From a virus (taxonomy: Duplodnaviria > Heunggongvirae > Uroviricota > Caudoviricetes), in IMG/VR virus record IMGVR_UViG_3300011339_000564, positions 14,318 through 78,317 of that record: 64,000 nt of DNA, one strand, 5' to 3'. This document shows, one piece after another, positions 1 through 64,000 of this stretch. Below the pieces are notes generated by a model. That model had not been told where the DNA came from. It worked only from the letters and a program-made list of their open reading frames with translations, and ran no database searches. Each line of letters starts with the position of its first letter. The stretch's first letter is position 1. The position numbers and the translations under genes are program-made.

Positions 1-378
1 TTTGGAGCGTCAACGTCTGTCTTTGGAAGCGCACAAAACATTAACCAATCAACCGGAAATCAATCAGTACTCACGGGAGCCGCACCAACAAATGCCGCCA
101 GCGGAGCAGACGTATTAGTAGCAAATGATAACACAGATTGGATTAACAAAAAATGGCGTCCAGTTATGGGTTGGGTGTATATGTTAACTTGCACTATGGA
201 CTTTGTTGTATTCCCTATATTATGGAGTTTACTGCAAGCATTGAGTAAAGGTAGCGTTACTATGCAATGGCAACCATTAACATTACAAGGTGCTGGTCTT
301 TACCATATTGCTATGGGTGCAGTTCTTGGTATTGCGGCTTATGGGCGTACTAAAGAAAAGATTGAAGGTAAATCATAA
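1..378 (+). CDS. 5'-partial ORF continuing from upstream of the window; the C-terminal part (166-378) has two hydrophobic helices. Membrane protein, possibly holin-like.
   Basis: Frame 1 is open from nt 1 into the 166-378 ORF. Hydrophobic segments WVYMLTCTMDFVVFPILW and LYHIAMGAVLGIAAY. Confidence 0.4.
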   Translation, partial: FGASTSVFGSAQNINQSTGNQSVLTGAAPTNAASGADVLVANDNTDWINKKWRPVMGWVYMLTCTMDFVVFPILWSLLQALSKGSVTMQWQPLTLQGAGLYHIAMGAVLGIAAYGRTKEKIEGKS

Positions 379-444
379 GTAACACTATGATAATAGATGA
401 AGTTGACCATTTGCGGTAATGGAACAATTAACTAGAAAACTAGT

Positions 445-473
445 TTGACAATTTTAATTGTATAGTATATAAT
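445..473 (+). promoter_or_regulatory. sigma70-like promoter: TTGACA (445-450), 17-nt spacer, TATAAT (468-473). The ATG at 481 lies 7 nt downstream, so the transcript is probably leaderless.
   Basis: Exact consensus hexamers with 17-nt spacing. No SD sequence before the ATG at 481. Confidence 0.55.
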
Positions 474-480
474 ATATGTT

Positions 481-849
481 ATGCATATTTTGTCAACTCA
501 ATTAAAATTCACCAAAGAACAAATACTTGAATTTGGTAAAATAACCGGAGACTCGGGGCCTATACATAGCATTGATTTAATAGTACAAGGCGGATTAATT
601 ATAAGTTGTTTACCAAAAATTCTAAATGATATTATGACTAGAGATAATATTGATGAAGGTTATACTCATAGTGTTAGTATGATTTTAGAAGCAAAATTTA
701 GAAACAAATTGCCAGCCGATACATTAGTTACTGTTGATTTTATCCGCGAAGATACTACCAAATTAATTTCCAGATTTAGTTGGCGTGTATATAGTGTAGA
801 TACTGAATATTGTTTTGGTAAATGGGTAATTTACAAAGCTAAACGTTGA
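481..849 (+). CDS. hypothetical protein (122 aa)
   Basis: ORF immediately downstream of a consensus promoter; AT-rich phage codon usage. Confidence 0.5.
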   Translation: MHILSTQLKFTKEQILEFGKITGDSGPIHSIDLIVQGGLIISCLPKILNDIMTRDNIDEGYTHSVSMILEAKFRNKLPADTLVTVDFIREDTTKLISRFSWRVYSVDTEYCFGKWVIYKAKR

Positions 850-857
850 CTTGATTA

Positions 858-1661
858 ATGGATCATTATGTAACTTTAGGGGTAAACAAAAATGCTACCC
901 CGGACGATATTAAAAAAGCATATCGCAAACTGGCAAGTAAACATCATCCCGATAAAGGGGGCGATACCGCAACGTTTCAACAAATTGAAGAAGCATATCG
1001 TATTCTCAGTGATCCACAACAACGTCAACAATATGACAATCCAATGCCACAAGGCTTTGGGCAGAATTTTAATTTTAACGGTGGACCTGATATCTTCCAA
1101 GACTTTATGAGTCAGGTGTTTAGGCAACAACATCAGCAACATCAACACCGCCAGAGACAAAAACCAGTATTTAGAACCACAGTAACTGTAACACTTGAAC
1201 AGTCATACAAAGGTGAAGAGCAAGTTATCAGACTACAAACACCTACACTTACACATGCGGCAAATATTCAAACTCCGAAAGGGGTTCATAATGGTGACCA
1301 AGTTAAATTTGATAATATCATACAAGAGGCAAGTCTTATTGTAGAGTTTAAAATTATACCACATTTAAAATATGATAGAAATGGAAATGACTTGTTATCA
1401 AATCACCCGATATCAATATTAGATTTAATTACAGGGACATCGTTTGAGTTTACTACTATTTCAGGTAAAACATTTGAAGTTACAGTTAAACCTAAAACGC
1501 AACCATTTATACAATTAAAAATTACAGGACAAGGTATGCCCATACATGGAACCAATCAGTTTGGCGACCAAATAATCTTGTTAAAACCCTATATACCTGA
1601 TATAATTGACGAATCAATTATTAACAGCATTCTACAATCTAAAAATAAGGAATCAATATGA
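858..1661 (+). CDS. J-domain co-chaperone (DnaJ/CbpA-like, no zinc finger)
   Basis: N-terminal J domain with the HPD motif (KHHPDKGG). The context YVTLGV...AYRKLA is typical of J domains. A Gly/Phe-rich linker ([15 protein letters not shown]) follows. Confidence 0.8.
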
Positions 1662-3919
1662 CAAATTCTCCGGAAATAGAAAACATTATCGAACAATCGA
1701 TTGAGTATGCCAAACAACGTAAACATCAATATGTTACAGTTGAACACTTACTTCTTGCATTAATTAATCATCCATCTTTTACTAAATGCGTAGTTGGCTT
1801 TGGCATAGATGTTGAGTCAATGTCACACGAAATCACTGGTTATTTAGATAGCTTACACGCTATTGTTTATACTGAAACTGAAGTAGTTCCACGCAAAACA
1901 AGTAGTTTAGAACGGGTTATGAATCGTTCTGTCACTCAGGTTCTATTCACCGGACGTAGACAAGTTACTACTATTGATTTGTATCTAAGTATTGCAAGTG
2001 AAGGTAACAGTCACGCACATTATTTCATGCTCAAATACGGTATGCAAAAGAATGAGTTTGTTGCGTACTGGCAAAAACACTATAAGAATGAAGGCGCCGG
2101 CAATCTTACTGAAAATCAAGCAGATGAAATTCTTGAAGAATATACTATTAACCTAAGTGAACTTGCTAGTCAAGGTAAACTTGAACCATTGATTGGTCGT
2201 GCAAAAGAACTTGATGATATTATCAATGTGCTTGCTAAACGATTTAAATCAAATGTATTGATGGTGGGTGATCCGGGTGTAGGTAAAACTGCTATTGCCG
2301 AAGGTCTTGCACAAATGATGCACGACAAACAAGTGCCTGAATTTTTAGAAGGTCATCAACTATATTCATTAGAAGTTGGTTCATTACTTGCCGGCAGCAA
2401 ATATCGCGGGGACTTTGAAGAAAAAGTCAAAGCCATTATCGATGCATTGAATACTAAAAAGAAAGCTATTTTATTCATTGACGAAGCACATACTATGCAA
2501 GGTGCAGGTTCAAGCTCCAATGGTAGTGTTGACTTTGCTAATATGATTAAACCAGCAATTACTAAAGGCACATTGAAAGTTATTGCTAGTACTACTTGGG
2601 AAGAATACTACGAAAGTTTTGAGAAGGATCGTGCATTAATGCGTAGATTCTATCGTGTCTCAATTGATGAACCAAGCAACGAATCTACTGTTCGAATTCT
2701 TTCTGGACTAAGCACACGATTGAATGACTTTCATAGTGTTGAAATTCAAGAAGATGCAATTAAAGCATCAGTTGAAATGTCAACACGATACATTCACGAC
2801 CGAAAAAATCCTGATAAAAGTATTGACTTATTGGATGCGGCTTGTGCTAAACAACGTGTTGCAGGTAATAAAGGTGCACATATTACTAAAGACTTAGTGT
2901 TTGACCAAGTAGAGAAGTTTACGGGAGTTCCTGCAGATAAGATGAAGGGTGATAATTTTGACCTTATCAATAACCTTGAGATTAATATCAAAGGTAAATT
3001 ATATGGTCAAGATGAAACCGTTCAGCAAGTGTTAGAACGTATCTATGTTAACTTTGCTGGTATCGGTAATGATACTAAACCAACAGGTAGTTTCTTGTTT
3101 TTAGGCCCAACAGGTACAGGTAAAACAGAATTGGCTAAGTTGTTAAGTAAGAACCTTGACATGCCATTGCTCAAATATGATATGAGTGAATACGGAGAAA
3201 AACATTCAGTATCTAGTTTGATCGGTCCGCCCCCTGGTTATGTTGGCTTCGGTGACAGTCAAGTCGGTGGTGGCCGTTTAATCAACGACTTAAGTAAGAA
3301 CCCACATGCTATCATGTTGTTTGATGAAGTTGAAAAAGCACACCCTGATATATTTAACATCTTCTTACAGATGTTAGACGAAGGTACTATTACAGGAAGT
3401 AATGGTAAGAAGGTTAACTGTAAGAATGCTATTATCATTATGACTAGTAACTTAGGTAGTGCCGATGGTGAGCGCAATAACATTGGTTTTGGATCACAAG
3501 ACAAGCAAGGAGAAGATGATAAAGCATTGAAAGAATTCTTTAAGCCAGAATTCAGAAATCGTGTTGATTTGATTTGCAAGTTTAACAAACTTGATAGCTT
3601 GGCTATTAAGAAAATTGTTATTAAGTTTACTGAAGATTTGAAAAAATCATTAATTGAAAAACACAATATCAATTTAGTATTGACAGAACCAGTAGTTGAG
3701 TATCTAGCTGAACAAGGGTATGACAAGAAAATGGGTGCTAGACCACTAGCACGTAAGATTGACGAATTGATTCGTGTACCACTGAGTAAAAAAGTATTGT
3801 TTGAACGCATTAAAAATGCTACTATTACTGCCAACATTGTTGGTGACACTATTGATTTTGCAGTGACACACAAATTAACAGCTAAGGTGAATGACGATGG
3901 CATTATTGAGGTCAGTTGA
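1658..3919 (+). CDS. clpA: ClpA-like ATP-dependent Clp protease ATP-binding subunit (two AAA+ modules)
   Basis: Two Walker A motifs (GDPGVGKT and GPTGTGKT). An IGF loop (NNIGFGS) sits just before [10 protein letters not shown], as in the ClpA ClpP-docking loop. At 753 aa there is no long ClpB middle domain. Confidence 0.85.
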
Positions 3920-4631
3920 AAATATACCCGGTGTTAATTTTTATGAACATCGGGATCAGCTTTATTATAACAAATATGAATATAGAGCTAGATTTTATCT
4001 AGTGGGAGTTCGGTATACATGGTATATCAAAGATAATATTCAGGAACTAGTTGACAAATTAAATGGCCCTGCAATAGGCTACAGCTACAGTTACATAAAT
4101 GGAGAAACCAATAGAGATGAGATTAAAGAAAATATTCCTAAATTAAAGAAATTTTTACACTGGCGTAACGAAATTAAAAAGAAGAAAAATTCTACTATAA
4201 GAGTTGAGCATAATACTGTTGCGGTGTTCAGTAATGATTTACAAGAATTACACGACATTACAAATATTATTCCTGATATTGAAATAGATATCACACAAGC
4301 ACAAACATCTAATTTTGTTGGGGTTAGGTATTTTGTGCGTAAACCAAAACATAGTTATAGAGTTTATTTAAAATCTAGGCGTATTGAGGGTTCATTTGCT
4401 AAGGATTTACATGAATTGTTTAAAAAGAACAAAAAGTTGTATCCATGCAATTCGCTTAAACATTGGGCTAAGGGTAGTGCAAGCAATACTAATATGTGGA
4501 GGTATCGTTTTAGTAGTGCTACTCACTTTATTGACTATGATGATGAGAGCACCTTAAGCTATCTAGCAATATTGCACGGAGATATGCTTGGAAAACGCTA
4601 TAAATTAGAAAAACGTCCTGATCCTATCTAA
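3891..4631 (+). CDS. hypothetical protein (246 aa)
   Basis: Long ORF that overlaps the end of the ClpA-like gene. Confidence 0.5.
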   Translation: MTMALLRSVENIPGVNFYEHRDQLYYNKYEYRARFYLVGVRYTWYIKDNIQELVDKLNGPAIGYSYSYINGETNRDEIKENIPKLKKFLHWRNEIKKKKNSTIRVEHNTVAVFSNDLQELHDITNIIPDIEIDITQAQTSNFVGVRYFVRKPKHSYRVYLKSRRIEGSFAKDLHELFKKNKKLYPCNSLKHWAKGSASNTNMWRYRFSSATHFIDYDDESTLSYLAILHGDMLGKRYKLEKRPDPI

Positions 4632-4666
4632 AATGATAAATACTCTAATAAAATGGAGTATTTACC

Positions 4667-4831
4667 ATGGCAAAGATTGTCGAAGATGTATTAGTCATCA
4701 AATTCAGTAAAATCGTTAAGGACAGCGAAGAAGGTTCTCCTATCGCTGGTTCTGATGTTCAAGCCGCATTAGAGCAAGTAGCACAGGAACTAGTTGGTTC
4801 GGGTGTTGTTGTTGAGGTTGTTCAAGCATGA
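4667..4831 (+). CDS. small acidic hypothetical protein (54 aa). It is not in the ORF track because it is under 60 aa.
   Basis: ATG at 4667 is preceded by GGAG at 4655-4658. The stop overlaps the next start (ATGA at 4828-4831). It fills an otherwise 195-nt gap. Confidence 0.4.
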   Translation: MAKIVEDVLVIKFSKIVKDSEEGSPIAGSDVQAALEQVAQELVGSGVVVEVVQA

Positions 4832-5202
4832 GCCAAACTACAACATTAATACTGTTGCCGCAAACTACATACCAGAATCCAGGTAACGGAGCACCTTACA
4901 CAGTTGTAGGGAACGCTCAACCAGCCGCTGCCTACTATCTAGGTAACAGAGACTTGCAAACAGTTAATCTTAGTTTAACTAACATGACAGGTAATATTGT
5001 AATTCAAGCTACACTATCAAATCCAGCAACACTTGATAGTCAATGGTTTGATGTATATGAATTAGATGCAAATGCTAATTCATCCGGCGATAACTCAAAC
5101 GCACAAACATATACAAATATAACAGGTAACTTTGTTTATATGAGAGCAAAGATTGTAGACTTCCAAGCTGGAGGCGTTAATTTTGTTAAGCTAAGTTATT
5201 AA
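4828..5202 (+). CDS. hypothetical protein (124 aa)
   Basis: ORF with an ATGA overlap to the upstream small ORF. Confidence 0.5.
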   Translation: MSQTTTLILLPQTTYQNPGNGAPYTVVGNAQPAAAYYLGNRDLQTVNLSLTNMTGNIVIQATLSNPATLDSQWFDVYELDANANSSGDNSNAQTYTNITGNFVYMRAKIVDFQAGGVNFVKLSY

Positions 5203-5203
5203 T

Positions 5204-6487
5204 ATGAAACAAATTGTCATTATGCCGGGAGGCTTTCATCCATTTCATGCAGGGCACGCCGCACTATATCAAAGTGCAGTGAAAGCATTTCCGAGTGCAG
5301 AAGTATATGTTGCCGCTACCAATGACACAAAAACAAGACCTTTCCCCTTTAATATCAAAGAAAAACTAGCAAAACTTGCTGGCGTAGCTCCTGGACATTT
5401 TGTACAAGTTAAAAGTCCTTTTAAAGCAGAAGAAATCACAAGTCAATATAATCCAGAAGAAGATGTATTAATTTTTGTGCGTAGTGAAAAAGATAGAACA
5501 GAACAACCTAAACCAGGTGGCACAAAGAAAGATGGTACACCTGCTTACTTTCAACCATGGACCGGTAAGAATTTACAGCCATTCAGTAAACATGCTTACA
5601 TTGCTTACTTACCAACTGTAGAGTTTGGACCTGGAATTCAGAGTGCGACTGAGATTCGCAACATGTGGCCTAAACTAAACGATAAGCGCAAGACTGCATT
5701 GGTTATGAGTTTATATCCGATAACACAGACAAATCCTAAACTTGCCGCTAACGTTGTTAAGATGTTAGATATAGGCATGGGTGAACGACAAGGTGTGGCG
5801 GAGGATAAAGAATCCGATCCAGTCACAAGTGCTGTATTAAATTTCTATAAGCCAGTAATAAATGATATCCACAAAGAAAAACTACCAGACTATGTTGACC
5901 AAGCTCGTGGATTGTTACAGAAAACAAATGATCCTGATATTCGTAGTAAATTAGTTGATATCTTTAAAAAGGGTAAAGAAAATCCATATATTCAAGGTGG
6001 CATTGTTACTACCGTTGGTGCAGTATTAGCCGGTGGTATATTAACTACAGCACAGAAGATGGGACTAAGCCCTGCACAAACTAACTTAGCATTACAAGCA
6101 ATATTGAATACAGTTATTCCTACAGTTGTTTCACGTATCAATGGTAAAAACTGGAGTGATACAATTAAGTATACATTAGCAAGTGCAGGTATAGGTACAG
6201 GTATTGCCGGCGCAAGTTTAGTAGAAAACGATCCTTGGGGAGATCAAGGTAACTTTGCAGGTGATCGACACGTTGATATTGGTGGAATTTTTACTAGACC
6301 TAAATTAGGTGTAGGTGATATGGTTAAAGTAAATGCAGGTCATTTCAAAGGCATCGGAGAGATATCAGAAATTAAAGGTGACCGTGCAGAAGTTTGGATG
6401 GACAGCTATGCTAAATCCTTCATGTTTGATTTATCTGACCTAGTAAAGTATATACCCGAATCCATAGATTACTTAGAAGAAAAATAA
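5204..6487 (+). CDS. Two-part protein. An N-terminal HxGH nucleotidyltransferase domain (NMN/NaMN adenylyltransferase-like) is followed by a GVAE motif and a Gly-rich hydrophobic C-terminal half.
   Basis: IMPGGFHPFHAGH (the (T/H)xGH motif of the cytidylyl/adenylyltransferase superfamily). RQGVAEDKE at about aa 195. Hydrophobic segment GGIVTTVGAVLAGGILTTA. Confidence 0.6.
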   Translation: MKQIVIMPGGFHPFHAGHAALYQSAVKAFPSAEVYVAATNDTKTRPFPFNIKEKLAKLAGVAPGHFVQVKSPFKAEEITSQYNPEEDVLIFVRSEKDRTEQPKPGGTKKDGTPAYFQPWTGKNLQPFSKHAYIAYLPTVEFGPGIQSATEIRNMWPKLNDKRKTALVMSLYPITQTNPKLAANVVKMLDIGMGERQGVAEDKESDPVTSAVLNFYKPVINDIHKEKLPDYVDQARGLLQKTNDPDIRSKLVDIFKKGKENPYIQGGIVTTVGAVLAGGILTTAQKMGLSPAQTNLALQAILNTVIPTVVSRINGKNWSDTIKYTLASAGIGTGIAGASLVENDPWGDQGNFAGDRHVDIGGIFTRPKLGVGDMVKVNAGHFKGIGEISEIKGDRAEVWMDSYAKSFMFDLSDLVKYIPESIDYLEEK

Positions 6488-6538
6488 TTTGACCCCCTCG
6501 ATAGAGTGTAAATATCTTTATCTTAACAAGAGGACCAA

Positions 6539-7435
6539 ATGGCAACTAAGAAAACCAAAAAAACTGAAGAAAAAACTGTACCCGTAGAAAAGGTACAGGA
6601 AATCGCTGAACAAGCGGCACAAGAACAGCAACAAGCCCCGCAACAGGGTCAAGTTCAAGTTAATGTTGACTTTCTAAAAACTACCCGTGTGCACATTGCT
6701 ATGCCATGTTACGGTGGTATGTTGACAGAATCAACATTTATGTCATTCATCAAGTGGGCTAACACAGCCCGTCAACTTGGTATTGACTGGACATTAGAAA
6801 CAATGGTTAACGAATCATTGATTAGCCGAGCACGTAATACACTAACTGCAAAGTTCTTGGACATGCCAGACGCTACTCACTTGTTCTTTGTTGACGCTGA
6901 CATTGGCTGGGAACCCTGGCATCTATTAGTTCTATTGAACCGTGATGTTGATGTTATTGGTGGACTATATCCAATGAAGACTATGCCTATTAAATGGGTA
7001 GTTAATGGTTTTGAAGGTGCAGAAGAAGGCACTGATGGCCTACAGGAAGTATCTAAAGCAGGTACCGGTTTCTTACTAATGAAGAAGCATGTATTTGACA
7101 AATTGAAGTCTCATCCTGCAGTTAAGCAGTATAAGAACGACATTGGTTTAGATCCAAGATTTGACCAACACTTAAAGACTTACTTTGATACAGCAGTTCG
7201 TCAGAATCGTTACTACAGTGAAGACTGGACATTCTGTGAAAACTGGCGTGATATAGGTGGTAAGATTTGGGTTGACAAGCGTGTACTATTACGTCACAGC
7301 GGCTCATATGTTTTCTGCCAAGAGAACCAAGAACACTTGATGAAGACTATTGGACCCATGTACGTAGACCAATTGACTCAACAAGGTATTAAGCTAGTTG
7401 ACAAAGACGGCAACGAAGCTAAAATCAACAAATAA
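6539..7435 (+). CDS. putative glycosyltransferase (DxD-type); assignment tentative
   Basis: FFVDADIGWEP contains a DXD-like motif in a predicted alpha/beta context. SD-like AAGAGGA lies upstream. Confidence 0.45.
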   Translation: MATKKTKKTEEKTVPVEKVQEIAEQAAQEQQQAPQQGQVQVNVDFLKTTRVHIAMPCYGGMLTESTFMSFIKWANTARQLGIDWTLETMVNESLISRARNTLTAKFLDMPDATHLFFVDADIGWEPWHLLVLLNRDVDVIGGLYPMKTMPIKWVVNGFEGAEEGTDGLQEVSKAGTGFLLMKKHVFDKLKSHPAVKQYKNDIGLDPRFDQHLKTYFDTAVRQNRYYSEDWTFCENWRDIGGKIWVDKRVLLRHSGSYVFCQENQEHLMKTIGPMYVDQLTQQGIKLVDKDGNEAKINK

Positions 7436-7436
7436 A

Positions 7437-7464
7437 ACAAAGCCCCGAAAGGGGCTTTTGTTTG
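7437..7464 (+). terminator. rho-independent terminator
   Basis: aaagccccgaaaggggcttttgttt: a GC stem (AGCCCC/GGGGCT) with a GAAA loop, then a T-run. Confidence 0.8.
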
Positions 7465-7475
7465 ATAAATACACT

Positions 7476-8792
7476 ATGAATTTAAAAGAACTTGATTCCT
7501 TTCGCATCTCTGACGCTATTAGTTTCCATGACAAATTGAACCCTAAGTTATGGAATAATACACGGTTGCGTCCTGAAGTAAAACAACAACTATTAATAAT
7601 AGCAGAAGATTTTTTAGAAGAATTAGGTATTAGTGGATTAGATGTAATAGACATGACTGTATCTGGTTCTAATGCCGCATTTAGTTATACACCCAACAGC
7701 GACCTAGACTTACACATATTAGTTGATATGAGTAAGTTGCCAAATGATGAAGTTTACAGAGAATTATTTACAGCAAAAAAATCATTATACAATGACAGCC
7801 ACGACATAAAAATACACGGGATACCAGTAGAGTTATATGTACAAGACGCCAGAGAACCAGTCGTAAGTCTAGGTGAGTACAGTCTCACAAATGATAACTG
7901 GCTTAAAATCCCATCAAAACGCAGAGCCAATTTTGACCAAACCGCCACCAAGACGAAATATGAAAAGTTATTAACATTAATAGAGCTAGCCCTCAAATCT
8001 AGAAAATACAGTAAAGTAAGTAACATAGCTAAAACAATTAAAAGATATAGACAATCAGGATTAGATAAGGGTGGCGAGTTTGGTCCTGAAAATCTAGCAT
8101 ACAAAGCATTAAGAGCACAGGGTTACATTACTAAGTTATACGATTTGCGTGACAAGTTACATAGTGAGAAGTTAACTATTGAAACGATGTACCAGCCCAT
8201 AAACGATGACTATGATCCAAATGGTCCTCCTCCAGGTCCCGAGTTTAAACCAACTATGCCTAAAGGTACTGTTAAAGTAGACGTAAGTGATGTATATGAT
8301 TGGTATAAGTTAGGACAACATATTAGTAATCTTAAGGGTCTAGGTAAGCACGACTTTGGTAGTGGACCTCCTAGTACTATTTTTTCATTTGGTGATGAAG
8401 ATACAGAACACCAGTACATTAAAGATTTAGAGAAGACCGGATTAACGACAACTGATATTGATCCAGTTGATCCCAAGCAACCCAAGGGTATGAAGCGTCA
8501 GAAAGTTGATCCTACATATAACGTCAATGAATACAACACTATGCAATTTGCGGCTGAAAAAACACCAGCAACAAACCCATATGGTGGTCTTAAAGATAAT
8601 CAATTTCGAGGAAGTATGTCAGAAGCAAGTGGATATATACCTTCAGAAAAACAAAAAAATGATCCTCGTTTTAGTACAGCATTGACAGTGGATGTTCATC
8701 CTGATTCAATCAAAAAGAACGCAAAAGCATTTGGATGGCTCACTAGCAGAGCCGGAATCCCTCCTACAGCGAAAGCAAACGGCAAAATCTGA
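7476..8792 (+). CDS. Pol-beta superfamily nucleotidyltransferase-domain protein (438 aa). The start is taken after the terminator; the track ORF 7398 is an upstream extension.
   Basis: GSNAAFSYTPNSDLDLHIL matches G[SG]-x9-13-D-h-D-h of minimal nucleotidyltransferases. The ATG at 7476 follows the terminator. Confidence 0.55.
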   Translation: MNLKELDSFRISDAISFHDKLNPKLWNNTRLRPEVKQQLLIIAEDFLEELGISGLDVIDMTVSGSNAAFSYTPNSDLDLHILVDMSKLPNDEVYRELFTAKKSLYNDSHDIKIHGIPVELYVQDAREPVVSLGEYSLTNDNWLKIPSKRRANFDQTATKTKYEKLLTLIELALKSRKYSKVSNIAKTIKRYRQSGLDKGGEFGPENLAYKALRAQGYITKLYDLRDKLHSEKLTIETMYQPINDDYDPNGPPPGPEFKPTMPKGTVKVDVSDVYDWYKLGQHISNLKGLGKHDFGSGPPSTIFSFGDEDTEHQYIKDLEKTGLTTTDIDPVDPKQPKGMKRQKVDPTYNVNEYNTMQFAAEKTPATNPYGGLKDNQFRGSMSEASGYIPSEKQKNDPRFSTALTVDVHPDSIKKNAKAFGWLTSRAGIPPTAKANGKI

Positions 8793-8841
8793 TGGTAAAA
8801 AATTCTCTTTTGACTAAATATAAGTATCAAGGGAATTTTCT

Positions 8842-9087
8842 ATGCCAATTGCGAATAGCTATAATAATACACCAAACGTAGTTTTAGGTCCTCCAACTAG
8901 TTCTCCACCTACAGTTGATCCGGGCGCGGCTACAGGAACTAACCCAATAGTTAGAAGACCAACTCCTACAATATCATCTAATACTGAAGTAGCAAGTAAT
9001 GCTATTCCTGAAGCAGTTCCTACTCCGACTGTTAATCTTCCCACCGCAACTAACACAACAATATTGAAGTTGTGGAAAACAGCATAA
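8842..9087 (+). CDS. Pro/Thr-rich low-complexity small protein (81 aa); coding status uncertain
   Basis: ORF with GGGAAT upstream. Low-complexity PT-rich composition. Confidence 0.3.
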   Translation: MPIANSYNNTPNVVLGPPTSSPPTVDPGAATGTNPIVRRPTPTISSNTEVASNAIPEAVPTPTVNLPTATNTTILKLWKTA

Positions 9088-9162
9088 TAAACTAACAAGT
9101 TTGGTGGAATTCCTTGTCTATATAGATTTTTGATAAATACTATATAATATTGGAATTCCATC

Positions 9163-9942
9163 ATGCGTTTTACAGAAATATCAGAATCTACAACATCAGG
9201 CTCAGTATCTACTGTAGCAATGCCACTAGGCAAAACTCAAACACGTACTCAAGTATCTGGTTTAGAACCCGTGAAAAAAGTAATGGGCGGCACTGCTAAG
9301 AAAAAAGGTCCATATGGAAATAGTCTTACTGAAGGTGCTATGAAGCAACTTTCAATGGATCTTAAAGAGTTAAAAGACGAAGAATTCAAAAAGAAATATA
9401 ATATGACTAAGCAGGAAGCCCGTACTGAATTATCTGCAAAGCCTGAACCCATCAAAGAAGCAGAACTATCTGAAGATGATATCATATTAGTTCCAGGACA
9501 GGGACGCAAAATGAAAACTGGATTTGTACCGCATGGTCAAAGTCGTGTAGACCATGAAGTAGAAATGGCACGTAGTGATTTATTCAGTGCGGCAAAGAAC
9601 GCTAAACAAGTATATGAAATGATTCATAGTGTATCTGAAGATGAGGGTCTTGAGGGCTGGGTACAAGAAAAGATTATCAAAGCCAACGACTACCTAAATA
9701 CAGTACGTGAATACTTAGAAGGTAAACAAATTCAACAAGAAGCTAGTAGTCTTACATATGAAGGTAAGATTGACTTTGCCAAAAAGATACAAAAGAATGT
9801 AGATAAGAGTAACAAAGCAGTAGTAAAGACTAGAAAAGAAGTTGGTGCAAGAATTGCTGATATTGGTGCAGGCGGCAAAGAACACAATGTTAAAACTGAC
9901 AAAGCGTGGGACGATGCACAAAAAGCAAAGAAAGCAAAATAA
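9163..9942 (+). CDS. Lys/Glu-rich hypothetical protein (259 aa), possibly virion-associated or scaffold-like
   Basis: Long charged ORF directly upstream of the giant protein gene. Confidence 0.5.
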   Translation: MRFTEISESTTSGSVSTVAMPLGKTQTRTQVSGLEPVKKVMGGTAKKKGPYGNSLTEGAMKQLSMDLKELKDEEFKKKYNMTKQEARTELSAKPEPIKEAELSEDDIILVPGQGRKMKTGFVPHGQSRVDHEVEMARSDLFSAAKNAKQVYEMIHSVSEDEGLEGWVQEKIIKANDYLNTVREYLEGKQIQQEASSLTYEGKIDFAKKIQKNVDKSNKAVVKTRKEVGARIADIGAGGKEHNVKTDKAWDDAQKAKKAK

Positions 9943-9943
9943 A

Positions 9944-12900
9944 ATGAGCAATATTCTACAAGGCTTAAACGAAACACAAAAACATGACGGTGTATTCTTG
10001 TTAACAGAATCTCGTACATACAAGTTATGGGAGAGTGCTGGACAAAAGATTAGTGAAGCACAACTAACTGCCGATCAGATTAATCAAATCTTTAAACAAG
10101 TTGAACAAGGTGCTACTGCCGCAGGTGGTAATCGTACAATGCTCGGTAAAGGTAAAGACGCAGCCGGCGCAGTAAAGCAAGCATATGATGATTTGGTGAG
10201 TAAAGCACAGAACTCAGGACCTATTAAAGGTGTTGATGCGATGTACGACAAAGCCGCCGAAAAATTAAAACAAGCAACTGGTGGCGATCAGGGTGTAATG
10301 AAATATGTACAGAAATATCGTGACTTTGCTAAAGAACACCCAGTAGCACAAGGTTTAATATATTCAGCATTAATTGCAGCCGCTGGTATCAGTGGTGCAG
10401 GTATTGGTGGTGCAGCCGCACTAGGTTTGTTTAAGATGGTAGACAAATTGTTACAGGGTGAGAAGTTTAGTACTGCTGTAGGTAAAGGCGTAACTACTGG
10501 TGCAATGGCTTATGGTGCAAGTAAAGTTGGTGATCTTTTCAAAGGTTCACCGCAAGGCGCACCTACTACTGCTGGATCAGACGCTACCGCAGGTGCGGCA
10601 CAAGATACATTGTCTGCGACTAGACAAGCAGTGGAAAAAGAAGCTATGGATGCCATTAAGTCTAGAATTGCCAATGGAGAAATAGCACCCGGCGATCAAG
10701 GTGCCATACGATATTTGGCATACAAAATGCTAGCTGGATCATGTATGCCGCCGCCGTCTATAGAAACTTCTGTAGAAAAATTAATAACACGATCTATGGG
10801 TGATGTAGGAACTAGCGCAACTAATACAGTGTCCGGCACATTGTCAGGTGTTACCGGAGAACAGATGGCTAGTCATCCTGCATACCAAGCAATGATTCAA
10901 AAGTTTGGCAATACACCCGGCGCTCGTCAGGCGGCTATGGCTGCTGCCAAGTCAGCAATTCTTAAGGGACAAGTCAATGAAAGTATCAATTTATCAGAAT
11001 CTCAAATCTTTCTATTGATAGGTAAGATTGTTGAACGTCAACGTAAACTTGACGAAGGCATCATGGATACACTTAAAGGCGCCGCAGGTAAAGCCGCCGA
11101 TTGGGCACAAACTAAAGGAACTAATTTAACAACTAAAGTTACTGCTGACAAATTATTACAAGCGTGGAAGAAAGCTGGTAGTCCAACAGATAGTTTAGAT
11201 GTTGCAAGCATTATTCAAAAAGCTGGTGTACCATCTGATTCAATCAAACAAGTATACACTACAATGCAAATACCTTTTGCAGGTGAAAAAGGTGCAGGTG
11301 CGAGTACAAAACGTAATATAGATGTTGATCCATCAAGTGTTGCACCAGCCGCTCCAACAAGTACACCCACTGCTTCTGCACCGTCAGCTACAGCAAATGC
11401 GCCGGCGGCAGATGCATCACAGCCTGCTACGGCCGCAACTGGCTCTTTAGCACAAGCACAAGAACTCATTGCAAAATTAGATCCAGAAACTAAAACAAAA
11501 CTTATATCAACATTGAAACAAGAGTTGAGTGTAGCTGAAAGTCGAATCAATGAATTATCTAATGAAAAATTAGGACAATACAAAAAAGCCGCAAGTGCTG
11601 ACGCTACTGCCGCTGACAAAGCAGGTGACTATAAGCGTGGTGATAAACGTTTCAGTGGTATTGTTCGTGCAACTAACAAACAGTTTGCTAATGATACTAA
11701 AAAACATGGTCAGCAAGGTGTGGCGGAAGGCTTAGAGCAATCATTATCGTCAATGGTAAGACAAGATCAGACTGAGCGGAATGAGTATGCAACCTTTGTA
11801 AAATCACAAGCAGGTGGTGATTGGTCCAAAGGGGCTAAAATGTATGCTCAACTCAAAAAAAGACCCATCGATGATATATTTGGTGATGCAATAAGATTAA
11901 ACCAGTTTATGAAAATGAAGTTTGATTTTGATAAATTTACCAATGAAGATTGGGACAATTATTGGTTGTTAGCACAGCATTGTGATAATAATCGTGACTT
12001 TCAAAAGAATGCTTTATCAATAATTAAAAAATATCAAGGTACAGATCATTCGCACTACAAATATCTATACGATAGAATCAGTATGGGTCTAACTGGTAAA
12101 CAGAAATACGGAACACAGAATATTAAAGAGCAAGGCGTGGCAGAAGGCTTCCCTCATGATGTTGACCATATGCCGGGTCCTGTGATTCGCAATGCTGATA
12201 TGACTACAGATAATGTCAAGACCAAAGACAAAGCAGAATGGGACAGAGCCACTGATAGCATCAACGCACGGGTGTTTGATGATATGAGTGAATTTCGCAC
12301 TGACAACAACGGTGAAACAGTTGTCGGTGATAGCGCAGTTTGGGCCAAGTGGGACAATGCTACACAAACAGGTTGGTTCAATGCCAAAGGTCGCCCATTA
12401 AAGCCTTGGCCTGTTAAAGAGCAAGGTGTGGCGGAAGGTGATGGGCCAAGATATATTGATAACATAATGAACCAGTATAAGGCAGGCTTGCCTGGCCAAA
12501 ACCCGGCGGCCTTATCTAAACCAACTAGAGCAGTTGATGCCAGAGGTCGCACACAAGAACAATGGGCACAATTAGTTAGGAGCAAGTTTCCGGGTGCTAA
12601 AATTACACAGGCTAAAATGATTGACGGGCCTATGCAAGCAACCTTACCTGATGGTAGAAAACTTGGATGGAAAAAAGTTGAACAAATTGATGAAATTATT
12701 GATCCTAGCACAAAGATGGCATGGGCATTACGCCACATCGCCGGGTTCCTTACTAGATTATTTCCTTACGCAGTGGGCGCCGGAACTTTGTGGGCAGCCA
12801 GTGGACTGTTGGCCCCACTAGTGGCTGCATCCGGTGGAGTGGCCGCGGCAATTTCTGCATTAGGCGGTTCAATGGGATCAGCTACAGGCGCGGCTGCAGG

Positions 12901-13795
12901 AGCAGTTGGCGGTGCCAGTATAATGCAAATTATTAAAAACTTATTTGCCGCAGACGAGAATAGTATACAAGCAGGAATTAAAAAGTGGGTAGAAAGACAA
13001 GTAGGTGACGAAGCCGATGTACAAGAATTTTTACTAACTCATGCCAAAGCCGCATATGACGGTAAACCTGGTTTCCGTTGGAGGGCTAAAGAGTGGCCTG
13101 TTAAATTAAGTAAAGATCAAGCAGAAGCATATTTAGAAAAGAAAGATAAATCTTGGCTTGATTATGAAAAGCAAAAAATAATCGATGCTGAAAAAGCGAA
13201 GGCTGAAAAAGATAAAGAAGGTATGATGGAAGAACAACTTGATGAACTAAATTGCTGGTCAGGTTACCATAGAGTTGCCGGCACTAAAGCAGGCTTTCCA
13301 GGTAGTTGTGCTAAAAATAAAACAAATGAATCAGAACATAAATGCCCACATTGCGGTGGCGAGATGGTTAGTGAAGAACTAATGAATGAAAAGAAAGATG
13401 CTTGCTACTATAAAGTAAAGAGCCGTTATAAAGTATGGCCAAGTGCTTATGCTAGTGGTGCGTTAGTTAAGTGCCGTAAGAGTGGTGCTGATAGCTGGGG
13501 CAACGGTGGAAAGAAGAATGAAGGTTCTATACTAGAAGGTATTAACCGAGCAGACGAAAGTTTGCATGATTGGTTTAATAAAGAAAAGTGGGTTCGCATG
13601 GATACTAAAGGAAAGATTAAAGGTCCGTGTGCTAGAGAACCAGGAGAAGGTAAACCTAAATGTTTACCTCAAGCAAAGGCACATAGTTTAGGCAAAAAAG
13701 GTCGTGCAAGCGCGGCTGCTAGAAAACGCAGAGAAGATCCCAATCCAGAACGTAGTGGTAAAGCCATCAATGTTAATACTAAAAAGAAAGACTAA
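9944..13795 (+). CDS. giant protein (1283 aa). Features are Gly/Ala-rich hydrophobic segments, three EQGVAEG motifs, coiled-coil and a C-terminal Cys cluster. Putative virion internal/ejection protein.
   Basis: ATG at 9944 lies just after the TAA of the upstream ORF; the track start 9842 is an in-frame upstream extension. Motifs: QQGVAEGLEQ, KEQGVAEGFPHD, KEQGVAEGDGPRY; CPHCGG...C...C near the C-terminus; hydrophobic block AVGAGTLWAASGLLAPLVAASGGVAAAISALGG. Confidence 0.75.
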   Translation: MSNILQGLNETQKHDGVFLLTESRTYKLWESAGQKISEAQLTADQINQIFKQVEQGATAAGGNRTMLGKGKDAAGAVKQAYDDLVSKAQNSGPIKGVDAMYDKAAEKLKQATGGDQGVMKYVQKYRDFAKEHPVAQGLIYSALIAAAGISGAGIGGAAALGLFKMVDKLLQGEKFSTAVGKGVTTGAMAYGASKVGDLFKGSPQGAPTTAGSDATAGAAQDTLSATRQAVEKEAMDAIKSRIANGEIAPGDQGAIRYLAYKMLAGSCMPPPSIETSVEKLITRSMGDVGTSATNTVSGTLSGVTGEQMASHPAYQAMIQKFGNTPGARQAAMAAAKSAILKGQVNESINLSESQIFLLIGKIVERQRKLDEGIMDTLKGAAGKAADWAQTKGTNLTTKVTADKLLQAWKKAGSPTDSLDVASIIQKAGVPSDSIKQVYTTMQIPFAGEKGAGASTKRNIDVDPSSVAPAAPTSTPTASAPSATANAPAADASQPATAATGSLAQAQELIAKLDPETKTKLISTLKQELSVAESRINELSNEKLGQYKKAASADATAADKAGDYKRGDKRFSGIVRATNKQFANDTKKHGQQGVAEGLEQSLSSMVRQDQTERNEYATFVKSQAGGDWSKGAKMYAQLKKRPIDDIFGDAIRLNQFMKMKFDFDKFTNEDWDNYWLLAQHCDNNRDFQKNALSIIKKYQGTDHSHYKYLYDRISMGLTGKQKYGTQNIKEQGVAEGFPHDVDHMPGPVIRNADMTTDNVKTKDKAEWDRATDSINARVFDDMSEFRTDNNGETVVGDSAVWAKWDNATQTGWFNAKGRPLKPWPVKEQGVAEGDGPRYIDNIMNQYKAGLPGQNPAALSKPTRAVDARGRTQEQWAQLVRSKFPGAKITQAKMIDGPMQATLPDGRKLGWKKVEQIDEIIDPSTKMAWALRHIAGFLTRLFPYAVGAGTLWAASGLLAPLVAASGGVAAAISALGGSMGSATGAAAGAVGGASIMQIIKNLFAADENSIQAGIKKWVERQVGDEADVQEFLLTHAKAAYDGKPGFRWRAKEWPVKLSKDQAEAYLEKKDKSWLDYEKQKIIDAEKAKAEKDKEGMMEEQLDELNCWSGYHRVAGTKAGFPGSCAKNKTNESEHKCPHCGGEMVSEELMNEKKDACYYKVKSRYKVWPSAYASGALVKCRKSGADSWGNGGKKNEGSILEGINRADESLHDWFNKEKWVRMDTKGKIKGPCAREPGEGKPKCLPQAKAHSLGKKGRASAAARKRREDPNPERSGKAINVNTKKKD

Positions 13796-13804
13796 AGGAC
13801 AATA

Positions 13805-14245
13805 ATGTTATCAGATAATCTAAAAGTACTTTTAGCTAGTACACAAAGTTTTGCTATTAAAACACAAAACTTTCATTGGAATGTTGAGGGGAGTAATTTT
13901 CCACAGTATCATGCATTTTTTGATACGTTATACGGTGATGTAAGTGCTACTATCGATCCTATCGCTGAATATATCAGAATATTAGGTGCTTACACACCCG
14001 GCAGTTTACAACGTTATGCTGAACTAAGTATCATTCAAGACCAAATCAAAATCCCACGTGCTCAACTAATGTTTGCTGAATCACTACAAGATTGTGAAAA
14101 AATGAGTGAATTAGTCGTTGCTATGTTTGACGAAGCAACAAACGAACGTCAGCAAGGCATTGCTAATTACATGGCTGAACTACAAGACCTATACGGTAAG
14201 AAAGCATGGTTCATTCGTTCTACATTGAAAACAGAACGTGAGTAA
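13805..14245 (+). CDS. dps: Dps-like ferritin-fold DNA-protection protein
   Basis: LKVLLASTQSFAIKTQNFHWNVEGSNFPQYHAFFDTLY matches the Dps N-terminal signature (HWNVxGxxFxxLHxxF). About 146 aa, typical Dps length. Confidence 0.7.
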   Translation: MLSDNLKVLLASTQSFAIKTQNFHWNVEGSNFPQYHAFFDTLYGDVSATIDPIAEYIRILGAYTPGSLQRYAELSIIQDQIKIPRAQLMFAESLQDCEKMSELVVAMFDEATNERQQGIANYMAELQDLYGKKAWFIRSTLKTERE

Positions 14246-15515
14246 ATTAGAATTTACCCAGAAAGAATGGGAAAAGATAGAAAATAACGGGACTTATTGT
14301 CCCGGTTTATTTAACAGCAAATACATAGAAACTGACGGTGGACTGAGAGCATGTTGTGTTCAAGATTTAAAAGGTGAACATTATACAAATACAGAATCCT
14401 ATAACACCACTTCGTTAAAACAAGCCAGACAAAATTCATTATCAGGGATTAAAGATTCCAGTTGCGCTAGATGTTGGGAAAATGAATCATTAAACACCAG
14501 ATCATATAGACAAGGTCTAGTAGAGTCTGCTATTCACTGGAAAAGTAAAATCAAAGATAATATAAATGTTGACTATTCCATCACAGAACCCACCATAGAC
14601 TACTTAGACATTAGATTTGATAATATCTGTAATTTAAGATGTAGATATTGCAGTACTATTTTTAGTTCTAGTTGGAGACACGAAACTGAGTTACTAGAAA
14701 AAGAATTACCAATATTTAAATATATAAAAAGAAGATCAGTAGATACAAAAATATTGAATAGTGTAACCGATATTGACACGATATTAGCTGACCTTAGAAC
14801 AGTTAAAAAAATATTTTTTGCGGGTGGCGAGCCATTAGTAAACGATAAACATTATGAAGTGTTAGAATATCTAATAGATAATAATAGAACCAACATTGAA
14901 ATAACGTATAATACTAATTTTACAAACATTAAAAAAGTTATTCCTTATTGGAAAAAGTTTTCAAACATACACGTGGGTGCAAGTTTAGATGCAAATTATA
15001 AAAGAGGAGAATACATTCGTAAAAATCTCGTATGGGACCAGATTGTAGAAAATAGAAAATTAATGATTGCCGAAGTTCCTCATGTTCAATTTGAAATAAA
15101 TGCGTCAATGAGTATATTGAATGCGTATAATGTAGTAGATTTTCATAAAGAATGGATTAATGATAAATTAATTGGACCTTTTGATTTAACTGCATGGAAT
15201 TTTGTATCTAAACCTGAACATTATGATATTAGGAATTTACCTGACCATCATAAGATTAAATTAAAAGAAATATATCAAACTCATATTGATTGGTTAAACT
15301 CCCTCACATCAGGCAATGATATTAAGTTTAAAAGTAAAAATGATTCTAGTTTTGCTATTCAATCATATCAAGGTATAATTAATAGGTTAAATTTAAGTAG
15401 AAATTCATCTTTTGACAAATTTTGGGAATTTGACAAATGGTTAGATAATAATAGAGATGAAAACTTTTTTGATGTGTTTCCTGAGTATGAGGACTTTGCT
15501 AGATATTTTAGCTAA
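14238..15515 (+). CDS. radical SAM domain protein with an N-terminal Cys-rich extension
   Basis: CNLRCRYC is a CX3CX2C radical SAM cluster motif. Additional N-terminal cysteines (CPG...ACC...CARC). No C-terminal SPASM cysteines. GTG start assumed at 14238. Confidence 0.65.
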   Translation: MSKLEFTQKEWEKIENNGTYCPGLFNSKYIETDGGLRACCVQDLKGEHYTNTESYNTTSLKQARQNSLSGIKDSSCARCWENESLNTRSYRQGLVESAIHWKSKIKDNINVDYSITEPTIDYLDIRFDNICNLRCRYCSTIFSSSWRHETELLEKELPIFKYIKRRSVDTKILNSVTDIDTILADLRTVKKIFFAGGEPLVNDKHYEVLEYLIDNNRTNIEITYNTNFTNIKKVIPYWKKFSNIHVGASLDANYKRGEYIRKNLVWDQIVENRKLMIAEVPHVQFEINASMSILNAYNVVDFHKEWINDKLIGPFDLTAWNFVSKPEHYDIRNLPDHHKIKLKEIYQTHIDWLNSLTSGNDIKFKSKNDSSFAIQSYQGIINRLNLSRNSSFDKFWEFDKWLDNNRDENFFDVFPEYEDFARYFS

Positions 15516-15544
15516 ATATTATTATAAGAACAATAGAGAGTAAC

Positions 15545-15982
15545 ATGAAAAAAATTATAACAACAATACTATTGGCATTAGCCACTGTAACATATGCACA
15601 GAAAACACCTCAAGGTGTTACATACGATGCAAACATCATTAAAGTAAGTGACGGTGACACTATTGTTATTGCCGCACCTTTTTTACCAGCTCCATTAAAG
15701 CCACAGTTAGCAGTTAGAATATTTGGTGTTGACACCCCTGAAAAAGGATTCAGAGCTAAATGTGAATCAGAAAATCAACGTGGTTTAGCCGCTAGCGAGT
15801 TTACTAAGAAACTCGTAGGTGCTAGTCAGAAGCGTCAAGTGATATTATATGATTGGGATAAGTTTGGCGGCCGTGTCTTGGGTGACATTATATTAGACGG
15901 CAAAAGCCTACGACAACAATTGATTGCTAATGGCTTTGCCCGTGAGTATTTTGGTGAAGCCAAGCAATCTTGGTGTAATTAA
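15545..15982 (+). CDS. secreted staphylococcal-nuclease-like thermonuclease (SNase fold)
   Basis: Signal peptide MKKIITTILLALATVTYAQ. VSDGDTIVI...RIFGVDTPEKG matches the SNase catalytic region. Confidence 0.7.
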   Translation: MKKIITTILLALATVTYAQKTPQGVTYDANIIKVSDGDTIVIAAPFLPAPLKPQLAVRIFGVDTPEKGFRAKCESENQRGLAASEFTKKLVGASQKRQVILYDWDKFGGRVLGDIILDGKSLRQQLIANGFAREYFGEAKQSWCN

Positions 15983-16707
15983 TTCTTAGTATAAACAAAG
16001 TATAATCTATCGTTATTGTCTTTCTTAAAGGTATCTAACTTTAGATTGTATTTCTCAGCAAACTCATTTACAACTTCAAAGCTCCAAGGGAAGATTTCTA
16101 CATAAGGTCCATTTTTGTGAGGAATTCCTGGATTGGCTCGTAGATAAAATTTTCCACCTACCTTTAGCAAACTAACACAGTGTTCAAATCGTGTTTCAAT
16201 CTCATCTTTGCTATTGAAGTTAATTGAACCAAGAGCCAGAATTACATCGTGTGATTCTGGTTTTACTTTGTACTCTAATATATCAACTTCATAATCAGCT
16301 TGATTATTGTATGGATCAATGCCAATCAGATTCTGAATGCGACCCTTGAATGGGTGATATCCGCAACCAACATCAAGTACTTTTTCTGGGTTTAGTTTGT
16401 TAACTTCATCAGCTAGTTCCCAACCAGTGTGTTCATAGTCACCTGTGCGTGGTTTCCAAATCTCACTAAAAAAACGTAAGATATAACGTTCACTTAAGTC
16501 ATGTACAATTTCTTTTAATGTACCCACATAGTCGCAGGGTAGACTTAATTCAGCTTCCACCGCGTTTTTAAACTTGCTATATCGTGCAGGAGTCCAGGGT
16601 AAGTCTTGGACAATAGTGTTTTCATCAATAGAAATTTTGGAATACTTAGGTAAATTAAACGCAAGTTCTAAATTTTCCTTGACTAACTTAAAAATTTTTG
16701 TGTTCAT
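15979..16707 (-). CDS. class I SAM-dependent methyltransferase
   Basis: Motif I VLDVGCGYHPF. A lone minus-strand gene among plus-strand genes. Confidence 0.65.
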   Translation of the reverse strand: MNTKIFKLVKENLELAFNLPKYSKISIDENTIVQDLPWTPARYSKFKNAVEAELSLPCDYVGTLKEIVHDLSERYILRFFSEIWKPRTGDYEHTGWELADEVNKLNPEKVLDVGCGYHPFKGRIQNLIGIDPYNNQADYEVDILEYKVKPESHDVILALGSINFNSKDEIETRFEHCVSLLKVGGKFYLRANPGIPHKNGPYVEIFPWSFEVVNEFAEKYNLKLDTFKKDNNDRLYFVYTKN

Positions 16708-16787
16708 AGTAATTTTTTCTATATTTTGTAAATTTTTATGCCAAATGGAATAAATATATGTTCATCATATTTATTATCGGAGGACAG

Positions 16788-17747
16788 ATGAGAAAACTTT
16801 TAGTATTATTAGCATTTATACCGTTAGTTGCTTTTGCTTGGCAACCAACAAAACCTGTAACAGTTATATTCCCAAATGGCCCGGGAGCAGGAAATGAAAT
16901 ATCATTTCGTATTGTAGCAGAGATTGTAGAAAAACAAACTGGTGCAAAATTTGTACCTGAATATAGGCCGGGAGCTGATGGCAATATAGCTATCAATCAC
17001 TTTGTAACAGTTCCTACTGATGGGCACACTATCAGTGTTCCGGCATGTCAGTCAAATTGGGTCACCCCTGAAGTGTGGTATCCAAAGGTAATCAAGTATA
17101 ACCCAATGGATTTAGAACCCATTGCTAATATTGCACGTAGTCCATTAGCATTCTGGGCGCATCCTAGCAGTAAGATTAATACTCCCGAAGAACTAGTAGC
17201 CGCTATTCGCAAAAAAGAGCGCCCTATTACAATAGCAATAGGTGGCGGCGGTCATAAGTTAGCAGTTGAATATCTTGCTGCCAAACTAAATGTACCGGGC
17301 GGTGATCGAATAGAAACAGCTATGTATAAAGGTCCAGCACAAGCGTTATTAGATGTAATGGGAGGTCACGTTGAATTTGGAGTGACCCCGGTTGCTGTTG
17401 GATACCCTCACGTACAAACAGGAAAACTAAAGTTAATTGGTATTGCTGATACTAGACCATTGCCTGGATTAGAAACAGCACCATTGATGAATAAGGCAGC
17501 ACCTGGATTAAGCATACATGGTTGCTGGAATATAGTTCTACCTCCCAATACCCCGCAGGATATACAAAAATGGTATGCTGAACACTTTGTTCCTGCAATA
17601 CGTAGCGCGGAAGCAGGCGCTAAATTCAAAGAAAACATGATGTACATTACACCCGAAGAACATAGCCCAGCAGGTGTTCGTGCTAGTATGTCGAGACTAC
17701 AGCAAGTTTGGCAACCGATTGCTAGAAGAATAGATCCTAATAAATGA
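16788..17747 (+). CDS. TctC/Bug-family periplasmic solute-binding protein (tripartite tricarboxylate transporter receptor-like)
   Basis: Signal peptide MRKLLVLLAFIPLVAFA. Length and motifs (PNGPGAGNEISFRIVAE, EYRPGADGNIAI) resemble the Bug/TctC family. Start chosen at the internal ATG 16788 with GGAGGA upstream. Confidence 0.55.
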   Translation: MRKLLVLLAFIPLVAFAWQPTKPVTVIFPNGPGAGNEISFRIVAEIVEKQTGAKFVPEYRPGADGNIAINHFVTVPTDGHTISVPACQSNWVTPEVWYPKVIKYNPMDLEPIANIARSPLAFWAHPSSKINTPEELVAAIRKKERPITIAIGGGGHKLAVEYLAAKLNVPGGDRIETAMYKGPAQALLDVMGGHVEFGVTPVAVGYPHVQTGKLKLIGIADTRPLPGLETAPLMNKAAPGLSIHGCWNIVLPPNTPQDIQKWYAEHFVPAIRSAEAGAKFKENMMYITPEEHSPAGVRASMSRLQQVWQPIARRIDPNK

Positions 17748-18319
17748 AAATAGGTTTATCAATGGAGATGACCCGCAAGTTGCGTGATACGTGGCATGCG
17801 GCTATCAATTACGAATGGTATGACTTTTTATCAGAGCATGATACTGTTCCTTTATCCTGTCATGGAAAAGTTCCGCAGACAGATGAGTTTGACTTAATCA
17901 TATTGGCAGGTGGTAATGACATGCACGGCATTAAAACATGGCGTGACAATCATTATCCAATACGTGACCACTATGAGCATAGTTTGATTCAACAATGTTT
18001 GTTAACTAACACCCCTGTTGCTGGCATATGCAGAGGAGCTCATTTTATCAATCATGTTATGGGTGGCACACATAAGTTAATGGATCACCCATACGACAAT
18101 GTTAAAGTTCAATTGCCTCAGTTTGAAGTAACTTGCCATCACACAATTCAACTTGATACATTAGCTCCTGGCTTTGAAGTGTTACAACAAGATAAAAATG
18201 GTATTGTTGAATTAGCAGTAAATAAATCACAACGTATGTTAGGTATTGGTTGGCATCCAGAACGTGAAGTTAACAAACATACTAGACAATACATTTTAGA
18301 TTTGATTAAGGACTTATGA
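17744..18319 (+). CDS. class I glutamine amidotransferase-like protein
   Basis: GICRGAHFINHV (nucleophile-elbow-like Cys) and GWHPERE (His-Pro-Glu of the GATase triad). Confidence 0.5.
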   Translation: MKIGLSMEMTRKLRDTWHAAINYEWYDFLSEHDTVPLSCHGKVPQTDEFDLIILAGGNDMHGIKTWRDNHYPIRDHYEHSLIQQCLLTNTPVAGICRGAHFINHVMGGTHKLMDHPYDNVKVQLPQFEVTCHHTIQLDTLAPGFEVLQQDKNGIVELAVNKSQRMLGIGWHPEREVNKHTRQYILDLIKDL

Positions 18320-18936
18320 AATACATATTTGTAGCAGGTGCACCGGGCAGTAAGTGGAGTAGTGTGGTAAAGAACATTTACTATAGCCCTAGTGTTGACC
18401 AATCAGACTATAGTGATGATAGAACATATTATCACGATGCCAGTGGTAAGTTGGAGTTGATGCATCTAGGTGCATACTATGATCCTGGTATGGAGTTTGG
18501 TAAATTGTTTCACAGACTACCTATGTATGACAAAGAAACATTAGAACGTGACTTTGATGAAGCATTTACTGGTGAAGGTGTTCGTATTATTAAGTCACAC
18601 GTGTTTAGTAATCACATTGACTATATCAAAGAAACATGGCCTGAATGTCCATTAGTTCTGGTGCATCGTCCCGATGACGCATGTTTAGGATGGTGGGTGA
18701 AGTGCGGGCATTTCAACATCACATACCCTGACTATAGTGAATATTATCAGAACTTGAAAGTAATGGCTGAAAAGATTAAAGAACAGAATCAGGGTATTAT
18801 CAAAGCAACATATAAGTATCCAGGTCGAGCACCATTAACTAATCACATGCTGTGTAAGATGCTAAATATAGAACTACCACCGAGTGAGTATGAACAAAAT
18901 TACGGTGTATCAAACATAAGGGTAACAGTAATATGA
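18316..18936 (+). CDS. hypothetical protein with a P-loop-like N-terminus (possible sulfotransferase/kinase fold)
   Basis: FVAGAPGSKWSSV resembles the sulfotransferase PAPS-binding or kinase P-loop; not conclusive. Confidence 0.4.
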   Translation: MKYIFVAGAPGSKWSSVVKNIYYSPSVDQSDYSDDRTYYHDASGKLELMHLGAYYDPGMEFGKLFHRLPMYDKETLERDFDEAFTGEGVRIIKSHVFSNHIDYIKETWPECPLVLVHRPDDACLGWWVKCGHFNITYPDYSEYYQNLKVMAEKIKEQNQGIIKATYKYPGRAPLTNHMLCKMLNIELPPSEYEQNYGVSNIRVTVI

Positions 18937-19619
18937 TAAGCAGTTGGGAACAAAGTAAGAAAAAAAGTAATTATCATTTTGATAATTTCAAAAATGATTT
19001 ACAAGTTGACAAAGTAACTAAGTTGGGTAAGATAGTTGCAGACTACAGTGAGGATGTTAAACATGCAATAGAATCTTCAAAGCCAGCAACATGGCGTACA
19101 CGTGGTGCAGTGGGTAAAACAAGACCTGAAGAAGAATTAGCCGCAGAAGACTATGATTTGGAACAATTTGGTTATGGTAAAGATTATCAAATCACTCACT
19201 TAAATTGGGAAATAACTCCTAACTTGAAAAAGATTAGTGATTTGTTCGGTCTATCAGATTGCATGGAACGTATACATGTTCAAAAGCCCGGTGAAGTTTG
19301 GAATCTGCATTTAGATAAATTAGAGAAGTGGGCACCCGATTCACCTTGGACAGTCATGCGTGTGCAAGTAGCATTGACTGATTGGGAGCAAGGTCATTTC
19401 TGGAGTTATGGTAATTACAATCATCAGCAATGGCATGCAGGCGATGTGACAACATTTGACTGGCATAATTTACCACATTGTACTGCAAATGCAGGACATA
19501 ACCCTAGAGTCACGTTTCAATTAACTGGTGTTATTACTGAAAAAACTAAAGAGTTTTTAAGTAGATTAAAGAGATTTGATAATTATACCTTGAATTTGTC
19601 AGAGAATTCTTGGTTCTGA
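18933..19619 (+). CDS. hypothetical protein (228 aa)
   Basis: ORF overlapping the previous stop. Confidence 0.5.
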   Translation: MISSWEQSKKKSNYHFDNFKNDLQVDKVTKLGKIVADYSEDVKHAIESSKPATWRTRGAVGKTRPEEELAAEDYDLEQFGYGKDYQITHLNWEITPNLKKISDLFGLSDCMERIHVQKPGEVWNLHLDKLEKWAPDSPWTVMRVQVALTDWEQGHFWSYGNYNHQQWHAGDVTTFDWHNLPHCTANAGHNPRVTFQLTGVITEKTKEFLSRLKRFDNYTLNLSENSWF

Positions 19620-19741
19620 ACACACCTTAGGACCGGTACTTGTTACCGCGGTGTAGCCGGCTGCTGGCTTGACGTATGAATTCGCTACTCAGAAGTCTAA
19701 AGTGAGCTTTAATGATAAATAGTATACAAAGGACATTTATT

Positions 19742-19981
19742 ATGAAAGAACATATCTACACATCATCCAAAGGAGAGAGTTTTTTATCATGGGATGATTG
19801 GGCACTCCAAACACTAAACGAAAGTGATTTGAGTGTTTATCTTAGCCCCCAAGTAGAAGGTTCAACATTATCTGCTGATAAATTGGCTTTATATGCACGT
19901 TGGGTAGACGAAGAACAAATATTAACACACGTTGTTAAAGAAGATGATGTTATAATACAACAATCAAATGCACTCAAGTAA
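19742..19981 (+). CDS. hypothetical small protein (start moved to the internal ATG at 19742)
   Basis: AAGGA lies upstream of the ATG at 19742. The track start at 19712 lacks an SD. Confidence 0.4.
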   Translation: MKEHIYTSSKGESFLSWDDWALQTLNESDLSVYLSPQVEGSTLSADKLALYARWVDEEQILTHVVKEDDVIIQQSNALK

Positions 19982-20540
19982 TTTTATTACAGAATCTGCC
20001 GTAGATGAGTTAGCAAAAAAACTACCCTCATTGACTAAACACGACTATGATACCATTGATACATTAATGAGAAGTATTGCCAGTAGACATAGCATGAGTG
20101 GTAATGCATTACATGATTTGTTTGTAAAAAAATATAAAAGAACACCCGATAACTGGATTAAACATAAATTAGACGAAGGTGATGATTCAGATTTGCAACA
20201 AGAAGTTGATAAATTCTGCGATTGGGCATGTAAACGATTGCATATAAAATCTAAACCTGAAATTGAACTCAGTATGGATACTGAAGAAGCACAAAATAAT
20301 CATCATACAGGTGGTCATCAAATGGGCGCTGATAGTATTTGGGTATATGTAAATAATCGTAACCTAGTTGATATACTACGCACAGTATTTCATGAATTGG
20401 TTCATGTGCGCCAAGGTGAATTAGATATGATTAAGCCGGGTGATAGTTACCCAGGTAGCCCAATTGAAGCAATGGCAGATATGCTTGCGGGCAAATACAT
20501 CAAAATTTATGGTGAACAGAACCATCATATCTTTCAATAA
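19968..20540 (+). CDS. putative small zinc metallopeptidase (HExxH)
   Basis: FHELVHVRQGE contains HExxH in a short (190 aa) protein. Confidence 0.45.
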   Translation: MHSSNFITESAVDELAKKLPSLTKHDYDTIDTLMRSIASRHSMSGNALHDLFVKKYKRTPDNWIKHKLDEGDDSDLQQEVDKFCDWACKRLHIKSKPEIELSMDTEEAQNNHHTGGHQMGADSIWVYVNNRNLVDILRTVFHELVHVRQGELDMIKPGDSYPGSPIEAMADMLAGKYIKIYGEQNHHIFQ

Positions 20541-20560
20541 TTGATTATTTGTGCTATAAT
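20532..20560 (+). promoter_or_regulatory. sigma70-like promoter (TTTCAA-17-TATAAT). The ATG at 20567 is 6-7 nt downstream, so the transcript is probably leaderless.
   Basis: TATAAT at 20555-20560. The -35-like hexamer TTTCAA sits 17 nt upstream. Confidence 0.4.
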
Positions 20561-20566
20561 GCACAG

Positions 20567-21163
20567 ATGATTAAGATTACAGTTCCATTACCCAAACAAA
20601 TTACTGTTGCATGTAGCGGCGGTGTTGATAGTATGGCTGTAGTTGACTTTCTAAGTCGCAAACACGATGTAACTATTGCCCATTTTAATCATAGAACACA
20701 AAACGGTGAACGTGCCGCCCAATTTGTTTCTGGGTATTGTGGTGATAATAATATTCCTATGCTATACGGATCACCTCGCAGTGAACGCGGAACAAAAGAA
20801 TCAATGGAAGAATATTGGCGCAGAGAACGATATGAATTCCTAAGCGAATTAGGACCGGTCATCACTTGTCATCATCTGGATGACTGTGTTGAGACATATG
20901 TTTGGTCTAGTTTACATGGTACAGCCAAAGTTATCCCACTCACTCGCAAAAATGTATTGCGCCCATTTTTAACTACACGTAAGAGTGAATTTGTTCGATG
21001 GTGTGAACAACATAAAGTTCCTTGGATTGAGGACGAATCAAACAAAGATACCAAATACACAAGAAATTACATTCGCAACGAAATGATGCCACATATATTG
21101 AAAGTCAATCCGGGCATTCATACTTTGGTCAAGAAGATTGTAGAAGGTAAGCAAAATACTTGA
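20567..21163 (+). CDS. tilS: TilS-like PP-loop ATPase: the tRNA(Ile)-lysidine synthetase catalytic domain only (about 198 aa)
   Basis: SGGVDS PP-loop. CHHLDDCVETYVW matches the TilS AHHLDDQxETFL block. RPFL...WIEDESNKDTKYTRNYIRNEMMP matches TilS RPLL...WIEDESNQD..Y.RN.LR. It lacks the QueC C-terminal Zn cysteines, so it is not QueC. Confidence 0.7.
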   Translation: MIKITVPLPKQITVACSGGVDSMAVVDFLSRKHDVTIAHFNHRTQNGERAAQFVSGYCGDNNIPMLYGSPRSERGTKESMEEYWRRERYEFLSELGPVITCHHLDDCVETYVWSSLHGTAKVIPLTRKNVLRPFLTTRKSEFVRWCEQHKVPWIEDESNKDTKYTRNYIRNEMMPHILKVNPGIHTLVKKIVEGKQNT

Positions 21164-21187
21164 CTTCTCTACGCAAGCCAAGTACAA
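21159..21187 (+). promoter_or_regulatory. sigma70-like promoter TTGACT-17-TACAAT
   Basis: Hexamers with 17-nt spacing. Followed by AAGGAG and the ATG at 21212. Confidence 0.5.
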
Positions 21188-21211
21188 TAACTAATTATTT
21201 AAGGAGAAACT

Positions 21212-21478
21212 ATGTCAGATTATAACAGAACCTTTAACGGTGAGGCAAAAATTAAACTAACTCAACTAGTAAATGAGGGCATGACAGTCCTACATGAGAT
21301 TGATACATTGAATGGTGGATTGAATGACACTATTAAAGCAGTCGCAGAAGAACTTGAAATCAAGGCTTCTACTTTGAAGAAAGCAATTAAAATTGCTCAC
21401 AAAGCAAGTCTCGGTCAGACTAACAAAGACCACGATGAACTCAACACTATCTTGGAAACTGTGGGCAAAACACTTTGA
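21212..21478 (+). CDS. hypothetical protein (88 aa)
   Basis: Strong SD (AAGGAG) and ORF. Confidence 0.5.
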   Translation: MSDYNRTFNGEAKIKLTQLVNEGMTVLHEIDTLNGGLNDTIKAVAEELEIKASTLKKAIKIAHKASLGQTNKDHDELNTILETVGKTL

Positions 21479-24183
21479 GTTACGTTGACGCTATTCATAG
21501 TAGGGATGAAGACCGTATCTACGTGGTAGAACGTGATAAGAATGGCGTACGCCAGTATAAAGAATATCCTACTAACTATGTGTTGTATTACCCTGACCAC
21601 AAGGGTAAACATCGTAGTATCTATGGCAATCCAGTTAGTCGTTTCAGTACACGCAAACGCACCGAGTTTGAAAAAGAAAAGCGCATCCACTCAGGTAAAA
21701 CATTGTTTGAATCTGATATCAATGTAGTCTTTCGTTGTCTAAGCGAAAACTATCTTAAAGTTGATGCACCTAACCTTCATACTTGCTTCTTTGACATTGA
21801 AGTGGACTTTGATCCAGTCAAAGGATTCAGTCCTACAAGTGATCCATTCAATCCCGTAACTGCTATCAGTTGTTACTTAGATTGGCTTGACCAATGTATT
21901 ACATTAGTTATTGCTCCTAAGCACATGACCACTGAGACTGCGTGGGAAATAGTTAGAGAGTTTCCTAATTGTTTTCTTTGCAATAACGAAAAGGAAATGT
22001 TTGATACATTCTTTGAATTAATTGAAGATGCTGATGTATTAACTGGCTGGAACTCAGAAGGATACGATATTCCATATATGGTCAATCGTGTTACTAGAGT
22101 AATGAGTAAAGATGATACACGCAAGTTTTGCTTGATGGGTCAGCTTCCTAAACCTCGTGAGTACGAACGATTTGGTAAGAAAGAAATGACTTACGATTTA
22201 GTCGGTAGAATTCACCTTGACTATTTACAACTTTACAAAAAGTATAACTATGAATCTCGACATTCATATAAGTTAGATGCTATCGGTGAGATGGAAGTTG
22301 GTGAAAACAAAACACAATATGAAGGTACTCTTGACCAGTTGTATAACAAAGACTTTAAAAAGTTCATTGAATACAATAGGCAAGATACAATGTTGTTGGT
22401 GAAGATTCACAACAAACTTAAGTTTTTAGAATTAGCTAATCAACTTGCACACGAAAATACAGTACTGCTTCCAACAGTAATGGGTTCAGTGGCAATGATT
22501 GAGATGGCAATTTTTAATGAGGCCCACGAACGTGGGTTAGTTGTCCCAGATAAAAAACGAAAGGTTGAAAATGCAGAAGAAATCCAGCAGGCAGCAGGTG
22601 CCTATGTTGCTACGCCCAAAAGAGGTATGCACGAATGGGTCGGCGCCGTCGACATTAACTCGCTCTATCCCTCGGTTATTCGTGCCGTCAACATGGGAGG
22701 AGAAACGATTGTCGCACAAGTCAGACAAACATTAACCGATCACTACATAAAAGAAAAGGGTCGTAATCTTGCTGAAGGAAAGAAATATTTCAAAGAAGGT
22801 GATGAAGATGTGACTGGTGCTATATTATGGGAGAACTTGTTCGGCTCATTAGAATATACTGCTATTATGAACCAAGAGCGTGGCACAATGCTTACTGTAG
22901 ATTACGAAGATGGTCGTAGTGAAGAAATGAGTGCGGCAGAAGTATGGAAGATGATTTTTGATAGTCACAAACCCTGGATGCTCTCTGCAAACGGAACAAT
23001 CTTCACATATGAAAAAGAAGGTGTTGTTCCTGGTCTACTCACACGCTGGTATACAGAACGTAAAGTAATTCAAAAACAAGCAAAAGAAGCATATGGCACA
23101 GATATGTATGATTATTACGACAAGCGACAACTAGTTCGTAAGATTTTATTGAACTCCGCGTATGGTGCATTGTTGAACGAACATTGTCGTTTCTATGATA
23201 AGCGCATTGGTCAAAGTGTTACATTGAGTGGGCGTCAAATCGTGCGACACATGATGAGTACAATCAATGAATCAGTAACTGGTGATTATAATCACGAAGG
23301 TCCTGCAATTGTTTATGGTGATACTGACTCATGTTATTTCACAGCATATCCTATTCTTAAACAGCAAATTGAGAGTGGCGAACTAACTTGGGATAAAGAA
23401 ACTTGTATCGGATTGTATGATGGCATCGCTGACCAAGCTAATGAATCGTTCCCTGCATTTATGGAACGTGCATTTCATGCACCTCGCAAGAATGGTGAGA
23501 TTATTAAAGCTGGTCGTGAACTGATCGGTGATCGTAGTATCTTTATCACTAAGAAACGTTATGCTATTAACATCTTTGACAAAGAGGGCAAGCGTAAAGA
23601 TAAAGACGGTGCTCTTGGTGATATCAAAGCTATGGGTCTTGACTTGAAACGTGCTGATACACCTAAGTATGTACAAGAATTCTTAATGGATGTGCTTGAG
23701 ATGGTTCTTCAACGAGGTAAAAATCGTGAGGATGTAATTGAACGTGTTAAGGAATTTAAACGTGTTATGGTAGCACAGGACAGCTGGACTAAAGGTTCTC
23801 CTAAATCAGTTAATAATTTAACTAAGCATACACAAATATTTGACAAAACAGGTAAGTGTGGTGTTGGTCACGCACGTGCCGCAATCAATTGGAACTATCT
23901 ACGCAGAATGAATGGGGACAACTACAGTCAACAAATTGTTGATGGTATGAAAATTATTGTATGTAAACTTAAATCTAACCCATTAGGCTTTAATAGTATT
24001 GCTTATCCGGTTGATGAATTACGATTGCCTACATGGTTCAAAGAATTACCATTTGACGATAGTGCAATGGAATCAACATTGGTTGATGAAAAGATTGACA
24101 ACTTGCTTGGTGTTCTTAATTGGGACATTAAGAGTAACATTGATGTTAAATCTACGTTTGATGACTTATTCAGTTTCGGTTAA
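21475..24183 (+). CDS. family B DNA polymerase with 3'-5' exonuclease domain
   Basis: Exo I FFDIEVD; Pol motif A DINSLYPSVI; motif B KILLNSAYGAL; motif C VYGDTDSCYF. Confidence 0.95.
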   Translation: MSYVDAIHSRDEDRIYVVERDKNGVRQYKEYPTNYVLYYPDHKGKHRSIYGNPVSRFSTRKRTEFEKEKRIHSGKTLFESDINVVFRCLSENYLKVDAPNLHTCFFDIEVDFDPVKGFSPTSDPFNPVTAISCYLDWLDQCITLVIAPKHMTTETAWEIVREFPNCFLCNNEKEMFDTFFELIEDADVLTGWNSEGYDIPYMVNRVTRVMSKDDTRKFCLMGQLPKPREYERFGKKEMTYDLVGRIHLDYLQLYKKYNYESRHSYKLDAIGEMEVGENKTQYEGTLDQLYNKDFKKFIEYNRQDTMLLVKIHNKLKFLELANQLAHENTVLLPTVMGSVAMIEMAIFNEAHERGLVVPDKKRKVENAEEIQQAAGAYVATPKRGMHEWVGAVDINSLYPSVIRAVNMGGETIVAQVRQTLTDHYIKEKGRNLAEGKKYFKEGDEDVTGAILWENLFGSLEYTAIMNQERGTMLTVDYEDGRSEEMSAAEVWKMIFDSHKPWMLSANGTIFTYEKEGVVPGLLTRWYTERKVIQKQAKEAYGTDMYDYYDKRQLVRKILLNSAYGALLNEHCRFYDKRIGQSVTLSGRQIVRHMMSTINESVTGDYNHEGPAIVYGDTDSCYFTAYPILKQQIESGELTWDKETCIGLYDGIADQANESFPAFMERAFHAPRKNGEIIKAGRELIGDRSIFITKKRYAINIFDKEGKRKDKDGALGDIKAMGLDLKRADTPKYVQEFLMDVLEMVLQRGKNREDVIERVKEFKRVMVAQDSWTKGSPKSVNNLTKHTQIFDKTGKCGVGHARAAINWNYLRRMNGDNYSQQIVDGMKIIVCKLKSNPLGFNSIAYPVDELRLPTWFKELPFDDSAMESTLVDEKIDNLLGVLNWDIKSNIDVKSTFDDLFSFG

Positions 24184-24191
24184 ATTGCTCA

Positions 24192-24220
24192 TTGACATTT
24201 GCAATAAATGCCATTATAAT
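24192..24220 (+). promoter_or_regulatory. sigma70 consensus promoter TTGACA-17-TATAAT
   Basis: Exact consensus hexamers. Followed by SD AAAGGAAA and the ATG at 24265. Confidence 0.6.
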
Positions 24221-24264
24221 ACACAACATAACTACCTAAATAGTACTATACATAAAGGAAAAAC

Positions 24265-24993
24265 ATGAAAGACTATCTTAAAGACTTAATCGACCATACA
24301 CATGGTCTTGGTATTGATTTGATTAAAATCACAGGTACCGACACAGAAACACAATTCAATGCTATTGCAGAAGATAAAAGTGTTATTGTTAGTGGAACAT
24401 TTAAAAACCCAATTCACGATTTCATCGGTGTATTTGGTATGCCTAACTTAAGCAAACTAAAAACAATCGTTGGCTTTGATGAGTATGATGAACATGCTAA
24501 AATCAATGTGTCTAAAACACAACGTGACGGTGAAGATGTTCCCGGAGCAATTCACTTTGAAACAAAGGCAGGTGACTTCATTAATGACTATCGTTTGATG
24601 TATAGAACAGTTGTTGAAGAAAAGATTAAATCTGTTGGCTTTAAAACTCCACCATGGAACGTTAGCTTTGAGCCTACTATTGCTGGCATTCAACGTTTGA
24701 AAAAACAAGCAAGTGCTAATAGCGAAGAAGAACATTTTGTTGCAAAAACTGACGGTGATGACTTGAAATACTATTTTGGTGACCCATCAACACACAGTGG
24801 TAGTTTTGTGTTTCATCCACAAGTAGGTGGTACATTATCTAAGAGTTGGTACTGGCCTGTTAAACAGGTTATTGGCATCATGGATCTAGTCGGTGATAAA
24901 ATTGTTCGTATCAGTGATGCTGGTGCAACAGAAATTATTGTTGATAGTGGTTTAGCTACATATTGCTATAGACTCCCAGCACAAGCAAAATGA
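24265..24993 (+). CDS. hypothetical protein (242 aa). A sliding-clamp-like role is possible from position and size only.
   Basis: ORF directly downstream of the polymerase. No motif support. Confidence 0.45.
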   Translation: MKDYLKDLIDHTHGLGIDLIKITGTDTETQFNAIAEDKSVIVSGTFKNPIHDFIGVFGMPNLSKLKTIVGFDEYDEHAKINVSKTQRDGEDVPGAIHFETKAGDFINDYRLMYRTVVEEKIKSVGFKTPPWNVSFEPTIAGIQRLKKQASANSEEEHFVAKTDGDDLKYYFGDPSTHSGSFVFHPQVGGTLSKSWYWPVKQVIGIMDLVGDKIVRISDAGATEIIVDSGLATYCYRLPAQAK

Positions 24994-25382
24994 TAGACTA
25001 TATACATGGTGGCGAGTATCTTAATGTTGTTAGTAACAAAGGTGCTCAGCCTTATATCAATATGAGTAGTACTCAGCCCATGATTGGTGCATTGTCTTAT
25101 GACCATAGTAGTCAACATATGAAAGTATATGATGGTAATGGGTGGATGACTATTGGCGGTGGCAGTGCTACTGTCAATCTAGCACCAAATGCTATCAATA
25201 TTTTAAAGTGGGCTGAACAGAAAATGCTAGAAGAAGCCGAGCGCAACAAATTAGCAGAAACAACCCCCGCTATTAGAGATTTGATGGACCAGATAAAAGA
25301 AAAAGAAGAACAGATAAAAATGGTCATGACTTTAATTAAAAGTACTGGTAATGATGCAATTAAACCCTCAATGGTACCCTAA
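24990..25382 (+). CDS. hypothetical protein (130 aa)
   Basis: ORF with overlapping stop/start codons. Confidence 0.5.
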   Translation: MIDYIHGGEYLNVVSNKGAQPYINMSSTQPMIGALSYDHSSQHMKVYDGNGWMTIGGGSATVNLAPNAINILKWAEQKMLEEAERNKLAETTPAIRDLMDQIKEKEEQIKMVMTLIKSTGNDAIKPSMVP

Positions 25383-26935
25383 TGGAACAAGATAATCTAT
25401 CAGCAAAACAAAACCCAGAGTGGGCATTGTTCTTACCCGCAGTTAGTAGTTTTTATATTAGTGGTTTGGGTAAGCAACGTAAAGGTGAGGAGTACTTTGA
25501 TAAGGCTCGTATCCCTACTCAGTTCAACGGTGATGTTGAGAAATTAAATTTCTTAAACAGTAGTGAAGGTCTCTATTATTATAAATGGGGCTTGTACAGT
25601 GCTGGTCACGCTAACTTAGATACTACTAAAGACGATGCTAGTGAATCAATCATTAGAGAACGTGAAGAAGGTACATTTATGTTGGGTGACAGTGGTGGAT
25701 TTCAGATTCTTAAAGGTCAATGGCCAGCAGACTGGAAAGATCCTAACTGCCCACGTGCTATGATTAAGCGTAAAGCTGTGTTGAATTGGATGGATACATA
25801 TATGGATTATGGTATGTGTTTAGATATCCCAAGTCAATCACTAACAACGTTTGGCATGAAAGATAAGAATGGTAATAGTCTGCATGGTATCAGTACTATT
25901 GAAGAAGCTATTACTGCCACTCACATTAACAACGAATACTTTATTAAGAATCGTAATGGGAAATGTAAGTTCTTAAATGTACTTCAAGGTCGTAATCATG
26001 GTCAGTCGGAAGACTGGTACAATGAAATGAAGAAGTACTGTGATCCAAACGTATATCCGGACAATCATTTCAATGGCTGGGCATTCGGTGGTCAGAACAA
26101 GATTGATGTACACTTGATGTTAACACGTATGGTTGATATTATCCATGATGGATTGTTGGTAGAAGGTAAACATGATTTGATTCATTGTTTGGGTACAAGT
26201 ATCTTAGAGTATGCGGTATTGTTTACTGATATTCAAAAAGCTATACGTAAATATCATAACTCAAAACTTCAGATTACATTTGACTGTGCTAGTCCATTTT
26301 ATAGTGCGGCTAAAGGATTAGCATATTTCAATACTAACATTGAGCATAATAAAAAATGGTCATACAGTATGGAAAAGACTGCTGAAAAGAAAAGTTATGC
26401 TAATGATACACGTAAATACCGTGATGCTGTGTTAGCAGAAGGCATCCATAAACTCTTTACAGATAGTCCAGTTACTGATAAACTACTACTTAAGGACATG
26501 TGTTATCGTGGTCAAGGGTTCATAGGACAACATGGTAAAGAAACTAAAACTAGTTGGGATACATTAAGTTACACATTGATTCAAAGTCATAATGTTTGGA
26601 TGCATATGAATGCAGTTCAAGAGGCTAATCGTCAATATGAAACAGGTATTACTCCTAAAATGCTTATTCATAAATTTGAAGGTAGTAAGTTTTTTGGTGA
26701 AATAGTTGATGAAATTTTCTCAAAGAAAACTAAACAAGAAGCTATTGACTTGATTGATTATCATCGTAGTTATTGGATGCAATTTCAATCAGGTAGTCAG
26801 GGTATTAGTGGTAAGCGTACAGTTAATGCTATGACAATGTTTGACCAATTATTTGAAGTAAATACAGATGAACCGGAAGTTGATGAAGTCATTGAGGACA
26901 GTGATGATGAAATTTTCAAAGTACTAGGAGAATAA
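25382..26935 (+). CDS. dpdA: DpdA-like DNA transglycosylase (TGT / tRNA-guanine transglycosylase superfamily)
   Basis: FMLGDSGGFQ matches the TGT catalytic-Asp motif (DSGGFQ). ITFDCASPF matches the TGT second catalytic Asp block (MFDCVxPT). No CxCxxC zinc site, as in many phage DpdAs. Confidence 0.7.
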   Translation: MEQDNLSAKQNPEWALFLPAVSSFYISGLGKQRKGEEYFDKARIPTQFNGDVEKLNFLNSSEGLYYYKWGLYSAGHANLDTTKDDASESIIREREEGTFMLGDSGGFQILKGQWPADWKDPNCPRAMIKRKAVLNWMDTYMDYGMCLDIPSQSLTTFGMKDKNGNSLHGISTIEEAITATHINNEYFIKNRNGKCKFLNVLQGRNHGQSEDWYNEMKKYCDPNVYPDNHFNGWAFGGQNKIDVHLMLTRMVDIIHDGLLVEGKHDLIHCLGTSILEYAVLFTDIQKAIRKYHNSKLQITFDCASPFYSAAKGLAYFNTNIEHNKKWSYSMEKTAEKKSYANDTRKYRDAVLAEGIHKLFTDSPVTDKLLLKDMCYRGQGFIGQHGKETKTSWDTLSYTLIQSHNVWMHMNAVQEANRQYETGITPKMLIHKFEGSKFFGEIVDEIFSKKTKQEAIDLIDYHRSYWMQFQSGSQGISGKRTVNAMTMFDQLFEVNTDEPEVDEVIEDSDDEIFKVLGE

Positions 26936-26936
26936 T

Positions 26937-27146
26937 ATGCCATATAAAAGCCGTATTAAAACATTAGAAGAATCACATAGATTAGTAGAAAATCAACTTT
27001 TTCAATTAGAAAAATCAAATGGTGATCCTGAAAAAATTAAAAAGTTGAGAGAGGCTAAGGAAAAGTATTTCACTGAATTACGTGCAATGAATCGGGCTCA
27101 ATGGGATCATGACCATGAAACTGTAGATTTGAACGATGACCGATGA
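26937..27146 (+). CDS. hypothetical small protein (69 aa)
   Basis: ORF with SD and overlap. Confidence 0.45.
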   Translation: MPYKSRIKTLEESHRLVENQLFQLEKSNGDPEKIKKLREAKEKYFTELRAMNRAQWDHDHETVDLNDDR

Positions 27147-27711
27147 TATTAAATTAATTCCCAATATACTAAAACCAGAGGTAGAGTGGGATATTAATAA
27201 ACGAGTTATTGTTATTGATAACGCAATTAGCCCGGATATGTGTGATAGTATTATTAATTTTGCAACTGATAGAGTAGCAAAAGGAGTAAACAAATATCCA
27301 CATGTATTTGGTATTAGTTTTCATTCATGTCTACTTCAGTTAGAACATGAAGTTCATCAATTGTTGCAACCAATATGGCAACAATCAATTAATCAATTGG
27401 GATTTGATATTGATTTCGTTGAACCATATGAAGTTAAAAAGTATACTTCTAAAGATTTCTTTGGTAAACACGTAGATAATTACTACAGTTTGACCAAAGA
27501 CATAGACAGAAAGATAACAATGAGTGTACAATTGACTGACAAATCAGAATATACTGGTGGTGAGCTATTAGTGTTAGGTAGAGACATGGGTGCTAAGTCT
27601 AAAGGTAGCGTCACTGTGTTTCCTAGCATTTTTTCACATGAAGTAAAACCCATTACTTTTGGTACACGATGGTCATTAATAAGTTGGGCTTGGGGCCCTT
27701 ATTGGAAATAA
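27136..27711 (+). CDS. 2OG-Fe(II) oxygenase-like protein
   Basis: HVDN (HxD) plus a distal SHEV...R (second His/Arg), spaced as in prolyl-hydroxylase-type dioxygenases. Confidence 0.5.
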   Translation: MTDDIKLIPNILKPEVEWDINKRVIVIDNAISPDMCDSIINFATDRVAKGVNKYPHVFGISFHSCLLQLEHEVHQLLQPIWQQSINQLGFDIDFVEPYEVKKYTSKDFFGKHVDNYYSLTKDIDRKITMSVQLTDKSEYTGGELLVLGRDMGAKSKGSVTVFPSIFSHEVKPITFGTRWSLISWAWGPYWK

Positions 27712-27712
27712 C

Positions 27713-28165
27713 ATGGAACAACATATTCAAGCAGAAACAGAAAAACGAGTACGCATTAAGCATCATGCAAAGCGTATGATTTTCGTAACATTTCAAAAAG
27801 AGGGTATTCATATGTACCCGGCGGCGGCAACAGATCCAGCACTCGCAACGGGTGATGAATATGATGTTCGCTTTTTAGGAACTCCACATCGTCACATCTT
27901 TCACTTTAACGTGGCGATTGAAGTATTTCACAACGACAGGGATATTGAATTCATTCAATTTAAACGCTGGTTAGAGAATCTCTATAAAGGCGGTACACTT
28001 GAATTGAATTACAAGAGTTGTGAAATGATTAGTGATGACCTCTATGAAGTTATTGCTACTCGCTATCCCGATCGTAACATTGAGATTACCGTCAGTGAAG
28101 ATGGTGAGAACGGTGCTACGATTTATTACAACACAATTAGACCTTATCTTTCAACCGCTATTTAA
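27713..28165 (+). CDS. hypothetical protein (150 aa)
   Basis: ORF. Confidence 0.5.
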   Translation: MEQHIQAETEKRVRIKHHAKRMIFVTFQKEGIHMYPAAATDPALATGDEYDVRFLGTPHRHIFHFNVAIEVFHNDRDIEFIQFKRWLENLYKGGTLELNYKSCEMISDDLYEVIATRYPDRNIEITVSEDGENGATIYYNTIRPYLSTAI

Positions 28166-28177
28166 AGGATTATCAAA

Positions 28178-28384
28178 ATGGCAAAACCAACATTTCAAAC
28201 TAACCCACGTGTTCATCAAATATTTGAGGACTTGGAAAAGTATCTTGAATTCTGTCAAGAGTATGGATATAAGTATAATGAGGCAGACCTCTATGACCAA
28301 CGCAGTTATGTGTTTCGTCAGTTTGCAAAATGCATGACAGGTAAGCCTGCAAAAAATCAATGGACAGAACACTCACGTCCATGA
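28178..28384 (+). CDS. hypothetical small protein (68 aa)
   Basis: AAGGA SD lies upstream. Confidence 0.4.
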   Translation: MAKPTFQTNPRVHQIFEDLEKYLEFCQEYGYKYNEADLYDQRSYVFRQFAKCMTGKPAKNQWTEHSRP

Positions 28385-29133
28385 AGATAGTATTAGTAAC
28401 TGGTGGATTTGATCCATTACACAGCGGTCATATTGAATATTTCAAAGCCGCAAAACAACTCGGTGTCAAGTTAGTTGTCGGGGTAAACAGTGATGCATGG
28501 TTGGCTCGTAAAAAGGGCCAACCTTTTATGCCTAGCATTGAGCGTATGTCAATAATTGAAAATTTAAAAATGGTAGATCATTGTGTTATCTTTAATGATG
28601 ATGATGGTTCTAGTATTGAAGCTATCAATAATGTAAAGATGATGTATCCTGATTCTGAAATCATCTTTGCTAATGGAGGGGATAGAACATCAGCCAACAT
28701 TCCAGAAATGATCTTTGATGATGTAGAATTTGTTTTTGGTGTAGGTGGCGAGAATAAAATGAACAGTAGTTCATGGATACTACGTGAATGGAAACAACCT
28801 AAAACATTGCGGCAATGGGGTTATTATCGTATACTACATGATGTGCCCGGGACTAAAGTAAAAGAACTAACAGTAGAATCTGGAAAGAGTTTGAGTTTAC
28901 AACGACACAAACATAGAGCAGAATACTGGCATGTATCAGAGGGAAGATGTGCAGTAGAACAAAGAATGCCTAATGGCTATCAACTACCTACTCTAGAATT
29001 AGATACACTAAGTCAAATAGTTATTCCTATGAATGATTGGCATAGGCTATACAATCCGTTTGATGTCCCATGTAGAATTATTGAAGTTCAATATGGTACT
29101 ATGTGCGAAGAAGAAGATATAGAACGCAAATGA
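28360..29133 (+). CDS. bifunctional-looking cytidylyltransferase-fold nucleotidyltransferase with a C-terminal cupin (PMI type II-like) domain
   Basis: VLVTGGFDPLHSGHIEYF (HxGH). C-terminal QRHKHRAEYWHVSEGRCAVE matches the cupin motif of mannose-6-P isomerase/GMP domains. Confidence 0.6.
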   Translation: MDRTLTSMKIVLVTGGFDPLHSGHIEYFKAAKQLGVKLVVGVNSDAWLARKKGQPFMPSIERMSIIENLKMVDHCVIFNDDDGSSIEAINNVKMMYPDSEIIFANGGDRTSANIPEMIFDDVEFVFGVGGENKMNSSSWILREWKQPKTLRQWGYYRILHDVPGTKVKELTVESGKSLSLQRHKHRAEYWHVSEGRCAVEQRMPNGYQLPTLELDTLSQIVIPMNDWHRLYNPFDVPCRIIEVQYGTMCEEEDIERK

Positions 29134-29858
29134 ATCGTGCTATCTGTGCCCCGTGCGGTGGTTTAATGAATCATGTCAGATGGTTAACATTAATGTCATC
29201 TGAATTTAAACTTCCTTTTAAAGGTAAGTTAGAATTTATGAAGGGTGTTTACGCTACCAACAGATCGCCATTTGTATGGTTAAAAAATGAATATTTTTAT
29301 AGGGAACGACCTTTTATAAAGGATTTGGTATTTGGAACTCATCACATTGAAGACTGCCTAACATTAGAAAGTCCTAGAAAAATTTTAATATTGGTTCCTT
29401 CCCCTGAATTAAGTTTCACCCATTATTTAAAGTTTAATCCATCATTGAATGGATTATTAAAACTACGAATCAATCAGCCCTACCTTACAGTAGAAGATAT
29501 AAAAAATCTGTATTTGCTTGGCATTTCGGATCACAATTACCGTAATAAGTTGCATGATACCTCAACTAATGATATAATTACTTCAAATATTGATAAATTA
29601 TATACTAATAGAGAATTAGATGTGGACACGTATCGTACTATAACTGATTTTTTTGAGATATCAAATGAATACAACTTAGCAAATGAAGTTCACAATATGT
29701 GGTTTGATTTACAAGAACATGGTAAAAAATTAATGCTAACACTCTCAGAAAACGCAAAAGATGTAGAGAATTATTGGAGATTGAATCATATTGAAGCAAT
29801 CAACCAATCTGATTATAATATTGCACTTAAACTTATTAAAGAGACATACGGAGAATAA
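29130..29858 (+). CDS. hypothetical protein (242 aa from the ATG at 29130)
   Basis: ORF. Internal ATG chosen to give an ATGA overlap with the previous stop. Confidence 0.45.
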   Translation: MNRAICAPCGGLMNHVRWLTLMSSEFKLPFKGKLEFMKGVYATNRSPFVWLKNEYFYRERPFIKDLVFGTHHIEDCLTLESPRKILILVPSPELSFTHYLKFNPSLNGLLKLRINQPYLTVEDIKNLYLLGISDHNYRNKLHDTSTNDIITSNIDKLYTNRELDVDTYRTITDFFEISNEYNLANEVHNMWFDLQEHGKKLMLTLSENAKDVENYWRLNHIEAINQSDYNIALKLIKETYGE

Positions 29859-31058
29859 ATGAAAACATTATATTATATGGGACTAGAACCCTACAAAGCA
29901 CGTTACACTCTACAGTTACAAGAGTGGAATGAACGGGTCTTTAAACAACGTGGTATTAACTATGTCATTGTACCCGGTGAAACACTAACTAATGACCAAG
30001 CTATTGTAACTGGTCAAGTACTAGATGCACATGGTCGTACATACTTTGGTATGAGTCAACTTATGAATCTAGTTAAGATGATGAAGCAAGGTGAAGTAGG
30101 TGCAGGTGATATCGTATACTTTGAAGATATGTTTCAGCCGGGCATTGAGTCATTGCCATACATTATGAAACAGATTCCGATCACAAGTCGTCCTAAGATT
30201 TTTGTTCGCTGTTTAGCACAAAGTATTGACCCAGATGACTTTGTTCATGTCTGGGGTATGAGTGAATTCATGGGTCACTATGAGAAGATGGTTGATTCGT
30301 TTGTTGATGGTGTGCTTGCTAGTAACGAAGAAATGGTAATGCACATGAAGATTGCGGGTTGGAAAGCTCCTATCTATAATATATCAGGTCTAGCATTTGG
30401 TAAAGATGAAGTTCGTAGTCGTATTAATAATAATATTAAACCCTTTGATGAACGTAAAATGCGTATTGCTTTTAGTGCAAGATGGGACCAAGAGAAACAA
30501 CCTGACTTCTACATGGATGTGATTGAAGAATTCTTTAATCGGTATGGTGAGAAGGATCGTCACGGTATATATCGTGGTGTAGAATTTTGTGTATTCAGTG
30601 GTAGCAAATTAAAAAGCAATAACGATAGTTATATGAAACGCACACACGACTTTCAAGGTCGTGGATTGTTGACAGTTTATGAAGACTTGGACAAGAATGC
30701 ATATTATGAATTATTAAATGATACCAGAGTATTGTTTAATTGTGCATTACAAGATTGGGTAAGTAATACAGTTAGTGAAGCAGATAGTTTGGGTTGTAAT
30801 GTGTTGTATCCAGCATATCGCAGTTTTCCAGAAACGTTTGCAAACGACTATACAAGAATGTATGCGCCCTGGTCAGTTGAAGATGCGGCAATAAAGTTGT
30901 ATAATATGTTACATCAGCCACATATAAATCAAGGAAAGATTAGTGATTGGACTGATGGTACTATTGATAGAATCTGTGATATCTTAGAAGGTAAGGGACA
31001 ACAATGGTTGCGTATGGACAAAGATTATCGCAAACATACTAGAGAAAATAAATACTAA
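29859..31058 (+). CDS. hypothetical protein (399 aa)
   Basis: Long ORF. Confidence 0.5.
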   Translation: MKTLYYMGLEPYKARYTLQLQEWNERVFKQRGINYVIVPGETLTNDQAIVTGQVLDAHGRTYFGMSQLMNLVKMMKQGEVGAGDIVYFEDMFQPGIESLPYIMKQIPITSRPKIFVRCLAQSIDPDDFVHVWGMSEFMGHYEKMVDSFVDGVLASNEEMVMHMKIAGWKAPIYNISGLAFGKDEVRSRINNNIKPFDERKMRIAFSARWDQEKQPDFYMDVIEEFFNRYGEKDRHGIYRGVEFCVFSGSKLKSNNDSYMKRTHDFQGRGLLTVYEDLDKNAYYELLNDTRVLFNCALQDWVSNTVSEADSLGCNVLYPAYRSFPETFANDYTRMYAPWSVEDAAIKLYNMLHQPHINQGKISDWTDGTIDRICDILEGKGQQWLRMDKDYRKHTRENKY

Positions 31059-31070
31059 AAGGAGAAAATT

Positions 31071-31760
31071 ATGTTTGAAACAACTTATACAGATAATGTA
31101 AATTACCGTTCTGCTAGCGAAATTAACTCAGCAATGGGCCGTGTTTATGGTCACATGAGTCTAGCTGTCATTGTATCAATGTTAGTTAGCTATTTTGTAG
31201 GCTCTAGTCCAGAGTTACTACAATTCTTTTTTACAGGTGTATTGAAATGGATTGTGATCTTTGCCCCATTAGCGGCAATATTTGGTGTTGCTATGGTCCT
31301 AGGTAACAACCCTAGTAAGGGCGTAGCACAACTATGTTTACATGGATTTGCCGCACTAATGGGATTAAGTTTTGCTACAATCTTTGCTGTATTCAACATG
31401 GGTAGTATTGTAAGCTCATTTATGGGAGCAGCCATATTGTTTGGCGTTATGAGTGGCTATGGTTATTTTACTAAACAAAGTTTAGACAGTCTTGGCAAGT
31501 TTATGTTTGTTGGATTGATTGCAATAGTTATTGCCAGCATTGTCAATATCTTTATCGGCAGTACCGTAATGCAAATGGTTATCAGTGCGTTGGCTATCAT
31601 TATCTTTTTAGGATTGACTGCTTACGACACACAAAAGATTCGTGAAGAATTAAGTCTAGAAACCAGTGATAGTGCAGAAGTACGCGGTGCATTAACATTG
31701 TACATGGACTTCATTAATTTGTTTATTAACCTCTTACAACTATTTGGTGATAGGAAATAA
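31071..31760 (+). CDS. Bax-inhibitor-1/YccA-family integral membrane protein
   Basis: Seven predicted TM segments, about 229 aa. N-terminal AMGRVYGHMSLAVIVSML resembles the BI-1/YccA signature. Confidence 0.5.
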   Translation: MFETTYTDNVNYRSASEINSAMGRVYGHMSLAVIVSMLVSYFVGSSPELLQFFFTGVLKWIVIFAPLAAIFGVAMVLGNNPSKGVAQLCLHGFAALMGLSFATIFAVFNMGSIVSSFMGAAILFGVMSGYGYFTKQSLDSLGKFMFVGLIAIVIASIVNIFIGSTVMQMVISALAIIIFLGLTAYDTQKIREELSLETSDSAEVRGALTLYMDFINLFINLLQLFGDRK

Positions 31761-31762
31761 TC

Positions 31763-32179
31763 ATGGCAACATGGATATTAAAAACACTGCACAAAAAGAG
31801 TGCATATGAAAGACAGCATTGGTACAAAGATGGTAAAGAAATCATCCGTGAAGAAGGTTACCGTTGGGGCACATTTTACTGTGAAAGTGATGAGAAACCT
31901 GATATTGACCTAACTAATGATGATGGTTATGAAATTGGTCAAGATGAGTATGAGTGGGAGCTTGATAGCCTCGATGACGGTTGTTGGGCTGATTGGGAAT
32001 TCCCCGATGACATGAGTGAAGAAGAACAAGAAGAAATTCAAAATGCTTGGGATGAAAATTATTTTGAAGGCATGGAAGAATTAGGTTGGAGTTGCGATGA
32101 TACAGATTATATCTTGCAAGGTCCGTTAGAATTATCAGATGAAGATGGTAATGTAGTAGGTTCTGGTGATACAGAATAA
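31763..32179 (+). CDS. acidic small protein, 'WEF' paralog family member 1
   Basis: CWADWEFPDDMSEEEQEEIQ. Paralogous to 32575-33060 and 63727-end. Confidence 0.5.
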   Translation: MATWILKTLHKKSAYERQHWYKDGKEIIREEGYRWGTFYCESDEKPDIDLTNDDGYEIGQDEYEWELDSLDDGCWADWEFPDDMSEEEQEEIQNAWDENYFEGMEELGWSCDDTDYILQGPLELSDEDGNVVGSGDTE

Positions 32180-32202
32180 GTTCATTTCAAATAGGAGAAA
32201 AC

Positions 32203-32397
32203 ATGAGCGCACAAAATGATATCGAAACAAGTTTGGCAGCATACAACGCTGAAAACGATAAGTTTAACAAAGGAAATGCAGCCGCAGGTACACGTGCCCG
32301 CAAAGCATTAGCAGAACTAGCTAAAGCAGTTAAGGCTCGCCGTAACGAAATTACAGCAGAAAAAGCCGCACGTGCTGAAGCAAAGGTAAAGGCTTAA
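32203..32397 (+). CDS. Lys/Ala-rich histone H1-like DNA-binding protein (64 aa)
   Basis: AAGTRARKALAELAKAVKARRNEITAEKAARAEAKVKA resembles bacterial H1-like nucleoid proteins. SD AGGAGAAAA lies upstream. Confidence 0.45.
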   Translation: MSAQNDIETSLAAYNAENDKFNKGNAAAGTRARKALAELAKAVKARRNEITAEKAARAEAKVKA

Positions 32398-32574
32398 TAT
32401 GACCTGCAGAGGCTATGATAGCAGGGCAATTAAATTGCCAAAAGAGATAAAATGCAGAGCGGCAACTATTTTAGATAATCATCAGCGAGGTGAATTTATA
32501 CGTAGTTGGGTAGCAATATATAAAGAGGCCGCACATTCAAGGGGCTCCAATAAAAAACATTCTAAGGATTAATA

Positions 32575-33060
32575 ATGGCTAATGTCTACTGTATTAAACC
32601 ACTAGAGAAGAAAAGTATTAGCTGGCGGGTAGAAATGTACCGTGAGAATAGTGACGGATCTTTCAGTTGGTTTAATATGGAAGAATTATATCGTTGGGGT
32701 CAGGGTTTTATTGAAGAAGACCTTGATTGCAACCTGCCTTGGAAAGGTTCTAACTCTGCACATTGCAAAACAGATGCAGGTTGGGGATGTGAGTTTGAAG
32801 ATTCTATCAGTATTGACTGGGAATTTTCAGACGATATCACAGAATTGGAACAACAAGAAATTAAAGAATCATACTATGATGGTGGCGCGGCTTGGTTGTT
32901 TGACGGTGAACATGATTGGCAAACTGAAGATGATTATGTCATAGTCTTGGCGCCCTTTAGTGTTGACTATGCTAGTGACAACGGTGATATAATCACTGAG
33001 AACGTAGAATTAAAAGAACGTCCACCATTAGACCCAAATGCGGCATGGCCTTTTTCTTAA
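32575..33060 (+). CDS. acidic small protein, 'WEF' paralog family member 2
   Basis: SIDWEFSDDITELEQQEIKE. Confidence 0.5.
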   Translation: MANVYCIKPLEKKSISWRVEMYRENSDGSFSWFNMEELYRWGQGFIEEDLDCNLPWKGSNSAHCKTDAGWGCEFEDSISIDWEFSDDITELEQQEIKESYYDGGAAWLFDGEHDWQTEDDYVIVLAPFSVDYASDNGDIITENVELKERPPLDPNAAWPFS

Positions 33061-33144
33061 ACAAACACACACTAAGATAAATAAAGATGTAACACAAAGG
33101 TTACAAAATTTCAAAACAAAAACCATCACAAAGGAAGGTTATCT

Positions 33145-33825
33145 ATGAGTTATAATAAAACAAAAACAGATCCAGAGTTGGGTCAACGAGTACACGAACA
33201 TCTAGTTAAGATGGGTGTTGAAACTCCCACTAATCCAAACAACTATGACCGTAAAGAAAAGATAGATCATATTGAAGCGCATTTTACACACATTATGCGT
33301 ATCTTGGGTCTTGACTTAACAGACGATAGTTTGATTGAAACCCCTAAGCGTGTTGCCAAGATGTATGTCAACGAAATCTTTTGGGGACTTGACTATGACG
33401 CATTCCCTAAATGTACAACAGTTGACAACAAGATGCAATACAACGAAATGGTTGTAGAGCGTAATGTTAACGTTCAATCTAACTGCGAACATCATTTTGT
33501 AGTCATCGATGGACTAGCTACTGTAGCTTATGTCCCTAAACAAAAAGTTCTAGGGCTTAGTAAGATAAACCGTATCGTAGAATATTTTAGCAAAAGGCCT
33601 CAAATCCAAGAGAGGTTAACAGAGCAAATTTTTCACACCTTACAGTTCATCCTTGAAACAGAAGATGTTGCAGTTATGATTGATGCACAACACTATTGTG
33701 TAAAATCACGTGGTGTAGAAGATACGGGATCTAGTACTGTTACTTGTCGTTTAGGTGGCGGTTTCAAATCAGATCCTGCGGCAAGACAAGAGTTTTTACA
33801 GATTGCTAACAAAGGTTGCAAATGA
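33145..33825 (+). CDS. folE: GTP cyclohydrolase I (FolE)
   Basis: NCEHHFVVI (CEHH zinc site) and overall FolE-like length; SD AAGGAAGG. Confidence 0.85.
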   Translation: MSYNKTKTDPELGQRVHEHLVKMGVETPTNPNNYDRKEKIDHIEAHFTHIMRILGLDLTDDSLIETPKRVAKMYVNEIFWGLDYDAFPKCTTVDNKMQYNEMVVERNVNVQSNCEHHFVVIDGLATVAYVPKQKVLGLSKINRIVEYFSKRPQIQERLTEQIFHTLQFILETEDVAVMIDAQHYCVKSRGVEDTGSSTVTCRLGGGFKSDPAARQEFLQIANKGCK

Positions 33826-33953
33826 TTATTACAATATTAGTTACAATAGCAGTAATAATAGCTATTGTTATAATGATTGCTACGATGCCAAATGCTAGTA
33901 GATGTAACGGAGACTGCAATCAAGGTCGTAACTGTACTTGTAGGGAGCAATAA
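33822..33953 (+). CDS. tiny hydrophobic peptide (43 aa) with a Cys-rich tail (CNGDCNQGRNCTC); speculative
   Basis: ATGA overlap with the folE stop. The TAA overlaps the next ATG (33953). One TM helix. Confidence 0.3.
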   Translation: MIITILVTIAVIIAIVIMIATMPNASRCNGDCNQGRNCTCREQ

Positions 33954-34171
33954 TGGCACTGATATATAAAGAAGTAGAAGTTGATATTGATCTGAGCGAT
34001 TTTGATACTGACGAATTAGTTGAAGAATTGGAAAACCGTGGCTCAGGTGTTATGGACTACGATGACGGCAAGGAAGTACTACAGTCGATTTACGAAAAAC
34101 GTAGACTTGGACAAGACTATCAGCAAGAACTAGACCAATTAATTTGGTTAGGATTAGGGAGAGTTGTATGA
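33953..34171 (+). CDS. acidic hypothetical protein (72 aa)
   Basis: ORF. Confidence 0.45.
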
Positions 34172-34362
34172 TGAAATTTAAATTAGGTGACATGGTTAAA
34201 AAAGTGTCTGGTTCACAATGGCATGGAAAAGTAGTTGGTACATACTCAACTGAGTTAACGCCTGAAGGATATGCAGTTGAGAGTCATACAGAAAAAGGTT
34301 CTGTACAAATATACCCTGCAAAGGCTCTTGAGTTATGGGAGTTGAATAATGGGATTTCGTAA
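34168..34362 (+). CDS. hypothetical small protein (64 aa)
   Basis: The ATG at 34168 overlaps the previous stop, with AGGGAGAG upstream. Confidence 0.4.
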
Positions 34363-34585
34363 ACAAATGGACTACAATGCAGTACATCATCAAATCTATA
34401 TGAGTGGTGTAGAATTACATAGTAATTACAATGATGGTTACAATCAGTTTGAAATCAAAAAAGATTTACATCGTATCAAGTGGTTGTTAGATGAGATTAT
34501 GGCTGACAGCCCTACATTTGCAGGGGAAGACGAATTCTTAAAAGAACATGAACAAACTAAGATGTGGAGAACTCTTTCAAAATGA
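34349..34585 (+). CDS. hypothetical protein (78 aa)
   Basis: ORF. Confidence 0.45.
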
Positions 34586-35055
34586 TTTTCAATCACATTA
34601 AAAAACTCAAACAAGATGGAAAGAAGATAGGTATTACTTTTAGTACATTCGACCTACTTCACGCAGGTCATATTGCTATGTTAAGTGAAGCAAAAAATCA
34701 TTGTGATTATCTTATTTGTGGATTACAAACTGACCCCACGATTGATCGACCTGAAACAAAGAATAAACCCATTCAAAGTATCGTAGAACGACAGATTCAA
34801 CTTGCGGCTTGCCGCTATGTCGATGAAGTTGTTGTTTATCAAACTGAACAGGACCTTATTGACTTGTTACTTATTCTACCACTAGATGTTCGCATTTTGG
34901 GTGTAGAGTATGCAGATAAAGACTTTACCGGAAGATATGAAGGTAGTGAGCGTGGCATTGAAATTGTATTCAATGGTCGTGACCACAGTTTCAGCAGTAG
35001 TAGTTTACGAAAACGGGTAGCTGATGCCCAGATTATTAACGTTCTTAATAAATAA
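34582..35055 (+). CDS. cytidylyltransferase (TagD/glycerol-3-phosphate cytidylyltransferase-like)
   Basis: IGITFSTFDLLHAGHIAMLSEAK closely matches the TagD-type GTFDLLHxGH motif. About 158 aa. Confidence 0.7.
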   Translation: MIFNHIKKLKQDGKKIGITFSTFDLLHAGHIAMLSEAKNHCDYLICGLQTDPTIDRPETKNKPIQSIVERQIQLAACRYVDEVVVYQTEQDLIDLLLILPLDVRILGVEYADKDFTGRYEGSERGIEIVFNGRDHSFSSSSLRKRVADAQIINVLNK

Positions 35056-35084
35056 CTATAGCGGTCTTTGGACATCATCCCGCT

Positions 35085-35112
35085 TTACAAATTCTGCTGC
35101 CTATGCTATAAT
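35085..35112 (+). promoter_or_regulatory. sigma70-like promoter TTTACA-16-TATAAT upstream of queD
   Basis: Hexamers found; AGGAGAAA SD and the ATG at 35130 follow. Confidence 0.45.
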
Positions 35113-35129
35113 CAACATAGGAGAAATTC

Positions 35130-35612
35130 ATGGCAAACAAAAAATTCTTTTCAACAAAGACATACAGACAAATAGGTCCTGTCGCTTATCGTCAATGGCG
35201 TGCTGACAGTCATTGTAACTTAATTCATGGCTATGCTATGAGTTTTCACTTTGAGTTTGAGGCTGATACGTTAGACGCACGTAACTGGGTAACTGACTTC
35301 GGTGGATTACGACCTCTCAAAGATAAACTAGAAGAATGGTTTGACCATACATTACTAGTTGCACAAGATGACCCAATGCGTGAACATCTATTAGAACTAG
35401 GTCGTTTAAAGCTAGCTAAAATTACAGAAGTAGAACGTACTGGGTGTGAAGGTATTTCTGACTTTTTATATGAATACATTAACACAATTTTTTTGCCTAA
35501 CTGCGGTAGTGAAGAAGCTAAACGTGTATGGTGCTGTAGAGTAGAAGTCCGCGAGACTGATAGTAACATGGCAGGACGTAGTGGTCATAGGGAAGATAGA
35601 GAGTTTGAATAA
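35130..35612 (+). CDS. queD: 6-carboxy-5,6,7,8-tetrahydropterin synthase (QueD)
   Basis: SHCNLIHGYAMSF (the Cx3HGH zinc/catalytic motif of QueD/PTPS). About 160 aa. Confidence 0.7.
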   Translation: MANKKFFSTKTYRQIGPVAYRQWRADSHCNLIHGYAMSFHFEFEADTLDARNWVTDFGGLRPLKDKLEEWFDHTLLVAQDDPMREHLLELGRLKLAKITEVERTGCEGISDFLYEYINTIFLPNCGSEEAKRVWCCRVEVRETDSNMAGRSGHREDREFE

Positions 35613-36235
35613 TGTTAGAAACAATTTGCGATACATTAGTTGAAGCATATAAACGCAACTGGATTACCAGTCGTGATGGCAATGTAAGTATTCGTCATCA
35701 TGATCGGGATCATTTTTACATCACACCCAGTGGTGTGCGTAAGCAGACAATGCAACCGGATCAGTTTAAGAAGATTCGTATTGTTGGTAGTATGTTATGG
35801 GAAGAGCAACCATACACTGATATCAGTGCTAATCTTAAACCGTCAGGTGAGCTACCACTACACCTCGGACTACAGCGAAAAATGGGACAGCACAATAATG
35901 ATGTTAGAGTAGTAGTACATTTACATCCCACATACTGTGTTGCCGCTATGCACCGCGGCATTGAGTTGAGTAGTCTGGCTAATGACTTTCCTGAACTCAG
36001 TCGCTATACTAGCGTGGCACCCAATGTGGGTGATGTGCCTCCTATTAGCCAGGAACTTGCAGACCGCTGTCATGAAAATTTGGGACTAGATAAGAATGGT
36101 ACTATTGCTTATGACATTGTAGGTATCAAAGGTCACGGTGTGGTCGCTATAGATACTAGCCCATGGAGGGCTTTTGAACATATTGAACGATTAGAACATA
36201 TTTGTCAAATCGTATTAGCATCAGGGAAATATTAA
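35612..36235 (+). CDS. class II aldolase/adducin-domain-like protein
   Basis: SRDGNVSIR...FYITPSG resembles the fuculose-phosphate aldolase N-terminal signature (GNxSxR...TPSG). Confidence 0.5.
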   Translation: MLETICDTLVEAYKRNWITSRDGNVSIRHHDRDHFYITPSGVRKQTMQPDQFKKIRIVGSMLWEEQPYTDISANLKPSGELPLHLGLQRKMGQHNNDVRVVVHLHPTYCVAAMHRGIELSSLANDFPELSRYTSVAPNVGDVPPISQELADRCHENLGLDKNGTIAYDIVGIKGHGVVAIDTSPWRAFEHIERLEHICQIVLASGKY

Positions 36236-36236
36236 A

Positions 36237-36650
36237 ATGTTAGACTGTATAATTATAGGTGATAGCATTGCAGTTGGTACAGCTATGGCTCGTCCAGAGT
36301 GTGTAAGTTATTCAAAAGGCGGCTGGAACAGTTGGCAATGGAACAAGGATTACTTAGCCAAAGCCTCTGCTCAACCTGCTCAAACTATAATCATTAGTCT
36401 TGGAGCCAACGACCACAAGGGTGTTAAGACTGAGCTTGAGTTACGTAAAATGCGAGAAGCAGTTAAGGGCCAGCGTGTGTTTTGGATCGATCCAGGTCAA
36501 GACCGTAAACCTATTCCACACGATGCAATTATTCGCATTGCTAAAGAATATGGTGATACAGTATTGCCTAGGCCAAAGAATCATATGAGTGCTGACGGAG
36601 TACATCCAACTGGTCGAGGTTATAAGATTTTAGGAGAGATGGCAAAATGA
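36237..36650 (+). CDS. short SGNH/GDSL-like hydrolase
   Basis: IIIGDSIAVG (GDS block I). SLGANDH (GxND block III). DGVHP (DxxH block V). Confidence 0.5.
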   Translation: MLDCIIIGDSIAVGTAMARPECVSYSKGGWNSWQWNKDYLAKASAQPAQTIIISLGANDHKGVKTELELRKMREAVKGQRVFWIDPGQDRKPIPHDAIIRIAKEYGDTVLPRPKNHMSADGVHPTGRGYKILGEMAK

Positions 36651-37282
36651 GTTATATTGTAGGATCATTACCTCCTATTAAGTGTTGGATAAAACGTGAA
36701 TTTCTTTACAACTTTGAAAAAGGTCACGGAGAATTAGAACCTGCCATATGGGTAAGTCTTAAAGCATTACGTGGACAAGTGTTTCGTATTGAATCATTAT
36801 TACCCAATTACGGAGCACTCTACGATAAACTGCCCATTCATGCCTATGTATGGCAAGACAACTACACAGGCAATCTACCTATAGATACTTTACAACTCTG
36901 GGACTGCATGGGTTATCGCTTTACTATCATTGAAAAAATAGGTTTACGTAATCTAGGTGTTAAGTTCTTGGGCAAAGATAAAGAATGGCATCACGGAACT
37001 TATTTATTTACAGTAGATTTTTGTGCTGATGGAATGGATGTAGATACAGGTTTTACTGAAGTAGCAGAAGAACACAAGTCGTTTAATTTTATTAGATTAG
37101 AAAATGGACAGTTTGCTTGTCAACCCAATAATCGATGTTTGTGGTACGACCAAAGTTTGATTTCAGGTACAGTGAAATTTCCAGACTTTAAAGCCGCACA
37201 GACCATATTTACAGTAGATGGTACTCGCAAGTGGAGTGCAGGAGATGATTGGTTTTATTCTATTGAGGAAAAAAATGAATAG
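36647..37282 (+). CDS. hypothetical protein (211 aa) inside the que module
   Basis: ORF with overlaps on both sides. Confidence 0.5.
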   Translation: MSYIVGSLPPIKCWIKREFLYNFEKGHGELEPAIWVSLKALRGQVFRIESLLPNYGALYDKLPIHAYVWQDNYTGNLPIDTLQLWDCMGYRFTIIEKIGLRNLGVKFLGKDKEWHHGTYLFTVDFCADGMDVDTGFTEVAEEHKSFNFIRLENGQFACQPNNRCLWYDQSLISGTVKFPDFKAAQTIFTVDGTRKWSAGDDWFYSIEEKNE

Positions 37283-37466
37283 TTTAGAAAAAATATGGGC
37301 TAGAGCAACTGGTCATTTAATGGGTAACACTGATGATGATAGACCCGATGTACCTATTCTTACTTTACGAGAAGCAAGAATTGCATTGTTCCTAAAAACT
37401 TTCTGGATTATACTACATGTGATAACATGTTGTTTCATCATAGCAAATACATTACGTCATTGGTAA
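37275..37466 (+). CDS. small membrane protein (63 aa from the internal ATG)
   Basis: Hydrophobic FWIILHVITCCFIIANTL. The ATG at 37275 overlaps the upstream stop. Confidence 0.35.
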   Translation: MNSLEKIWARATGHLMGNTDDDRPDVPILTLREARIALFLKTFWIILHVITCCFIIANTLRHW

Positions 37467-37469
37467 AAT

Positions 37470-37667
37470 ATGAACAAAAAAATTACAGAACTATGGGAAC
37501 AGGCCGCTCAACGAGATGACTTACTAGACGAAAAACGGTATGAGCATTTTGCTGAATTATTAATTAGAGATTGTGCAAAACAAGTTAATCATCTGGCTAA
37601 ACAAGGTGGCGGAACTTGGGGCGAAGTCATTCTAGAAAACTACAATATAAGTGTATATAAAAAATGA
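37470..37667 (+). CDS. member of the small 'FAELIVREC' paralog family (65 aa)
   Basis: HFAELLIRDCAKQV is shared with six other small ORFs in the window. Confidence 0.45.
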   Translation: MNKKITELWEQAAQRDDLLDEKRYEHFAELLIRDCAKQVNHLAKQGGGTWGEVILENYNISVYKK

Positions 37668-38512
37668 GTCATTTAAAAGTATCAGAATTATTTTACAGTA
37701 TCCAGGGAGAAGGTCGCTATATGGGAGTGCCAAGTATTTTCCTAAGAACATATGGATGCAATTTTACATGCGGTGGCTTCGGTATGCCTAAGGGAGAAAT
37801 GAGTAATGAGAGAGATGTTATCGCAATTAAAGCAGAAGATTATACAGATTATAAATCCTTACCACTTGTCAGTACTGGATGTGATAGTTACGCATCTTGG
37901 GACCCTCGCTTTAAACATCTTAGTCCTGTTATCTCTACCGATTCTATTGCTGACAGTATTATGGATATACTTCCTCACAAGCGTTGGATGGATGAACATC
38001 TTGTTATTACAGGTGGTGAACCTTTGCTTGGATGGCAAAGAGCGTATCCAGACTTACTTTCAAACGAGAAAATGAGAGCATTGAAAGAGATTACATTTGA
38101 AACTAATGGCACACAAGAACTAAGTAAAGACCTTACTAACTATCTTCATCAATGGAAGATCAGCCGTGAAAATAACGCACTTACATTCAGTGTGAGTCCT
38201 AAACTTAGTATCAGCGGTGAGAAGTGGGAAGAAGCAATATGTCCACAAGTTGTTCGTCAATATGAAAGTGTTGGCTTTGTATATCTTAAATTTGTTATTG
38301 CTACTAAAGAAGATGCGATTGAGGCAGATAAAGCAGTTAAAGAATTTCGTACAGCTGGATTCAGAGGTCCAATATACTTCATGCCATGCGGTGGTGTAGA
38401 AAGTATCTATAATTTAAATGCTAGAAATGTTGCTATTGAAGCAATGAATCGTGGCTATCGCTATAGTGATAGATTACAGGTGCCTCTATTTAAAAATGAA
38501 TGGGGGACATAA
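37664..38512 (+). CDS. queE: QueE-like 7-carboxy-7-deazaguanine synthase (radical SAM) with atypical cysteine spacing
   Basis: YSIQGEGRYMGVPSIFLRTYGCNFTC matches the QueE N-terminus (QGEG...GCNxxC). The third cluster Cys is displaced by a long insertion. Confidence 0.65.
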   Translation: MSHLKVSELFYSIQGEGRYMGVPSIFLRTYGCNFTCGGFGMPKGEMSNERDVIAIKAEDYTDYKSLPLVSTGCDSYASWDPRFKHLSPVISTDSIADSIMDILPHKRWMDEHLVITGGEPLLGWQRAYPDLLSNEKMRALKEITFETNGTQELSKDLTNYLHQWKISRENNALTFSVSPKLSISGEKWEEAICPQVVRQYESVGFVYLKFVIATKEDAIEADKAVKEFRTAGFRGPIYFMPCGGVESIYNLNARNVAIEAMNRGYRYSDRLQVPLFKNEWGT

Positions 38513-38715
38513 TGACAGAAACAAAAAAACGCACAGTGGTAAGGATGCTTACCTATAGATTGACAGCATGGTTATTCACAATCTTTTGGACTTATCTGTT
38601 TACAGGTAATCTAGGTAACTCAGCCGGCTTTGCTACTGCATTACATATATTATTAAGTATAGACTATTACATTCACGAACGCATTTGGTTGAGAATCAAA
38701 TGGGGTAAGGAATAA
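38500..38715 (+). CDS. small membrane protein (71 aa)
   Basis: Two hydrophobic helices. Confidence 0.4.
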   Translation: MGDIMTETKKRTVVRMLTYRLTAWLFTIFWTYLFTGNLGNSAGFATALHILLSIDYYIHERIWLRIKWGKE

Positions 38716-38716
38716 T

Positions 38717-38941
38717 ATGCCATTAGATCAAGTCCAATCATATGATTACTTTTATGACAAATTGATAGGTACTGAACTTAAGTTTACTTGGCTACCCCAA
38801 ACTTGTGACATATCAGGTAAGCGTATTTGGTTAAAGTATGGGTATAGGATGACTAGGATGATTACTGGACCGGGCACACCTGTCTTTGAGTATAGATGGC
38901 ACGATAAGAATACCCATATTATATGGAAACTAAAAAGGTGA
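38717..38941 (+). CDS. hypothetical protein (74 aa)
   Basis: ORF. Confidence 0.4.
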   Translation: MPLDQVQSYDYFYDKLIGTELKFTWLPQTCDISGKRIWLKYGYRMTRMITGPGTPVFEYRWHDKNTHIIWKLKR

Positions 38942-38945
38942 ATAT

Positions 38946-39125
38946 ATGTATGAATTAAGATATCTTGTCCGAAACGGTTGGGATGGACCTGAACAAGTGT
39001 TACAATATAGAACTCAACATGAAGTAACAGACTATAGTGGCACAGATCCTAAAACAGGTGGATTCATTAGAAAAATAGAATGGACTGAATGGAAGTATGT
39101 CCCCACCGTAGATGAAACAAAATGA
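38946..39125 (+). CDS. hypothetical small protein (59 aa; below the ORF-track threshold)
   Basis: ORF with an ATGA overlap to the next gene (39122). Confidence 0.35.
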   Translation: MYELRYLVRNGWDGPEQVLQYRTQHEVTDYSGTDPKTGGFIRKIEWTEWKYVPTVDETK

Positions 39126-40471
39126 AATTATACGATAAACGAATTGCTTTTTTGATTAGTGACCAACATTTTATACCGCATGGTGGTATAGGTAGTTTTG
39201 CTAAAGGCTTTACTGAGATGTGTGGTCGTATCGGGTGGAAGGTTGATATTATATTAGACAAAGCACCTACTAATTTATTCAGTGATTTAATTATTAGTCT
39301 AGGTGCTAACATTGTTTACCCTGATGAACCACTACGATACAGTGACCATACTGCTACGTTTGCATTTAGCGATACTATCAACTTTGAAAAGATTATCAAC
39401 TTCCGTAAAGCAATATTAAAAGCATTTGAAACAAATGTATACGACATGATTGTGTGTAATACACAAGAGGCAATGACTGCTAGTTATGCCATGACGGTTA
39501 ACAAGTATATACCTGTTGTATTCTATACTCATTTGCACAGTATGATTTTTCGTGAAAGTCAAGGTAGTGATGTATTTTTAGACAGCTATCACAATTTCTA
39601 TAACAAACATATGGAGTTTACTGATATCATTATAGGCACACAAAGTCAAAAGAACATTGACGAACTAACTAAGTTTGGTGCAACTAACTGTCAGTTATTG
39701 CGTATGCCAATGAGTGAACGTGGTCTATTAGAACGATACAATGGATCTAAGAAGGGTGTACTATTCATTGGACGATGGGAAGAAGGTAAGAACCCTGAAG
39801 CATATATTCGTGTAATGAAAGAATGTAAATTACCATGTAAGGTAATGACAAATAGTAACGGTGCAAAAAAGTTTGAGAAGGCATTCAGTGACGCAGGTAT
39901 TACTGATTATGAAATCAAAGCCGGTATTACTGGACAAGAGAAAGTAGATTTTGTTCGTGGTGCTAATGTATTCTTTATGCCCAGCCTTCGTGAAAACTAT
40001 CCATTTGCATTTTTAGAATGTCTTGGTCATATGCCTTGTGTTGTGCTTGATAATCAAGATTGGTCAGACAACTTTGAGCGAGAATACTATCATCAAGTTT
40101 CAATTGGTTCAGCAGCCGACATGATTAAAACATTGTATGGCACAAATCAATTATCTTCAGTATTAGACTATGTGAAACAATTAGATGATGAGGTAGCTCA
40201 AGGTTGGATTACATTCTTAGATAATTTTGCAGGCAAGCGTAGCAACACAAATGCCGCAAAGATTAATACATATGATACAGTTAAGTATAGTGATTATATC
40301 AAGGATTTAAATCGTACACATTTAGCACGTGAGGACTTTGAAAGCGTACTCGCAAACAAATATAAGTTTTTAAATGTCTGCTACACAGATAGTGACACTT
40401 ACCTAAGCAAAGACCCAACATATAAACCAGTCGAGGAAGAAACAGCATTAAGTCTGTTTGAAGGATTATGA
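39122..40471 (+). CDS. GT4-family (GT-B) glycosyltransferase
   Basis: FIGRWEEGKNPEAYI and FFMPSLRENYPFAFLECLGHMPCVV match the C-terminal motif of group-1 glycosyltransferases (E..G...EA...G.P). Confidence 0.6.
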   Translation: MKLYDKRIAFLISDQHFIPHGGIGSFAKGFTEMCGRIGWKVDIILDKAPTNLFSDLIISLGANIVYPDEPLRYSDHTATFAFSDTINFEKIINFRKAILKAFETNVYDMIVCNTQEAMTASYAMTVNKYIPVVFYTHLHSMIFRESQGSDVFLDSYHNFYNKHMEFTDIIIGTQSQKNIDELTKFGATNCQLLRMPMSERGLLERYNGSKKGVLFIGRWEEGKNPEAYIRVMKECKLPCKVMTNSNGAKKFEKAFSDAGITDYEIKAGITGQEKVDFVRGANVFFMPSLRENYPFAFLECLGHMPCVVLDNQDWSDNFEREYYHQVSIGSAADMIKTLYGTNQLSSVLDYVKQLDDEVAQGWITFLDNFAGKRSNTNAAKINTYDTVKYSDYIKDLNRTHLAREDFESVLANKYKFLNVCYTDSDTYLSKDPTYKPVEEETALSLFEGL

Positions 40472-41298
40472 AAAAAGTTTTAATTACAGGTAACTCAGGT
40501 TACATTGGCAGTCATCTAAGTAAGATGTTAATGGATACAATGAAATATGAAGTTCATGGATTAGATATCCGTGACCCGCAATATGCATTGAATAGATTTT
40601 ATCGTCAAGATATCAATAGACAATTTTCATTAGATGAAGAATTTGATGCAGTCATTCACTTAGCCGCATTAGTTAATGTAGGTGAAAGTGAACAGATACC
40701 CATTCAATATTATATCACTAACTTAAATGGCACAATGAATGTCATTAACAAAGTAAAGACTAAAAACTTTATATTTGCAAGTACGGGTGCCGCAGTTGGT
40801 TGCGAAAGTGCTTATGGTATCAGTAAACGTGCCGCAGAAGATGTAGTCAAAGAATACTGCACACATCACAATAAAAAAGATTATACTATCTTTAGATTTT
40901 ATAATGTGATTGGTACTACCGTTGTTCCACCTACAAATCCAGATGGATTAATGTATAACTTAATGAAAGCACGTGAAACAGGTGAGTTTACTATCTTCGG
41001 TAATGACTATGACGTTAGTGATGACGGTACATGTGTGCGTGATTATGTACATGTGAATGAAATTTGTGACTCATTAGCACAGGCTATCGAAAAGCCTAGT
41101 AACCAAATTGAATCATTGGGTCACGGAGTGGGATGGACAGTTAAAGAGATTGTCGATGAGTTTCAAAAAGTCAATCACGTTGACTTTGAAGTAAAATACG
41201 GCCCAAGAAGAAAGGGTGATCTTGCTAGTTCTGTACTAGAAGATGTTTCACCCTATATGCGTAATCTATATACTATGGATGAGTTGCTTAAGGTTTAA
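40468..41298 (+). CDS. NAD-dependent sugar epimerase/dehydratase (SDR superfamily, GalE-like)
   Basis: ITGNSGYIGSHL (GxxGxxG Rossmann motif). YGISK (YxxxK catalytic dyad). Confidence 0.8.
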   Translation: MKKVLITGNSGYIGSHLSKMLMDTMKYEVHGLDIRDPQYALNRFYRQDINRQFSLDEEFDAVIHLAALVNVGESEQIPIQYYITNLNGTMNVINKVKTKNFIFASTGAAVGCESAYGISKRAAEDVVKEYCTHHNKKDYTIFRFYNVIGTTVVPPTNPDGLMYNLMKARETGEFTIFGNDYDVSDDGTCVRDYVHVNEICDSLAQAIEKPSNQIESLGHGVGWTVKEIVDEFQKVNHVDFEVKYGPRRKGDLASSVLEDVSPYMRNLYTMDELLKV

Positions 41299-41299
41299 T

Positions 41300-41773
41300 T
41301 TATAGACCAATCTTGGGTGGATACATTGGGCCAGACTTTATTCGTTCACCACCGTCAAAGTAACTAATTTCTACTGGTAATTCTTTCCAGCCTAATCTAT
41401 GTGCAGCCATGATACGATGATTACCTTCGTTTACCCAGGCACTGCCATCATAGGCCACATTGATAAAAGGTTTGTATTCTTCACTAGAGTGTGAATGTAA
41501 TGGTAGCTTGCCGGTGTCCTTCATTATTTTCATAATTGCAATAAGATCACCTTGACGCACATTTTGTTGTTCGTTTCGCATACCGGGTATTTGTCTTAGT
41601 AAGTTAACAGGAATTTCAACTTTTCTGACAGTAGCAGTTGTCTTTCCCATGTAGGGCAAACCATTACGATCAGGACTTTTTTGCTTGGCATACGCAATAG
41701 CATCGTTTAGCCATTCCTCATTAGGCACATCAACACTAAGTGTTCCTTCAGTTATAAATTCTTTTGCTCTCAC
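41300..41773 (-). CDS. hypothetical protein (157 aa)
   Basis: ORF on the minus strand. Its stop abuts the plus-strand epimerase stop within 1 nt. Confidence 0.5.
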   Translation of the reverse strand: MRAKEFITEGTLSVDVPNEEWLNDAIAYAKQKSPDRNGLPYMGKTTATVRKVEIPVNLLRQIPGMRNEQQNVRQGDLIAIMKIMKDTGKLPLHSHSSEEYKPFINVAYDGSAWVNEGNHRIMAAHRLGWKELPVEISYFDGGERIKSGPMYPPKIGL

Positions 41774-42444
41774 ATTGATCCTTTAGAATTAACAAACCAG
41801 GGGTCAACTATAACTAATTCTCCATTACTACGTTGCATGACATTTTCGGTGTGCAAGTCCCAACCAAATTTGTTTATTCTACCCGATTGATATAATAGTT
41901 TCATTACACTAAACAAGGTAGCATACGTCTTATAAAAAGTAACACCTTGCTGTGTCATTGCATTATCTATAAGTTTAGCCATTTTAGATGATATTGGGCT
42001 AGAGAAGAATTTCCAAGTTTCAGGATCAGTTAGTGAAGGTAAGATTTGTTGCCAAGTCTCACCTGTAACAGCATAGTCACTTAATATCCAGACCATTGCT
42101 TCTTCAACACTGTTCTTTTTAATAGGCTGAAGATGTTCCATGTCAATTTGTATGTAATCCTCACCGGCAATATCGATTGTATTCATTTCATTAAATATAG
42201 GTAAACAAGAAATCTCAGGATGATTTTCACAGAATTCGTAAAACTTTTTAAATACTTTTTCAGCGTGACCACTAGGATCATCTGGCATTAATATTTTAAT
42301 CACATGACTAGTATCTTTAGCCCATACTCTTGCATCAGCTCCGCTACCAATATGTTTGTAACCTAGTGATTTTAAATGCGCGGCAATTTCTTTGAAGGCT
42401 GGTCCTGTTGCAGCCTCATCTACTGCAAATTCATTGGCTCTCAT
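41770..42444 (-). CDS. hypothetical protein (224 aa)
   Basis: ORF. Confidence 0.5.
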   Translation of the reverse strand: MRANEFAVDEAATGPAFKEIAAHLKSLGYKHIGSGADARVWAKDTSHVIKILMPDDPSGHAEKVFKKFYEFCENHPEISCLPIFNEMNTIDIAGEDYIQIDMEHLQPIKKNSVEEAMVWILSDYAVTGETWQQILPSLTDPETWKFFSSPISSKMAKLIDNAMTQQGVTFYKTYATLFSVMKLLYQSGRINKFGWDLHTENVMQRSNGELVIVDPWFVNSKGSM

Positions 42445-42623
42445 TTCTTGCGACCCCTAAACCCTACTGGCATCTGCAAATCATTAACGGGAAACATTGC
42501 TTTGAACCACTCATCAGTACCAGGCTTAGCAGTAATTTTGCTACGGTCTATAGGCACAGAAGATGTAGGTTTTCCTCTATGGTCGGTAACTCCTGCAAGT
42601 CTTTTAAGTTGATCTATGTTCAT
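42441..42623 (-). CDS. hypothetical small protein (60 aa)
   Basis: ORF that fills the gap, with overlaps on both ends. Confidence 0.35.
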   Translation of the reverse strand: MNIDQLKRLAGVTDHRGKPTSSVPIDRSKITAKPGTDEWFKAMFPVNDLQMPVGFRGRKK

Positions 42624-43174
42624 AGACTCTTACCCCAGCGTGTGTTAATCACATTCCAGTTGATAATCTTCCACTGTTCAGCCAAATACTTTTTCTTATC
42701 AGCACCGTAGTCTAATATCCACGCATGTTCCCACCAATCAACTAATAACAATATATCATTGCGTACTTCATGGTTCTTAATTGTTTTAATTTTACCATCA
42801 GTTGCTAAATATACCCACCCACTACCTTGTATCTTCATTGCTTCAGTTTCAAACTGTGACTTCATATTATCGTATGAGCCAAAATGTTTGTTAATAAAGC
42901 CCATCATGGGGCCGTTTGGATTGTTTTTATTTCTTACTTCACGGAACTGAGGGAACAATGTATTATGTAAGAATGCACCTGCATAGTTAAATTCTTTATC
43001 TCCGATATCTTTGTTATATCTTTCAGCATAGCCATGTGCTAACTTGCCATAGTGTAAGTCTATAGTGTCTACCGACAAAACCGGACTTAGTTCTTTTGGC
43101 TCAAAATTAAGCTGAATGATTTCTATATCTTGAGGTTTTGACTTATCCTCAAGTAACTGAATTAAATCACGCAT
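42620..43174 (-). CDS. sodA: Fe/Mn superoxide dismutase
   Basis: N-terminal LHYGKLAHGYAERYNK matches H..KHH..YV. C-terminal VDWWEHAWILDY matches the SOD signature DxWEHAYY. Confidence 0.8.
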   Translation of the reverse strand: MRDLIQLLEDKSKPQDIEIIQLNFEPKELSPVLSVDTIDLHYGKLAHGYAERYNKDIGDKEFNYAGAFLHNTLFPQFREVRNKNNPNGPMMGFINKHFGSYDNMKSQFETEAMKIQGSGWVYLATDGKIKTIKNHEVRNDILLLVDWWEHAWILDYGADKKKYLAEQWKIINWNVINTRWGKSL

Positions 43175-44955
43175 CAGTGTTTCAATAATAATGTAGAAAT
43201 GATGTTAGGATCGTTAGCACTGATATCACCTTCACCGGGTGCAACGATAACATTGTACTTCATACCGGCTGGTATTGATTTACGTTTAGCCATGTACTGA
43301 TTATAGTCTAATATAGAGTTGGCACTTAATCCATACTCTTTTGCAAGACGATTCTTTAGTTCAGGTAACTTATCAGGTTGTACTTGCCATTGGCCTTCTG
43401 ACCCCTTAACTAAGTTTTTCTTTTCGTCCTTAACTAATAAATCTTGGAACAAGTCATCTGGAACAATACGACTATTCTTAGTTTTATCTAAGTTAGCATC
43501 ACTTGCCTTAACTTGTTTCTCTTGTGATGTATGAGCACCTTCACTCCAATTGATAATAAAGTTAGGTGGCTTCTGACCTAATGCGGCACCAGCCATCTTT
43601 GTGTAAGCATAGAACTTAGTATCAGGATGCTTTGCAGCCATCTTTAATGCCAAGTCTAAATATTCTGGGCTGAAGAAGTCACCAGCATCATGCCAACGAA
43701 TAGTAGTTTGCCAACCTTTAGGGAATTTCTTATCACCCTTTTGACCAGCTTGTTCTTCTTTGCTAATCTCACTACTTAATTGATTGAAGAACCCGTCTGG
43801 ATCATTCAATAGATATGTTAATATTCTTCCGTCACTTTGCCATGCGTTCTTAAACTGAATTTTTCCGCCCTTCATAGCAAAACAATCTATTTTACATGAG
43901 CCTGCGCCCGGGCATGTATTAACAATGATTAGTTTATTTGTTTGTTCGTCTAGTGCAATACCAGTCAATGCCGCAAAGCCAACGTTGAAGAATTGTTCAA
44001 ACTCTCCGTTACTATGCTTCATCTTTTCGTTTTGCTTTAGTAATGATTTAGGGCGTTGTGACAATGTTTTCTTAACTGCATCCTCATCATATGTTGCACC
44101 ATCTGGACCTAAGTATTCAACTACACTACTACGGTGGATATAAGGCATTTTGTATCTATCTGTTTTTGTTTTACCAGATACATATTTTTCATTACCCTTT
44201 TTATCTACCTTAACATTACCTGCTTTGTCTGTATCAGGAGTACCAACAATACGTTTCATGTAATCTTGGAACTCATCGCCACCAAACTCACGGCTACTTG
44301 CTGGCAGTTTAGTTGCTTCTTCTAAGCCAGATAGTTTGCGAATTCTATCTAAGCCTTCCGCCACACCTTCATTTGCACTTTGACTAGCCAATTTATAAAT
44401 ATACGCAGTACCGTTGGGTAATAGATACGTAGTATAATTTCCTATACCCCTCTCACCCATTTGAGCCTGTTGAATTGTTATCATTTTTGCGCCGCGCGGC
44501 GTTGGGCCATCATTAGGTACCAGCATACCTTTATATTCTTTGCCTCCATGGTGCACAACTATACCAGTGTCGCTTCGTTCTACTTTTTCTGCTGTATCAA
44601 CATTTTGATTTGGCATCTGACCACCAGATTTTTCTGCACTGGCTTGAAATCCTTGTTGAGCCATTTGTTGTGCGGCACTAGGTGACATTTGGCCATCAGC
44701 ACCAAGACTAACTCTTGCGTGTGCAGAGCCAGCTGACCCTAACGCACCCATTGCACCTAATGCCATTGCACCTGTTGCGGCTGCTTTTTTCCAATTAATT
44801 TCGTCAAGTTGCTCTTCCGTCATACCTTCTTCTGATTCTTCATCGGGCATATCACCCGCTTTAGTAACGAATTGCTGAGGTGTCATAATTTGGATGCCAC
44901 TAGGTGCTCCAGGCATTTTTGGCTCTACGCCTTCGAATAGTTCTTTGAAATTCAT
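43174..44955 (-). CDS. large hypothetical protein (593 aa) with a Gly/Ala-rich N-terminal region and a GVAEG motif; candidate packaged virion protein
   Basis: NEGVAEGLDRI at about aa 200. AATGAMALGAMGALGSAGSA block. Confidence 0.55.
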   Translation of the reverse strand: MNFKELFEGVEPKMPGAPSGIQIMTPQQFVTKAGDMPDEESEEGMTEEQLDEINWKKAAATGAMALGAMGALGSAGSAHARVSLGADGQMSPSAAQQMAQQGFQASAEKSGGQMPNQNVDTAEKVERSDTGIVVHHGGKEYKGMLVPNDGPTPRGAKMITIQQAQMGERGIGNYTTYLLPNGTAYIYKLASQSANEGVAEGLDRIRKLSGLEEATKLPASSREFGGDEFQDYMKRIVGTPDTDKAGNVKVDKKGNEKYVSGKTKTDRYKMPYIHRSSVVEYLGPDGATYDEDAVKKTLSQRPKSLLKQNEKMKHSNGEFEQFFNVGFAALTGIALDEQTNKLIIVNTCPGAGSCKIDCFAMKGGKIQFKNAWQSDGRILTYLLNDPDGFFNQLSSEISKEEQAGQKGDKKFPKGWQTTIRWHDAGDFFSPEYLDLALKMAAKHPDTKFYAYTKMAGAALGQKPPNFIINWSEGAHTSQEKQVKASDANLDKTKNSRIVPDDLFQDLLVKDEKKNLVKGSEGQWQVQPDKLPELKNRLAKEYGLSANSILDYNQYMAKRKSIPAGMKYNVIVAPGEGDISANDPNIISTLLLKH

Positions 44956-45644
44956 TTCTTGTGGTTCCTAATAAATTGTTCTGCTAGCATTACTAATTCT
45001 TGCATTTGCTCAATAGATTCACAATGCCATCTACGTAAACTCTTATTAATATTGCTGTTTGGATCACGTGCTGTTTTAGCACTTGTACGATGTTTCTTCA
45101 TACCGCGCATTCTAGCGCAAAAACTAGCACGGCGCTTTGCGTCCTTGCTACCCTTTTTAATCTTGCTTGGCTTTTTAGTAACTGCTGTTTGAATCTTGCT
45201 ACCAGGATGACTACGGCGATAACTACTTACAGATTTTTTACTCATCCCACCTACACGTTTGTTATTGTGCTTTGACCAATTCTCGCCTTCCGCCACACCT
45301 TGACTTAATAATTTTTTAACAGATATTGGACCTGATTGATTTTCTGCACCGGTTAAAAATTCATTTCCCCATGGGGTTATCCAACCATCAAATTCAATAT
45401 CATTGCCTTGAACCATAATATCATTATTACCATCAAGGTTTTGATATCCATTCAACTCTTTGTACCATTTTCTTAATGATTGTAACTTGTATGGACCTTT
45501 GTAGCCTTGTTTTTTCAAAATAGAAATAATTTCCGGAGTAAATCCAACTGGTTGACCCTCAGATACTTTCTCTTTTTTGCTAATAGCAATAGCGGCTTGT
45601 TGTGCTGGATTTGCGGCTTCTGTTAAAATTTCTGTTATTCTCAT
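44952..45644 (-). CDS. hypothetical protein (230 aa). A GVAEG motif is followed by a highly basic C-terminal half. Internal-protein-like.
   Basis: SQGVAEGENW, then a Lys/Arg-rich tail (KKPSKIKKGSKDAKRRASF...KKHRTSAKTARD). Confidence 0.55.
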   Translation of the reverse strand: MRITEILTEAANPAQQAAIAISKKEKVSEGQPVGFTPEIISILKKQGYKGPYKLQSLRKWYKELNGYQNLDGNNDIMVQGNDIEFDGWITPWGNEFLTGAENQSGPISVKKLLSQGVAEGENWSKHNNKRVGGMSKKSVSSYRRSHPGSKIQTAVTKKPSKIKKGSKDAKRRASFCARMRGMKKHRTSAKTARDPNSNINKSLRRWHCESIEQMQELVMLAEQFIRNHKK

Positions 45645-45662
45645 AATGGTATCCGTAAATAG

Positions 45663-45691
45663 TTGACTTTATTGCGTAGTTGTGCTACACT
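45663..45691 (+). promoter_or_regulatory. sigma70-like promoter TTGACT-17-TACACT in the divergent intergenic region
   Basis: Hexamers with 17-nt spacing upstream of uvdE (ATG 45721). Confidence 0.4.
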
Positions 45692-45720
45692 GTATATATT
45701 ATTTATCACTTTGGGCTTTT

Positions 45721-46749
45721 ATGTACACAAATCAATCAGTCAAACGTATCGGCTTTGCTTGCAAATGGGCAGAAATCAACAAGAAAGGTGAAATTGCTTC
45801 AGCCGAAGGTCTTAACACTGGCGGCACAACTCATGCTTGGGCAAAGCGTAATAGTCGTAATGTAGTAGAAGAAAAGATTATGGATGTTGCAAAACGCAAT
45901 ATTATGAATACACATGCACTAGTTAAACGTGTCGCTACACTAGAACCACAATTACGTATGTTGCGTCTTACTAGCGATATGCTGAGTTTTTACACACTAG
46001 ATGAATATAAAGGCTTTTGGCAAAGTAGTGATGTACAAAACAGCTTGGCTCGATGGTTTGCCCCGATCGGGGAAACAGCACGTGCCAATGATGTTCGTCT
46101 TAGTTTTCACCCTGACCAGTTTGTAGTTTTAGCAAGCGACCGTGAAGAAGTAGTAAATAAGAGTATTGAAGAATTTGAATATCATTGTGACATGGTTCGT
46201 TGGATGGGCTATGGCAAAGAGTTTCAAGACTTCAAAGTAAATGTACATATCTCGGGACGTAAAGGCCCACAAGGCATCAGGGATGTGTACAACAGATTGT
46301 CGCCAGAAGCGAGAAACACACTAACACTAGAGAATGAGGAATACACACATGGACTTACTGACTGCTTATCATTATCTGACCTCGTACCTACGGTCATGGA
46401 CATACATCACAATTGGATTCGTGAGGGAGAATATATTTCCCCCAATGATGACAACGTTAAAAAGGTTATTGATAGTTGGCGCGGTATTAGGCCTACTTTA
46501 CATTACTCCGTCAGCCGTGAAGATGTACTTGTCGGGCATTCCGGATCACAGTTACCCGATCATGGTGCGTTGATTGAATCTGGATACAGTAAGCAAAAAC
46601 TTCGGGCACATAGTGATTACTATTGGAACGAAGCTGTGAACGATTGGGCATTGACATTCATTGATAAATTTGATATGATGTGTGAATCGAAGGCAAAGAA
46701 TCTTGCCAGCTTTAAATTATTAGAGAGATATAAATGTTTGACAAAATAA
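45721..46749 (+). CDS. uvdE: UV-damage endonuclease (UvdE/UVDE family)
   Basis: RLSFHPDQFVVLAS, VNVHISG, LTLENEE, MDIHHNW and RAHSDYYW align with conserved UvsE/UVDE blocks (RTSFHPNQF, INIHIGG, MTLENDD, FDFHH, RSHADYV). Confidence 0.8.
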   Translation: MYTNQSVKRIGFACKWAEINKKGEIASAEGLNTGGTTHAWAKRNSRNVVEEKIMDVAKRNIMNTHALVKRVATLEPQLRMLRLTSDMLSFYTLDEYKGFWQSSDVQNSLARWFAPIGETARANDVRLSFHPDQFVVLASDREEVVNKSIEEFEYHCDMVRWMGYGKEFQDFKVNVHISGRKGPQGIRDVYNRLSPEARNTLTLENEEYTHGLTDCLSLSDLVPTVMDIHHNWIREGEYISPNDDNVKKVIDSWRGIRPTLHYSVSREDVLVGHSGSQLPDHGALIESGYSKQKLRAHSDYYWNEAVNDWALTFIDKFDMMCESKAKNLASFKLLERYKCLTK

Positions 46750-47165
46750 AAAACTTATTTAAAAAGCCAGAACCTGTAAAGCCTGTACAGCAAAAGAAAC
46801 CACGACAGCCTAAAAAGAAGAAGGAAGATACACCTCTTTCAGAAAAAGAAAAAGCTACAATGGAAGGCATGCCCTATGTTAATATTCTTAAAATGGAACT
46901 AGATCCATACGATATTAATACAGGTGCATTTGAATTAGATTGGAACGATAAGTTTGTATTGAACTTAATCAAATCTGGATTTAAGATTCGTGAGGATGAT
47001 ACTGATACAATGATTGTTGAACGTTGGTTTCAAACAGTATGCCGCAATGTCGCACTAGAACTCTATGAACAGCAACAAGCTGATCCAGAGAATCGTACAA
47101 TGGCTAGTGAAATGCGTGTGGTCCGTGCTAAAGATTTGGGCGATGGCCGTACTGAGGTAAGCTAA
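46734..47165 (+). CDS. hypothetical protein (143 aa)
   Basis: ORF. Confidence 0.5.
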   Translation: MFDKIKNLFKKPEPVKPVQQKKPRQPKKKKEDTPLSEKEKATMEGMPYVNILKMELDPYDINTGAFELDWNDKFVLNLIKSGFKIREDDTDTMIVERWFQTVCRNVALELYEQQQADPENRTMASEMRVVRAKDLGDGRTEVS

Positions 47166-47191
47166 TTTACCCAAAATCTTAACGAATAAAG

Positions 47192-47220
47192 TTGACATAT
47201 ATTCCATTTAACTGTATAAT
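47192..47220 (+). promoter_or_regulatory. sigma70 consensus promoter TTGACA-17-TATAAT
   Basis: Exact hexamers. SD AAGGGG and the ATG at 47256 follow. Confidence 0.6.
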
Positions 47221-47255
47221 ACTATTTCTTTCAACAACTCTTAAGGGGTAAACAA

Positions 47256-48440
47256 ATGGCTTATTTCTATAAATGGAAAAACAATAGTCAAAAACGCAAA
47301 CTTGTCCCAATCGACAATAAACTCAAACGTGAGAAGAATACCTTTAAGGTTAAGGATGTTGTTGGATTAGCAAAAGAATTGAATGATCCTTCCAATACAG
47401 GATGGCATGACAACATTGCACACTATACTGCAAACAATATTTATTTTGAACTTAACAAGCGTCCTAAGCATGACCAAATTGAATTGCGTCTGTTACTTAG
47501 TGACGAGGACATTCAACGGTTGTTAGATGGTGGACACTGTGCTGACATTTCGGCCCCGGGAGTATTTGATGAGCGCAGACTTAATCCCATTTTTGCTGTA
47601 AAATTACCTAACGAAGATTATTTTCACGTTACTGATGGCCAACACACTCTTGCAGTTATTGCTGGATTAGCACTAGCAGGTAGATTGAAACTTAATGGTA
47701 AAATCATTGAGTCAAAAGATTGGTTGAGCGTTAAGGTTGATGTGATGTATGTAGAAAGTGATAGCCTAAGTTTTGCACGTAAACACTTCCTATATATCAA
47801 TGGTGAAGGTAAGAAACCAATTGAAGAATATGATACTCATGCAGTTAATACATTATGTGTTCGTTTAGATAGTGATACTGATCCAGATTCTCTCAAAGCA
47901 GAAGAATTGCAGGCTATTGCAGAAGAATATGGTATTACTACATTACCTAAAAATCATTCTCAATCAGAAGAACCAAACGCAGTAACTCACATTAGTGGTA
48001 TGAATAAGATGACTGCTGAGGCATGGCGCTTCTTATGTGCAAATCACGCAAAATATTGGTCAAGCGAGAAAGTTGACAATGCTGAATTTGGTTTGTTTGG
48101 TGGACTGTATGAACATTGTACTAAAACTAAATCTGGAATACGTACTGATACTAAAGCATTCACTGAATTTCTCCGTGATTTTAATGCTACAGTAAAAGAA
48201 GTTTTTGTAAATCCAAATGGATTAAAGGAAGCTACTACTGAAGCATATAAAAAGTATTCACTGCAAACAGTTAAGTATGAAAAAAGTCCTGATAAAACAG
48301 TTGCATTGGCAATCGTACTAAAGATTTACAAAAAAGCAGGTGGCACACATATTGTTCCCGGAGTTATTATGGCTCACGCACAAGATGGGTACGATGTTAC
48401 TGATTTTCTTTCTGATGAAATTAAGGCAAAGTTACCATGA
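47256..48440 (+). CDS. DGQHR/ParB-like (DndB-like) domain protein
   Basis: HVTDGQHTLAVIAG resembles the DGQHR motif of DndB/ParB-like proteins. Confidence 0.45.
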   Translation: MAYFYKWKNNSQKRKLVPIDNKLKREKNTFKVKDVVGLAKELNDPSNTGWHDNIAHYTANNIYFELNKRPKHDQIELRLLLSDEDIQRLLDGGHCADISAPGVFDERRLNPIFAVKLPNEDYFHVTDGQHTLAVIAGLALAGRLKLNGKIIESKDWLSVKVDVMYVESDSLSFARKHFLYINGEGKKPIEEYDTHAVNTLCVRLDSDTDPDSLKAEELQAIAEEYGITTLPKNHSQSEEPNAVTHISGMNKMTAEAWRFLCANHAKYWSSEKVDNAEFGLFGGLYEHCTKTKSGIRTDTKAFTEFLRDFNATVKEVFVNPNGLKEATTEAYKKYSLQTVKYEKSPDKTVALAIVLKIYKKAGGTHIVPGVIMAHAQDGYDVTDFLSDEIKAKLP

Positions 48441-48859
48441 AATGGTTCTATGTTATTAAAACAAGTCACAATGACACACTAGGATTTGGAATTACTATTC
48501 ATTTGTCTAAACGATTAGTTGATGGTTATTGTAATCCTAGTGCGGCAAAACAACAATTTTCAAAATTGTATTATGGAGAAAATCTCCATATCAATCAATT
48601 AGAAAAATATATCAAACAGGTATATAGTAATAAACGATTAAACTTTACTAACACACGTACCCGTAAATTAGAATGGATAGATCCAAAATATGACATTTCA
48701 ATTGAGGATTTGATTGATACTGTTGAGGATCGTATTTTGGGCTACCCATTACCTATCAAACGTATCAGGGATAAATTCTTACCATACACCCTTGATAATC
48801 CGGATATCTTTAAAACAATCAATGAGAATCCTGATTTGTTTTTGGAACAACTCGGTTGA
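48437..48859 (+). CDS. hypothetical protein (140 aa)
   Basis: ORF. Confidence 0.5.
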   Translation: MKWFYVIKTSHNDTLGFGITIHLSKRLVDGYCNPSAAKQQFSKLYYGENLHINQLEKYIKQVYSNKRLNFTNTRTRKLEWIDPKYDISIEDLIDTVEDRILGYPLPIKRIRDKFLPYTLDNPDIFKTINENPDLFLEQLG

Positions 48860-48884
48860 CAACATCTAAATAGTAGTATATAAT
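48856..48884 (+). promoter_or_regulatory. sigma70 consensus promoter TTGACA-17-TATAAT. The ATG at 48891 is 6 nt downstream, so the transcript is probably leaderless.
   Basis: Exact hexamers; no SD. Confidence 0.55.
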
Positions 48885-48890
48885 AGACAC

Positions 48891-49889
48891 ATGAAATACG
48901 CACTCATTGACACAGCAAATACATTCTTCCGTGCCCGTCACATTGCATCACGTAATAGTGATACATGGGAAAAGATCGGCATGGCCCTACACTTGACATT
49001 GGCAAGTACTAATCAAATTGTTCGCAAGTTTGGTGTGGATCACGTTGTGTTTTGTTTAGAGGGTCGTAGCTGGCGCAAAAGTTTCTACGAGCCATACAAG
49101 AAAAATCGCATTGTTGATACACTATCACAAACAGAAGCCGAGATTGAAGAAAATAAAATGTTCTGGGAGACGTATGAAGTATTTACAAATTTTTTACGTG
49201 AGAAAACTAATGTTAGTGTCCTTCGTCATGCTGAGGCTGAGGCTGATGACTTAATTGCACGTTTCATTCACTTGCATCCCGATGATGAACATTTTATTAT
49301 CAGTAGCGATAGCGACTATGTGCAATTGATTACCGAAAATGTAAAACAATATAATGGGGTAGCTAATCAACTGATTACGTTAGATGGTTACTTTGATGAC
49401 AAGGGTAAGATTGTCAAAGATAAGAAAACTAAAGAACCCAAGCTACTAGAAGATCCACAATATTTGCTATTTAAAAAATGTATGCGGGGTGATGGTACTG
49501 ACAATGTGTTTAGTGCTTATCCTGGTGTGCGTGAGAAAGGTAGCAAGAATAAAGTTGGCTTGATGGAAGCATATGCTGATAGAGAAAAACAGGGCTACCA
49601 GTGGAACAATCTACTACTTCAACGCTGGCTAGACCATAATGGAGTAGAACATCGTGTACGTGAGGATTATGAACGTAATCGTATACTAATTGATTTGACT
49701 GCACAACCTCAGGATATCAAAGACAAGGTTGATGCTAGTATCATTGAGGGTGTTCGTACAACTACTACCCCTCAAGTTGGTATTCACTTTATGCGATTCT
49801 GTGGCAAATATGAGTTGACTAAGATTAGTGAACAAGCAGAAACATATGCGAAATGGTTGAATAGTCCTTACATGGGAAGTTTAGTATGA
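48891..49889 (+). CDS. 5'-3' exonuclease / flap endonuclease (RNase H / FEN family)
   Basis: EADDLIARFIH and IISSDSDYVQL match the conserved acidic blocks of T4 RNase H / T5 D15-type exonucleases. Confidence 0.75.
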   Translation: MKYALIDTANTFFRARHIASRNSDTWEKIGMALHLTLASTNQIVRKFGVDHVVFCLEGRSWRKSFYEPYKKNRIVDTLSQTEAEIEENKMFWETYEVFTNFLREKTNVSVLRHAEAEADDLIARFIHLHPDDEHFIISSDSDYVQLITENVKQYNGVANQLITLDGYFDDKGKIVKDKKTKEPKLLEDPQYLLFKKCMRGDGTDNVFSAYPGVREKGSKNKVGLMEAYADREKQGYQWNNLLLQRWLDHNGVEHRVREDYERNRILIDLTAQPQDIKDKVDASIIEGVRTTTTPQVGIHFMRFCGKYELTKISEQAETYAKWLNSPYMGSLV

Positions 49890-50092
49890 ATGAAATAATT
49901 AAAGAACTAATGAAACATGCCGGTACTGATACTAGTGGTAAATGGATGGGTGTAGAACACGCTGAAAAGTTCACCGAATTGATTGTGCAGGAATGTGCTG
50001 ATGTTCTATTAAAGTGGAAGGGTGAACCCTTTCCATTTGATGAAGACCTTGCGGCAAGTCTAATTAAAGAACATTTCGGAGTTGGATCGTGA
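49886..50092 (+). CDS. small 'FAELIVREC' family paralog
   Basis: KFTELIVQECADV...KEHFGVGS. Confidence 0.45.
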   Translation: MNEIIKELMKHAGTDTSGKWMGVEHAEKFTELIVQECADVLLKWKGEPFPFDEDLAASLIKEHFGVGS

Positions 50093-50292
50093 ACGAACGA
50101 ATTAAACAGATTGCAGATGACTGCGGATTGTATATTGCCTACGACAATAGAGAAGTGACTAACAAAGAGTTATCATTTTTTGCCGAGACAATCGTGCGAG
50201 AATGTATGGATGTTGTTAGTAAAGCCACTGCCAGTCCAAACGGATATCAGGCTCTTATGAAACATTTCGGAGTTGATAATGTGGGCACGTGA
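50089..50292 (+). CDS. small 'FAELIVREC' family paralog
   Basis: MNERIKQIADD...FFAETIVRECMDV...MKHFGVDN. Confidence 0.45.
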   Translation: MNERIKQIADDCGLYIAYDNREVTNKELSFFAETIVRECMDVVSKATASPNGYQALMKHFGVDNVGT

Positions 50293-50479
50293 ACAAAGTA
50301 TACACTATCTCAAACAGTATATTCATGCCAGGAAAACAACACCATGGGTTGTGAGTATGTGTCCCAATAGTGAAGAACGTGCTAGATGTGCTATACAATA
50401 CTTAGGTGGCATGGCCGGAGATTGGTATGGTAACCGAAATGACTGTCACTACTATTATTCTCAACAGGTAAAAGAATGA
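50273..50479 (+). CDS. hypothetical small protein (68 aa)
   Basis: ORF. Confidence 0.4.
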   Translation: MIMWAREQSIHYLKQYIHARKTTPWVVSMCPNSEERARCAIQYLGGMAGDWYGNRNDCHYYYSQQVKE

Positions 50480-50619
50480 AACTATACAAACACAGCAACG
50501 GTAAGTCAAGTCTCTTCCCCGAGCATATCCCTAAGGGTTGGGAAGTTATGTTGAAGCCAACTACATTCGAAATTGTATGGCGTAGAATTAAATCAGGCCT
50601 ACTGCATATCAAGCGTTAA
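50476..50619 (+). CDS. tiny basic ORF (47 aa); speculative
   Basis: ATGA overlap with the previous stop. Otherwise the region is a 160-nt gap. Confidence 0.3.
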   Translation: MKLYKHSNGKSSLFPEHIPKGWEVMLKPTTFEIVWRRIKSGLLHIKR

Positions 50620-50641
50620 TGGAACATTGGAGTATTGAAGA

Positions 50642-50869
50642 ATGAACTACTCATTCCCTGACAAAATTATCAAAACGATTAGGAAAGATGATCCAGACTT
50701 TCATATTGTTAATGGCATCACTATGGCACCACGTGCAGGGTTTGAGATTAGTAACAAATGTCCGAGTCAATATAAATTTATGATTATAGAAGCTATTAAC
50801 AATGGTTGGCTCAAACCCATAGCATACATGAAAGATTCTGAATATATGTGGGAAAAACTAGGAGAATAA
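50642..50869 (+). CDS. hypothetical small protein
   Basis: ORF. Confidence 0.4.
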   Translation: MNYSFPDKIIKTIRKDDPDFHIVNGITMAPRAGFEISNKCPSQYKFMIIEAINNGWLKPIAYMKDSEYMWEKLGE

Positions 50870-50870
50870 T

Positions 50871-51113
50871 ATGAATGATGAAGGACGAGAATACATTATC
50901 AATGGATTAACCCCAGCAGAAGTTAAAATGCTTGAAATAATGTGGAATATCCAATCGTCTGACGATATGGAAGATTGGTTAATGAGCCTTAGTCGTAAAA
51001 AACGTGTAATGGCGCATCGTCTTAAAATGTTGTTGCTCATTGAAATGATTGATTATGATGCAATAAAAGATTTGTCTATAGCCAAAACTTACTTGAAAAA
51101 GTTTCAATTATGA
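50871..51113 (+). CDS. hypothetical small protein
   Basis: ORF. Confidence 0.4.
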   Translation: MNDEGREYIINGLTPAEVKMLEIMWNIQSSDDMEDWLMSLSRKKRVMAHRLKMLLLIEMIDYDAIKDLSIAKTYLKKFQL

Positions 51114-51574
51114 AAAAAATATTTTATGAAAAGGTAGGTCGTAGATACGTACCAGTGTACGAATACGACCAAACCATGATGGATGCTTTTCCCAAAGGTA
51201 ATCACATTGTGATGTGCTACCCAGGGGGACAAAGCCGTCGGTACAATATTGATCCCAACTATGCGGCTATGATTGCCGCAGGGCGTGTAGCTGAGGATGC
51301 TATTAGCAGTGCTATTCACAAAGCAAGCGAACTAAGTCCACAACGAACACCACTAACTAAGAGTCAACTTAAGGCTTGGCAGAACTTGGCTAAAGAGTTT
51401 GGTGAAGAGCTTTGCACCTTGCAAGGGGCAAGCACCCGAGACATTGCGGAAGCAGGCGTAAAGGCTATGATGGAAGAGGCTAATAAATTGATGTCAAATC
51501 CAGCCGCTAAAAAAGCATTCGAACATTTTCTTTTAGTGTGTGAATTAACTAAAGAACAACATGAACCTAGCTGA
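51110..51574 (+). CDS. hypothetical protein (154 aa)
   Basis: ORF. Confidence 0.45.
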   Translation: MKKIFYEKVGRRYVPVYEYDQTMMDAFPKGNHIVMCYPGGQSRRYNIDPNYAAMIAAGRVAEDAISSAIHKASELSPQRTPLTKSQLKAWQNLAKEFGEELCTLQGASTRDIAEAGVKAMMEEANKLMSNPAAKKAFEHFLLVCELTKEQHEPS

Positions 51575-51839
51575 TTACTTTGATAAACATCGGTACAAGC
51601 CCAAATATGAGTTTATGGCTAGGGTAACCGGAATGCACGGAAAAATCAGATGGATTGGTAGTGTGGGTAATGACACTGTTATAAGTGAACAGCGTGGACC
51701 CGAATTACATATCCATCTAGATTTACCATTAAAGATTGACAATAGATACACAAATGTGTTAGTATGTACACATAAGGGCGTAACAAGATTAACTAATTTT
51801 GATGACGAGCCTTCAACAAAGAAAAGAAAAAAATTATGA
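51561..51839 (+). CDS. hypothetical small protein
   Basis: ORF. Confidence 0.4.
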   Translation: MNLADYFDKHRYKPKYEFMARVTGMHGKIRWIGSVGNDTVISEQRGPELHIHLDLPLKIDNRYTNVLVCTHKGVTRLTNFDDEPSTKKRKKL

Positions 51840-52297
51840 CTAATAAAATACTAATTGCAAAACCAGTAGTACAGAACCAGTTCTGGATAGTAACAGACGG
51901 AAACGAAAAAGTCGGTAACGTATTAGCTGATGGTTCCGGGTTTGAAGTTAAACTGAATGGTAACAAAACTCATTTTAAAAATACAAATGCTATTGAGAAG
52001 CAAACTAAAATTGAATTCCAGAAGGTTAAGAAAGAAAAAGTTAAAAAAGATATTCCTTTCAGTGAATACCCAACAACTAAAAAGGTATATAATTCTATCT
52101 TAGATATCAAACGTAAGATTCACTTGTTTACAAAGACACCAAAAAGTAAGTGTTATTATGCCGCAGGATGGTATATTGTTAGTCAGGGTAGTGAACCTAC
52201 TATAGAATTTTGCCCTAAATATATCTTTATTCAGCGTTATGACTACGTTGGTCCATTTAAAACAGAAGATGAAGCAAAAGACTTGATAAATATCTAA
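51836..52297 (+). CDS. hypothetical protein (153 aa)
   Basis: ORF. Confidence 0.45.
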   Translation: MTNKILIAKPVVQNQFWIVTDGNEKVGNVLADGSGFEVKLNGNKTHFKNTNAIEKQTKIEFQKVKKEKVKKDIPFSEYPTTKKVYNSILDIKRKIHLFTKTPKSKCYYAAGWYIVSQGSEPTIEFCPKYIFIQRYDYVGPFKTEDEAKDLINI

Positions 52298-52494
52298 TGA
52301 TTCAAATTAAGCGGTTTATTGAGAGAGTATCGTTAATTGAGGGGCGCCAAGGTAAGGATGTGGTTATTCCAGTATCTGACGCTAGAGGCCTACGTGATGA
52401 ATTATCTAAGCTATTAGCAGACCACTATGAAATGAAAAAGGATTCCCCGAATGAGGTAATTCAAGTTCAAGTAACCGGGGGAACATTTAAATGA
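52297..52494 (+). CDS. hypothetical small protein
   Basis: ORF. Confidence 0.4.
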   Translation: MIQIKRFIERVSLIEGRQGKDVVIPVSDARGLRDELSKLLADHYEMKKDSPNEVIQVQVTGGTFK

Positions 52495-52784
52495 GTAGAA
52501 CACAACCAAAAGTCTTACTAGAATTAGTAGATAAAGTAACATACAAGTGCGATCAGATTGTTGAAGCAAGTGGCATCTGGGCTGTATTCTATGATGGACA
52601 ACCAATTAATCTAAAATCACAACATTACTTAGATAACGAGGCTACACCCAAGTATAAGAAGACAAGTTTTAGTAATCCCGGTCACGCAAGAAACTTATGT
52701 AGAAAATTAAACGCACAATTTAAATCTGATAAATTTACTGTCGTGTTTATGAATAATGGTACTATTGTGTACCCCAATGAGTGA
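52491..52784 (+). CDS. hypothetical small protein
   Basis: ORF. Confidence 0.4.
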   Translation: MSRTQPKVLLELVDKVTYKCDQIVEASGIWAVFYDGQPINLKSQHYLDNEATPKYKKTSFSNPGHARNLCRKLNAQFKSDKFTVVFMNNGTIVYPNE

Positions 52785-53169
52785 TAGCAAATCAAATAAG
52801 CAACGTATCACTGAGGCTGTACTTAAACAGTTGCCGCCCACAGATCAACCTATAGATAAAATAATTAACGAATGGTGGTTCACTAGATCCAGTGAGGGAC
52901 TACGATTATCTGCCATTGGTGATTTAAGTTTTCGTCACGCACAAATAGAATTCTTTAATCTCCCATTAAAAATTACTCAGGACAATTGGCATAAGTTTAT
53001 AGTTGATTGTAGTAAGAAGATTAAATGTCCATATTACTTTGGTGTCAATAAAAATGAATTAAAAGAAAAAGAGGCATACATAAGATTGTATGACAGTAAA
53101 ATTGCTATGATGATACAATTATATGGGGATATACACAGTTATTTAGAATCAGTAAAGGCAAGAAAATGA
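52777..53169 (+). CDS. hypothetical protein (130 aa from the ATG at 52777)
   Basis: ORF; 8-nt overlap with the upstream stop. Confidence 0.4.
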   Translation: MSDSKSNKQRITEAVLKQLPPTDQPIDKIINEWWFTRSSEGLRLSAIGDLSFRHAQIEFFNLPLKITQDNWHKFIVDCSKKIKCPYYFGVNKNELKEKEAYIRLYDSKIAMMIQLYGDIHSYLESVKARK

Positions 53170-53333
53170 CAGAAGAAAAGAAAAGTAAAAATCCGTTTAT
53201 TAATTTAGCTAATGCCGCTAAGAAAGATAGTAAGCATCCTGGATTAGGTAAAGCTCCTAAATCACAAGGACCTAAACCAACTAAGGGTAACGGTGGTGCA
53301 ACGGTTGTTCGTAGAAGCGGTCGCGGTGGTTAA
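53166..53333 (+). CDS. small basic Gly/Lys-rich protein (55 aa); speculative
   Basis: ATGA overlap with the previous gene. Confidence 0.3.
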   Translation: MTEEKKSKNPFINLANAAKKDSKHPGLGKAPKSQGPKPTKGNGGATVVRRSGRGG

Positions 53334-53818
53334 TACCATCTACCTTCATTACGCATACGTTTAATGAGAGTTAGATAAGTGCTACATACACCATAGCATT
53401 TTAATTGCACAGTACTAAACAAACTACGGTCATCTATTTCGGGAAGAAAGATAATACTAGTATTGTTTATAGCAACAGTACCCGGAGTGATTAGTTTCCC
53501 ACTACTTGTAGTAACTGGGGTACTCTCAGTAGCATCGGGAAACCAAAAGTAATTAGGATATAATTTACTCGGTTGAGTAGTTAACCAAGTTTGCATGTCT
53601 GTATTTCTAGCGTTGATCCAAAAACGTACACCTTGTAGATATTTTTCGGTCACTTCAGTAGTTGGTTCAAAACTACCCAAATATAGTTTTCCATCTACTC
53701 TCCAAACATCTACCATGCAGGAATATCCGGCGTTGAATGCTTTTCCTATTTGTGCTGGGGTATTAGCATCTTCAAAATTTTGGCTATCAAAGATACCCTG
53801 GTAAGATATATATAACAT
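53330..53818 (-). CDS. hypothetical protein (162 aa) on the minus strand
   Basis: ORF. Confidence 0.4.
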   Translation of the reverse strand: MLYISYQGIFDSQNFEDANTPAQIGKAFNAGYSCMVDVWRVDGKLYLGSFEPTTEVTEKYLQGVRFWINARNTDMQTWLTTQPSKLYPNYFWFPDATESTPVTTSSGKLITPGTVAINNTSIIFLPEIDDRSLFSTVQLKCYGVCSTYLTLIKRMRNEGRWY

Positions 53819-53916
53819 AATATGTATTTATGTCAACGGAATACATAGCTGCCGCGTTATATATATGTAGACACAAAAAATGTTGTTCTACTTTCATTAA
53901 CATAAAGGAAATCAAA

Positions 53917-54237
53917 ATGAAACAACTTATCGCTCTATTTGCCGCTGTTGCAGTTGGCACCGCTTTTGCTCAAGCTCCTGCTAAAAAGGAAGAAGCCAAG
54001 CCAGCCGCGGCTGCTCCTGCTAAAAAGGAAGAAGCCAAGCCAGCCGCGGCTGCTCCTGCTCCAGCTAAAGCAACAGCGCCGGCTGCACCTGCTAAAGCAG
54101 AAGCACCAAAAGAAGAAATGAAATTAGCTAAGAAGAAAGAAGACAAAAAAGCTGATGCCACTAAAAGTGAAGCAAAGCCTGCTAGTCCAGCGCCAGCAAA
54201 AGCTGACGATAAAAAAGCCGAAGCTCCTAAGAAGTAA
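53917..54237 (+). CDS. secreted Ala/Pro/Lys-rich repeat protein (106 aa from the ATG at 53917)
   Basis: AAGGAAA SD before the ATG at 53917. Signal peptide MKQLIALFAAVAVGTAFAQA. Tandem KKEEAKPAAAAPA repeats. Confidence 0.55.
   Translation: MKQLIALFAAVAVGTAFAQAPAKKEEAKPAAAAPAKKEEAKPAAAAPAPAKATAPAAPAKAEAPKEEMKLAKKKEDKKADATKSEAKPASPAPAKADDKKAEAPKK
53975..54052 (+). repeat. 39-bp perfect tandem direct repeat x2 (gctcctgctaaaaaggaagaagccaagccagccgcggct) inside the secreted repeat-protein gene
   Basis: Identical 39-mers at 53975-54013 and 54014-54052. A partial third copy may follow. Confidence 0.8.
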
Positions 54238-54520
54238 TCCATATAGGCTCACTGCAATTAGAATCTGGGGTTTCGATCCCAATAAGGTTCTAGTTGATGA
54301 TGAGGATATATTAGTTAATTCCCGTCGTATCATATTAAAGATTAAAACTTCTTTAGATAATGATGTGGAATTAACTGATTATGTCAAGTTAAGATTGTTT
54401 CTGGCCAGAGAAATGGCTATGTCAAAATATAGAGAAATCTATCAGACGGCATAAATATACATGAAGTTATGAGTTCTTCATAAAAACTCAATTTTTAAAC
54501 ACACACATAGGAGATATAAA

Positions 54521-54796
54521 ATGTTTAACACAGCAACTTACGCCTTTATTGACGGCGTTTCAGACTTCAAAAAGAAATTCGTAGAACAAACAGTTCAACA
54601 CGATGGCATCAAAACAGCATTAAACGGTTTTGTTGATGCACAATCAAAATACACAAAAGCAGCCGCAGATGCAGGAATGCAATCTATGATGGCTATGGGT
54701 ATGATTTTTAGTAGCAAAGAATTCTACACACAATTAGCTGACCAGTATAAAGCAATGGTTCCTGCTTTCAACGCTAAAAAAGCTAAGGCTAAGTAA
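54521..54796 (+). CDS. hypothetical protein (91 aa)
   Basis: SD TAGGAGAT lies upstream. Confidence 0.5.
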   Translation: MFNTATYAFIDGVSDFKKKFVEQTVQHDGIKTALNGFVDAQSKYTKAAADAGMQSMMAMGMIFSSKEFYTQLADQYKAMVPAFNAKKAKAK

Positions 54797-54798
54797 TT

Positions 54799-54963
54799 AT
54801 GAAACTTTTAGGAATGCTAATAGCGTTCCTAGGTTTCTCTACAGACACCTACGGAACTGAGTTGGAAAAATATATAGTCGGCCGAAATCCACAAGATGTA
54901 GGTGACATTGAACGATTAACATACGAGTTCCATCGCAAACAATCTGATTGGAGATTTCTATGA
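54799..54963 (+). CDS. tiny ORF (54 aa), first of a chain of three ATGA-coupled micro-ORFs (54799-54963, 54960-55043, 55039-55140)
   Basis: Serial ATGA overlaps; no other ORFs fill 54797-55169. Confidence 0.3.
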   Translation: MKLLGMLIAFLGFSTDTYGTELEKYIVGRNPQDVGDIERLTYEFHRKQSDWRFL

Positions 54964-55169
54964 ACACACTTAAACAACTTTTTAACAGCCTACTAGAGGC
55001 AATACAATCTATCAAAGACTACAAAGCGAGTAAAATGAAATGAATCAATGGCAACCTATGACTGACGAAGATTGGGAATGGGTTAATCATGGTACATTAC
55101 CAAAACCGGTTGACATCCCAGTCAAAACAAACTATAATTAACACACATACACTTTTTTAAGGAAATAAA

Positions 55170-55445
55170 ATGACAGACTTTACACCAAAATTGCCAGAAG
55201 TTAAATTTAACAAAAATGGCTACGAACTACGTACAGATATTTTAGCTATGGCTAAAGATGTTGTTCAACAAGAATATCAAATGAAATTTCAAGGTTGGGA
55301 ACTAACAGCAAAACGTGATGAGAAAACAGGTCAACTAGTAACAACAGTTGGTATGCCTGAGTTTCCAGGTCTAGATAAGGTCCTTGAAACTGCTGAAAAA
55401 ATGTACGGCTTTGTAAATCAAGGTCAAACACAATCTAAGAAGTAA
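55170..55445 (+). CDS. hypothetical protein (91 aa)
   Basis: SD AAGGAAAT lies upstream. Confidence 0.5.
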   Translation: MTDFTPKLPEVKFNKNGYELRTDILAMAKDVVQQEYQMKFQGWELTAKRDEKTGQLVTTVGMPEFPGLDKVLETAEKMYGFVNQGQTQSKK

Positions 55446-55456
55446 TTCTTAACATG

Positions 55457-55479
55457 AAGGCTCTTTGTGAGCCTTCCTT
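55457..55479 (+). terminator. hairpin terminator (GAAGGCTC tttgt GAGCCTTC)
   Basis: Perfect 8-bp inverted repeat directly after the stop at 55445, followed by a T-rich tract. Confidence 0.55.
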
Positions 55480-55498
55480 TACGGCTATAAATAATTTT

Positions 55499-56122
55499 AT
55501 GAAATATCATATTTTAGGAAGACCGGGCGGAAGCAGACCACTAGTATCAACTATTTTTAATATGATGGGATACAATTCGTATTACGGCTCTTTAGATAAA
55601 CCCAATGACAATGATACAGCAATATTAATAACATATCAATACGATATGTTCGCATGGGTAATGACCTCTAGATACGTTGAAGATATATTATACAATTATA
55701 ATTTAGGTAATAAAGAAAACTTTAATCATTGGCTTACTCACTATGTGGGTCCAGGCACACCGTCAACCCCAGATGATATCAGCATGAGTGATTGGGCGGC
55801 GCACGTAGTGAACAGTTATAAACACATAGGAATGTTTGCTCCTTTAAACGGTATCTATGAAGATTTAGAATTATATTGTAAAGATTCAAAATGTATGCGA
55901 CACGAATTGCCGTTAGAATTAATTGTAGATAGTCCAAATCAGGCTATAATTAGGATAGAAGAAATTACAGAAAAAGTTATGGATCAACAAATTAAGAATT
56001 TTTTCTTAAAAGAAGTTGAGAAACAAAAAATATTACTTTCTCCATGGATGGATGATTACTATAAAGCAAAAGAAAAATCCACAGACAGTTATCTGTGGCT
56101 TAAAAAGCAATCCTCAATTTGA
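55499..56122 (+). CDS. hypothetical protein (207 aa from the ATG after the hairpin)
   Basis: The track ORF 55454 would run through the hairpin, so the internal ATG 55499 is preferred. Confidence 0.45.
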   Translation: MKYHILGRPGGSRPLVSTIFNMMGYNSYYGSLDKPNDNDTAILITYQYDMFAWVMTSRYVEDILYNYNLGNKENFNHWLTHYVGPGTPSTPDDISMSDWAAHVVNSYKHIGMFAPLNGIYEDLELYCKDSKCMRHELPLELIVDSPNQAIIRIEEITEKVMDQQIKNFFLKEVEKQKILLSPWMDDYYKAKEKSTDSYLWLKKQSSI

Positions 56123-56153
56123 CATAAATTCCAAATAGTGTTACAATAAGGGT

Positions 56154-57455
56154 ATGAAAAAATTTATACTCATACTATCTATTGTTCTATCCGGTTGTGG
56201 GGGCGGTGGTGGCACCAGTACTGGCGATAGTTCGCAGGCAGTATCAGTAAAATCAACGTGTACCCTTGCTGTAAATTCAAATACAGTTCCACAATCATAT
56301 TATGGCACTAATTCAATACCCACACCATTATCAAAATTTGATAATACTATTCTAAGAGGTATTGGTCTTAAAGATTATCATCCTAGATTTAATCTGGCAA
56401 ATACAAATTGCACTCAAGATGAACATTCCAGATTACTATATCAAAAAACACTAGACAGATTAAAACTATTAAACGTAGATTATGTTGAAGTATATCAATA
56501 TGGCCCGGTAGTTGATTTTAATGCTACTACTTGGGTAGTAGATAAATCTACATGGCAAATACCAGAAAGTGAATTGATCTGGTTTATTAAAGAGGCTAAT
56601 AGTAGAAACATTAAAGTAAATATTATTTGGCAATTATGGCCAACTGATAGTAAAGGTAATACTATAAATTCAAGTTATGATATGTCAGAAGCGGAAATGT
56701 TAAAAGTATTGCGGGGATGGCATAATATTATTGTAGATTTAGCTAAGTTTGGTGGTAGTAATGGTTTGAATATATTAACCGTACATTGGAATGCATTTCA
56801 TTTTCCAGTAACTAACAAATATAAAGAATCTGCCACCTTAGAATTTTTATCAATCATTAATGATGTGCGACAACATTTTAATGGTAAATTATTTATGGGA
56901 GCATCGCCTGTATTTTTTGATAAGAGAATTGTTGAAAAGGTCGATGGTATTATTATTCCATTAACTCCTAGTAATTGGTCTAGAAATGATGATATTAATA
57001 TATCTGTCAGTTTGTTAAAAAGCCGATATTTAGATAATATATTAGGAAAAGCATTAGAACTTTCTATGGCTACTGGATTAGATTTAAAAAGTATTCCGGT
57101 TATCTGGGATTTTAATATTCAGAGCAGAGATAAAGCATTGAGTGAAGGTTGGGTAGAAGATGGATTTTGTATTAAAGAAGGTGGCGATGGTGCCCCTGTA
57201 AGTTGGGGTAATCCTGAATGTGCCAAACAAATGAATTATATAACCGATTTTAGTATTCAAGCATTAGCTATTGAAGGTGCATTTCAGGCTATTAAAGAAC
57301 AAACATTAATTAAAACATATGGTATTAACTTTAGTACTAGTTATTGGCATACTGATACGTTAGTACCCGGGCAAGAAGGCTTTCCCAACTTGTCGCAATC
57401 TATTCGAGGAAAACCTGCTGAGAATGTAGTCAAACATTGGTTCTCCAAAAATTGA
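56154..57455 (+). CDS. lipoprotein (433 aa), function unknown
   Basis: Signal peptide plus the lipobox LSGC, followed by a poly-Gly linker (CGGGGGTSTGDSS). Confidence 0.6.
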   Translation: MKKFILILSIVLSGCGGGGGTSTGDSSQAVSVKSTCTLAVNSNTVPQSYYGTNSIPTPLSKFDNTILRGIGLKDYHPRFNLANTNCTQDEHSRLLYQKTLDRLKLLNVDYVEVYQYGPVVDFNATTWVVDKSTWQIPESELIWFIKEANSRNIKVNIIWQLWPTDSKGNTINSSYDMSEAEMLKVLRGWHNIIVDLAKFGGSNGLNILTVHWNAFHFPVTNKYKESATLEFLSIINDVRQHFNGKLFMGASPVFFDKRIVEKVDGIIIPLTPSNWSRNDDINISVSLLKSRYLDNILGKALELSMATGLDLKSIPVIWDFNIQSRDKALSEGWVEDGFCIKEGGDGAPVSWGNPECAKQMNYITDFSIQALAIEGAFQAIKEQTLIKTYGINFSTSYWHTDTLVPGQEGFPNLSQSIRGKPAENVVKHWFSKN

Positions 57456-57480
57456 CAATAAATGGGTATTGTGCTATAAT
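57452..57480 (+). promoter_or_regulatory. sigma70 consensus promoter TTGACA-17-TATAAT
   Basis: Exact hexamers. The shared flanks (ttgacaataaat...gggtaTATAAT) recur at 57789 and 58112. Confidence 0.6.
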
Positions 57481-57512
57481 AGAATCTTAAACAGTAAAGA
57501 AAAGGAAACGAA

Positions 57513-57785
57513 ATGTCAGCACTCACAGAATACACATTGGAAATTTACAAAACTGACAAGCGTACCAAAGAAGGTAAGCGTTTGGTTTCAAAGCAAGATT
57601 TTGCACCAGTAACAGTAGACTACATTAATGCCGTTGCAGACGGTAAGCGTAGGTTGGGTTTTGTTGTTGAAGTGTTCGAAACCTTTGTTACCCGCAAAAA
57701 CTTGATGGCAGGTAAGTCATTCCAAGAACGTTATGACACCCCTTACTTTTGTTCACCAAGTTCCGAATCTTACTGGTCAATGTAA
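57513..57785 (+). CDS. hypothetical small protein (90 aa)
   Basis: SD AAAGGAAA; downstream of a consensus promoter. Confidence 0.5.
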   Translation: MSALTEYTLEIYKTDKRTKEGKRLVSKQDFAPVTVDYINAVADGKRRLGFVVEVFETFVTRKNLMAGKSFQERYDTPYFCSPSSESYWSM

Positions 57786-57788
57786 AGG

Positions 57789-57817
57789 TTGACAGTAATT
57801 GGATTTGGGTATATAAT
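57789..57817 (+). promoter_or_regulatory. sigma70 consensus promoter TTGACA-17-TATAAT
   Basis: Exact hexamers. Confidence 0.6.
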
Positions 57818-57848
57818 ACTTGTATTGACTTGATTAAAGGACTACAAA

Positions 57849-58115
57849 ATGGCTAAGAAAATCTCTATCAAAGTGTTTGCAGACCCCGGACATGCTTGGG
57901 CACGTTTTCCCAAAGCAAAATTGGTCAGTCTCGGTATTGCTGACAAAATTAGTACTTATAGTTACATGAATGGTTCCAATGCATTCTTGGAAGAGGACTG
58001 TGATTTGTCTGTATTGCTGGTTGCTCTCCGTAATCGTGGCTATGAGATTAAATTTAACGAAAGTCACACAAACCGTCAAAGCAAAATCCGCAATTATTTT
58101 ACCTACAAGGCTTGA
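57849..58115 (+). CDS. hypothetical small protein (88 aa)
   Basis: SD AAAGGA; downstream of a consensus promoter. Confidence 0.5.
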   Translation: MAKKISIKVFADPGHAWARFPKAKLVSLGIADKISTYSYMNGSNAFLEEDCDLSVLLVALRNRGYEIKFNESHTNRQSKIRNYFTYKA

Positions 58116-58140
58116 CAATAAATCACTTTGGGTATATAAT
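58112..58140 (+). promoter_or_regulatory. sigma70 consensus promoter TTGACA-17-TATAAT
   Basis: Exact hexamers overlapping the end of the previous ORF. Confidence 0.6.
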
Positions 58141-58174
58141 AGAGTCTTATTCAGTCAAACAACAGGAGTTAAAA

Positions 58175-58378
58175 ATGGGTCTCGAAAAAGACGTTCTCGC
58201 TAAGGTTGCTAGTGTTATCGGTGATGACAAATCTGCCGCGTTTGAATATGGTACTTTGTTTGTTATGTGTGAAGAAAGTCAGGCCCGTTCAGTGTTTCAC
58301 AAACTGAGCAAAGACTACGGTTTTGGTAAAGTACGTGTTTCTAAAACCCCCTTTGAATATGCTTTTGATTTTGTTTAA
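58175..58378 (+). CDS. hypothetical small protein (67 aa from the ATG at 58175)
   Basis: SD ACAGGAG before the ATG at 58175. The track start 58112 lies inside the promoter. Confidence 0.45.
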   Translation: MGLEKDVLAKVASVIGDDKSAAFEYGTLFVMCEESQARSVFHKLSKDYGFGKVRVSKTPFEYAFDFV

Positions 58379-58387
58379 GGAGTAATC

Positions 58388-59041
58388 ATGGCTCGCTATC
58401 AAAAACCCGTTCTCAATATCCCTGCTGAAAACGTCTGGGGTGCGGCATGTCAGGCACAACGCATTAACGGTGCCTATGTTAAACTGAGTGTGTTGACAGA
58501 GGCTGACAAGACAGAGAACAAATTGTCCAATCGTCAACTGGTCGAAAGTTTCATGGTTGACCCTAGCTTGATTACCGAAGAAGATATGGAGCAAGGTAAA
58601 AAAGTTCGTGCATTTTATCAGGCATTCACTTTCAAAATCTTGCAAGGCAAACGATTGAATGAATTTGACAACACCGCAATGTTGCTTGCCAATCGTGATG
58701 TTATTACTGGTAGTTATGATGTTGCGGTTATTGCTAGTTTGCCAAGTTGCTATGAGCGTGGTATGAAACGTCAAACAGCAGACCAACGTGTTAATTTTGC
58801 TAGCGGTGGATTTGTGGGTTCAGTTGGTGATAAAGTTTCAACTACTATTGAAGTATTGAAATCTGTATTCTCAATGAAATGGGGCACACACTATGTTACC
58901 GGCATCACTAGTGATGACCAAGTAGTGTTCTTTGCTTACAAAAGTGAATTACCAATTGGTAAGATATATGATATTTATGGTACTGTTAAAGCACACCGAG
59001 ATAACACTACCCAACTTAATCGTGTAAAGGTTATTGTATGA
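58388..59041 (+). CDS. hypothetical protein (217 aa)
   Basis: SD AAGGAG lies upstream. Confidence 0.5.
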   Translation: MARYQKPVLNIPAENVWGAACQAQRINGAYVKLSVLTEADKTENKLSNRQLVESFMVDPSLITEEDMEQGKKVRAFYQAFTFKILQGKRLNEFDNTAMLLANRDVITGSYDVAVIASLPSCYERGMKRQTADQRVNFASGGFVGSVGDKVSTTIEVLKSVFSMKWGTHYVTGITSDDQVVFFAYKSELPIGKIYDIYGTVKAHRDNTTQLNRVKVIV

Positions 59042-59325
59042 ACGAACGAATTCGACAACTGGCTCTACAGGCTGATGAATATGCTGAACAAACTGTTCAT
59101 TATTATATGGGTCAGTTTGATGGATTGACTTGGGAAGGCAAAATCAAACAAACAAGAGATACAAAGTTCGCCGAGTTGATTGTTAGGGAATGTATTGACA
59201 AGATTACAACTTATGATTTGGTTCCAGGTCATTCAGCCAAATGGGAAGATATCTACGATATCCATACTAGGCTGCTACAAGACTTAGGTGAAGAATTGAA
59301 AGAACATTTCGGAGTTGAAGAATGA
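59038..59325 (+). CDS. small 'FAELIVREC' family paralog
   Basis: MNERIRQLALQ...KFAELIVRECIDK...KEHFGVEE. Confidence 0.5.
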   Translation: MNERIRQLALQADEYAEQTVHYYMGQFDGLTWEGKIKQTRDTKFAELIVRECIDKITTYDLVPGHSAKWEDIYDIHTRLLQDLGEELKEHFGVEE

Positions 59326-59549
59326 ATACAGAATTGATTCAGAAATTGAAGTCACAATGTATCTTCCGTGAAATGCGTGGTACTACTGCGTTTAACAGTT
59401 ATATGGTAGATCGGTTTGATAGTGAAAAGTTTGCAGAACTGATTGTACGAGAGTGTGACCGTTATGCCCGTAGTGTATGGGAACATGGTCCATTGTTAGG
59501 TAAGGATTTGTTAATACATTTTGGAATTGAGGAGATGAGTGATGAGTAA
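59322..59549 (+). CDS. small 'FAELIVREC' family paralog
   Basis: KFAELIVRECDRY...IHFGIEE. Confidence 0.5.
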   Translation: MNTELIQKLKSQCIFREMRGTTAFNSYMVDRFDSEKFAELIVRECDRYARSVWEHGPLLGKDLLIHFGIEEMSDE

Positions 59550-59670
59550 ATTAATTATTGGTTTTATTCTTGGTATTGTTGTATCAACGGTTGGCTTTAG
59601 TGGCATCGCTAGAATGGCTGATAAAGGCGTAGACAAGGTTAAAGAAGTAACCATCGAACAAGCAAAGTGA
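59542..59670 (+). CDS. tiny single-TM peptide (42 aa); speculative
   Basis: GGAG lies 8 nt upstream. Hydrophobic LIIGFILGIVVSTVGF. Confidence 0.3.
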   Translation: MSKLIIGFILGIVVSTVGFSGIARMADKGVDKVKEVTIEQAK

Positions 59671-59699
59671 AATTTAAACGTAAACAGGTGGAGGATAAA

Positions 59700-60122
59700 A
59701 TGGGACTAGATATGTATGCTTATGTTGCCAGCAGAAAAGGTCAGTATGATGAATTCCATGAAAAGGCTGAATGGGATGAGACTATAAAAGATTTTACCTC
59801 TCCTATCAGTAAGCCATTGGAGATTGCTTATTGGCGTAAGCATCCTAACTTGCATGGTTGGATGGAACAACTATGGGAACGCAAAGGCAAACCCGGTGCA
59901 GGCCCTAAAGAAATATTCAATGGCATTGAATTGGAACTGACATGGGATGATTTGGATGAGCTTGAACGAGCTATTCTCCGTGGTCAACTCCCGGATACTC
60001 AAGGTTTCTTTTTTGGTAAACCAGCAGATAATCGTTATTATGAACAAGACCTAGAGTTTGTAGACAACGCTAAGGCGGAAGTGTTTTTGGGATTGAAAGT
60101 ATTTTACAACAGTAGTTGGTAA
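59700..60122 (+). CDS. hypothetical protein (140 aa from the ATG at 59700)
   Basis: GGAGG SD before 59700. Confidence 0.45.
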   Translation: MGLDMYAYVASRKGQYDEFHEKAEWDETIKDFTSPISKPLEIAYWRKHPNLHGWMEQLWERKGKPGAGPKEIFNGIELELTWDDLDELERAILRGQLPDTQGFFFGKPADNRYYEQDLEFVDNAKAEVFLGLKVFYNSSW

Positions 60123-60225
60123 TGTATATTACAAATAAATATCATTCAATTAAGTTGCCATATAGTGAAGATTTATTAGAATGGCTGATTGAAACATATC
60201 CTAAATCAGAATATAGAGTAGTAAA

Positions 60226-60564
60226 ATGAACGAAAATATTAAAGCAGGTGGAGACATTCACGCAGGTGATGGTGGTTACTCTATTGGCACCAAAGAAAAA
60301 TATGATGAATTTGTGAAGAATAGGAATCGTATGAACGACCGAATTCGACAACTTATAGAGCAAGCTACGGATACTATAGAAATTGTTAATCCAGATACTG
60401 GAATCACTCATTATCGTGAGTTTTTTGATAAGGAAAAATTTGCCGAGTTGATTGTGTGGGAATGTATGGAACAGGTTTGGTATAGTCGTGAAGATAGTAT
60501 CAACGGCAATGTTTCCGAAGTTATCAAAGACAGGATTAAGAAACATTTCGGAGTTGAAGAATGA
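60226..60564 (+). CDS. small 'FAELIVREC' family paralog. The true start may be the internal MNDRIRQL at 60331.
   Basis: MNDRIRQLIEQ...KFAELIVWECMEQ...KKHFGVEE. Confidence 0.45.
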   Translation: MNENIKAGGDIHAGDGGYSIGTKEKYDEFVKNRNRMNDRIRQLIEQATDTIEIVNPDTGITHYREFFDKEKFAELIVWECMEQVWYSREDSINGNVSEVIKDRIKKHFGVEE

Positions 60565-60956
60565 ACTTAACAAAATACAGTAAAAACAAAATGTTGCAAA
60601 CATTTGCACGTTGGGAAGTTCCCAAAGAGTTTGTTGAACCTTTCTATAACTATCTAGTCTGGGGATTTAGGCCAGGTAGTTGTTTTGAAGCAATACTGGC
60701 TAATGATTTTGCCAAGGCAATCTCACGTAGTCATCCTAGTAATACTATAGAAGCGTACAAAGCCTTGGTAGGTTGGATTGACAGCACAGTACCGAAAGTA
60801 GCACGTGGCAGTCATAAACAGATTCTGCTTTGGTCTAGTATTGATGAAGAACAACGTAGAAGTATTTTAGAAGAACATCGCTTGATCTTCACCAGCAAGG
60901 AAGAAGTTATGTTGATTCTAAAAGATGAACGTATAGTTGAACCACACTTATATTAA
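60561..60956 (+). CDS. hypothetical protein (131 aa)
   Basis: ORF with ATGA coupling. Confidence 0.45.
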   Translation: MNLTKYSKNKMLQTFARWEVPKEFVEPFYNYLVWGFRPGSCFEAILANDFAKAISRSHPSNTIEAYKALVGWIDSTVPKVARGSHKQILLWSSIDEEQRRSILEEHRLIFTSKEEVMLILKDERIVEPHLY

Positions 60957-60996
60957 GGTAACATAATCACTAACTAAATATGCTACTAGGTGTAGT

Positions 60997-61230
60997 ATGT
61001 TCCACAAATTGTTTAAAGATGTAATTATAATAATATTATCAATATTAGCAATATACTTTTGGTTGGGAAATGAAACAGAATATTATGAATATGATAACTC
61101 CGATGATGTTACCATTGAATATAAATGTAGTGTAATTAAAGAATACCAACATGTTCCAGCCGAAGTTCTTAAGGAATGTAGGAAACGGAAAAACGTACCC
61201 GAAGATATTGACGATAAAACAGCAGTGTGA
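60997..61230 (+). CDS. small membrane protein (77 aa)
   Basis: N-terminal TM helix IIIILSILAIYFWL. Confidence 0.4.
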   Translation: MFHKLFKDVIIIILSILAIYFWLGNETEYYEYDNSDDVTIEYKCSVIKEYQHVPAEVLKECRKRKNVPEDIDDKTAV

Positions 61231-61265
61231 TATAATATAACATATTATTAACTTAAGGAATTTTC

Positions 61266-62603
61266 ATGTCAGCATCGTGGATTCGTAAACTAAATGAATC
61301 AGACAGCCGCCTTCACAAGGAAGACGTAATCAAACAAGCATTAGAGGCAAGTGTCCTTGGTAGCACAAATGCTATTAATTTCCTCTCATTCACTAAAGCC
61401 TGTTATAACCCGTATGTAACATTTGGTGTTCGTCAAATACCAGAACTGGTAGGGATCACTAACGCAGAAAATCCCTGGGAAGAATTTAATGAGTTGATGT
61501 TACAACTTAGTCAACGTAGATTGACTGGTCATGCCGCACGTGATGCTATTCAAAGTATGGCTGAACGTTTTGATAGTGACGAATGGAATACATTCTTAGC
61601 ACCTGTATTGCGTAGAGACTTACGTGCAGGCATTAGCGACAAAACAATCAATAAAATTTGTAAGAAAACAGATTATGAAATTCCAATCTTTGGTTGTCAA
61701 TTAGCGACCAACAGTGAAGGTCGTCCTGAGATGAAAGGCATCAAACGTCTTGAACCTAAGTTAGACGGTGTTCGCATGTTGATGATGGTCATCCCAAGCG
61801 ATTTTGGTGATGTGACTATTATCTGTTTTAGTCGCAATGGCAAACAGTTTGATAACTTCATTGACATTGAAAAACAAGTGCGTGATAATTGGGTCAAGAT
61901 GGTTCGCAAGGCCGCAACGTCAAACTTGAGTATGGGATTTGTACTTGATGGTGAAGTGATTGGTAATAGTTTCCAAGAACTAATGCGACAAGCCCGCCGC
62001 AAGACTGATGTACGAGCAGAAGATAGTGTCTATAATGTGTTTGACATTTTACCTCTAGATGCTTTCCGTGAAGGTCATTGGAATGCTCAACTTGAAAAGC
62101 GCATCAAAATCTTAGATGACATGCGCCCGATCATTGATACTATGCCTAATGTCGAATTGCTTCCGCACATCATGGTTGACCTTGATACGGCCGCAGGTAA
62201 GGATCAACTTGAACGCTATGCCAAAGATAATGTGAACGCAGGGTTTGAGGGCATTATGATTAAAGAATTAGAAGCACCATATATCTGTAAGCGTAGTACA
62301 GATTGGATGAAATGGAAACCTACGATTACAGTAGACTTGGAGGTAGTAGGTGTTGAAGAAGGAACTGGTAGAAATTTGGGAAGACTTGGAGCACTTGTTT
62401 GTCATGGAGTTGACGACGGGAAAGAAATTACAGTCAATGTGGGTAGTGGCTTTAGTGATACTGATAGAGATGACTATTGGACTAACCGTAATTTGGTCAT
62501 TGGTCGTACTGCTGAAGTCCTGTGTGATGTGATTACACAGAACCAAGATGGAACATACAGTTTACGTTTTCCTCGATTTGTTAGATTTAGGGATGACAAA
62601 TGA
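61266..62603 (+). CDS. ATP-dependent DNA ligase
   Basis: Motif I EPKLDGVRML (KxDGxR). Adenylation-domain-like downstream blocks. Confidence 0.85.
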   Translation: MSASWIRKLNESDSRLHKEDVIKQALEASVLGSTNAINFLSFTKACYNPYVTFGVRQIPELVGITNAENPWEEFNELMLQLSQRRLTGHAARDAIQSMAERFDSDEWNTFLAPVLRRDLRAGISDKTINKICKKTDYEIPIFGCQLATNSEGRPEMKGIKRLEPKLDGVRMLMMVIPSDFGDVTIICFSRNGKQFDNFIDIEKQVRDNWVKMVRKAATSNLSMGFVLDGEVIGNSFQELMRQARRKTDVRAEDSVYNVFDILPLDAFREGHWNAQLEKRIKILDDMRPIIDTMPNVELLPHIMVDLDTAAGKDQLERYAKDNVNAGFEGIMIKELEAPYICKRSTDWMKWKPTITVDLEVVGVEEGTGRNLGRLGALVCHGVDDGKEITVNVGSGFSDTDRDDYWTNRNLVIGRTAEVLCDVITQNQDGTYSLRFPRFVRFRDDK

Positions 62604-62776
62604 TTAAAGTAGTATTTGCATTCATTGTTATTTTTGCACTATTCTTTTTGGGCATCAAAACTATCAGAAATATGTCCGGTAAAGATGCATTGGCATTGAC
62701 AAAAATAGTAGGTTATAGTATACTATGTTCACTACTGACGATTGCGATATTAATTTCAATCGTTGTTATTTTTTAA
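62600..62776 (+). CDS. small two-TM membrane peptide (58 aa); speculative
   Basis: ATGA overlap with the ligase stop; hydrophobic. Confidence 0.3.
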   Translation: MIKVVFAFIVIFALFFLGIKTIRNMSGKDALALTKIVGYSILCSLLTIAILISIVVIF

Positions 62777-62874
62777 GGACTATAATATGTTTCCTGACTT
62801 TCTTATTAGACCTTTGTATTTTATACTTGGGTTTGTTTTTTGTTTTTTTCTTTTTGTAAAAGGTATTATCTAAA

Positions 62875-63672
62875 ATGATTCGCTCTATTAAAATTGGTTT
62901 TGTTCTCACCGCAGTTGCACTGGTTAGTGCATGTACTCGCATTGAGACTGGTGAGGTTGGTGTACGTGTTGGTTTTGATAAACAAGTGCAAAGTGGTGAA
63001 CTCTTACCCGGCTCATTTAATCAAACCTTTATTGGTGACGTTCTTACATTTCCAATCAAAGACGTTAATGTTAAACTGGATGATATGACTCCAGTTGCTA
63101 AAGATAACAGCACCATGAAAGACTTTGATGCTGTGGTTATCTATAACATCAATCAAGCACAGGTTGCTGAATTGTACTCAACTAAGAGTCAAGCATTCCA
63201 CGCTCGGCATAACGGTGATATTTACTTGATGTACAACTATATTGTTCAAGCTACACGTAATGCTATCTACAAAGAAGCACGTAAGTATGAAGCACTGGAT
63301 ATGGCAGACAATCGCCAGGCTATGGAACAGGCAATTAAAGAACAAGTTCAAAAGTCACTAGCTGATGAAAAACTTGACGGTAGTTTAATTATTGGACAGG
63401 TATTGATTCGAAATATTGTACCTGCAGATTCAGTTGTTGCTAGTGCAAATGAGTTGGTTCGTGCTAAGAATGAATTGAAACAAAAAGAAGTTGAAGTTAA
63501 GACAGCAAAGATGGAAGCTGAACGTATGCAAGCATTGAGTAATCAAGGTGCTCAAAGTATTGCTTACATGCAAGCGCAGGCCATGATGAATATTTCTGAA
63601 GGTATTAAGAACGGCAAGGTGCAGACTATTGTTGTTCCAAGTAACTTCAATGCATTGATGATGAGCAGGTAA
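62875..63672 (+). CDS. SPFH/Band-7 (prohibitin/HflKC-like) domain lipoprotein
   Basis: Signal peptide with the lipobox LVSAC. GEVGVRVGF...DAVVIYNINQAQVAELY is typical of SPFH domains. Confidence 0.65.
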   Translation: MIRSIKIGFVLTAVALVSACTRIETGEVGVRVGFDKQVQSGELLPGSFNQTFIGDVLTFPIKDVNVKLDDMTPVAKDNSTMKDFDAVVIYNINQAQVAELYSTKSQAFHARHNGDIYLMYNYIVQATRNAIYKEARKYEALDMADNRQAMEQAIKEQVQKSLADEKLDGSLIIGQVLIRNIVPADSVVASANELVRAKNELKQKEVEVKTAKMEAERMQALSNQGAQSIAYMQAQAMMNISEGIKNGKVQTIVVPSNFNALMMSR

Positions 63673-63679
63673 TAAAAAT

Positions 63680-63697
63680 AGGGGAGATTCTCTCCCT
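63680..63697 (+). terminator. hairpin (AGGGGAGA ttc TCTCCCTT) followed by a T-rich tract
   Basis: Inverted repeat immediately after the stop at 63672. Confidence 0.5.
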
Positions 63698-63726
63698 TAT
63701 TCCTTAATTTTTGAAAGGACCATATT

Positions 63727-64000
63727 ATGGTAACAATCGTTAAACATGAATGGCATCAACATGATAGACAATATGCTATTGAACTTGATGAAGCACTATT
63801 GAGTGAGATTTATCCCGACAAGGAAGAAGATGAGATTAAAGTAATACTAGATGGTATTGCTGATGGCACATATGATTATGAAGATGTTATTAATGATGCC
63901 TATGAGAATGACGTAGAGATTGAATGGGAGTTTCAATATGATGATTGTTGGACTGACCGCAAAGGTGGTTACGATGTTACATACGAACTAGGTGATGAGG
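63727..64000 (+). CDS. acidic 'WEF' family paralog 3 (3'-partial at the window edge)
   Basis: VEIEWEFQYDDCWTD; SD AAAGGA lies upstream. Confidence 0.45.
   Translation, partial: MVTIVKHEWHQHDRQYAIELDEALLSEIYPDKEEDEIKVILDGIADGTYDYEDVINDAYENDVEIEWEFQYDDCWTDRKGGYDVTYELGDE

Follow-up and report, generated by a model that had tools for sequence, protein, structure and literature searches.

The gp38 tail-fibre adhesins of T2/T6-type phages contain hypervariable segments separated by conserved glycine-rich motifs that form the structural core (Trojet et al. 2011, PMC3157838); gp38 is a late virion protein encoded once per genome at the tail-fibre locus, with an N-terminal fibre-attachment domain. 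The polymorphic internal proteins of T-even phages (IPI, IPII, IPIII and variants) are small, highly basic and packaged in the capsid, and share only a targeting sequence, the 10-residue MKTYQEFIAE in T4 (PMC3012670; PMC8442874). They form a diverse anti-restriction set, with a known role for IPI*, and their diversity is attributed to an arms race with host defences. In the pilE/pilS system of Neisseria and the vls system of Borrelia, variable mini-cassettes bounded by short conserved sequences are exchanged by gene conversion between silent donor copies and one expression locus within one cell lineage. Diversity-generating retroelements produce localised hypervariability inside small conserved scaffolds, with a variable region that differs from a template repeat at adenine positions and a reverse transcriptase nearby.

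We analysed a 64-kb stretch of a Caudoviricetes genome (IMG/VR record IMGVR_UViG_3300011339_000564, positions 14,318 to 78,317; hereafter the window), in which an earlier note had described a seven-member family of small paralogous proteins. The observation is confirmed, although with six members rather than seven. All six listed ORFs, of 65–112 aa, are present at exactly the stated coordinates on the + strand. As the significance of the shared blocks had been named beforehand as the point on which the observation would stand or fall, we built leave-one-out profiles and searched 886 stop-to-stop ORFs of the window; each omitted member was recovered at E 3.6e-6 to 8.7e-14, whereas the best non-member scored E 0.07. 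Pairwise phmmer E-values ranged from 1.4e-3 to 5e-7. A broad profile built from 484 homologues again found exactly these six, with the next hit at E 0.2. The central block, described in the note as invariant, is not: it reads FAELIVREC in two members and FAELIVWEC, FTELIVQEC, FAETIVREC and FAELLIRDC in the others, with only F, E and C invariant among the six.

Member 1 (37470–37667, 65 aa) is the most divergent and was recovered with the weakest leave-one-out value (E 3.6e-6); it starts with MNKKITE, has FAELLIRDC (37548–37574) and lacks the HFGV end attributed to the family, ending instead in ENYNISVYKK. Its stop overlaps the ATG of a radical-SAM gene at 37664. Member 2 (49886–50092, 68 aa) has MNEIIKE, FTELIVQEC (49970–49996) and an EHFGVGS end, and its start overlaps the stop of a 5'-3' exonuclease gene (48891–49889). 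Member 3 (50089–50292, 67 aa) has a GTG start inside a GTGA overlap with member 2, FAETIVREC (50179–50205) and a KHFGVDNVGT end. Member 4 (59038–59325, 95 aa) has MNERIRQ, FAELIVREC (59167–59193) and a KEHFGVEE end, and its ATG overlaps the stop of a 217-aa ORF of unknown function (58388–59041), which is also next to the identical gene on an independent contig (L001). Member 5 (59322–59549, 75 aa) is ATGA-coupled to member 4 and has FAELIVREC (59430–59456) and an IHFGIEEMSDE end. In member 6 (60226–60564, 112 aa), which has FAELIVWEC (60439–60465) and a KHFGVEE end, the family domain starts at an internal MNDRIRQ (nt 60331); the 35-aa N-terminal extension begins with a partial copy of the N block (MNENIK) and is conserved in two homologues (P0115 and P0243), so it is probably translated. 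The stop of member 6 overlaps the ATG of a 131-aa ORF of unknown function (60561–60956). The note stated that members often occur in ATGA-coupled tandem pairs; there are two tandem coupled pairs, one with a GTGA overlap (49886/50089) and one with an ATGA overlap (59038/59322), and members 1, 4 and 6 are also ATGA-coupled to non-family neighbours.

To determine how widely the family is distributed, we searched sequence collections and curated databases. The family comprises at least 7,945 clusters at 90% identity and at least 5,650 at 50% identity (E<=1e-3), and was confirmed in at least 354 stretches in IMG/VR; our own profile scan found 296 hits in 81 loci, with up to 13 per 20 kb. Among 185,579 GTDB species genomes it occurred at only 13 loci, all on contigs of metagenome-assembled genomes, of which those with recognisable names (Erken, La Plata) are from lakes. 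Two tblastn queries found nothing in 50,697 GenBank phage records. No curated family matched: Pfam-A gave no hits below E 0.046, all far under the cut-offs, the best PHROGs v4 hit was at E 0.055, and PADLOC and NCBIfam gave nothing significant. A profile search of PDB gave at best E 0.031, to designed repeat proteins, Foldseek against PDB gave only E>4, and BFVD returned only unnamed 'uncultured Caudovirales phage' proteins. No homology to any known anti-defence or takeover protein was found in these searches.

Each gene consists of three blocks, N (MNERIKELAEQA), mid (KFAELIVREC) and C (KEHFGVEE followed by the stop), and two cassettes between them, V1 (about 14–30 aa) and V2 (about 18–39 aa), each of which exists as hundreds of discrete, unalignable types. 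Member 4 carries the most widespread V2 type (IDKITTYDLVPGHS...). We propose as an operational definition M-N-x-x-I-x-x-L, K-F-A-E-L-I-x-x-E-C and H-F-G-V near the stop, in a protein of about 60–115 aa (typically 65–95 aa) with three predicted helices. Five of the six window members have all three blocks, while member 1 has the N and mid blocks but a degenerate C block. AlphaFold predicts three helices for both the long member 4 (residues 3–21, 32–57 and 67–91; pLDDT 89.6) and the short member 2 (3–12, 23–44 and 53–63; pLDDT 85.8). The proteins are acidic, with median pI 4.9 and median net charge -6; 87% have pI<5.5 and 0.4% have pI>8.

The note did not describe what we consider the main feature, the independent reassortment of the two cassettes at the blocks. 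The 414 parsed members fall into 277 V1 clusters and 224 V2 clusters; 42 V1 clusters occur with at least two V2 clusters, one V2 type occurs with 68 V1 clusters, and seven four-combination squares are present. At the DNA level, 30 gene pairs share V1 (median 90% nt identity) with unrelated V2, 29 pairs share V2 (89%) with unrelated V1, and only 4 pairs share both. Shared types are 76–100% identical and recur in different genes. Most sequences come from short-read metagenome assemblies and some mosaics could be chimeric; however, 52 of these 59 shared cassettes are less than 100% identical, so they are not simple assembly chimeras. The 150 nt upstream and downstream are at noise level (about 51%) in 28/30 and 26/28 pairs; sequence similarity starts and stops at the blocks, and the flanking DNA is unrelated. 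On one 141-kb contig, three paralogues are almost identical from the ATG through the mid block, diverge exactly after ...GAATGT, and re-converge at the C block.

The blocks are also conserved at codon level, with a codon homozygosity of 0.76 (N), 0.73 (mid) and 0.89 (C), against 0.47–0.54 for the same amino acids in the cassettes of the same genes. This conservation could arise from dual constraints rather than selection for recombination, such as the Shine-Dalgarno and overlap in the C block, translation initiation in the N block, or an mRNA structure; a test for pairing between the start region and the mid block was weakly positive but confounded by GC content. The mid block is conserved as a protein through synonymous change, with 49 DNA versions encoding one peptide. 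The one cassette type tested is under purifying selection (pS 0.247, pN 0.023; pN/pS 0.09). The C block contains GGAG and an ATGA stop/start overlap, as seen where member 4 joins the start of member 5 (59296–59340, AAAGAACATTTCGGAGTTGAAGAATGAAT...), with GGAG 7 nt before the ATG; the same C-block DNA ends member 6 (60544–60564). Most family genes are translationally coupled to whatever gene follows: 147 of 177 genes (83%) end in ATGA, an ORF of at least 50 aa starts there in 131 of the 150 genes that end in ATGA or GTGA, and 59% have an upstream ORF stopping in their own ATGA.

In the window, eight perfect sigma-70-type promoter sites (TTGACA-N17-TATAAT) were found, all on the + strand, against 0.13 expected. 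One (48856–48884) heads the unit of the 5'-3' exonuclease gene and members 2 and 3. Another (58112–58140) heads the unit that runs through 58388–59041, members 4 and 5, and the 59539 and 59667 ORFs. Member 6 lies about 100 nt further on and probably belongs to this unit; no terminator-like site was found in between, and two weaker (10/12) promoter-like sites lie at 60103 and 60155. No perfect promoter lies close upstream of member 1, and early expression is inferred from promoter consensus only. The neighbours of family genes include DNA ligase, 5'-3' exonuclease, RNA ligase, RtcB, kinase and phosphatase genes, ClpP and one homologue of the anti-Thoeris protein Tad3; the neighbours scanned are replication, repair, RNA-repair or accessory genes or have no Pfam match, and no structural genes were seen among them. 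A GIY-YIG/MUG113-like ORF of 140 aa (48437–48859) lies about 1 kb upstream of the member 2/3 pair, and small GIY-YIG genes recur just upstream of family genes in 12 of 81 related loci, although any role is speculative.

In comparison with gp38, the family shares the design principle of a small phage protein with mosaic joints at conserved motifs, but there is no sequence or fold relationship. Its blocks are helical and not glycine-rich, it is multi-copy (6–13 per locus) in promoter-consensus early units among non-structural genes, and no tail-fibre gene was seen near any window member. Like the T-even internal proteins, the members are small and diverse, and their conserved N block resembles the leader of about 10 residues ending in (L/I)xE as a sequence pattern only, but they are acidic, share a complete predicted fold and two further blocks, and show no sign of late expression. 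In contrast to pilE/pilS and vls, every copy here appears to be an expressed gene, and exchange is seen across a phage metapopulation as well as within genomes. Unlike the targets of diversity-generating retroelements, the cassettes differ in length and are unalignable between types, and identical types recur in different genes; none of the 40 window ORFs or 160 locus neighbours scanned against Pfam matched a reverse transcriptase, and no template repeat was seen in a non-systematic inspection.

Based on these results, we regard the paralogy of the six ORFs, the size and phage restriction of the family, its acidity and three-helix prediction, the block-and-cassette organisation with codon-level conservation, the almost independent assortment of V1 and V2, the purifying selection on the tested type and the coupling junction as established by the analysis, whereas the evolutionary mechanism, early transcription and any function are inferred. 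In our view, the blocks act as short homology tracts for gene conversion or double crossover, which swaps half-gene cassettes within and between phages; in tandem arrays the C and N blocks join into a tract of about 60 nt that would allow unequal crossing-over and explain arrays of up to 12–13 copies. At least four of the six members would be transcribed early by host sigma-70 RNA polymerase as parts of operons, with the blocks probably building the common scaffold and the cassettes probably forming variable binding surfaces, a placement deduced from helix boundaries only. If so, each phage carries a personalised set of early binders or inhibitors aimed at variable host proteins, for defence evasion or host takeover. 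We consider this explanation somewhat more likely than not; it rests on guilt by association, as no experiment and no homology links the family to any function or target, and the nearly invariant Cys and His are not explained by a pure scaffold model. The note's interpretation is partly supported: an expanded phage small-gene family is correct and understated, but a host-takeover or anti-defence arsenal has only circumstantial support from the promoters, the small acidic proteins, the many discrete cassette types and the neighbouring genes.

Among the alternatives, each of which we consider unlikely, the strongest is that the blocks bind one conserved partner, such as host RNA polymerase or sigma factor, a protease or chaperone, or another family member in a hetero-oligomer, with the cassettes as tolerated spacers in a regulatory or structural cofactor. 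The blocks are nearly invariant across thousands of members, tandem members are coupled as is typical of subunits made in fixed ratios, and the window encodes a ClpA/B-like ATPase, with ClpP genes near arrays elsewhere. However, the strong purifying selection on the tested type and the reuse of cassette types in many combinations are not expected of neutral spacers, and six to thirteen different copies per genome are hard to explain for a single-partner cofactor. It is less likely still that the genes are largely selfish in-line cassettes, which bring their own stop overlap at the 5' end and a Shine-Dalgarno plus ATGA at the 3' end, insert between operon genes without polar effects and spread by recombination among copies, with the protein contributing little. 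The coupling counts, the strongest codon-level conservation in the C block and the recurrent GIY-YIG genes agree with this view, while the conservation of the mid block through synonymous change, the confident predicted folds and the low pN/pS argue that the protein is under selection.

Equally doubtful is a small metal-binding or redox protein that relies on the nearly invariant Cys of the mid block (349 of 361 members) and His of the C block (HFG[VI] in 298 of 361). A subset adds CxxxC (63 members) and C-x6-H (42 members), giving up to four potential ligands, and CsoR/CstR-type Cys/His helical bundles appear among weak structural hits; on the other hand, most members (204 of 361) have a single Cys from the mid block to the end, and helix boundaries in the long member place Cys52 and His90 far apart. 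Injected capsid-internal proteins analogous to T4 IPI–IPIII, with the N block removed by the prohead protease at LAE|Q, are very unlikely. The family consensus MNERIKELAE|QA has LAE at residues 8–10, like IAE in MKTYQEFIAE (PMC8442874), but this is a pattern match in sequence only and window members vary (e.g., MNEIIKELMK). The DNA polymerase of the window phage is closest to those of jumbo phages (Phosso, Atu_ph07, RaK2/K64-1) and also matches many T4-type phages. Against this reading, the proteins are acidic, share a whole predicted fold plus mid and C blocks, and lie in sigma-70-type units. No T4-type late motif TATAAATA was found within 200 nt upstream of any member, with the late-promoter consensus of this phage itself unknown, and no head genes or protease were seen among the window ORFs scanned. 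A chance or compositional artefact, or a non-coding repeat falling inside ORFs, might be suggested by the short proteins and by pairwise E-values of only about 1e-3 for member 1, but is refuted by the leave-one-out values, the thousands of homologues that keep open reading frames through hundreds of different cassettes, the synonymous variation within an invariant peptide and the confident structure models.

A more far-reaching possibility, which we consider unlikely on present evidence, is that the family is a recombination-based diversity-generating system, in which the blocks are kept identical at codon level because they are dedicated joints for swapping two specificity cassettes and for expanding arrays by unequal crossing-over, possibly stimulated by the small GIY-YIG nucleases. 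In this view, freshwater phage populations would hold and continually re-deal a combinatorial library (hundreds of V1 types by hundreds of V2 types) of early-expressed three-helix binders that neutralise variable host defence or surface-independent host factors, functionally comparable to anti-CRISPR or anti-restriction arsenals but with a built-in shuffling architecture distinct from diversity-generating retroelements.

Thousands of sequence clusters of this family exist in metagenomes, apparently mostly from lakes, with no name, domain model, structure or cultured representative, and a profile and a definition would annotate a sizeable piece of viral dark matter. If the cassettes are specificity determinants, the family would be a ready-made set of small binders or inhibitors against bacterial targets, and a compact scaffold with two exchangeable surfaces for protein engineering. 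The reassortment of half-gene cassettes at three blocks conserved to the codon, in genes that carry their own translational-coupling junction, gives an unusually clean natural example of exchange at conserved joints inside a 70-aa protein, and of how small accessory gene arrays grow.

To establish how many family members the window encodes, all 886 stop-to-stop ORFs were searched with a six-sequence profile, leave-one-out profiles, a profile built from 484 homologues, and motif regular expressions. The earlier note had described a seven-member family and listed six ORFs, all of which are present on the + strand exactly where the note placed them, at 37470-37667, 49886-50092, 50089-50292, 59038-59325, 59322-59549 and 60226-60564 (members 1 to 6), with lengths of 65 to 112 aa. 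A profile built from any five of them recovered the sixth at E 3.6e-6 to 8.7e-14, whereas the best unrelated ORF reached only E 0.07. The broader 484-homologue profile again found these six and nothing else, with the next hit at E 0.2. No seventh member was found by any of these approaches; the weak candidate at 24972-25382 scored E 0.07-17. The observation made in the note is therefore confirmed, but for six members rather than seven.

Several details of the note needed correction. The central block, described there as invariant, is not; only F, E and C are invariant among the six proteins. Member 1 lacks the HFGV end. In the 60226 ORF (member 6) the family domain starts at an internal MNDRIRQ (nt 60331), and is preceded by a 35-aa extension which begins with a partial copy of the N block and is conserved in two homologues (P0115 and P0243). 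The note stated that the genes often occur in ATGA-coupled tandem pairs; there are two tandem coupled pairs, 49886/50089 with a GTGA overlap and 59038/59322 with an ATGA overlap. In addition, members 37470, 59038 and 60226 are ATGA-coupled to non-family neighbors.

The window is densely coded, mostly on the + strand. It encodes a family B DNA polymerase whose best matches (44-49% identity) are jumbo phages, i.e., Sinorhizobium phage Phosso, Agrobacterium phage Atu_ph07 and Klebsiella phages RaK2/K64-1. Other identified genes include a 5'-3' exonuclease, a UvdE endonuclease, a DNA ligase, a glycosyltransferase and an epimerase. A 753-aa ClpA/ClpB-like double AAA+ ATPase with Clp_N and ClpB_D2-small domains is encoded at 1658-3919 (+), and ClpP genes occur next to family arrays in two related loci. 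Two radical-SAM-type proteins are encoded at 37664-38512 and 14238-15515 (+). The first is ATGA-coupled to member 1, and from its sequence it looks like a 7-carboxy-7-deazaguanine synthase, although Pfam support is weak; this would hint at DNA or nucleotide modification. The only sizeable block of genes on the minus strand, at 41300-45644, has reversed GC skew and holds an Fe/Mn superoxide dismutase (42620-43174), a 593-aa protein with a GP88 domain (43174-44955), a DUF6321 protein (44952-45644) and two ORFs with no match; it may be an inserted module. An ORF at 53830-54237 (+) encodes a signal-peptide-like start followed by a low-complexity Ala/Pro/Lys/Glu repeat (AKKEEAKPAAAAPA repeated), and is overlapped by long alternative ORFs on both strands. 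There is no close DNA relative among GenBank phages, as a megablast search with positions 48000-61000 found no match.

We examined the window for promoters. Eight perfect TTGACA-N17-TATAAT sites were detected, at 445-473, 24192-24220, 47192-47220, 48856-48884, 55110-55138, 57452-57480, 57789-57817 and 58112-58140, all on the + strand and just upstream of ORFs, against 0.13 expected in shuffles. This points to an early region read by host sigma-70 polymerase. The site at 48856 heads the unit consisting of the 5'-3' exonuclease, member 2 and member 3. The site at 58112 heads a unit that runs through a 217-aa ORF, members 4 and 5, and the 59539 and 59667 ORFs; member 6 lies about 100 nt further on with no terminator-like site in between, so it probably belongs to the same unit. 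The T4-type late motif TATAAATA is absent near all members and depleted in the window (2 found against about 6.8 expected per strand). From the promoter consensus alone we infer early transcription by the host sigma-70 polymerase for at least four, probably five, of the six members, while no perfect promoter lies close to member 1.

Outside the window, a profile of the six proteins found at least 7,945 clusters at 90% identity, and an exhaustive HMMER scan of 1.84 billion representatives found 5,650 clusters at 50% identity with E<=1e-3. None has a Pfam domain or a meaningful name. IMG/VR holds at least 354 confirmed stretches. In 81 loci (80 from IMG/VR plus one ENA contig), our profile scan found 296 hits, all on the same strand as the query match, with up to 13 in 20 kb, and one 141-kb contig has 12 copies in 12 kb. 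Among one genome for each of 185,579 bacterial and archaeal species, only 13 loci were found. All of them are contigs of metagenome-assembled genomes binned to unrelated phyla, those with recognizable names (Erken, La Plata) being from lakes, and these are probably mis-binned phage contigs. Two tblastn searches of 50,697 GenBank phage records found nothing, although tblastn would miss members that share only the short blocks. Searches of Pfam, PHROGs, NCBIfam, PADLOC and a PDB sequence profile also gave nothing, and a search of the literature for the motif strings found nothing relevant. The family is therefore phage-restricted, environmentally abundant and uncharacterized.

An alignment of 146 diverse members gives the consensus MNERIKELAEQA - variable - EKFAELIVREC - variable - IKEHFGVEE, i.e., N, mid and C blocks separated by two variable cassettes, V1 and V2. 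The nearly invariant residues are M1, N2, I5, L8, K, F, A, E, L, I, E, C, H, F, G and V. AlphaFold2 predicts three helices with high confidence both in the 95-aa member (pLDDT 89.6; helices 3-21, 32-57 and 67-91) and in the 68-aa member (pLDDT 85.8; helices 3-12, 23-44 and 53-63). In the short member the three predicted helices are essentially the three blocks plus short extensions. Based on the helix boundaries only, we infer that the N and C termini pack onto the middle of the long central helix, where the mid block lies, and that V1 and V2 form the two poles. The proteins are acidic, with a median pI of 4.9 and a net charge of -6. The mid-block Cys is present in 349 of 361 members. About 17% add a CxxxC and/or a C-x6-H pattern, but most have only this one Cys from the mid block to the end, and a zinc finger was therefore rejected as a family-wide property. 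Longer hits were inspected as possible fusion proteins that could indicate function; however, they are read-throughs, mis-called starts or tandem partial duplications, and no informative fused domain was seen. Among them, the metagenomic homologs P0121, P0122, P0135 and P0211 are single ORFs containing two mid blocks, or two whole domains in tandem, which look like products of unequal recombination at the blocks or of stop-codon loss at the ATGA junction.

Our main finding is that the two cassettes reassort independently at codon-conserved blocks, as the same V2 occurs with dozens of different V1, and the reverse. At the protein level, 414 parsed members fall into 277 V1 clusters and 224 V2 clusters, and 42 V1 clusters occur with two or more V2 clusters. 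The V2 type carried by window member 59038 occurs with 68 V1 clusters. Seven pairs of V1 types share two V2 types, so all four combinations exist. At the DNA level, among 177 distinct genes, 30 pairs share V1 (median 90% nt identity) with unrelated V2, 29 pairs share V2 (89%) with unrelated V1, and only 4 pairs share both. Of the 59 shared cassettes, 52 carry substitutions, so they are diverged recombinants rather than assembly chimeras of one population. The 150 nt upstream and downstream of such pairs are at noise level in 28/30 and 26/28 cases; the exchanged unit is therefore a half-gene bounded by the blocks.

A direct example of cassette reuse within one genome comes from a 141-kb ENA contig (GROS21-1 scaffold_92, locus L097), where ten of the locus's twelve family members lie in a 4-kb stretch (5338-9538). 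Three of these paralogs share the same N block, V1 and mid block but have three different V2. They are almost identical from the ATG through ...GAATGT, the end of the mid block, then become unalignable and re-converge at AAACATTTCGGAGTTGA. Two members share the same V2 with different V1.

The blocks are conserved beyond what the protein requires. Codon homozygosity is 0.76 for the N block, 0.73 for the mid block and 0.89 for the C block, against 0.47-0.54 for the same amino acids in the cassettes of the same genes, and the fixed codons include otherwise minor ones, such as GAG for Glu in the mid block. The peptide is also maintained through what synonymous change there is, as 49 DNA versions encode KFAELIVREC. 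When possible mRNA pairing between the start region and the mid block was evaluated, natural sequences gave 8.05 expected base pairs against 5.49 for synonymously resampled controls (p=0.014), a comparison that is confounded by GC content. Cassette types are not junk: the type in member 59038 has pS 0.247 and pN 0.023, a ratio of 0.09.

The C block DNA, CATTTCGGAGTTGAAGAATGA, contains GGAG 7 nt before an ATG that overlaps the stop. Of the 177 family genes, 147 end in ATGA. In 131 of the 150 genes that end in ATGA or GTGA, an ORF of at least 50 aa starts at that overlap, and it is a family gene in 48 cases and another gene in 83. In addition, 105 of 177 genes have an upstream ORF that stops inside their own ATGA start, and 28 of 95 consecutive family pairs overlap by exactly 4 nt. 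Each gene is thus an in-line unit that does not interrupt operon translation. In tandem arrays the C and N blocks form a contiguous conserved tract of about 60 nt, which we infer to be an obvious substrate for unequal crossing-over.

A total of 150 larger ORFs next to arrays in 78 of the IMG/VR loci were scanned. The matches were Band 7, cell-wall hydrolase, 5'-3' exonuclease, HD and metallophosphatase domains, DNA and RNA ligases, RtcB, ClpP, NUDIX, DnaB and one Tad3 anti-Thoeris homolog, while no structural proteins matched. Clustering of all neighbors within 3 kb revealed no obligate partner. The most recurrent neighbor, a small stand-alone GIY-YIG-like protein (104-140 aa, no DNA-binding domain detected), is present in only 12 of 81 loci, including L012 (9081-9419), L024 (2895-3233), L030 (9244-9732), L039 (767-1255) and eight more. 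It always lies upstream of a family gene, is ATGA-coupled to it in four loci, and its Pfam score falls just under the cut-off. The window has its own GIY-YIG/MUG113-like ORF at 48437-48859 (+), about 1 kb upstream of members 2 and 3. A link between these genes and cassette exchange is possible but speculative. The next most recurrent neighbors are an AAA_33 kinase, a dual-specificity phosphatase and a metallophosphatase. In L012, L024, L030, L046 and other loci, a recurrent trio sits inside or beside the arrays (within 3 kb), consisting of a roughly 100-aa zinc-ribbon-like protein (MKCDKCGY...), a dual-specificity-phosphatase-like protein and an AAA_33 kinase. Together with nearby RNA ligase or RtcB genes, this suggests an RNA-repair or counter-defence neighborhood.

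Taken together, the analysis demonstrates a real, huge, phage-only family with a confident three-helix prediction, two cassettes that reassort independently at three blocks conserved to the codon, purifying selection on the one cassette type tested, and pervasive translational coupling. That the blocks serve as recombination joints, that arrays grow by unequal crossing-over, that expression is early, and that the cassettes are specificity surfaces of binders or inhibitors directed at variable host factors are inferences from these data. The last of these agrees with the idea in the earlier note of a host-takeover or anti-defence arsenal, an interpretation that is plausible and only partly supported, since the evidence remains circumstantial and does not prove it.

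Other explanations remain possible. The proteins may be a cofactor or hetero-oligomer with a single partner, a largely selfish in-line cassette, or a Cys/His metal or redox protein. They may also be capsid-internal proteins with a T4-like targeting leader, an idea considered because the N-terminal resemblance is striking (MNERIKELAE against T4 MKTYQEFIAE; PMC8442874). However, this possibility was down-weighted on charge and promoter evidence, as the family is acidic where T4 internal proteins are highly basic, shares a whole fold, and shows no T4-type late promoter near the members.

The closest design analog is the gp38 adhesin of T2/T6-type phages, in which conserved glycine-rich motifs form the core and hypervariable segments between them are interchangeable specificity determinants (PMC3157838). 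The closest biological analog is the polymorphic internal-protein set of T-even phages (PMC3012670). On the features tested, the family does not qualify as a member of either, the T4-like leader being a resemblance in sequence pattern only. It is a new protein family that uses an already known evolutionary principle in an unusually compact and regular form, with multiple copies, a position in early-type transcription units and built-in coupling junctions. Its scale, its absence from the annotation resources searched, and its two-cassette shuffling architecture make it considerably more than a simple set of paralogs.

Follow-up and report, generated by a model that had tools for sequence, protein, structure and literature searches.

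The capsid-targeting sequence (CTS) of phage T4, MKTYQEFIAE (PMC8442874), is a 10-residue leader that gp21 cuts after L/I-X-E, and it is the sole conserved part of the otherwise diverse T-even internal proteins (PMC9026906, PMC3012670). The head protein Alt is also processed by gp21 (PMC9026906). Here we describe a phage operon that belongs to a set of gene arrays whose unrelated, rapidly exchanged proteins, ADP-ribosyltransferases among them, likewise have only a leader in common, and that encodes a superoxide dismutase (SOD). Particles that bring a SOD or a SOD-fold protein into the cell are known from large eukaryotic viruses: chlorovirus PBCV-1 (A245R) and Megavirus chilensis package Cu,Zn SODs, and vaccinia A45R is an inactive SOD-like virion protein. 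These belong to an unrelated Cu,Zn fold, serve viruses of eukaryotic hosts and lack a CTS-type leader. The polyvalent proteins of Iyer et al. 2017, cited in PMC7824862, are a further parallel, since delivery together with the DNA is proposed for them as for the proteins discussed here, and Kinase-PolyVal, GNAT and ART domains occur in both, along with a weak ParB-like similarity in one protein of our operon. However, polyvalent proteins are single giant multi-domain polypeptides, whereas the effectors described here are mostly separate small genes with their own leaders; the SOD has 184 aa and one domain, and its neighbours are separate ORFs of 60-593 aa. A search of the literature turned up nothing about what Fe/Mn SODs do in phages, nor about CTS-type arrays of jumbo phages.

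The window, which is the whole stretch of 64,000 nucleotides that was analysed, comes from a new jumbo phage distantly related to phages Rak2, PA5oct and Atu_ph07. Megablast with the entire module gave no match among 50,697 phage records, and the phage therefore has no close cultured relative. A sequence-only reading of the window had described a minus-strand module of five genes around the SOD, two of them encoding GVAEG-motif proteins. The inverted module and both GVAEG proteins (593 and 230 aa) were recovered, but the genes number six, with an extra 60-aa ORF between the SOD and the kinase-like gene (Table 1). All junctions are ATGA, TGATG or GTGA overlaps, and the SOD is translationally coupled to the genes on both sides. 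The sign of the GC skew flips across 42-46 kb, consistent with an inverted module. In a scan of 40.8-46.2 kb for promoters and terminators, counts did not exceed those in shuffled sequences, and inspection of the upstream region yielded no firm promoter.

Table 1. Coordinates of the SOD gene, its leader and active-site codons, and the other operon genes, in positions of the window
Feature	Position	Strand	Basis
Six-gene inverted operon, translationally coupled; local hypervariable array of leader-tagged genes	41300..45644	-	overlapping stop/start junctions
First operon gene, 230 aa: leader MRITEILTE (45618-45644), middle region, QGVAEG (GVAEG 45285-45299, residue 116), C-terminal DUF6321	44952..45644	-	Pfam DUF6321 E=4.9e-11
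593-aa protein: leader MNFKELFE (44932-44955), variable N-terminal region with EGVAEG (GVAEG 44353-44367, residue 197), C-terminal GP88	43174..44955	-	Pfam GP88 E=1.1e-23
Compact Fe/Mn-type SOD gene, 184 aa	42620..43174	-	ORF, Pfam, PDB phmmer, AF2, Foldseek
17-residue SOD leader MRDLIQLLEDKSKPQDI, absent from cellular SODs	43124..43174	-	canonical SOD alignments start at residue 18-21
L-L-E, SOD residues 7-9, putative prohead-protease site	43148-43156	-	[LIV]xE motif
His41 codon, metal ligand 1 (E. coli MnSOD His26 equivalent)	43052..43054	-	invariant in both family alignments (A1, A2)
His70 codon, metal ligand 2 (His81/His73 equivalent, one-residue gap)	42965..42967	-	HMMER alignment to 1ues; invariant in A1
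D146-W-W-E149-H150, ligands 3 and 4 plus bridging Glu	42725..42739	-	D146, E149 invariant; H150 at least 90%
Conserved 60-aa ORF directly after SOD, without leader or family match	42441..42623	-	ORF, Pfam and PHROG searches
224-aa kinase-like effector, leader MRANEFAVDE (42415-42444)	41770..42444	-	PHROG 15752 E=3.9e-11; weak Pfam Kinase-PolyVal
157-aa protein, leader (V/M)RAKEFITE (41747-41773), weak ParB-like similarity	41300..41773	-	PHROG 8071 E=7.9e-4; no Pfam match

PHROG matches of the 230-aa protein fall at the C-termini of larger phage proteins, and in its short orthologues the leader is fused straight onto DUF6321. Orthologues of the 593-aa protein carry one to five (Q/E)GVAEG copies in the N-terminal region. 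The family matched by the kinase-like protein, PHROG 15752, is described as 'protein kinase; inhibitor of host transcription; positively regulates RNaseIII; negatively on RNaseE', and homologues of this gene come after the SOD in both of the genome contexts discussed below. The 60-aa ORF is 87-97% identical, and directly follows the SOD, in related loci L010, L022/L023, L027 and L079, and homologues of the 157-aa protein are present in other arrays.

The SOD is a small, apparently complete Fe/Mn enzyme. The sequence-only reading had assigned the ORF to this family, an assignment borne out by Pfam, PDB, AF2 and Foldseek alike. A profile search matched Sod_Fe_C over residues 87-179 (E=4.3e-24; 84.9 bits, cut-off 20.9); Sod_Fe_N stayed under its gathering threshold (22.6 vs 27 bits) and aligned at profile positions 3-48 of 82 only. 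The best PDB matches in phmmer were 1ues/1qnn (E=3e-23), and PAP4 chains were also among the matches. A single-sequence AF2 model (pLDDT 36) was set aside for one built on an alignment of 60 sequences (pLDDT 94.5), in which a helical hairpin is visible (helices 35-54 and 60-76). Foldseek of this model against the PDB gave 260 matches at E<=0.001, the best 50 of which are all superoxide dismutases (TM 0.78-0.85), and it superposes on Fe/Mn and cambialistic SOD structures with a TM of ~0.8 and an rmsd of 2.2-2.5 Å. Cellular Fe/cambialistic SODs (Porphyromonas gingivalis 1qnn/1ues, Bacteroides fragilis SodFM2 8avl/8avm and archaeal enzymes) share with it the fold, the four ligands, Tyr34 and the bridging Glu at 30% identity. 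However, the phage core is ~25 residues shorter, with the hairpin loop and the loop before the last strand trimmed, and it is preceded by the 17-aa leader that the cellular enzymes lack. The phage protein falls far below the NCBIfam equivalog cut-offs (73.4 bits vs 348 for Fe; 53 vs 300 and 42 vs 363 for Mn), which points to a divergent subfamily and not to an orthologue of cellular SodA/SodB.

The metal site was examined in an alignment of 36 SOD relatives reaching down to 28% identity (A1 in Table 1). H41, H70, D146 and E149 are invariant, Y49 (the Tyr34 equivalent), H135 and H150 are each kept in at least 90% of the sequences, and a metal ligand is lost in one relative only (P0164). GSGW is also conserved down to ~30% identity, alongside the ligands, Y49 and E149. 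The expected set of three His and one Asp is present, as H41, H70, H150 and D146 align to the ligands, and the assignment withstands the refuting condition set for it in the sequence-only reading, a lack of conserved metal ligands. Both SOD signature blocks had been reported from the sequence; DWWEHAW is found at residues 146-152 (42719-42739), but the other, given as H..KHH..Y, in fact reads HYGKLAHGY, from H41 to Y49, with the ligand His and the gateway Tyr present and the 'KHH' pair absent. Fold and ligand conservation are established by the present analysis. In the second sphere, the His30 equivalent is Leu, and the Fe-type position has no Gln. A conserved N134-H135 pair lies near the N-Q of MnSODs, and N-Q itself occurs at this point in relative P0131. 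The gap falls at different places in the BLAST and HMMER alignments, however, so the position of the outer-sphere Gln is ambiguous. Because of this ambiguity and the Leu, dismutase activity is a prediction only, and we regard the protein as probably a streamlined, active dismutase.

Four of the five other operon proteins clearly carry a CTS-like leader, the 60-aa ORF being the exception, and the expression M[RKN]x{2,3}E[FILV][FILVA] finds four ORFs in the whole window, none of them outside this operon. Across 84 related sources the tag is present on 130 of 1753 ORFs. Among the 70 related loci with a recognised SOD, all tagged ORFs but one lie between -5 and +5 kb from the SOD, 117 of 118 are on its strand, and the outer bins hold none in more than 500 ORFs. 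The consensus, M-R-A-x-E-F-I-T-E, has nine residues where the T4 leader has 10, shares its core (MKTYQEFIAE vs MRAxEFITE) and ends in the same T4-type prohead-protease motif, (L/I)-x-E, as do the leaders of IPI, IPII, IPIII and Alt. Conservation stops after Glu9. The codons vary while the residues stay constant (Ala GCA 34/GCC 14; Phe TTT 38/TTC 23; Ile ATA 25/ATC 18/ATT 8; Thr ACT 20/ACA 8/ACC 7), and an RNA- or DNA-level cause of the conserved 5' ends was rejected on that ground.

A second element, additional to the T4 leader, is the (Q/E)GVAEG linker that divides multi-domain members. GVAEG-type motifs occur in 16 of 143 tagged vs 9 of 1270 untagged proteins, with up to five copies per protein; QGVAEG recurs as an inter-domain motif, and in one protein the linker directly follows the tag (MRANEFIVE-GVAEG). 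The putative capsid-targeted repertoire is far larger than that of T4. It comprises at least 35 sequence clusters in the vicinity of the SOD plus 30 at other sites, and most of these proteins are enzymes, including GNAT (14), Kinase-PolyVal (4), ADPrib_exo_Tox (2), NUDIX (2), GH19 (2), SLT (1) and Zeta_toxin (1). A tblastn search with the commonest tagged family, of ~125 aa, found no match in cultured phages. Leader conservation at the peptide level, the array architecture and the cargo families are established by the present analysis. The suggestion that the neighbours of the SOD are packaged thereby gains strong new support at the sequence level, from T4-CTS-like leaders, QGVAEG linkers and cargo types typical of injected proteins; they remain candidates.

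The leader of the SOD itself is a variant of this T4-like consensus. MRDLIQLLE shares with the tag the initial M-R and, in the window lineage, an L-x-E in the same register (residues 7-9), but lacks the Glu5-Phe6 core. Among 25 independent compact phage SOD leaders, 24 contain [LIV]xE, against 10.5 (sd 2.2) in shuffles and 18% of background N-termini. Scored with the tag matrix, SOD leaders are intermediate (-3.4 to +0.6), between a background of -15.4 (sd 7.2) and tag variants reaching 15. On this basis we rejected the view that the SOD is itself tagged, retaining only that its leader is tag-like and in the same register. In the AF2 model the leader is a helix (residues 2-11, pLDDT ~70) separate from the core.

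Phage SODs had been considered uncommon, which holds for cultured phages, where 29 of 50,697 records match and several of these resemble bacterial contigs. It does not hold for metagenomes, as 207 IMG/VR stretches encode a relative. Relatives with E<1e-30 form 34 clusters at 50% identity, and some of the family (P0122-P0127, P0156) are fusions with further domains. The SOD belongs to an abundant uncultured jumbo-phage lineage in which it is a constant member of a hypervariable effector operon: in 80 related loci it lies inside or heads an array of tagged genes, in two different genome contexts. In type-A genomes it lies apart from IF1 and IscA, with tagged genes to either side; in type-B loci it is precisely the interval from the SOD gene to the IscA gene that holds the variable genes. 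PA5oct and its relatives (EST35_0261; sodB in phages MIJ3 and Callisto) and Vibrio phage 2.275.O (NVP2275O_049) encode the same compact subfamily, with 38.5% and 36.5% identity, respectively, to the window SOD over nearly the full length, and the phages that carry them are jumbo phages too, from the same broad group related to T4. The PA5oct SOD has an N-terminal leader ending I-A-E, whereas the Vibrio protein has a C-terminal extension and no leader. The PA5oct neighbourhood also differs from the window, with ClpS, a small HSP, FtsH, S21, IF3 and topoisomerase but no tagged array.

The explanation that we prefer, and hold with about even confidence as a whole, is that the SOD is loaded into the capsid as a product of an operon whose consensus leader is a counterpart of the T4 CTS. 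Targeting, cleavage, packaging, injection, SOD activity and its role are the parts of it that we infer. The operon products, including the SOD (MRDLIQLLE|DKS), would bind the prohead scaffolding core through their leaders, and a gp21-like protease would cut after Glu9. The mature proteins would then remain inside the head among the packaged DNA and pass into the host together with it. Once injected, the SOD could clear superoxide at the very start of infection, and so shield the incoming DNA and oxidant-sensitive Fe-S/radical-SAM enzymes or dampen an oxidative host response, while the kinases, acetyltransferases, ADP-ribosyltransferases and hydrolases delivered alongside it would reprogram the cell. 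Extended to the lineage, we propose more tentatively that these jumbo phages load dozens of rapidly exchanging enzyme families into the head through the MRAxEFITE leader, cut after Glu, and (Q/E)GVAE|G linkers for co-injection, an active Fe/Mn SOD among them.

For the SOD, virion association is plausible on three grounds: its own conserved (L/I/V)xE leader, its constant place inside the tagged array or heading it, which holds in both genome contexts, and detection of the PA5oct orthologue. EST35_0261 is flagged as found by ESI-MS/MS in data from CsCl-purified particles. This is weak evidence, because plainly non-virion enzymes are in the same list, which includes thymidylate synthase, FolE, QueD, FtsH, ligase and ClpP; the text of the PA5oct preprint does not mention 'superoxide'. 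The required type of protease is encoded in relatives such as PA5oct. A profile built from five gp21-type sequences found 596 homologues in IMG/VR, of which 80 loci closest to PA5oct-like phages were kept; none of these 80 is on a SOD-bearing contig, and the 64-kb window contains no head genes. The parallels that emerged are indirect: small proteins in the prohead-core position beside such proteases begin with a similar MRxxE/D(L/F)xE (for example MRYSDLKENY and MRAKDLLVEF), and on other phage contigs EEGVAEG occurs in two scaffold-like proteins whose genes adjoin that of a gp21-type protease. Fe/Mn SODs normally work as dimers or tetramers with bound metal; passage through a tail tube would require unfolding and reassembly.

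It is also possible, if rather doubtful, that the SOD is a cytoplasmic auxiliary enzyme that is never packaged. It would hold superoxide low and thereby spare Fe-S/radical-SAM enzymes of phage and host, the N-terminal helix would be a structural or oligomerisation element, and adjacency to the array would stem from an insertion hot-spot flanked by SOD and IscA, exactly where the type-B variable genes sit. In deeper relatives, down to ~41% SOD identity, the order IF1-like, SOD, Fe-S_biosyn (IscA-like) is kept with no tagged genes in the flanking sequence covered, which points towards a cytoplasmic, Fe-S-protecting role. In the window and in PA5oct, GTP cyclohydrolase I and a PTPS/QueD-like gene lie a few kb from the SOD, and the window has two radical-SAM-like genes, one a weak match. 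The departure of the SOD leader from the tag consensus and the obvious cytoplasmic enzymes in the PA5oct list fit as well. However, a cytoplasmic enzyme leaves unexplained both the [LIV]xE in 24 of 25 leaders and its tag-like register in the window lineage. Moreover, the type-A SOD has left the vicinity of IF1 and IscA in the company of tagged genes to either side, and in the operon it is translationally coupled to such genes on both sides.

It is unlikely that the MRAxEFITE leader has nothing to do with capsid targeting, being a Clp-type degron, a chaperone-binding peptide or a translation-initiation element in an ordinary host-takeover cassette, in which case the leader would say nothing about the destination of the SOD. 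The window does encode a ClpA/B-like ATPase and DnaJ, and ClpX, ClpP, ClpS and FtsH are next to the PA5oct SOD. The tag is found at many genome sites and not just beside the SOD, and members of the largest tagged family (~125-130 aa, pI ~7) lack the basic character of the T4 internal proteins. Nevertheless, the tag differs little from the T4 CTS as defined by experiment (xEFIxE) and closes with the gp21 motif, and the synonymous-codon variation speaks against an RNA-level element. QGVAEG, for its part, resembles T4/phiKZ-type cleavage sites after Glu and also appears in the two scaffold-like proteins beside gp21-type proteases, where small prohead-core-position proteins have starts similar to the tag. 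The tagged ADP-ribosyltransferases, in turn, parallel T4 Alt (PMC9026906).

Finally, the SOD could be a non-catalytic structural or binding module, in the virion or elsewhere, like PAP4/FSD3 of the plastid RNA polymerase, and the truncated N-terminal domain with Sod_Fe_N under threshold, the Leu at the His30 equivalent, the equivalog shortfall (73 vs 348), the PAP4 matches and the fused family members would fit, but this is very improbable given four ligands, Y49, E149 and GSGW conserved down to ~30% identity, ligand loss in one of 36 relatives, and a high-confidence model that superposes closely on SOD structures. Further examples of SOD-like proteins without dismutase activity come from mitoribosomes and, as A45R, from vaccinia.

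From a biological perspective, proteins injected with phage DNA act before phage gene expression and decide whether host defences win. Beyond T4 and a few giant phages, such proteins can be found only via proteomics of cultured isolates. If MRAxEFITE is a true capsid-targeting signal, the injected proteomes of uncultured jumbo phages would become predictable from metagenome sequence. The tagged repertoire (acetyltransferases, kinases, ADP-ribosyltransferases, NUDIX hydrolases, a zeta-toxin-like kinase, lysozymes and possibly the SOD) would then be a catalogue of candidate host-takeover and anti-defence enzymes, and an active, packaged SOD would be the first known case of a bacteriophage particle delivering a metal-dependent antioxidant enzyme. 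Packaging of the SOD would imply that superoxide is of consequence either within the first seconds of infection or while the particle persists in oxygenated water. If the enzyme is instead cytoplasmic, the conservation of an IscA-like carrier gene as its partner suggests protection of Fe-S enzymes by phages in infection.

The window ORF had been read from the sequence alone as an Fe/Mn superoxide dismutase (SOD), and a profile search, PDB matches, and a structure model all concur. In Pfam, Sod_Fe_C is matched over its full length by residues 87–179 (E=4.3e-24, 84.9 bits), and Sod_Fe_N only in its first half by residues 18–63 (22.6 bits, under the gathering score of 27). A phmmer search of PDB sequences matched it to 157 SOD chains, led by a cambialistic enzyme of Porphyromonas gingivalis (1ues/1qnn, E=3e-23) and by SodFM2 of Bacteroides fragilis. 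The AF2 model (60-sequence alignment as input; pLDDT 94.5, pTM 0.87) superposes in Foldseek on Fe, Mn, and cambialistic SODs (TM 0.78–0.85; rmsd 2.2–2.5 A for the nearest). We conclude that the gene is a genuine compact Fe/Mn-type SOD. One of the two signature blocks proposed, DWWEHAW, is present at residues 146–152, but the first reads H41-Y-G-K-L-A-H-G-Y49, not H..KHH..Y.

No near match to the window was found among 50,697 phage records. The window's family-B DNA polymerase shares 49% identity with that of Sinorhizobium phage Phosso and 44–46% with those of Atu_ph07, Rak2/K64-1, 121Q-like phages, and Vibrio phage 2.275.O; other genes encode a ClpA/B-like ATPase, DnaJ, GTP cyclohydrolase I, PTPS/QueD-like and radical-SAM proteins, a ligase, and UvdE. 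On these sequence grounds, the window is assigned to a novel jumbo phage within the T4-related group. The SOD label itself is not new, as records of PA5oct-like phages, of a Vibrio phage, and of an 'uncultured Caudovirales phage' already bear it. Among cultured phages, the SOD comes closest to homologs of PA5oct-like Pseudomonas phages (38.5%) and of Vibrio phage 2.275.O (36.5%). In metagenomes the SOD is common: relatives are encoded in 207 IMG/VR stretches, 34 clusters (50% identity) reach E<1e-30, at least 120 clusters share 78–86% identity among the matches listed, and SOD-bearing contigs extend up to 524 kb. The DnaJ and ClpA/B-type genes are proteostasis machinery, like the ClpX, ClpP, ClpS, and FtsH genes beside the PA5oct SOD. 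The cluster from GTP cyclohydrolase I to the QueE-like gene lies 4–9 kb from the SOD; in PA5oct too, FolE and QueD lie ~4 kb from it (L001, 2459–3734). Such genes near the SOD hint at a pathway of the 7-deazaguanine type, one of whose steps would be a radical-SAM reaction sensitive to oxidants.

Window features discussed in the text
Feature	Position	Strand	Remarks
DnaJ	858-1661	(+)	
ClpA/B-type double-AAA ATPase	1658-3919	(+)	
Cytidylyltransferase-like protein	5204-6487	(+)	weak Pfam CTP_transf_like; QGVAED at residue 197
259-aa ORF	9163-9942	(+)	begins with tag-like MRFTEISES
~1316-aa ORF (predicted start)	9845-13795	(+)	three QGVAEG motifs, residues 625, 764, 861
190-aa ORF	19968-20540	(+)	N-terminus MHSSNFITESAVDELAKKLPSL
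GTP cyclohydrolase I	33145-33825	(+)	
PTPS/QueD-like gene	35130-35612	(+)	
Class II aldolase	35612-36235	(+)	
Radical-SAM, QueE-like gene	37664-38512	(+)	weak match
SOD ORF	42620..43174	(-)	184 codons

The module containing the SOD is inverted, as the sequence-only reading held, because GC skew in the window is negative over 42–46 kb only. It comprises six ORFs (230, 593, 184, 60, 224, and 157 aa) rather than five, coupled through ATGA, TGATG, or GTGA overlaps. Four of the SOD's neighbors start alike, with MRITEILTE (230 aa), MNFKELFE (593 aa), MRANEFAVDE (224 aa), and (V/M)RAKEFITE (157 aa), and a regex for this leader retrieved only these four ORFs when both strands of the 64-kb window were scanned. 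Across 80 IMG/VR loci, the SOD-adjacent genes vary, and nearly all start with MRA(N/K/S/T)EF(I/L)(T/N/V)E. This tag was found on 130 of the 1753 ORFs from 84 related sources. In the 70 sources where the SOD was recognized, all tagged ORFs but one lie within 5 kb of it and 117/118 are on its strand; the outer bins, with over 500 ORFs, contain no tagged one. Since tag residues are kept via synonymous codons and conservation stops sharply after Glu9, selection acts on the 9-residue peptide, and an RNA element was rejected on the same grounds.

The tag is close to the capsid-targeting sequence (CTS) of T4 internal proteins, experimentally defined as MKTYQEFIAE (PMC8442874), a 10-residue leader sufficient to bring foreign proteins into the T4 head. 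The T4 prohead protease, gp21, cleaves it off after L/I-X-E (PMC9026906), and in T-even internal proteins it is the sole conserved part, the rest being very diverse (PMC3012670). We consider it quite probable that the tagged neighbors are encapsidated. About 1 kb upstream of gp21-type protease genes (L099–L141), in the position of the T4 prohead-core proteins, 66–81-aa proteins start with the tag-like MRYSDLKENY, MRAKDLLVEF, or MKLNEFYEP.

For the SOD itself, the chances of encapsidation seem about even. It adjoins a tagged array on the same strand in both of its genome contexts: type A, as in the window (UvdE(-) / DUF6321, GP88, SOD, variable cargo / epimerase(-), glycosyltransferase(-)), and type B (IF1-like, SOD, variable cargo, IscA-like, then tail-fiber-looking genes with only a weak He_PIG match), whose cargo often includes homologs of the window kinase-like, ParB-like, and 60-aa genes. 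A 17-residue extension, MRDLIQLLEDKSKPQDI, precedes the start point of cellular SODs and forms a separate, lower-confidence helix in the AF2 model. [LIV]xE occurs in 24 of 25 independent compact SODs with an extension (shuffled extensions, 10.5±2.2; background N-termini, 18%), and in the window lineage it falls at residues 7–9, matching the register of the tag. The PA5oct ortholog (EST35_0261), with the leader MNDSIKKYISIAE|AA, carries an ESI-MS/MS flag in GenBank, from data on CsCl-purified particles; carry-over is likely there, because the list also holds thymidylate synthase, FolE, QueD, FtsH, ligase, and ClpP. Glu5-Phe6, the core of the tag, is absent from the SOD leader, whose tag-matrix score is only intermediate. 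An IMG/VR profile scan (80 loci kept) linked no gp21-type protease to this lineage's SOD contigs; relatives such as PA5oct encode one.

A cytoplasmic SOD protecting Fe-S enzymes is a less probable, though serious, alternative. It is favored by relatives at ~41% identity, whose SOD gene is flanked by an IF1-like and an IscA-like gene and whose retrieved flanking stretches contain no tagged gene; this order suggests an ancestral partnership with an Fe-S carrier. The trio of IF1-like, SOD, and IscA/HesB-like (Fe-S_biosyn) genes is kept down to this identity (L003, L178, L180, and many type-B loci such as L033, 7750–8872). Overlap of the SOD ORF with the IscA-like one is frequent, and the insertion site of the hypervariable tagged genes in type-B loci is precisely between the two.

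That the SOD has a non-catalytic role is very improbable; it is likely to be catalytically competent, judging from its residues. Among 36 aligned compact SODs (85% down to 28% identity to the window SOD), H41, H70, D146, E149, G117, W120, and W173 are invariant, and H150, G119, H135, and Y49, which corresponds to Tyr34, are each found in at least 90%. H41, D146, and E149 remain invariant once canonical SODs join the alignment, so the metal ligands proved conserved, contrary to the outcome that would have undermined the original assignment. Compared with cellular SODs, the core is ~25 residues shorter and the His30 equivalent is Leu across the compact subfamily; Gln is absent from the Fe-type position. 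The conserved N134-H135 lies near the site of the Mn-type N-Q, which one relative has there, a tentative correspondence because BLAST and HMMER position the adjacent deletion differently. The protein falls far under the NCBIfam SodB and SodA equivalog cut-offs (73 vs 348 bits). Elsewhere in the family, P0164 has lost His150 (DMWENSS) and has the sole leader without [LIV]xE. In the group of P0122–P0127, P0141, and P0156, some members lack the leader and have long C-terminal extensions (247–368 aa), and the SOD domain ends larger proteins in P0124 (279 aa) and P0156 (631 aa).

Pfam analysis of 97 tagged proteins identified GNAT acetyltransferases (14), DUF6934 (8), GP88 (5), DUF6321 (4), Kinase-PolyVal (4), NT5C (3), GH19 (2), NUDIX (2), ADP-ribosyltransferases (2), SLT (1), and Zeta toxin (1). 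The ADP-ribosyltransferases bring to mind Alt, a T4 head protein that gp21 processes (PMC9026906), and ART and GNAT domains, also shared with this cargo, are typical of injected polyvalent proteins (PMC7824862). The GVAEG pentapeptide noted in the sequence-only reading, usually (Q/E)GVAEG, is a putative linker; a regex for GVAEG-type motifs matched 16/143 tagged against 9/1270 untagged proteins. GP88 proteins hold up to five copies in their variable N-terminal halves, and one protein has the motif immediately after the tag (MRANEFIVE-GVAEG). GVAE|GENWSKHN in the window 230-aa protein aligns with MRADEIINE|DWQKVNKK of short orthologs, whose leader joins the DUF6321 domain directly. The simplest reading is that GVAEG would be a second protease site freeing domains from polyproteins; a cut following Glu, where P2 is a small residue, agrees with the T4 and phiKZ-type motifs given in PMC9026906. 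The 259-aa and ~1316-aa window ORFs, which overlap by ~100 nt in different frames, gave no informative Pfam match; they are probably another packaged polyprotein, and a similar pair occurs in L064 (4858–5475 and 5475–7514). The cytidylyltransferase-like protein suggests that the linker may also be used beyond tagged proteins. EEGVAEG occurs in two scaffold-like proteins adjoining a gp21-type protease (L125, 2193–2987; L173, 297–1442).

A DNA pattern that encodes the tag was found in at least 120 more IMG/VR stretches, most of them lacking an SOD; in these, another 213/1431 ORFs are tagged, among them a ~125–130-aa family in tandem pairs or triples and proteins that, by eye, look peptidoglycan-binding. 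The family, the commonest tagged one (109 unique sequences, 118–141 aa; L183–L301, e.g., L255 1763–2520 and L217 9262–10031), has a C-terminus conserved as ..PFKGYKRK or ..GFKGYPR and a pI of ~7; no homolog was found in cultured phages, and its layout recalls the T4 ipI/ipII/ipIII genes. The window 190-aa ORF, whose N-terminus is closely similar to those of tagged proteins in L062 (4577–5155, MRFSDILTESAASELAQKLPSL) and L296 (MRYTEFIIESPATELAKKLPSL), starts with what looks like a degenerate leader copy beyond the SOD operon. Because so many stretches mostly without SOD hold tagged ORFs, the tag is a genome-wide device of these phages. The T4 CTS/internal-protein system and phage SODs are known. 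In the literature searched, we found no description of the setting of this SOD, which, judged from the loci compared, is the constant member of a hypervariable operon with T4-like capsid-targeting leaders in an abundant lineage of uncultured jumbo phages.
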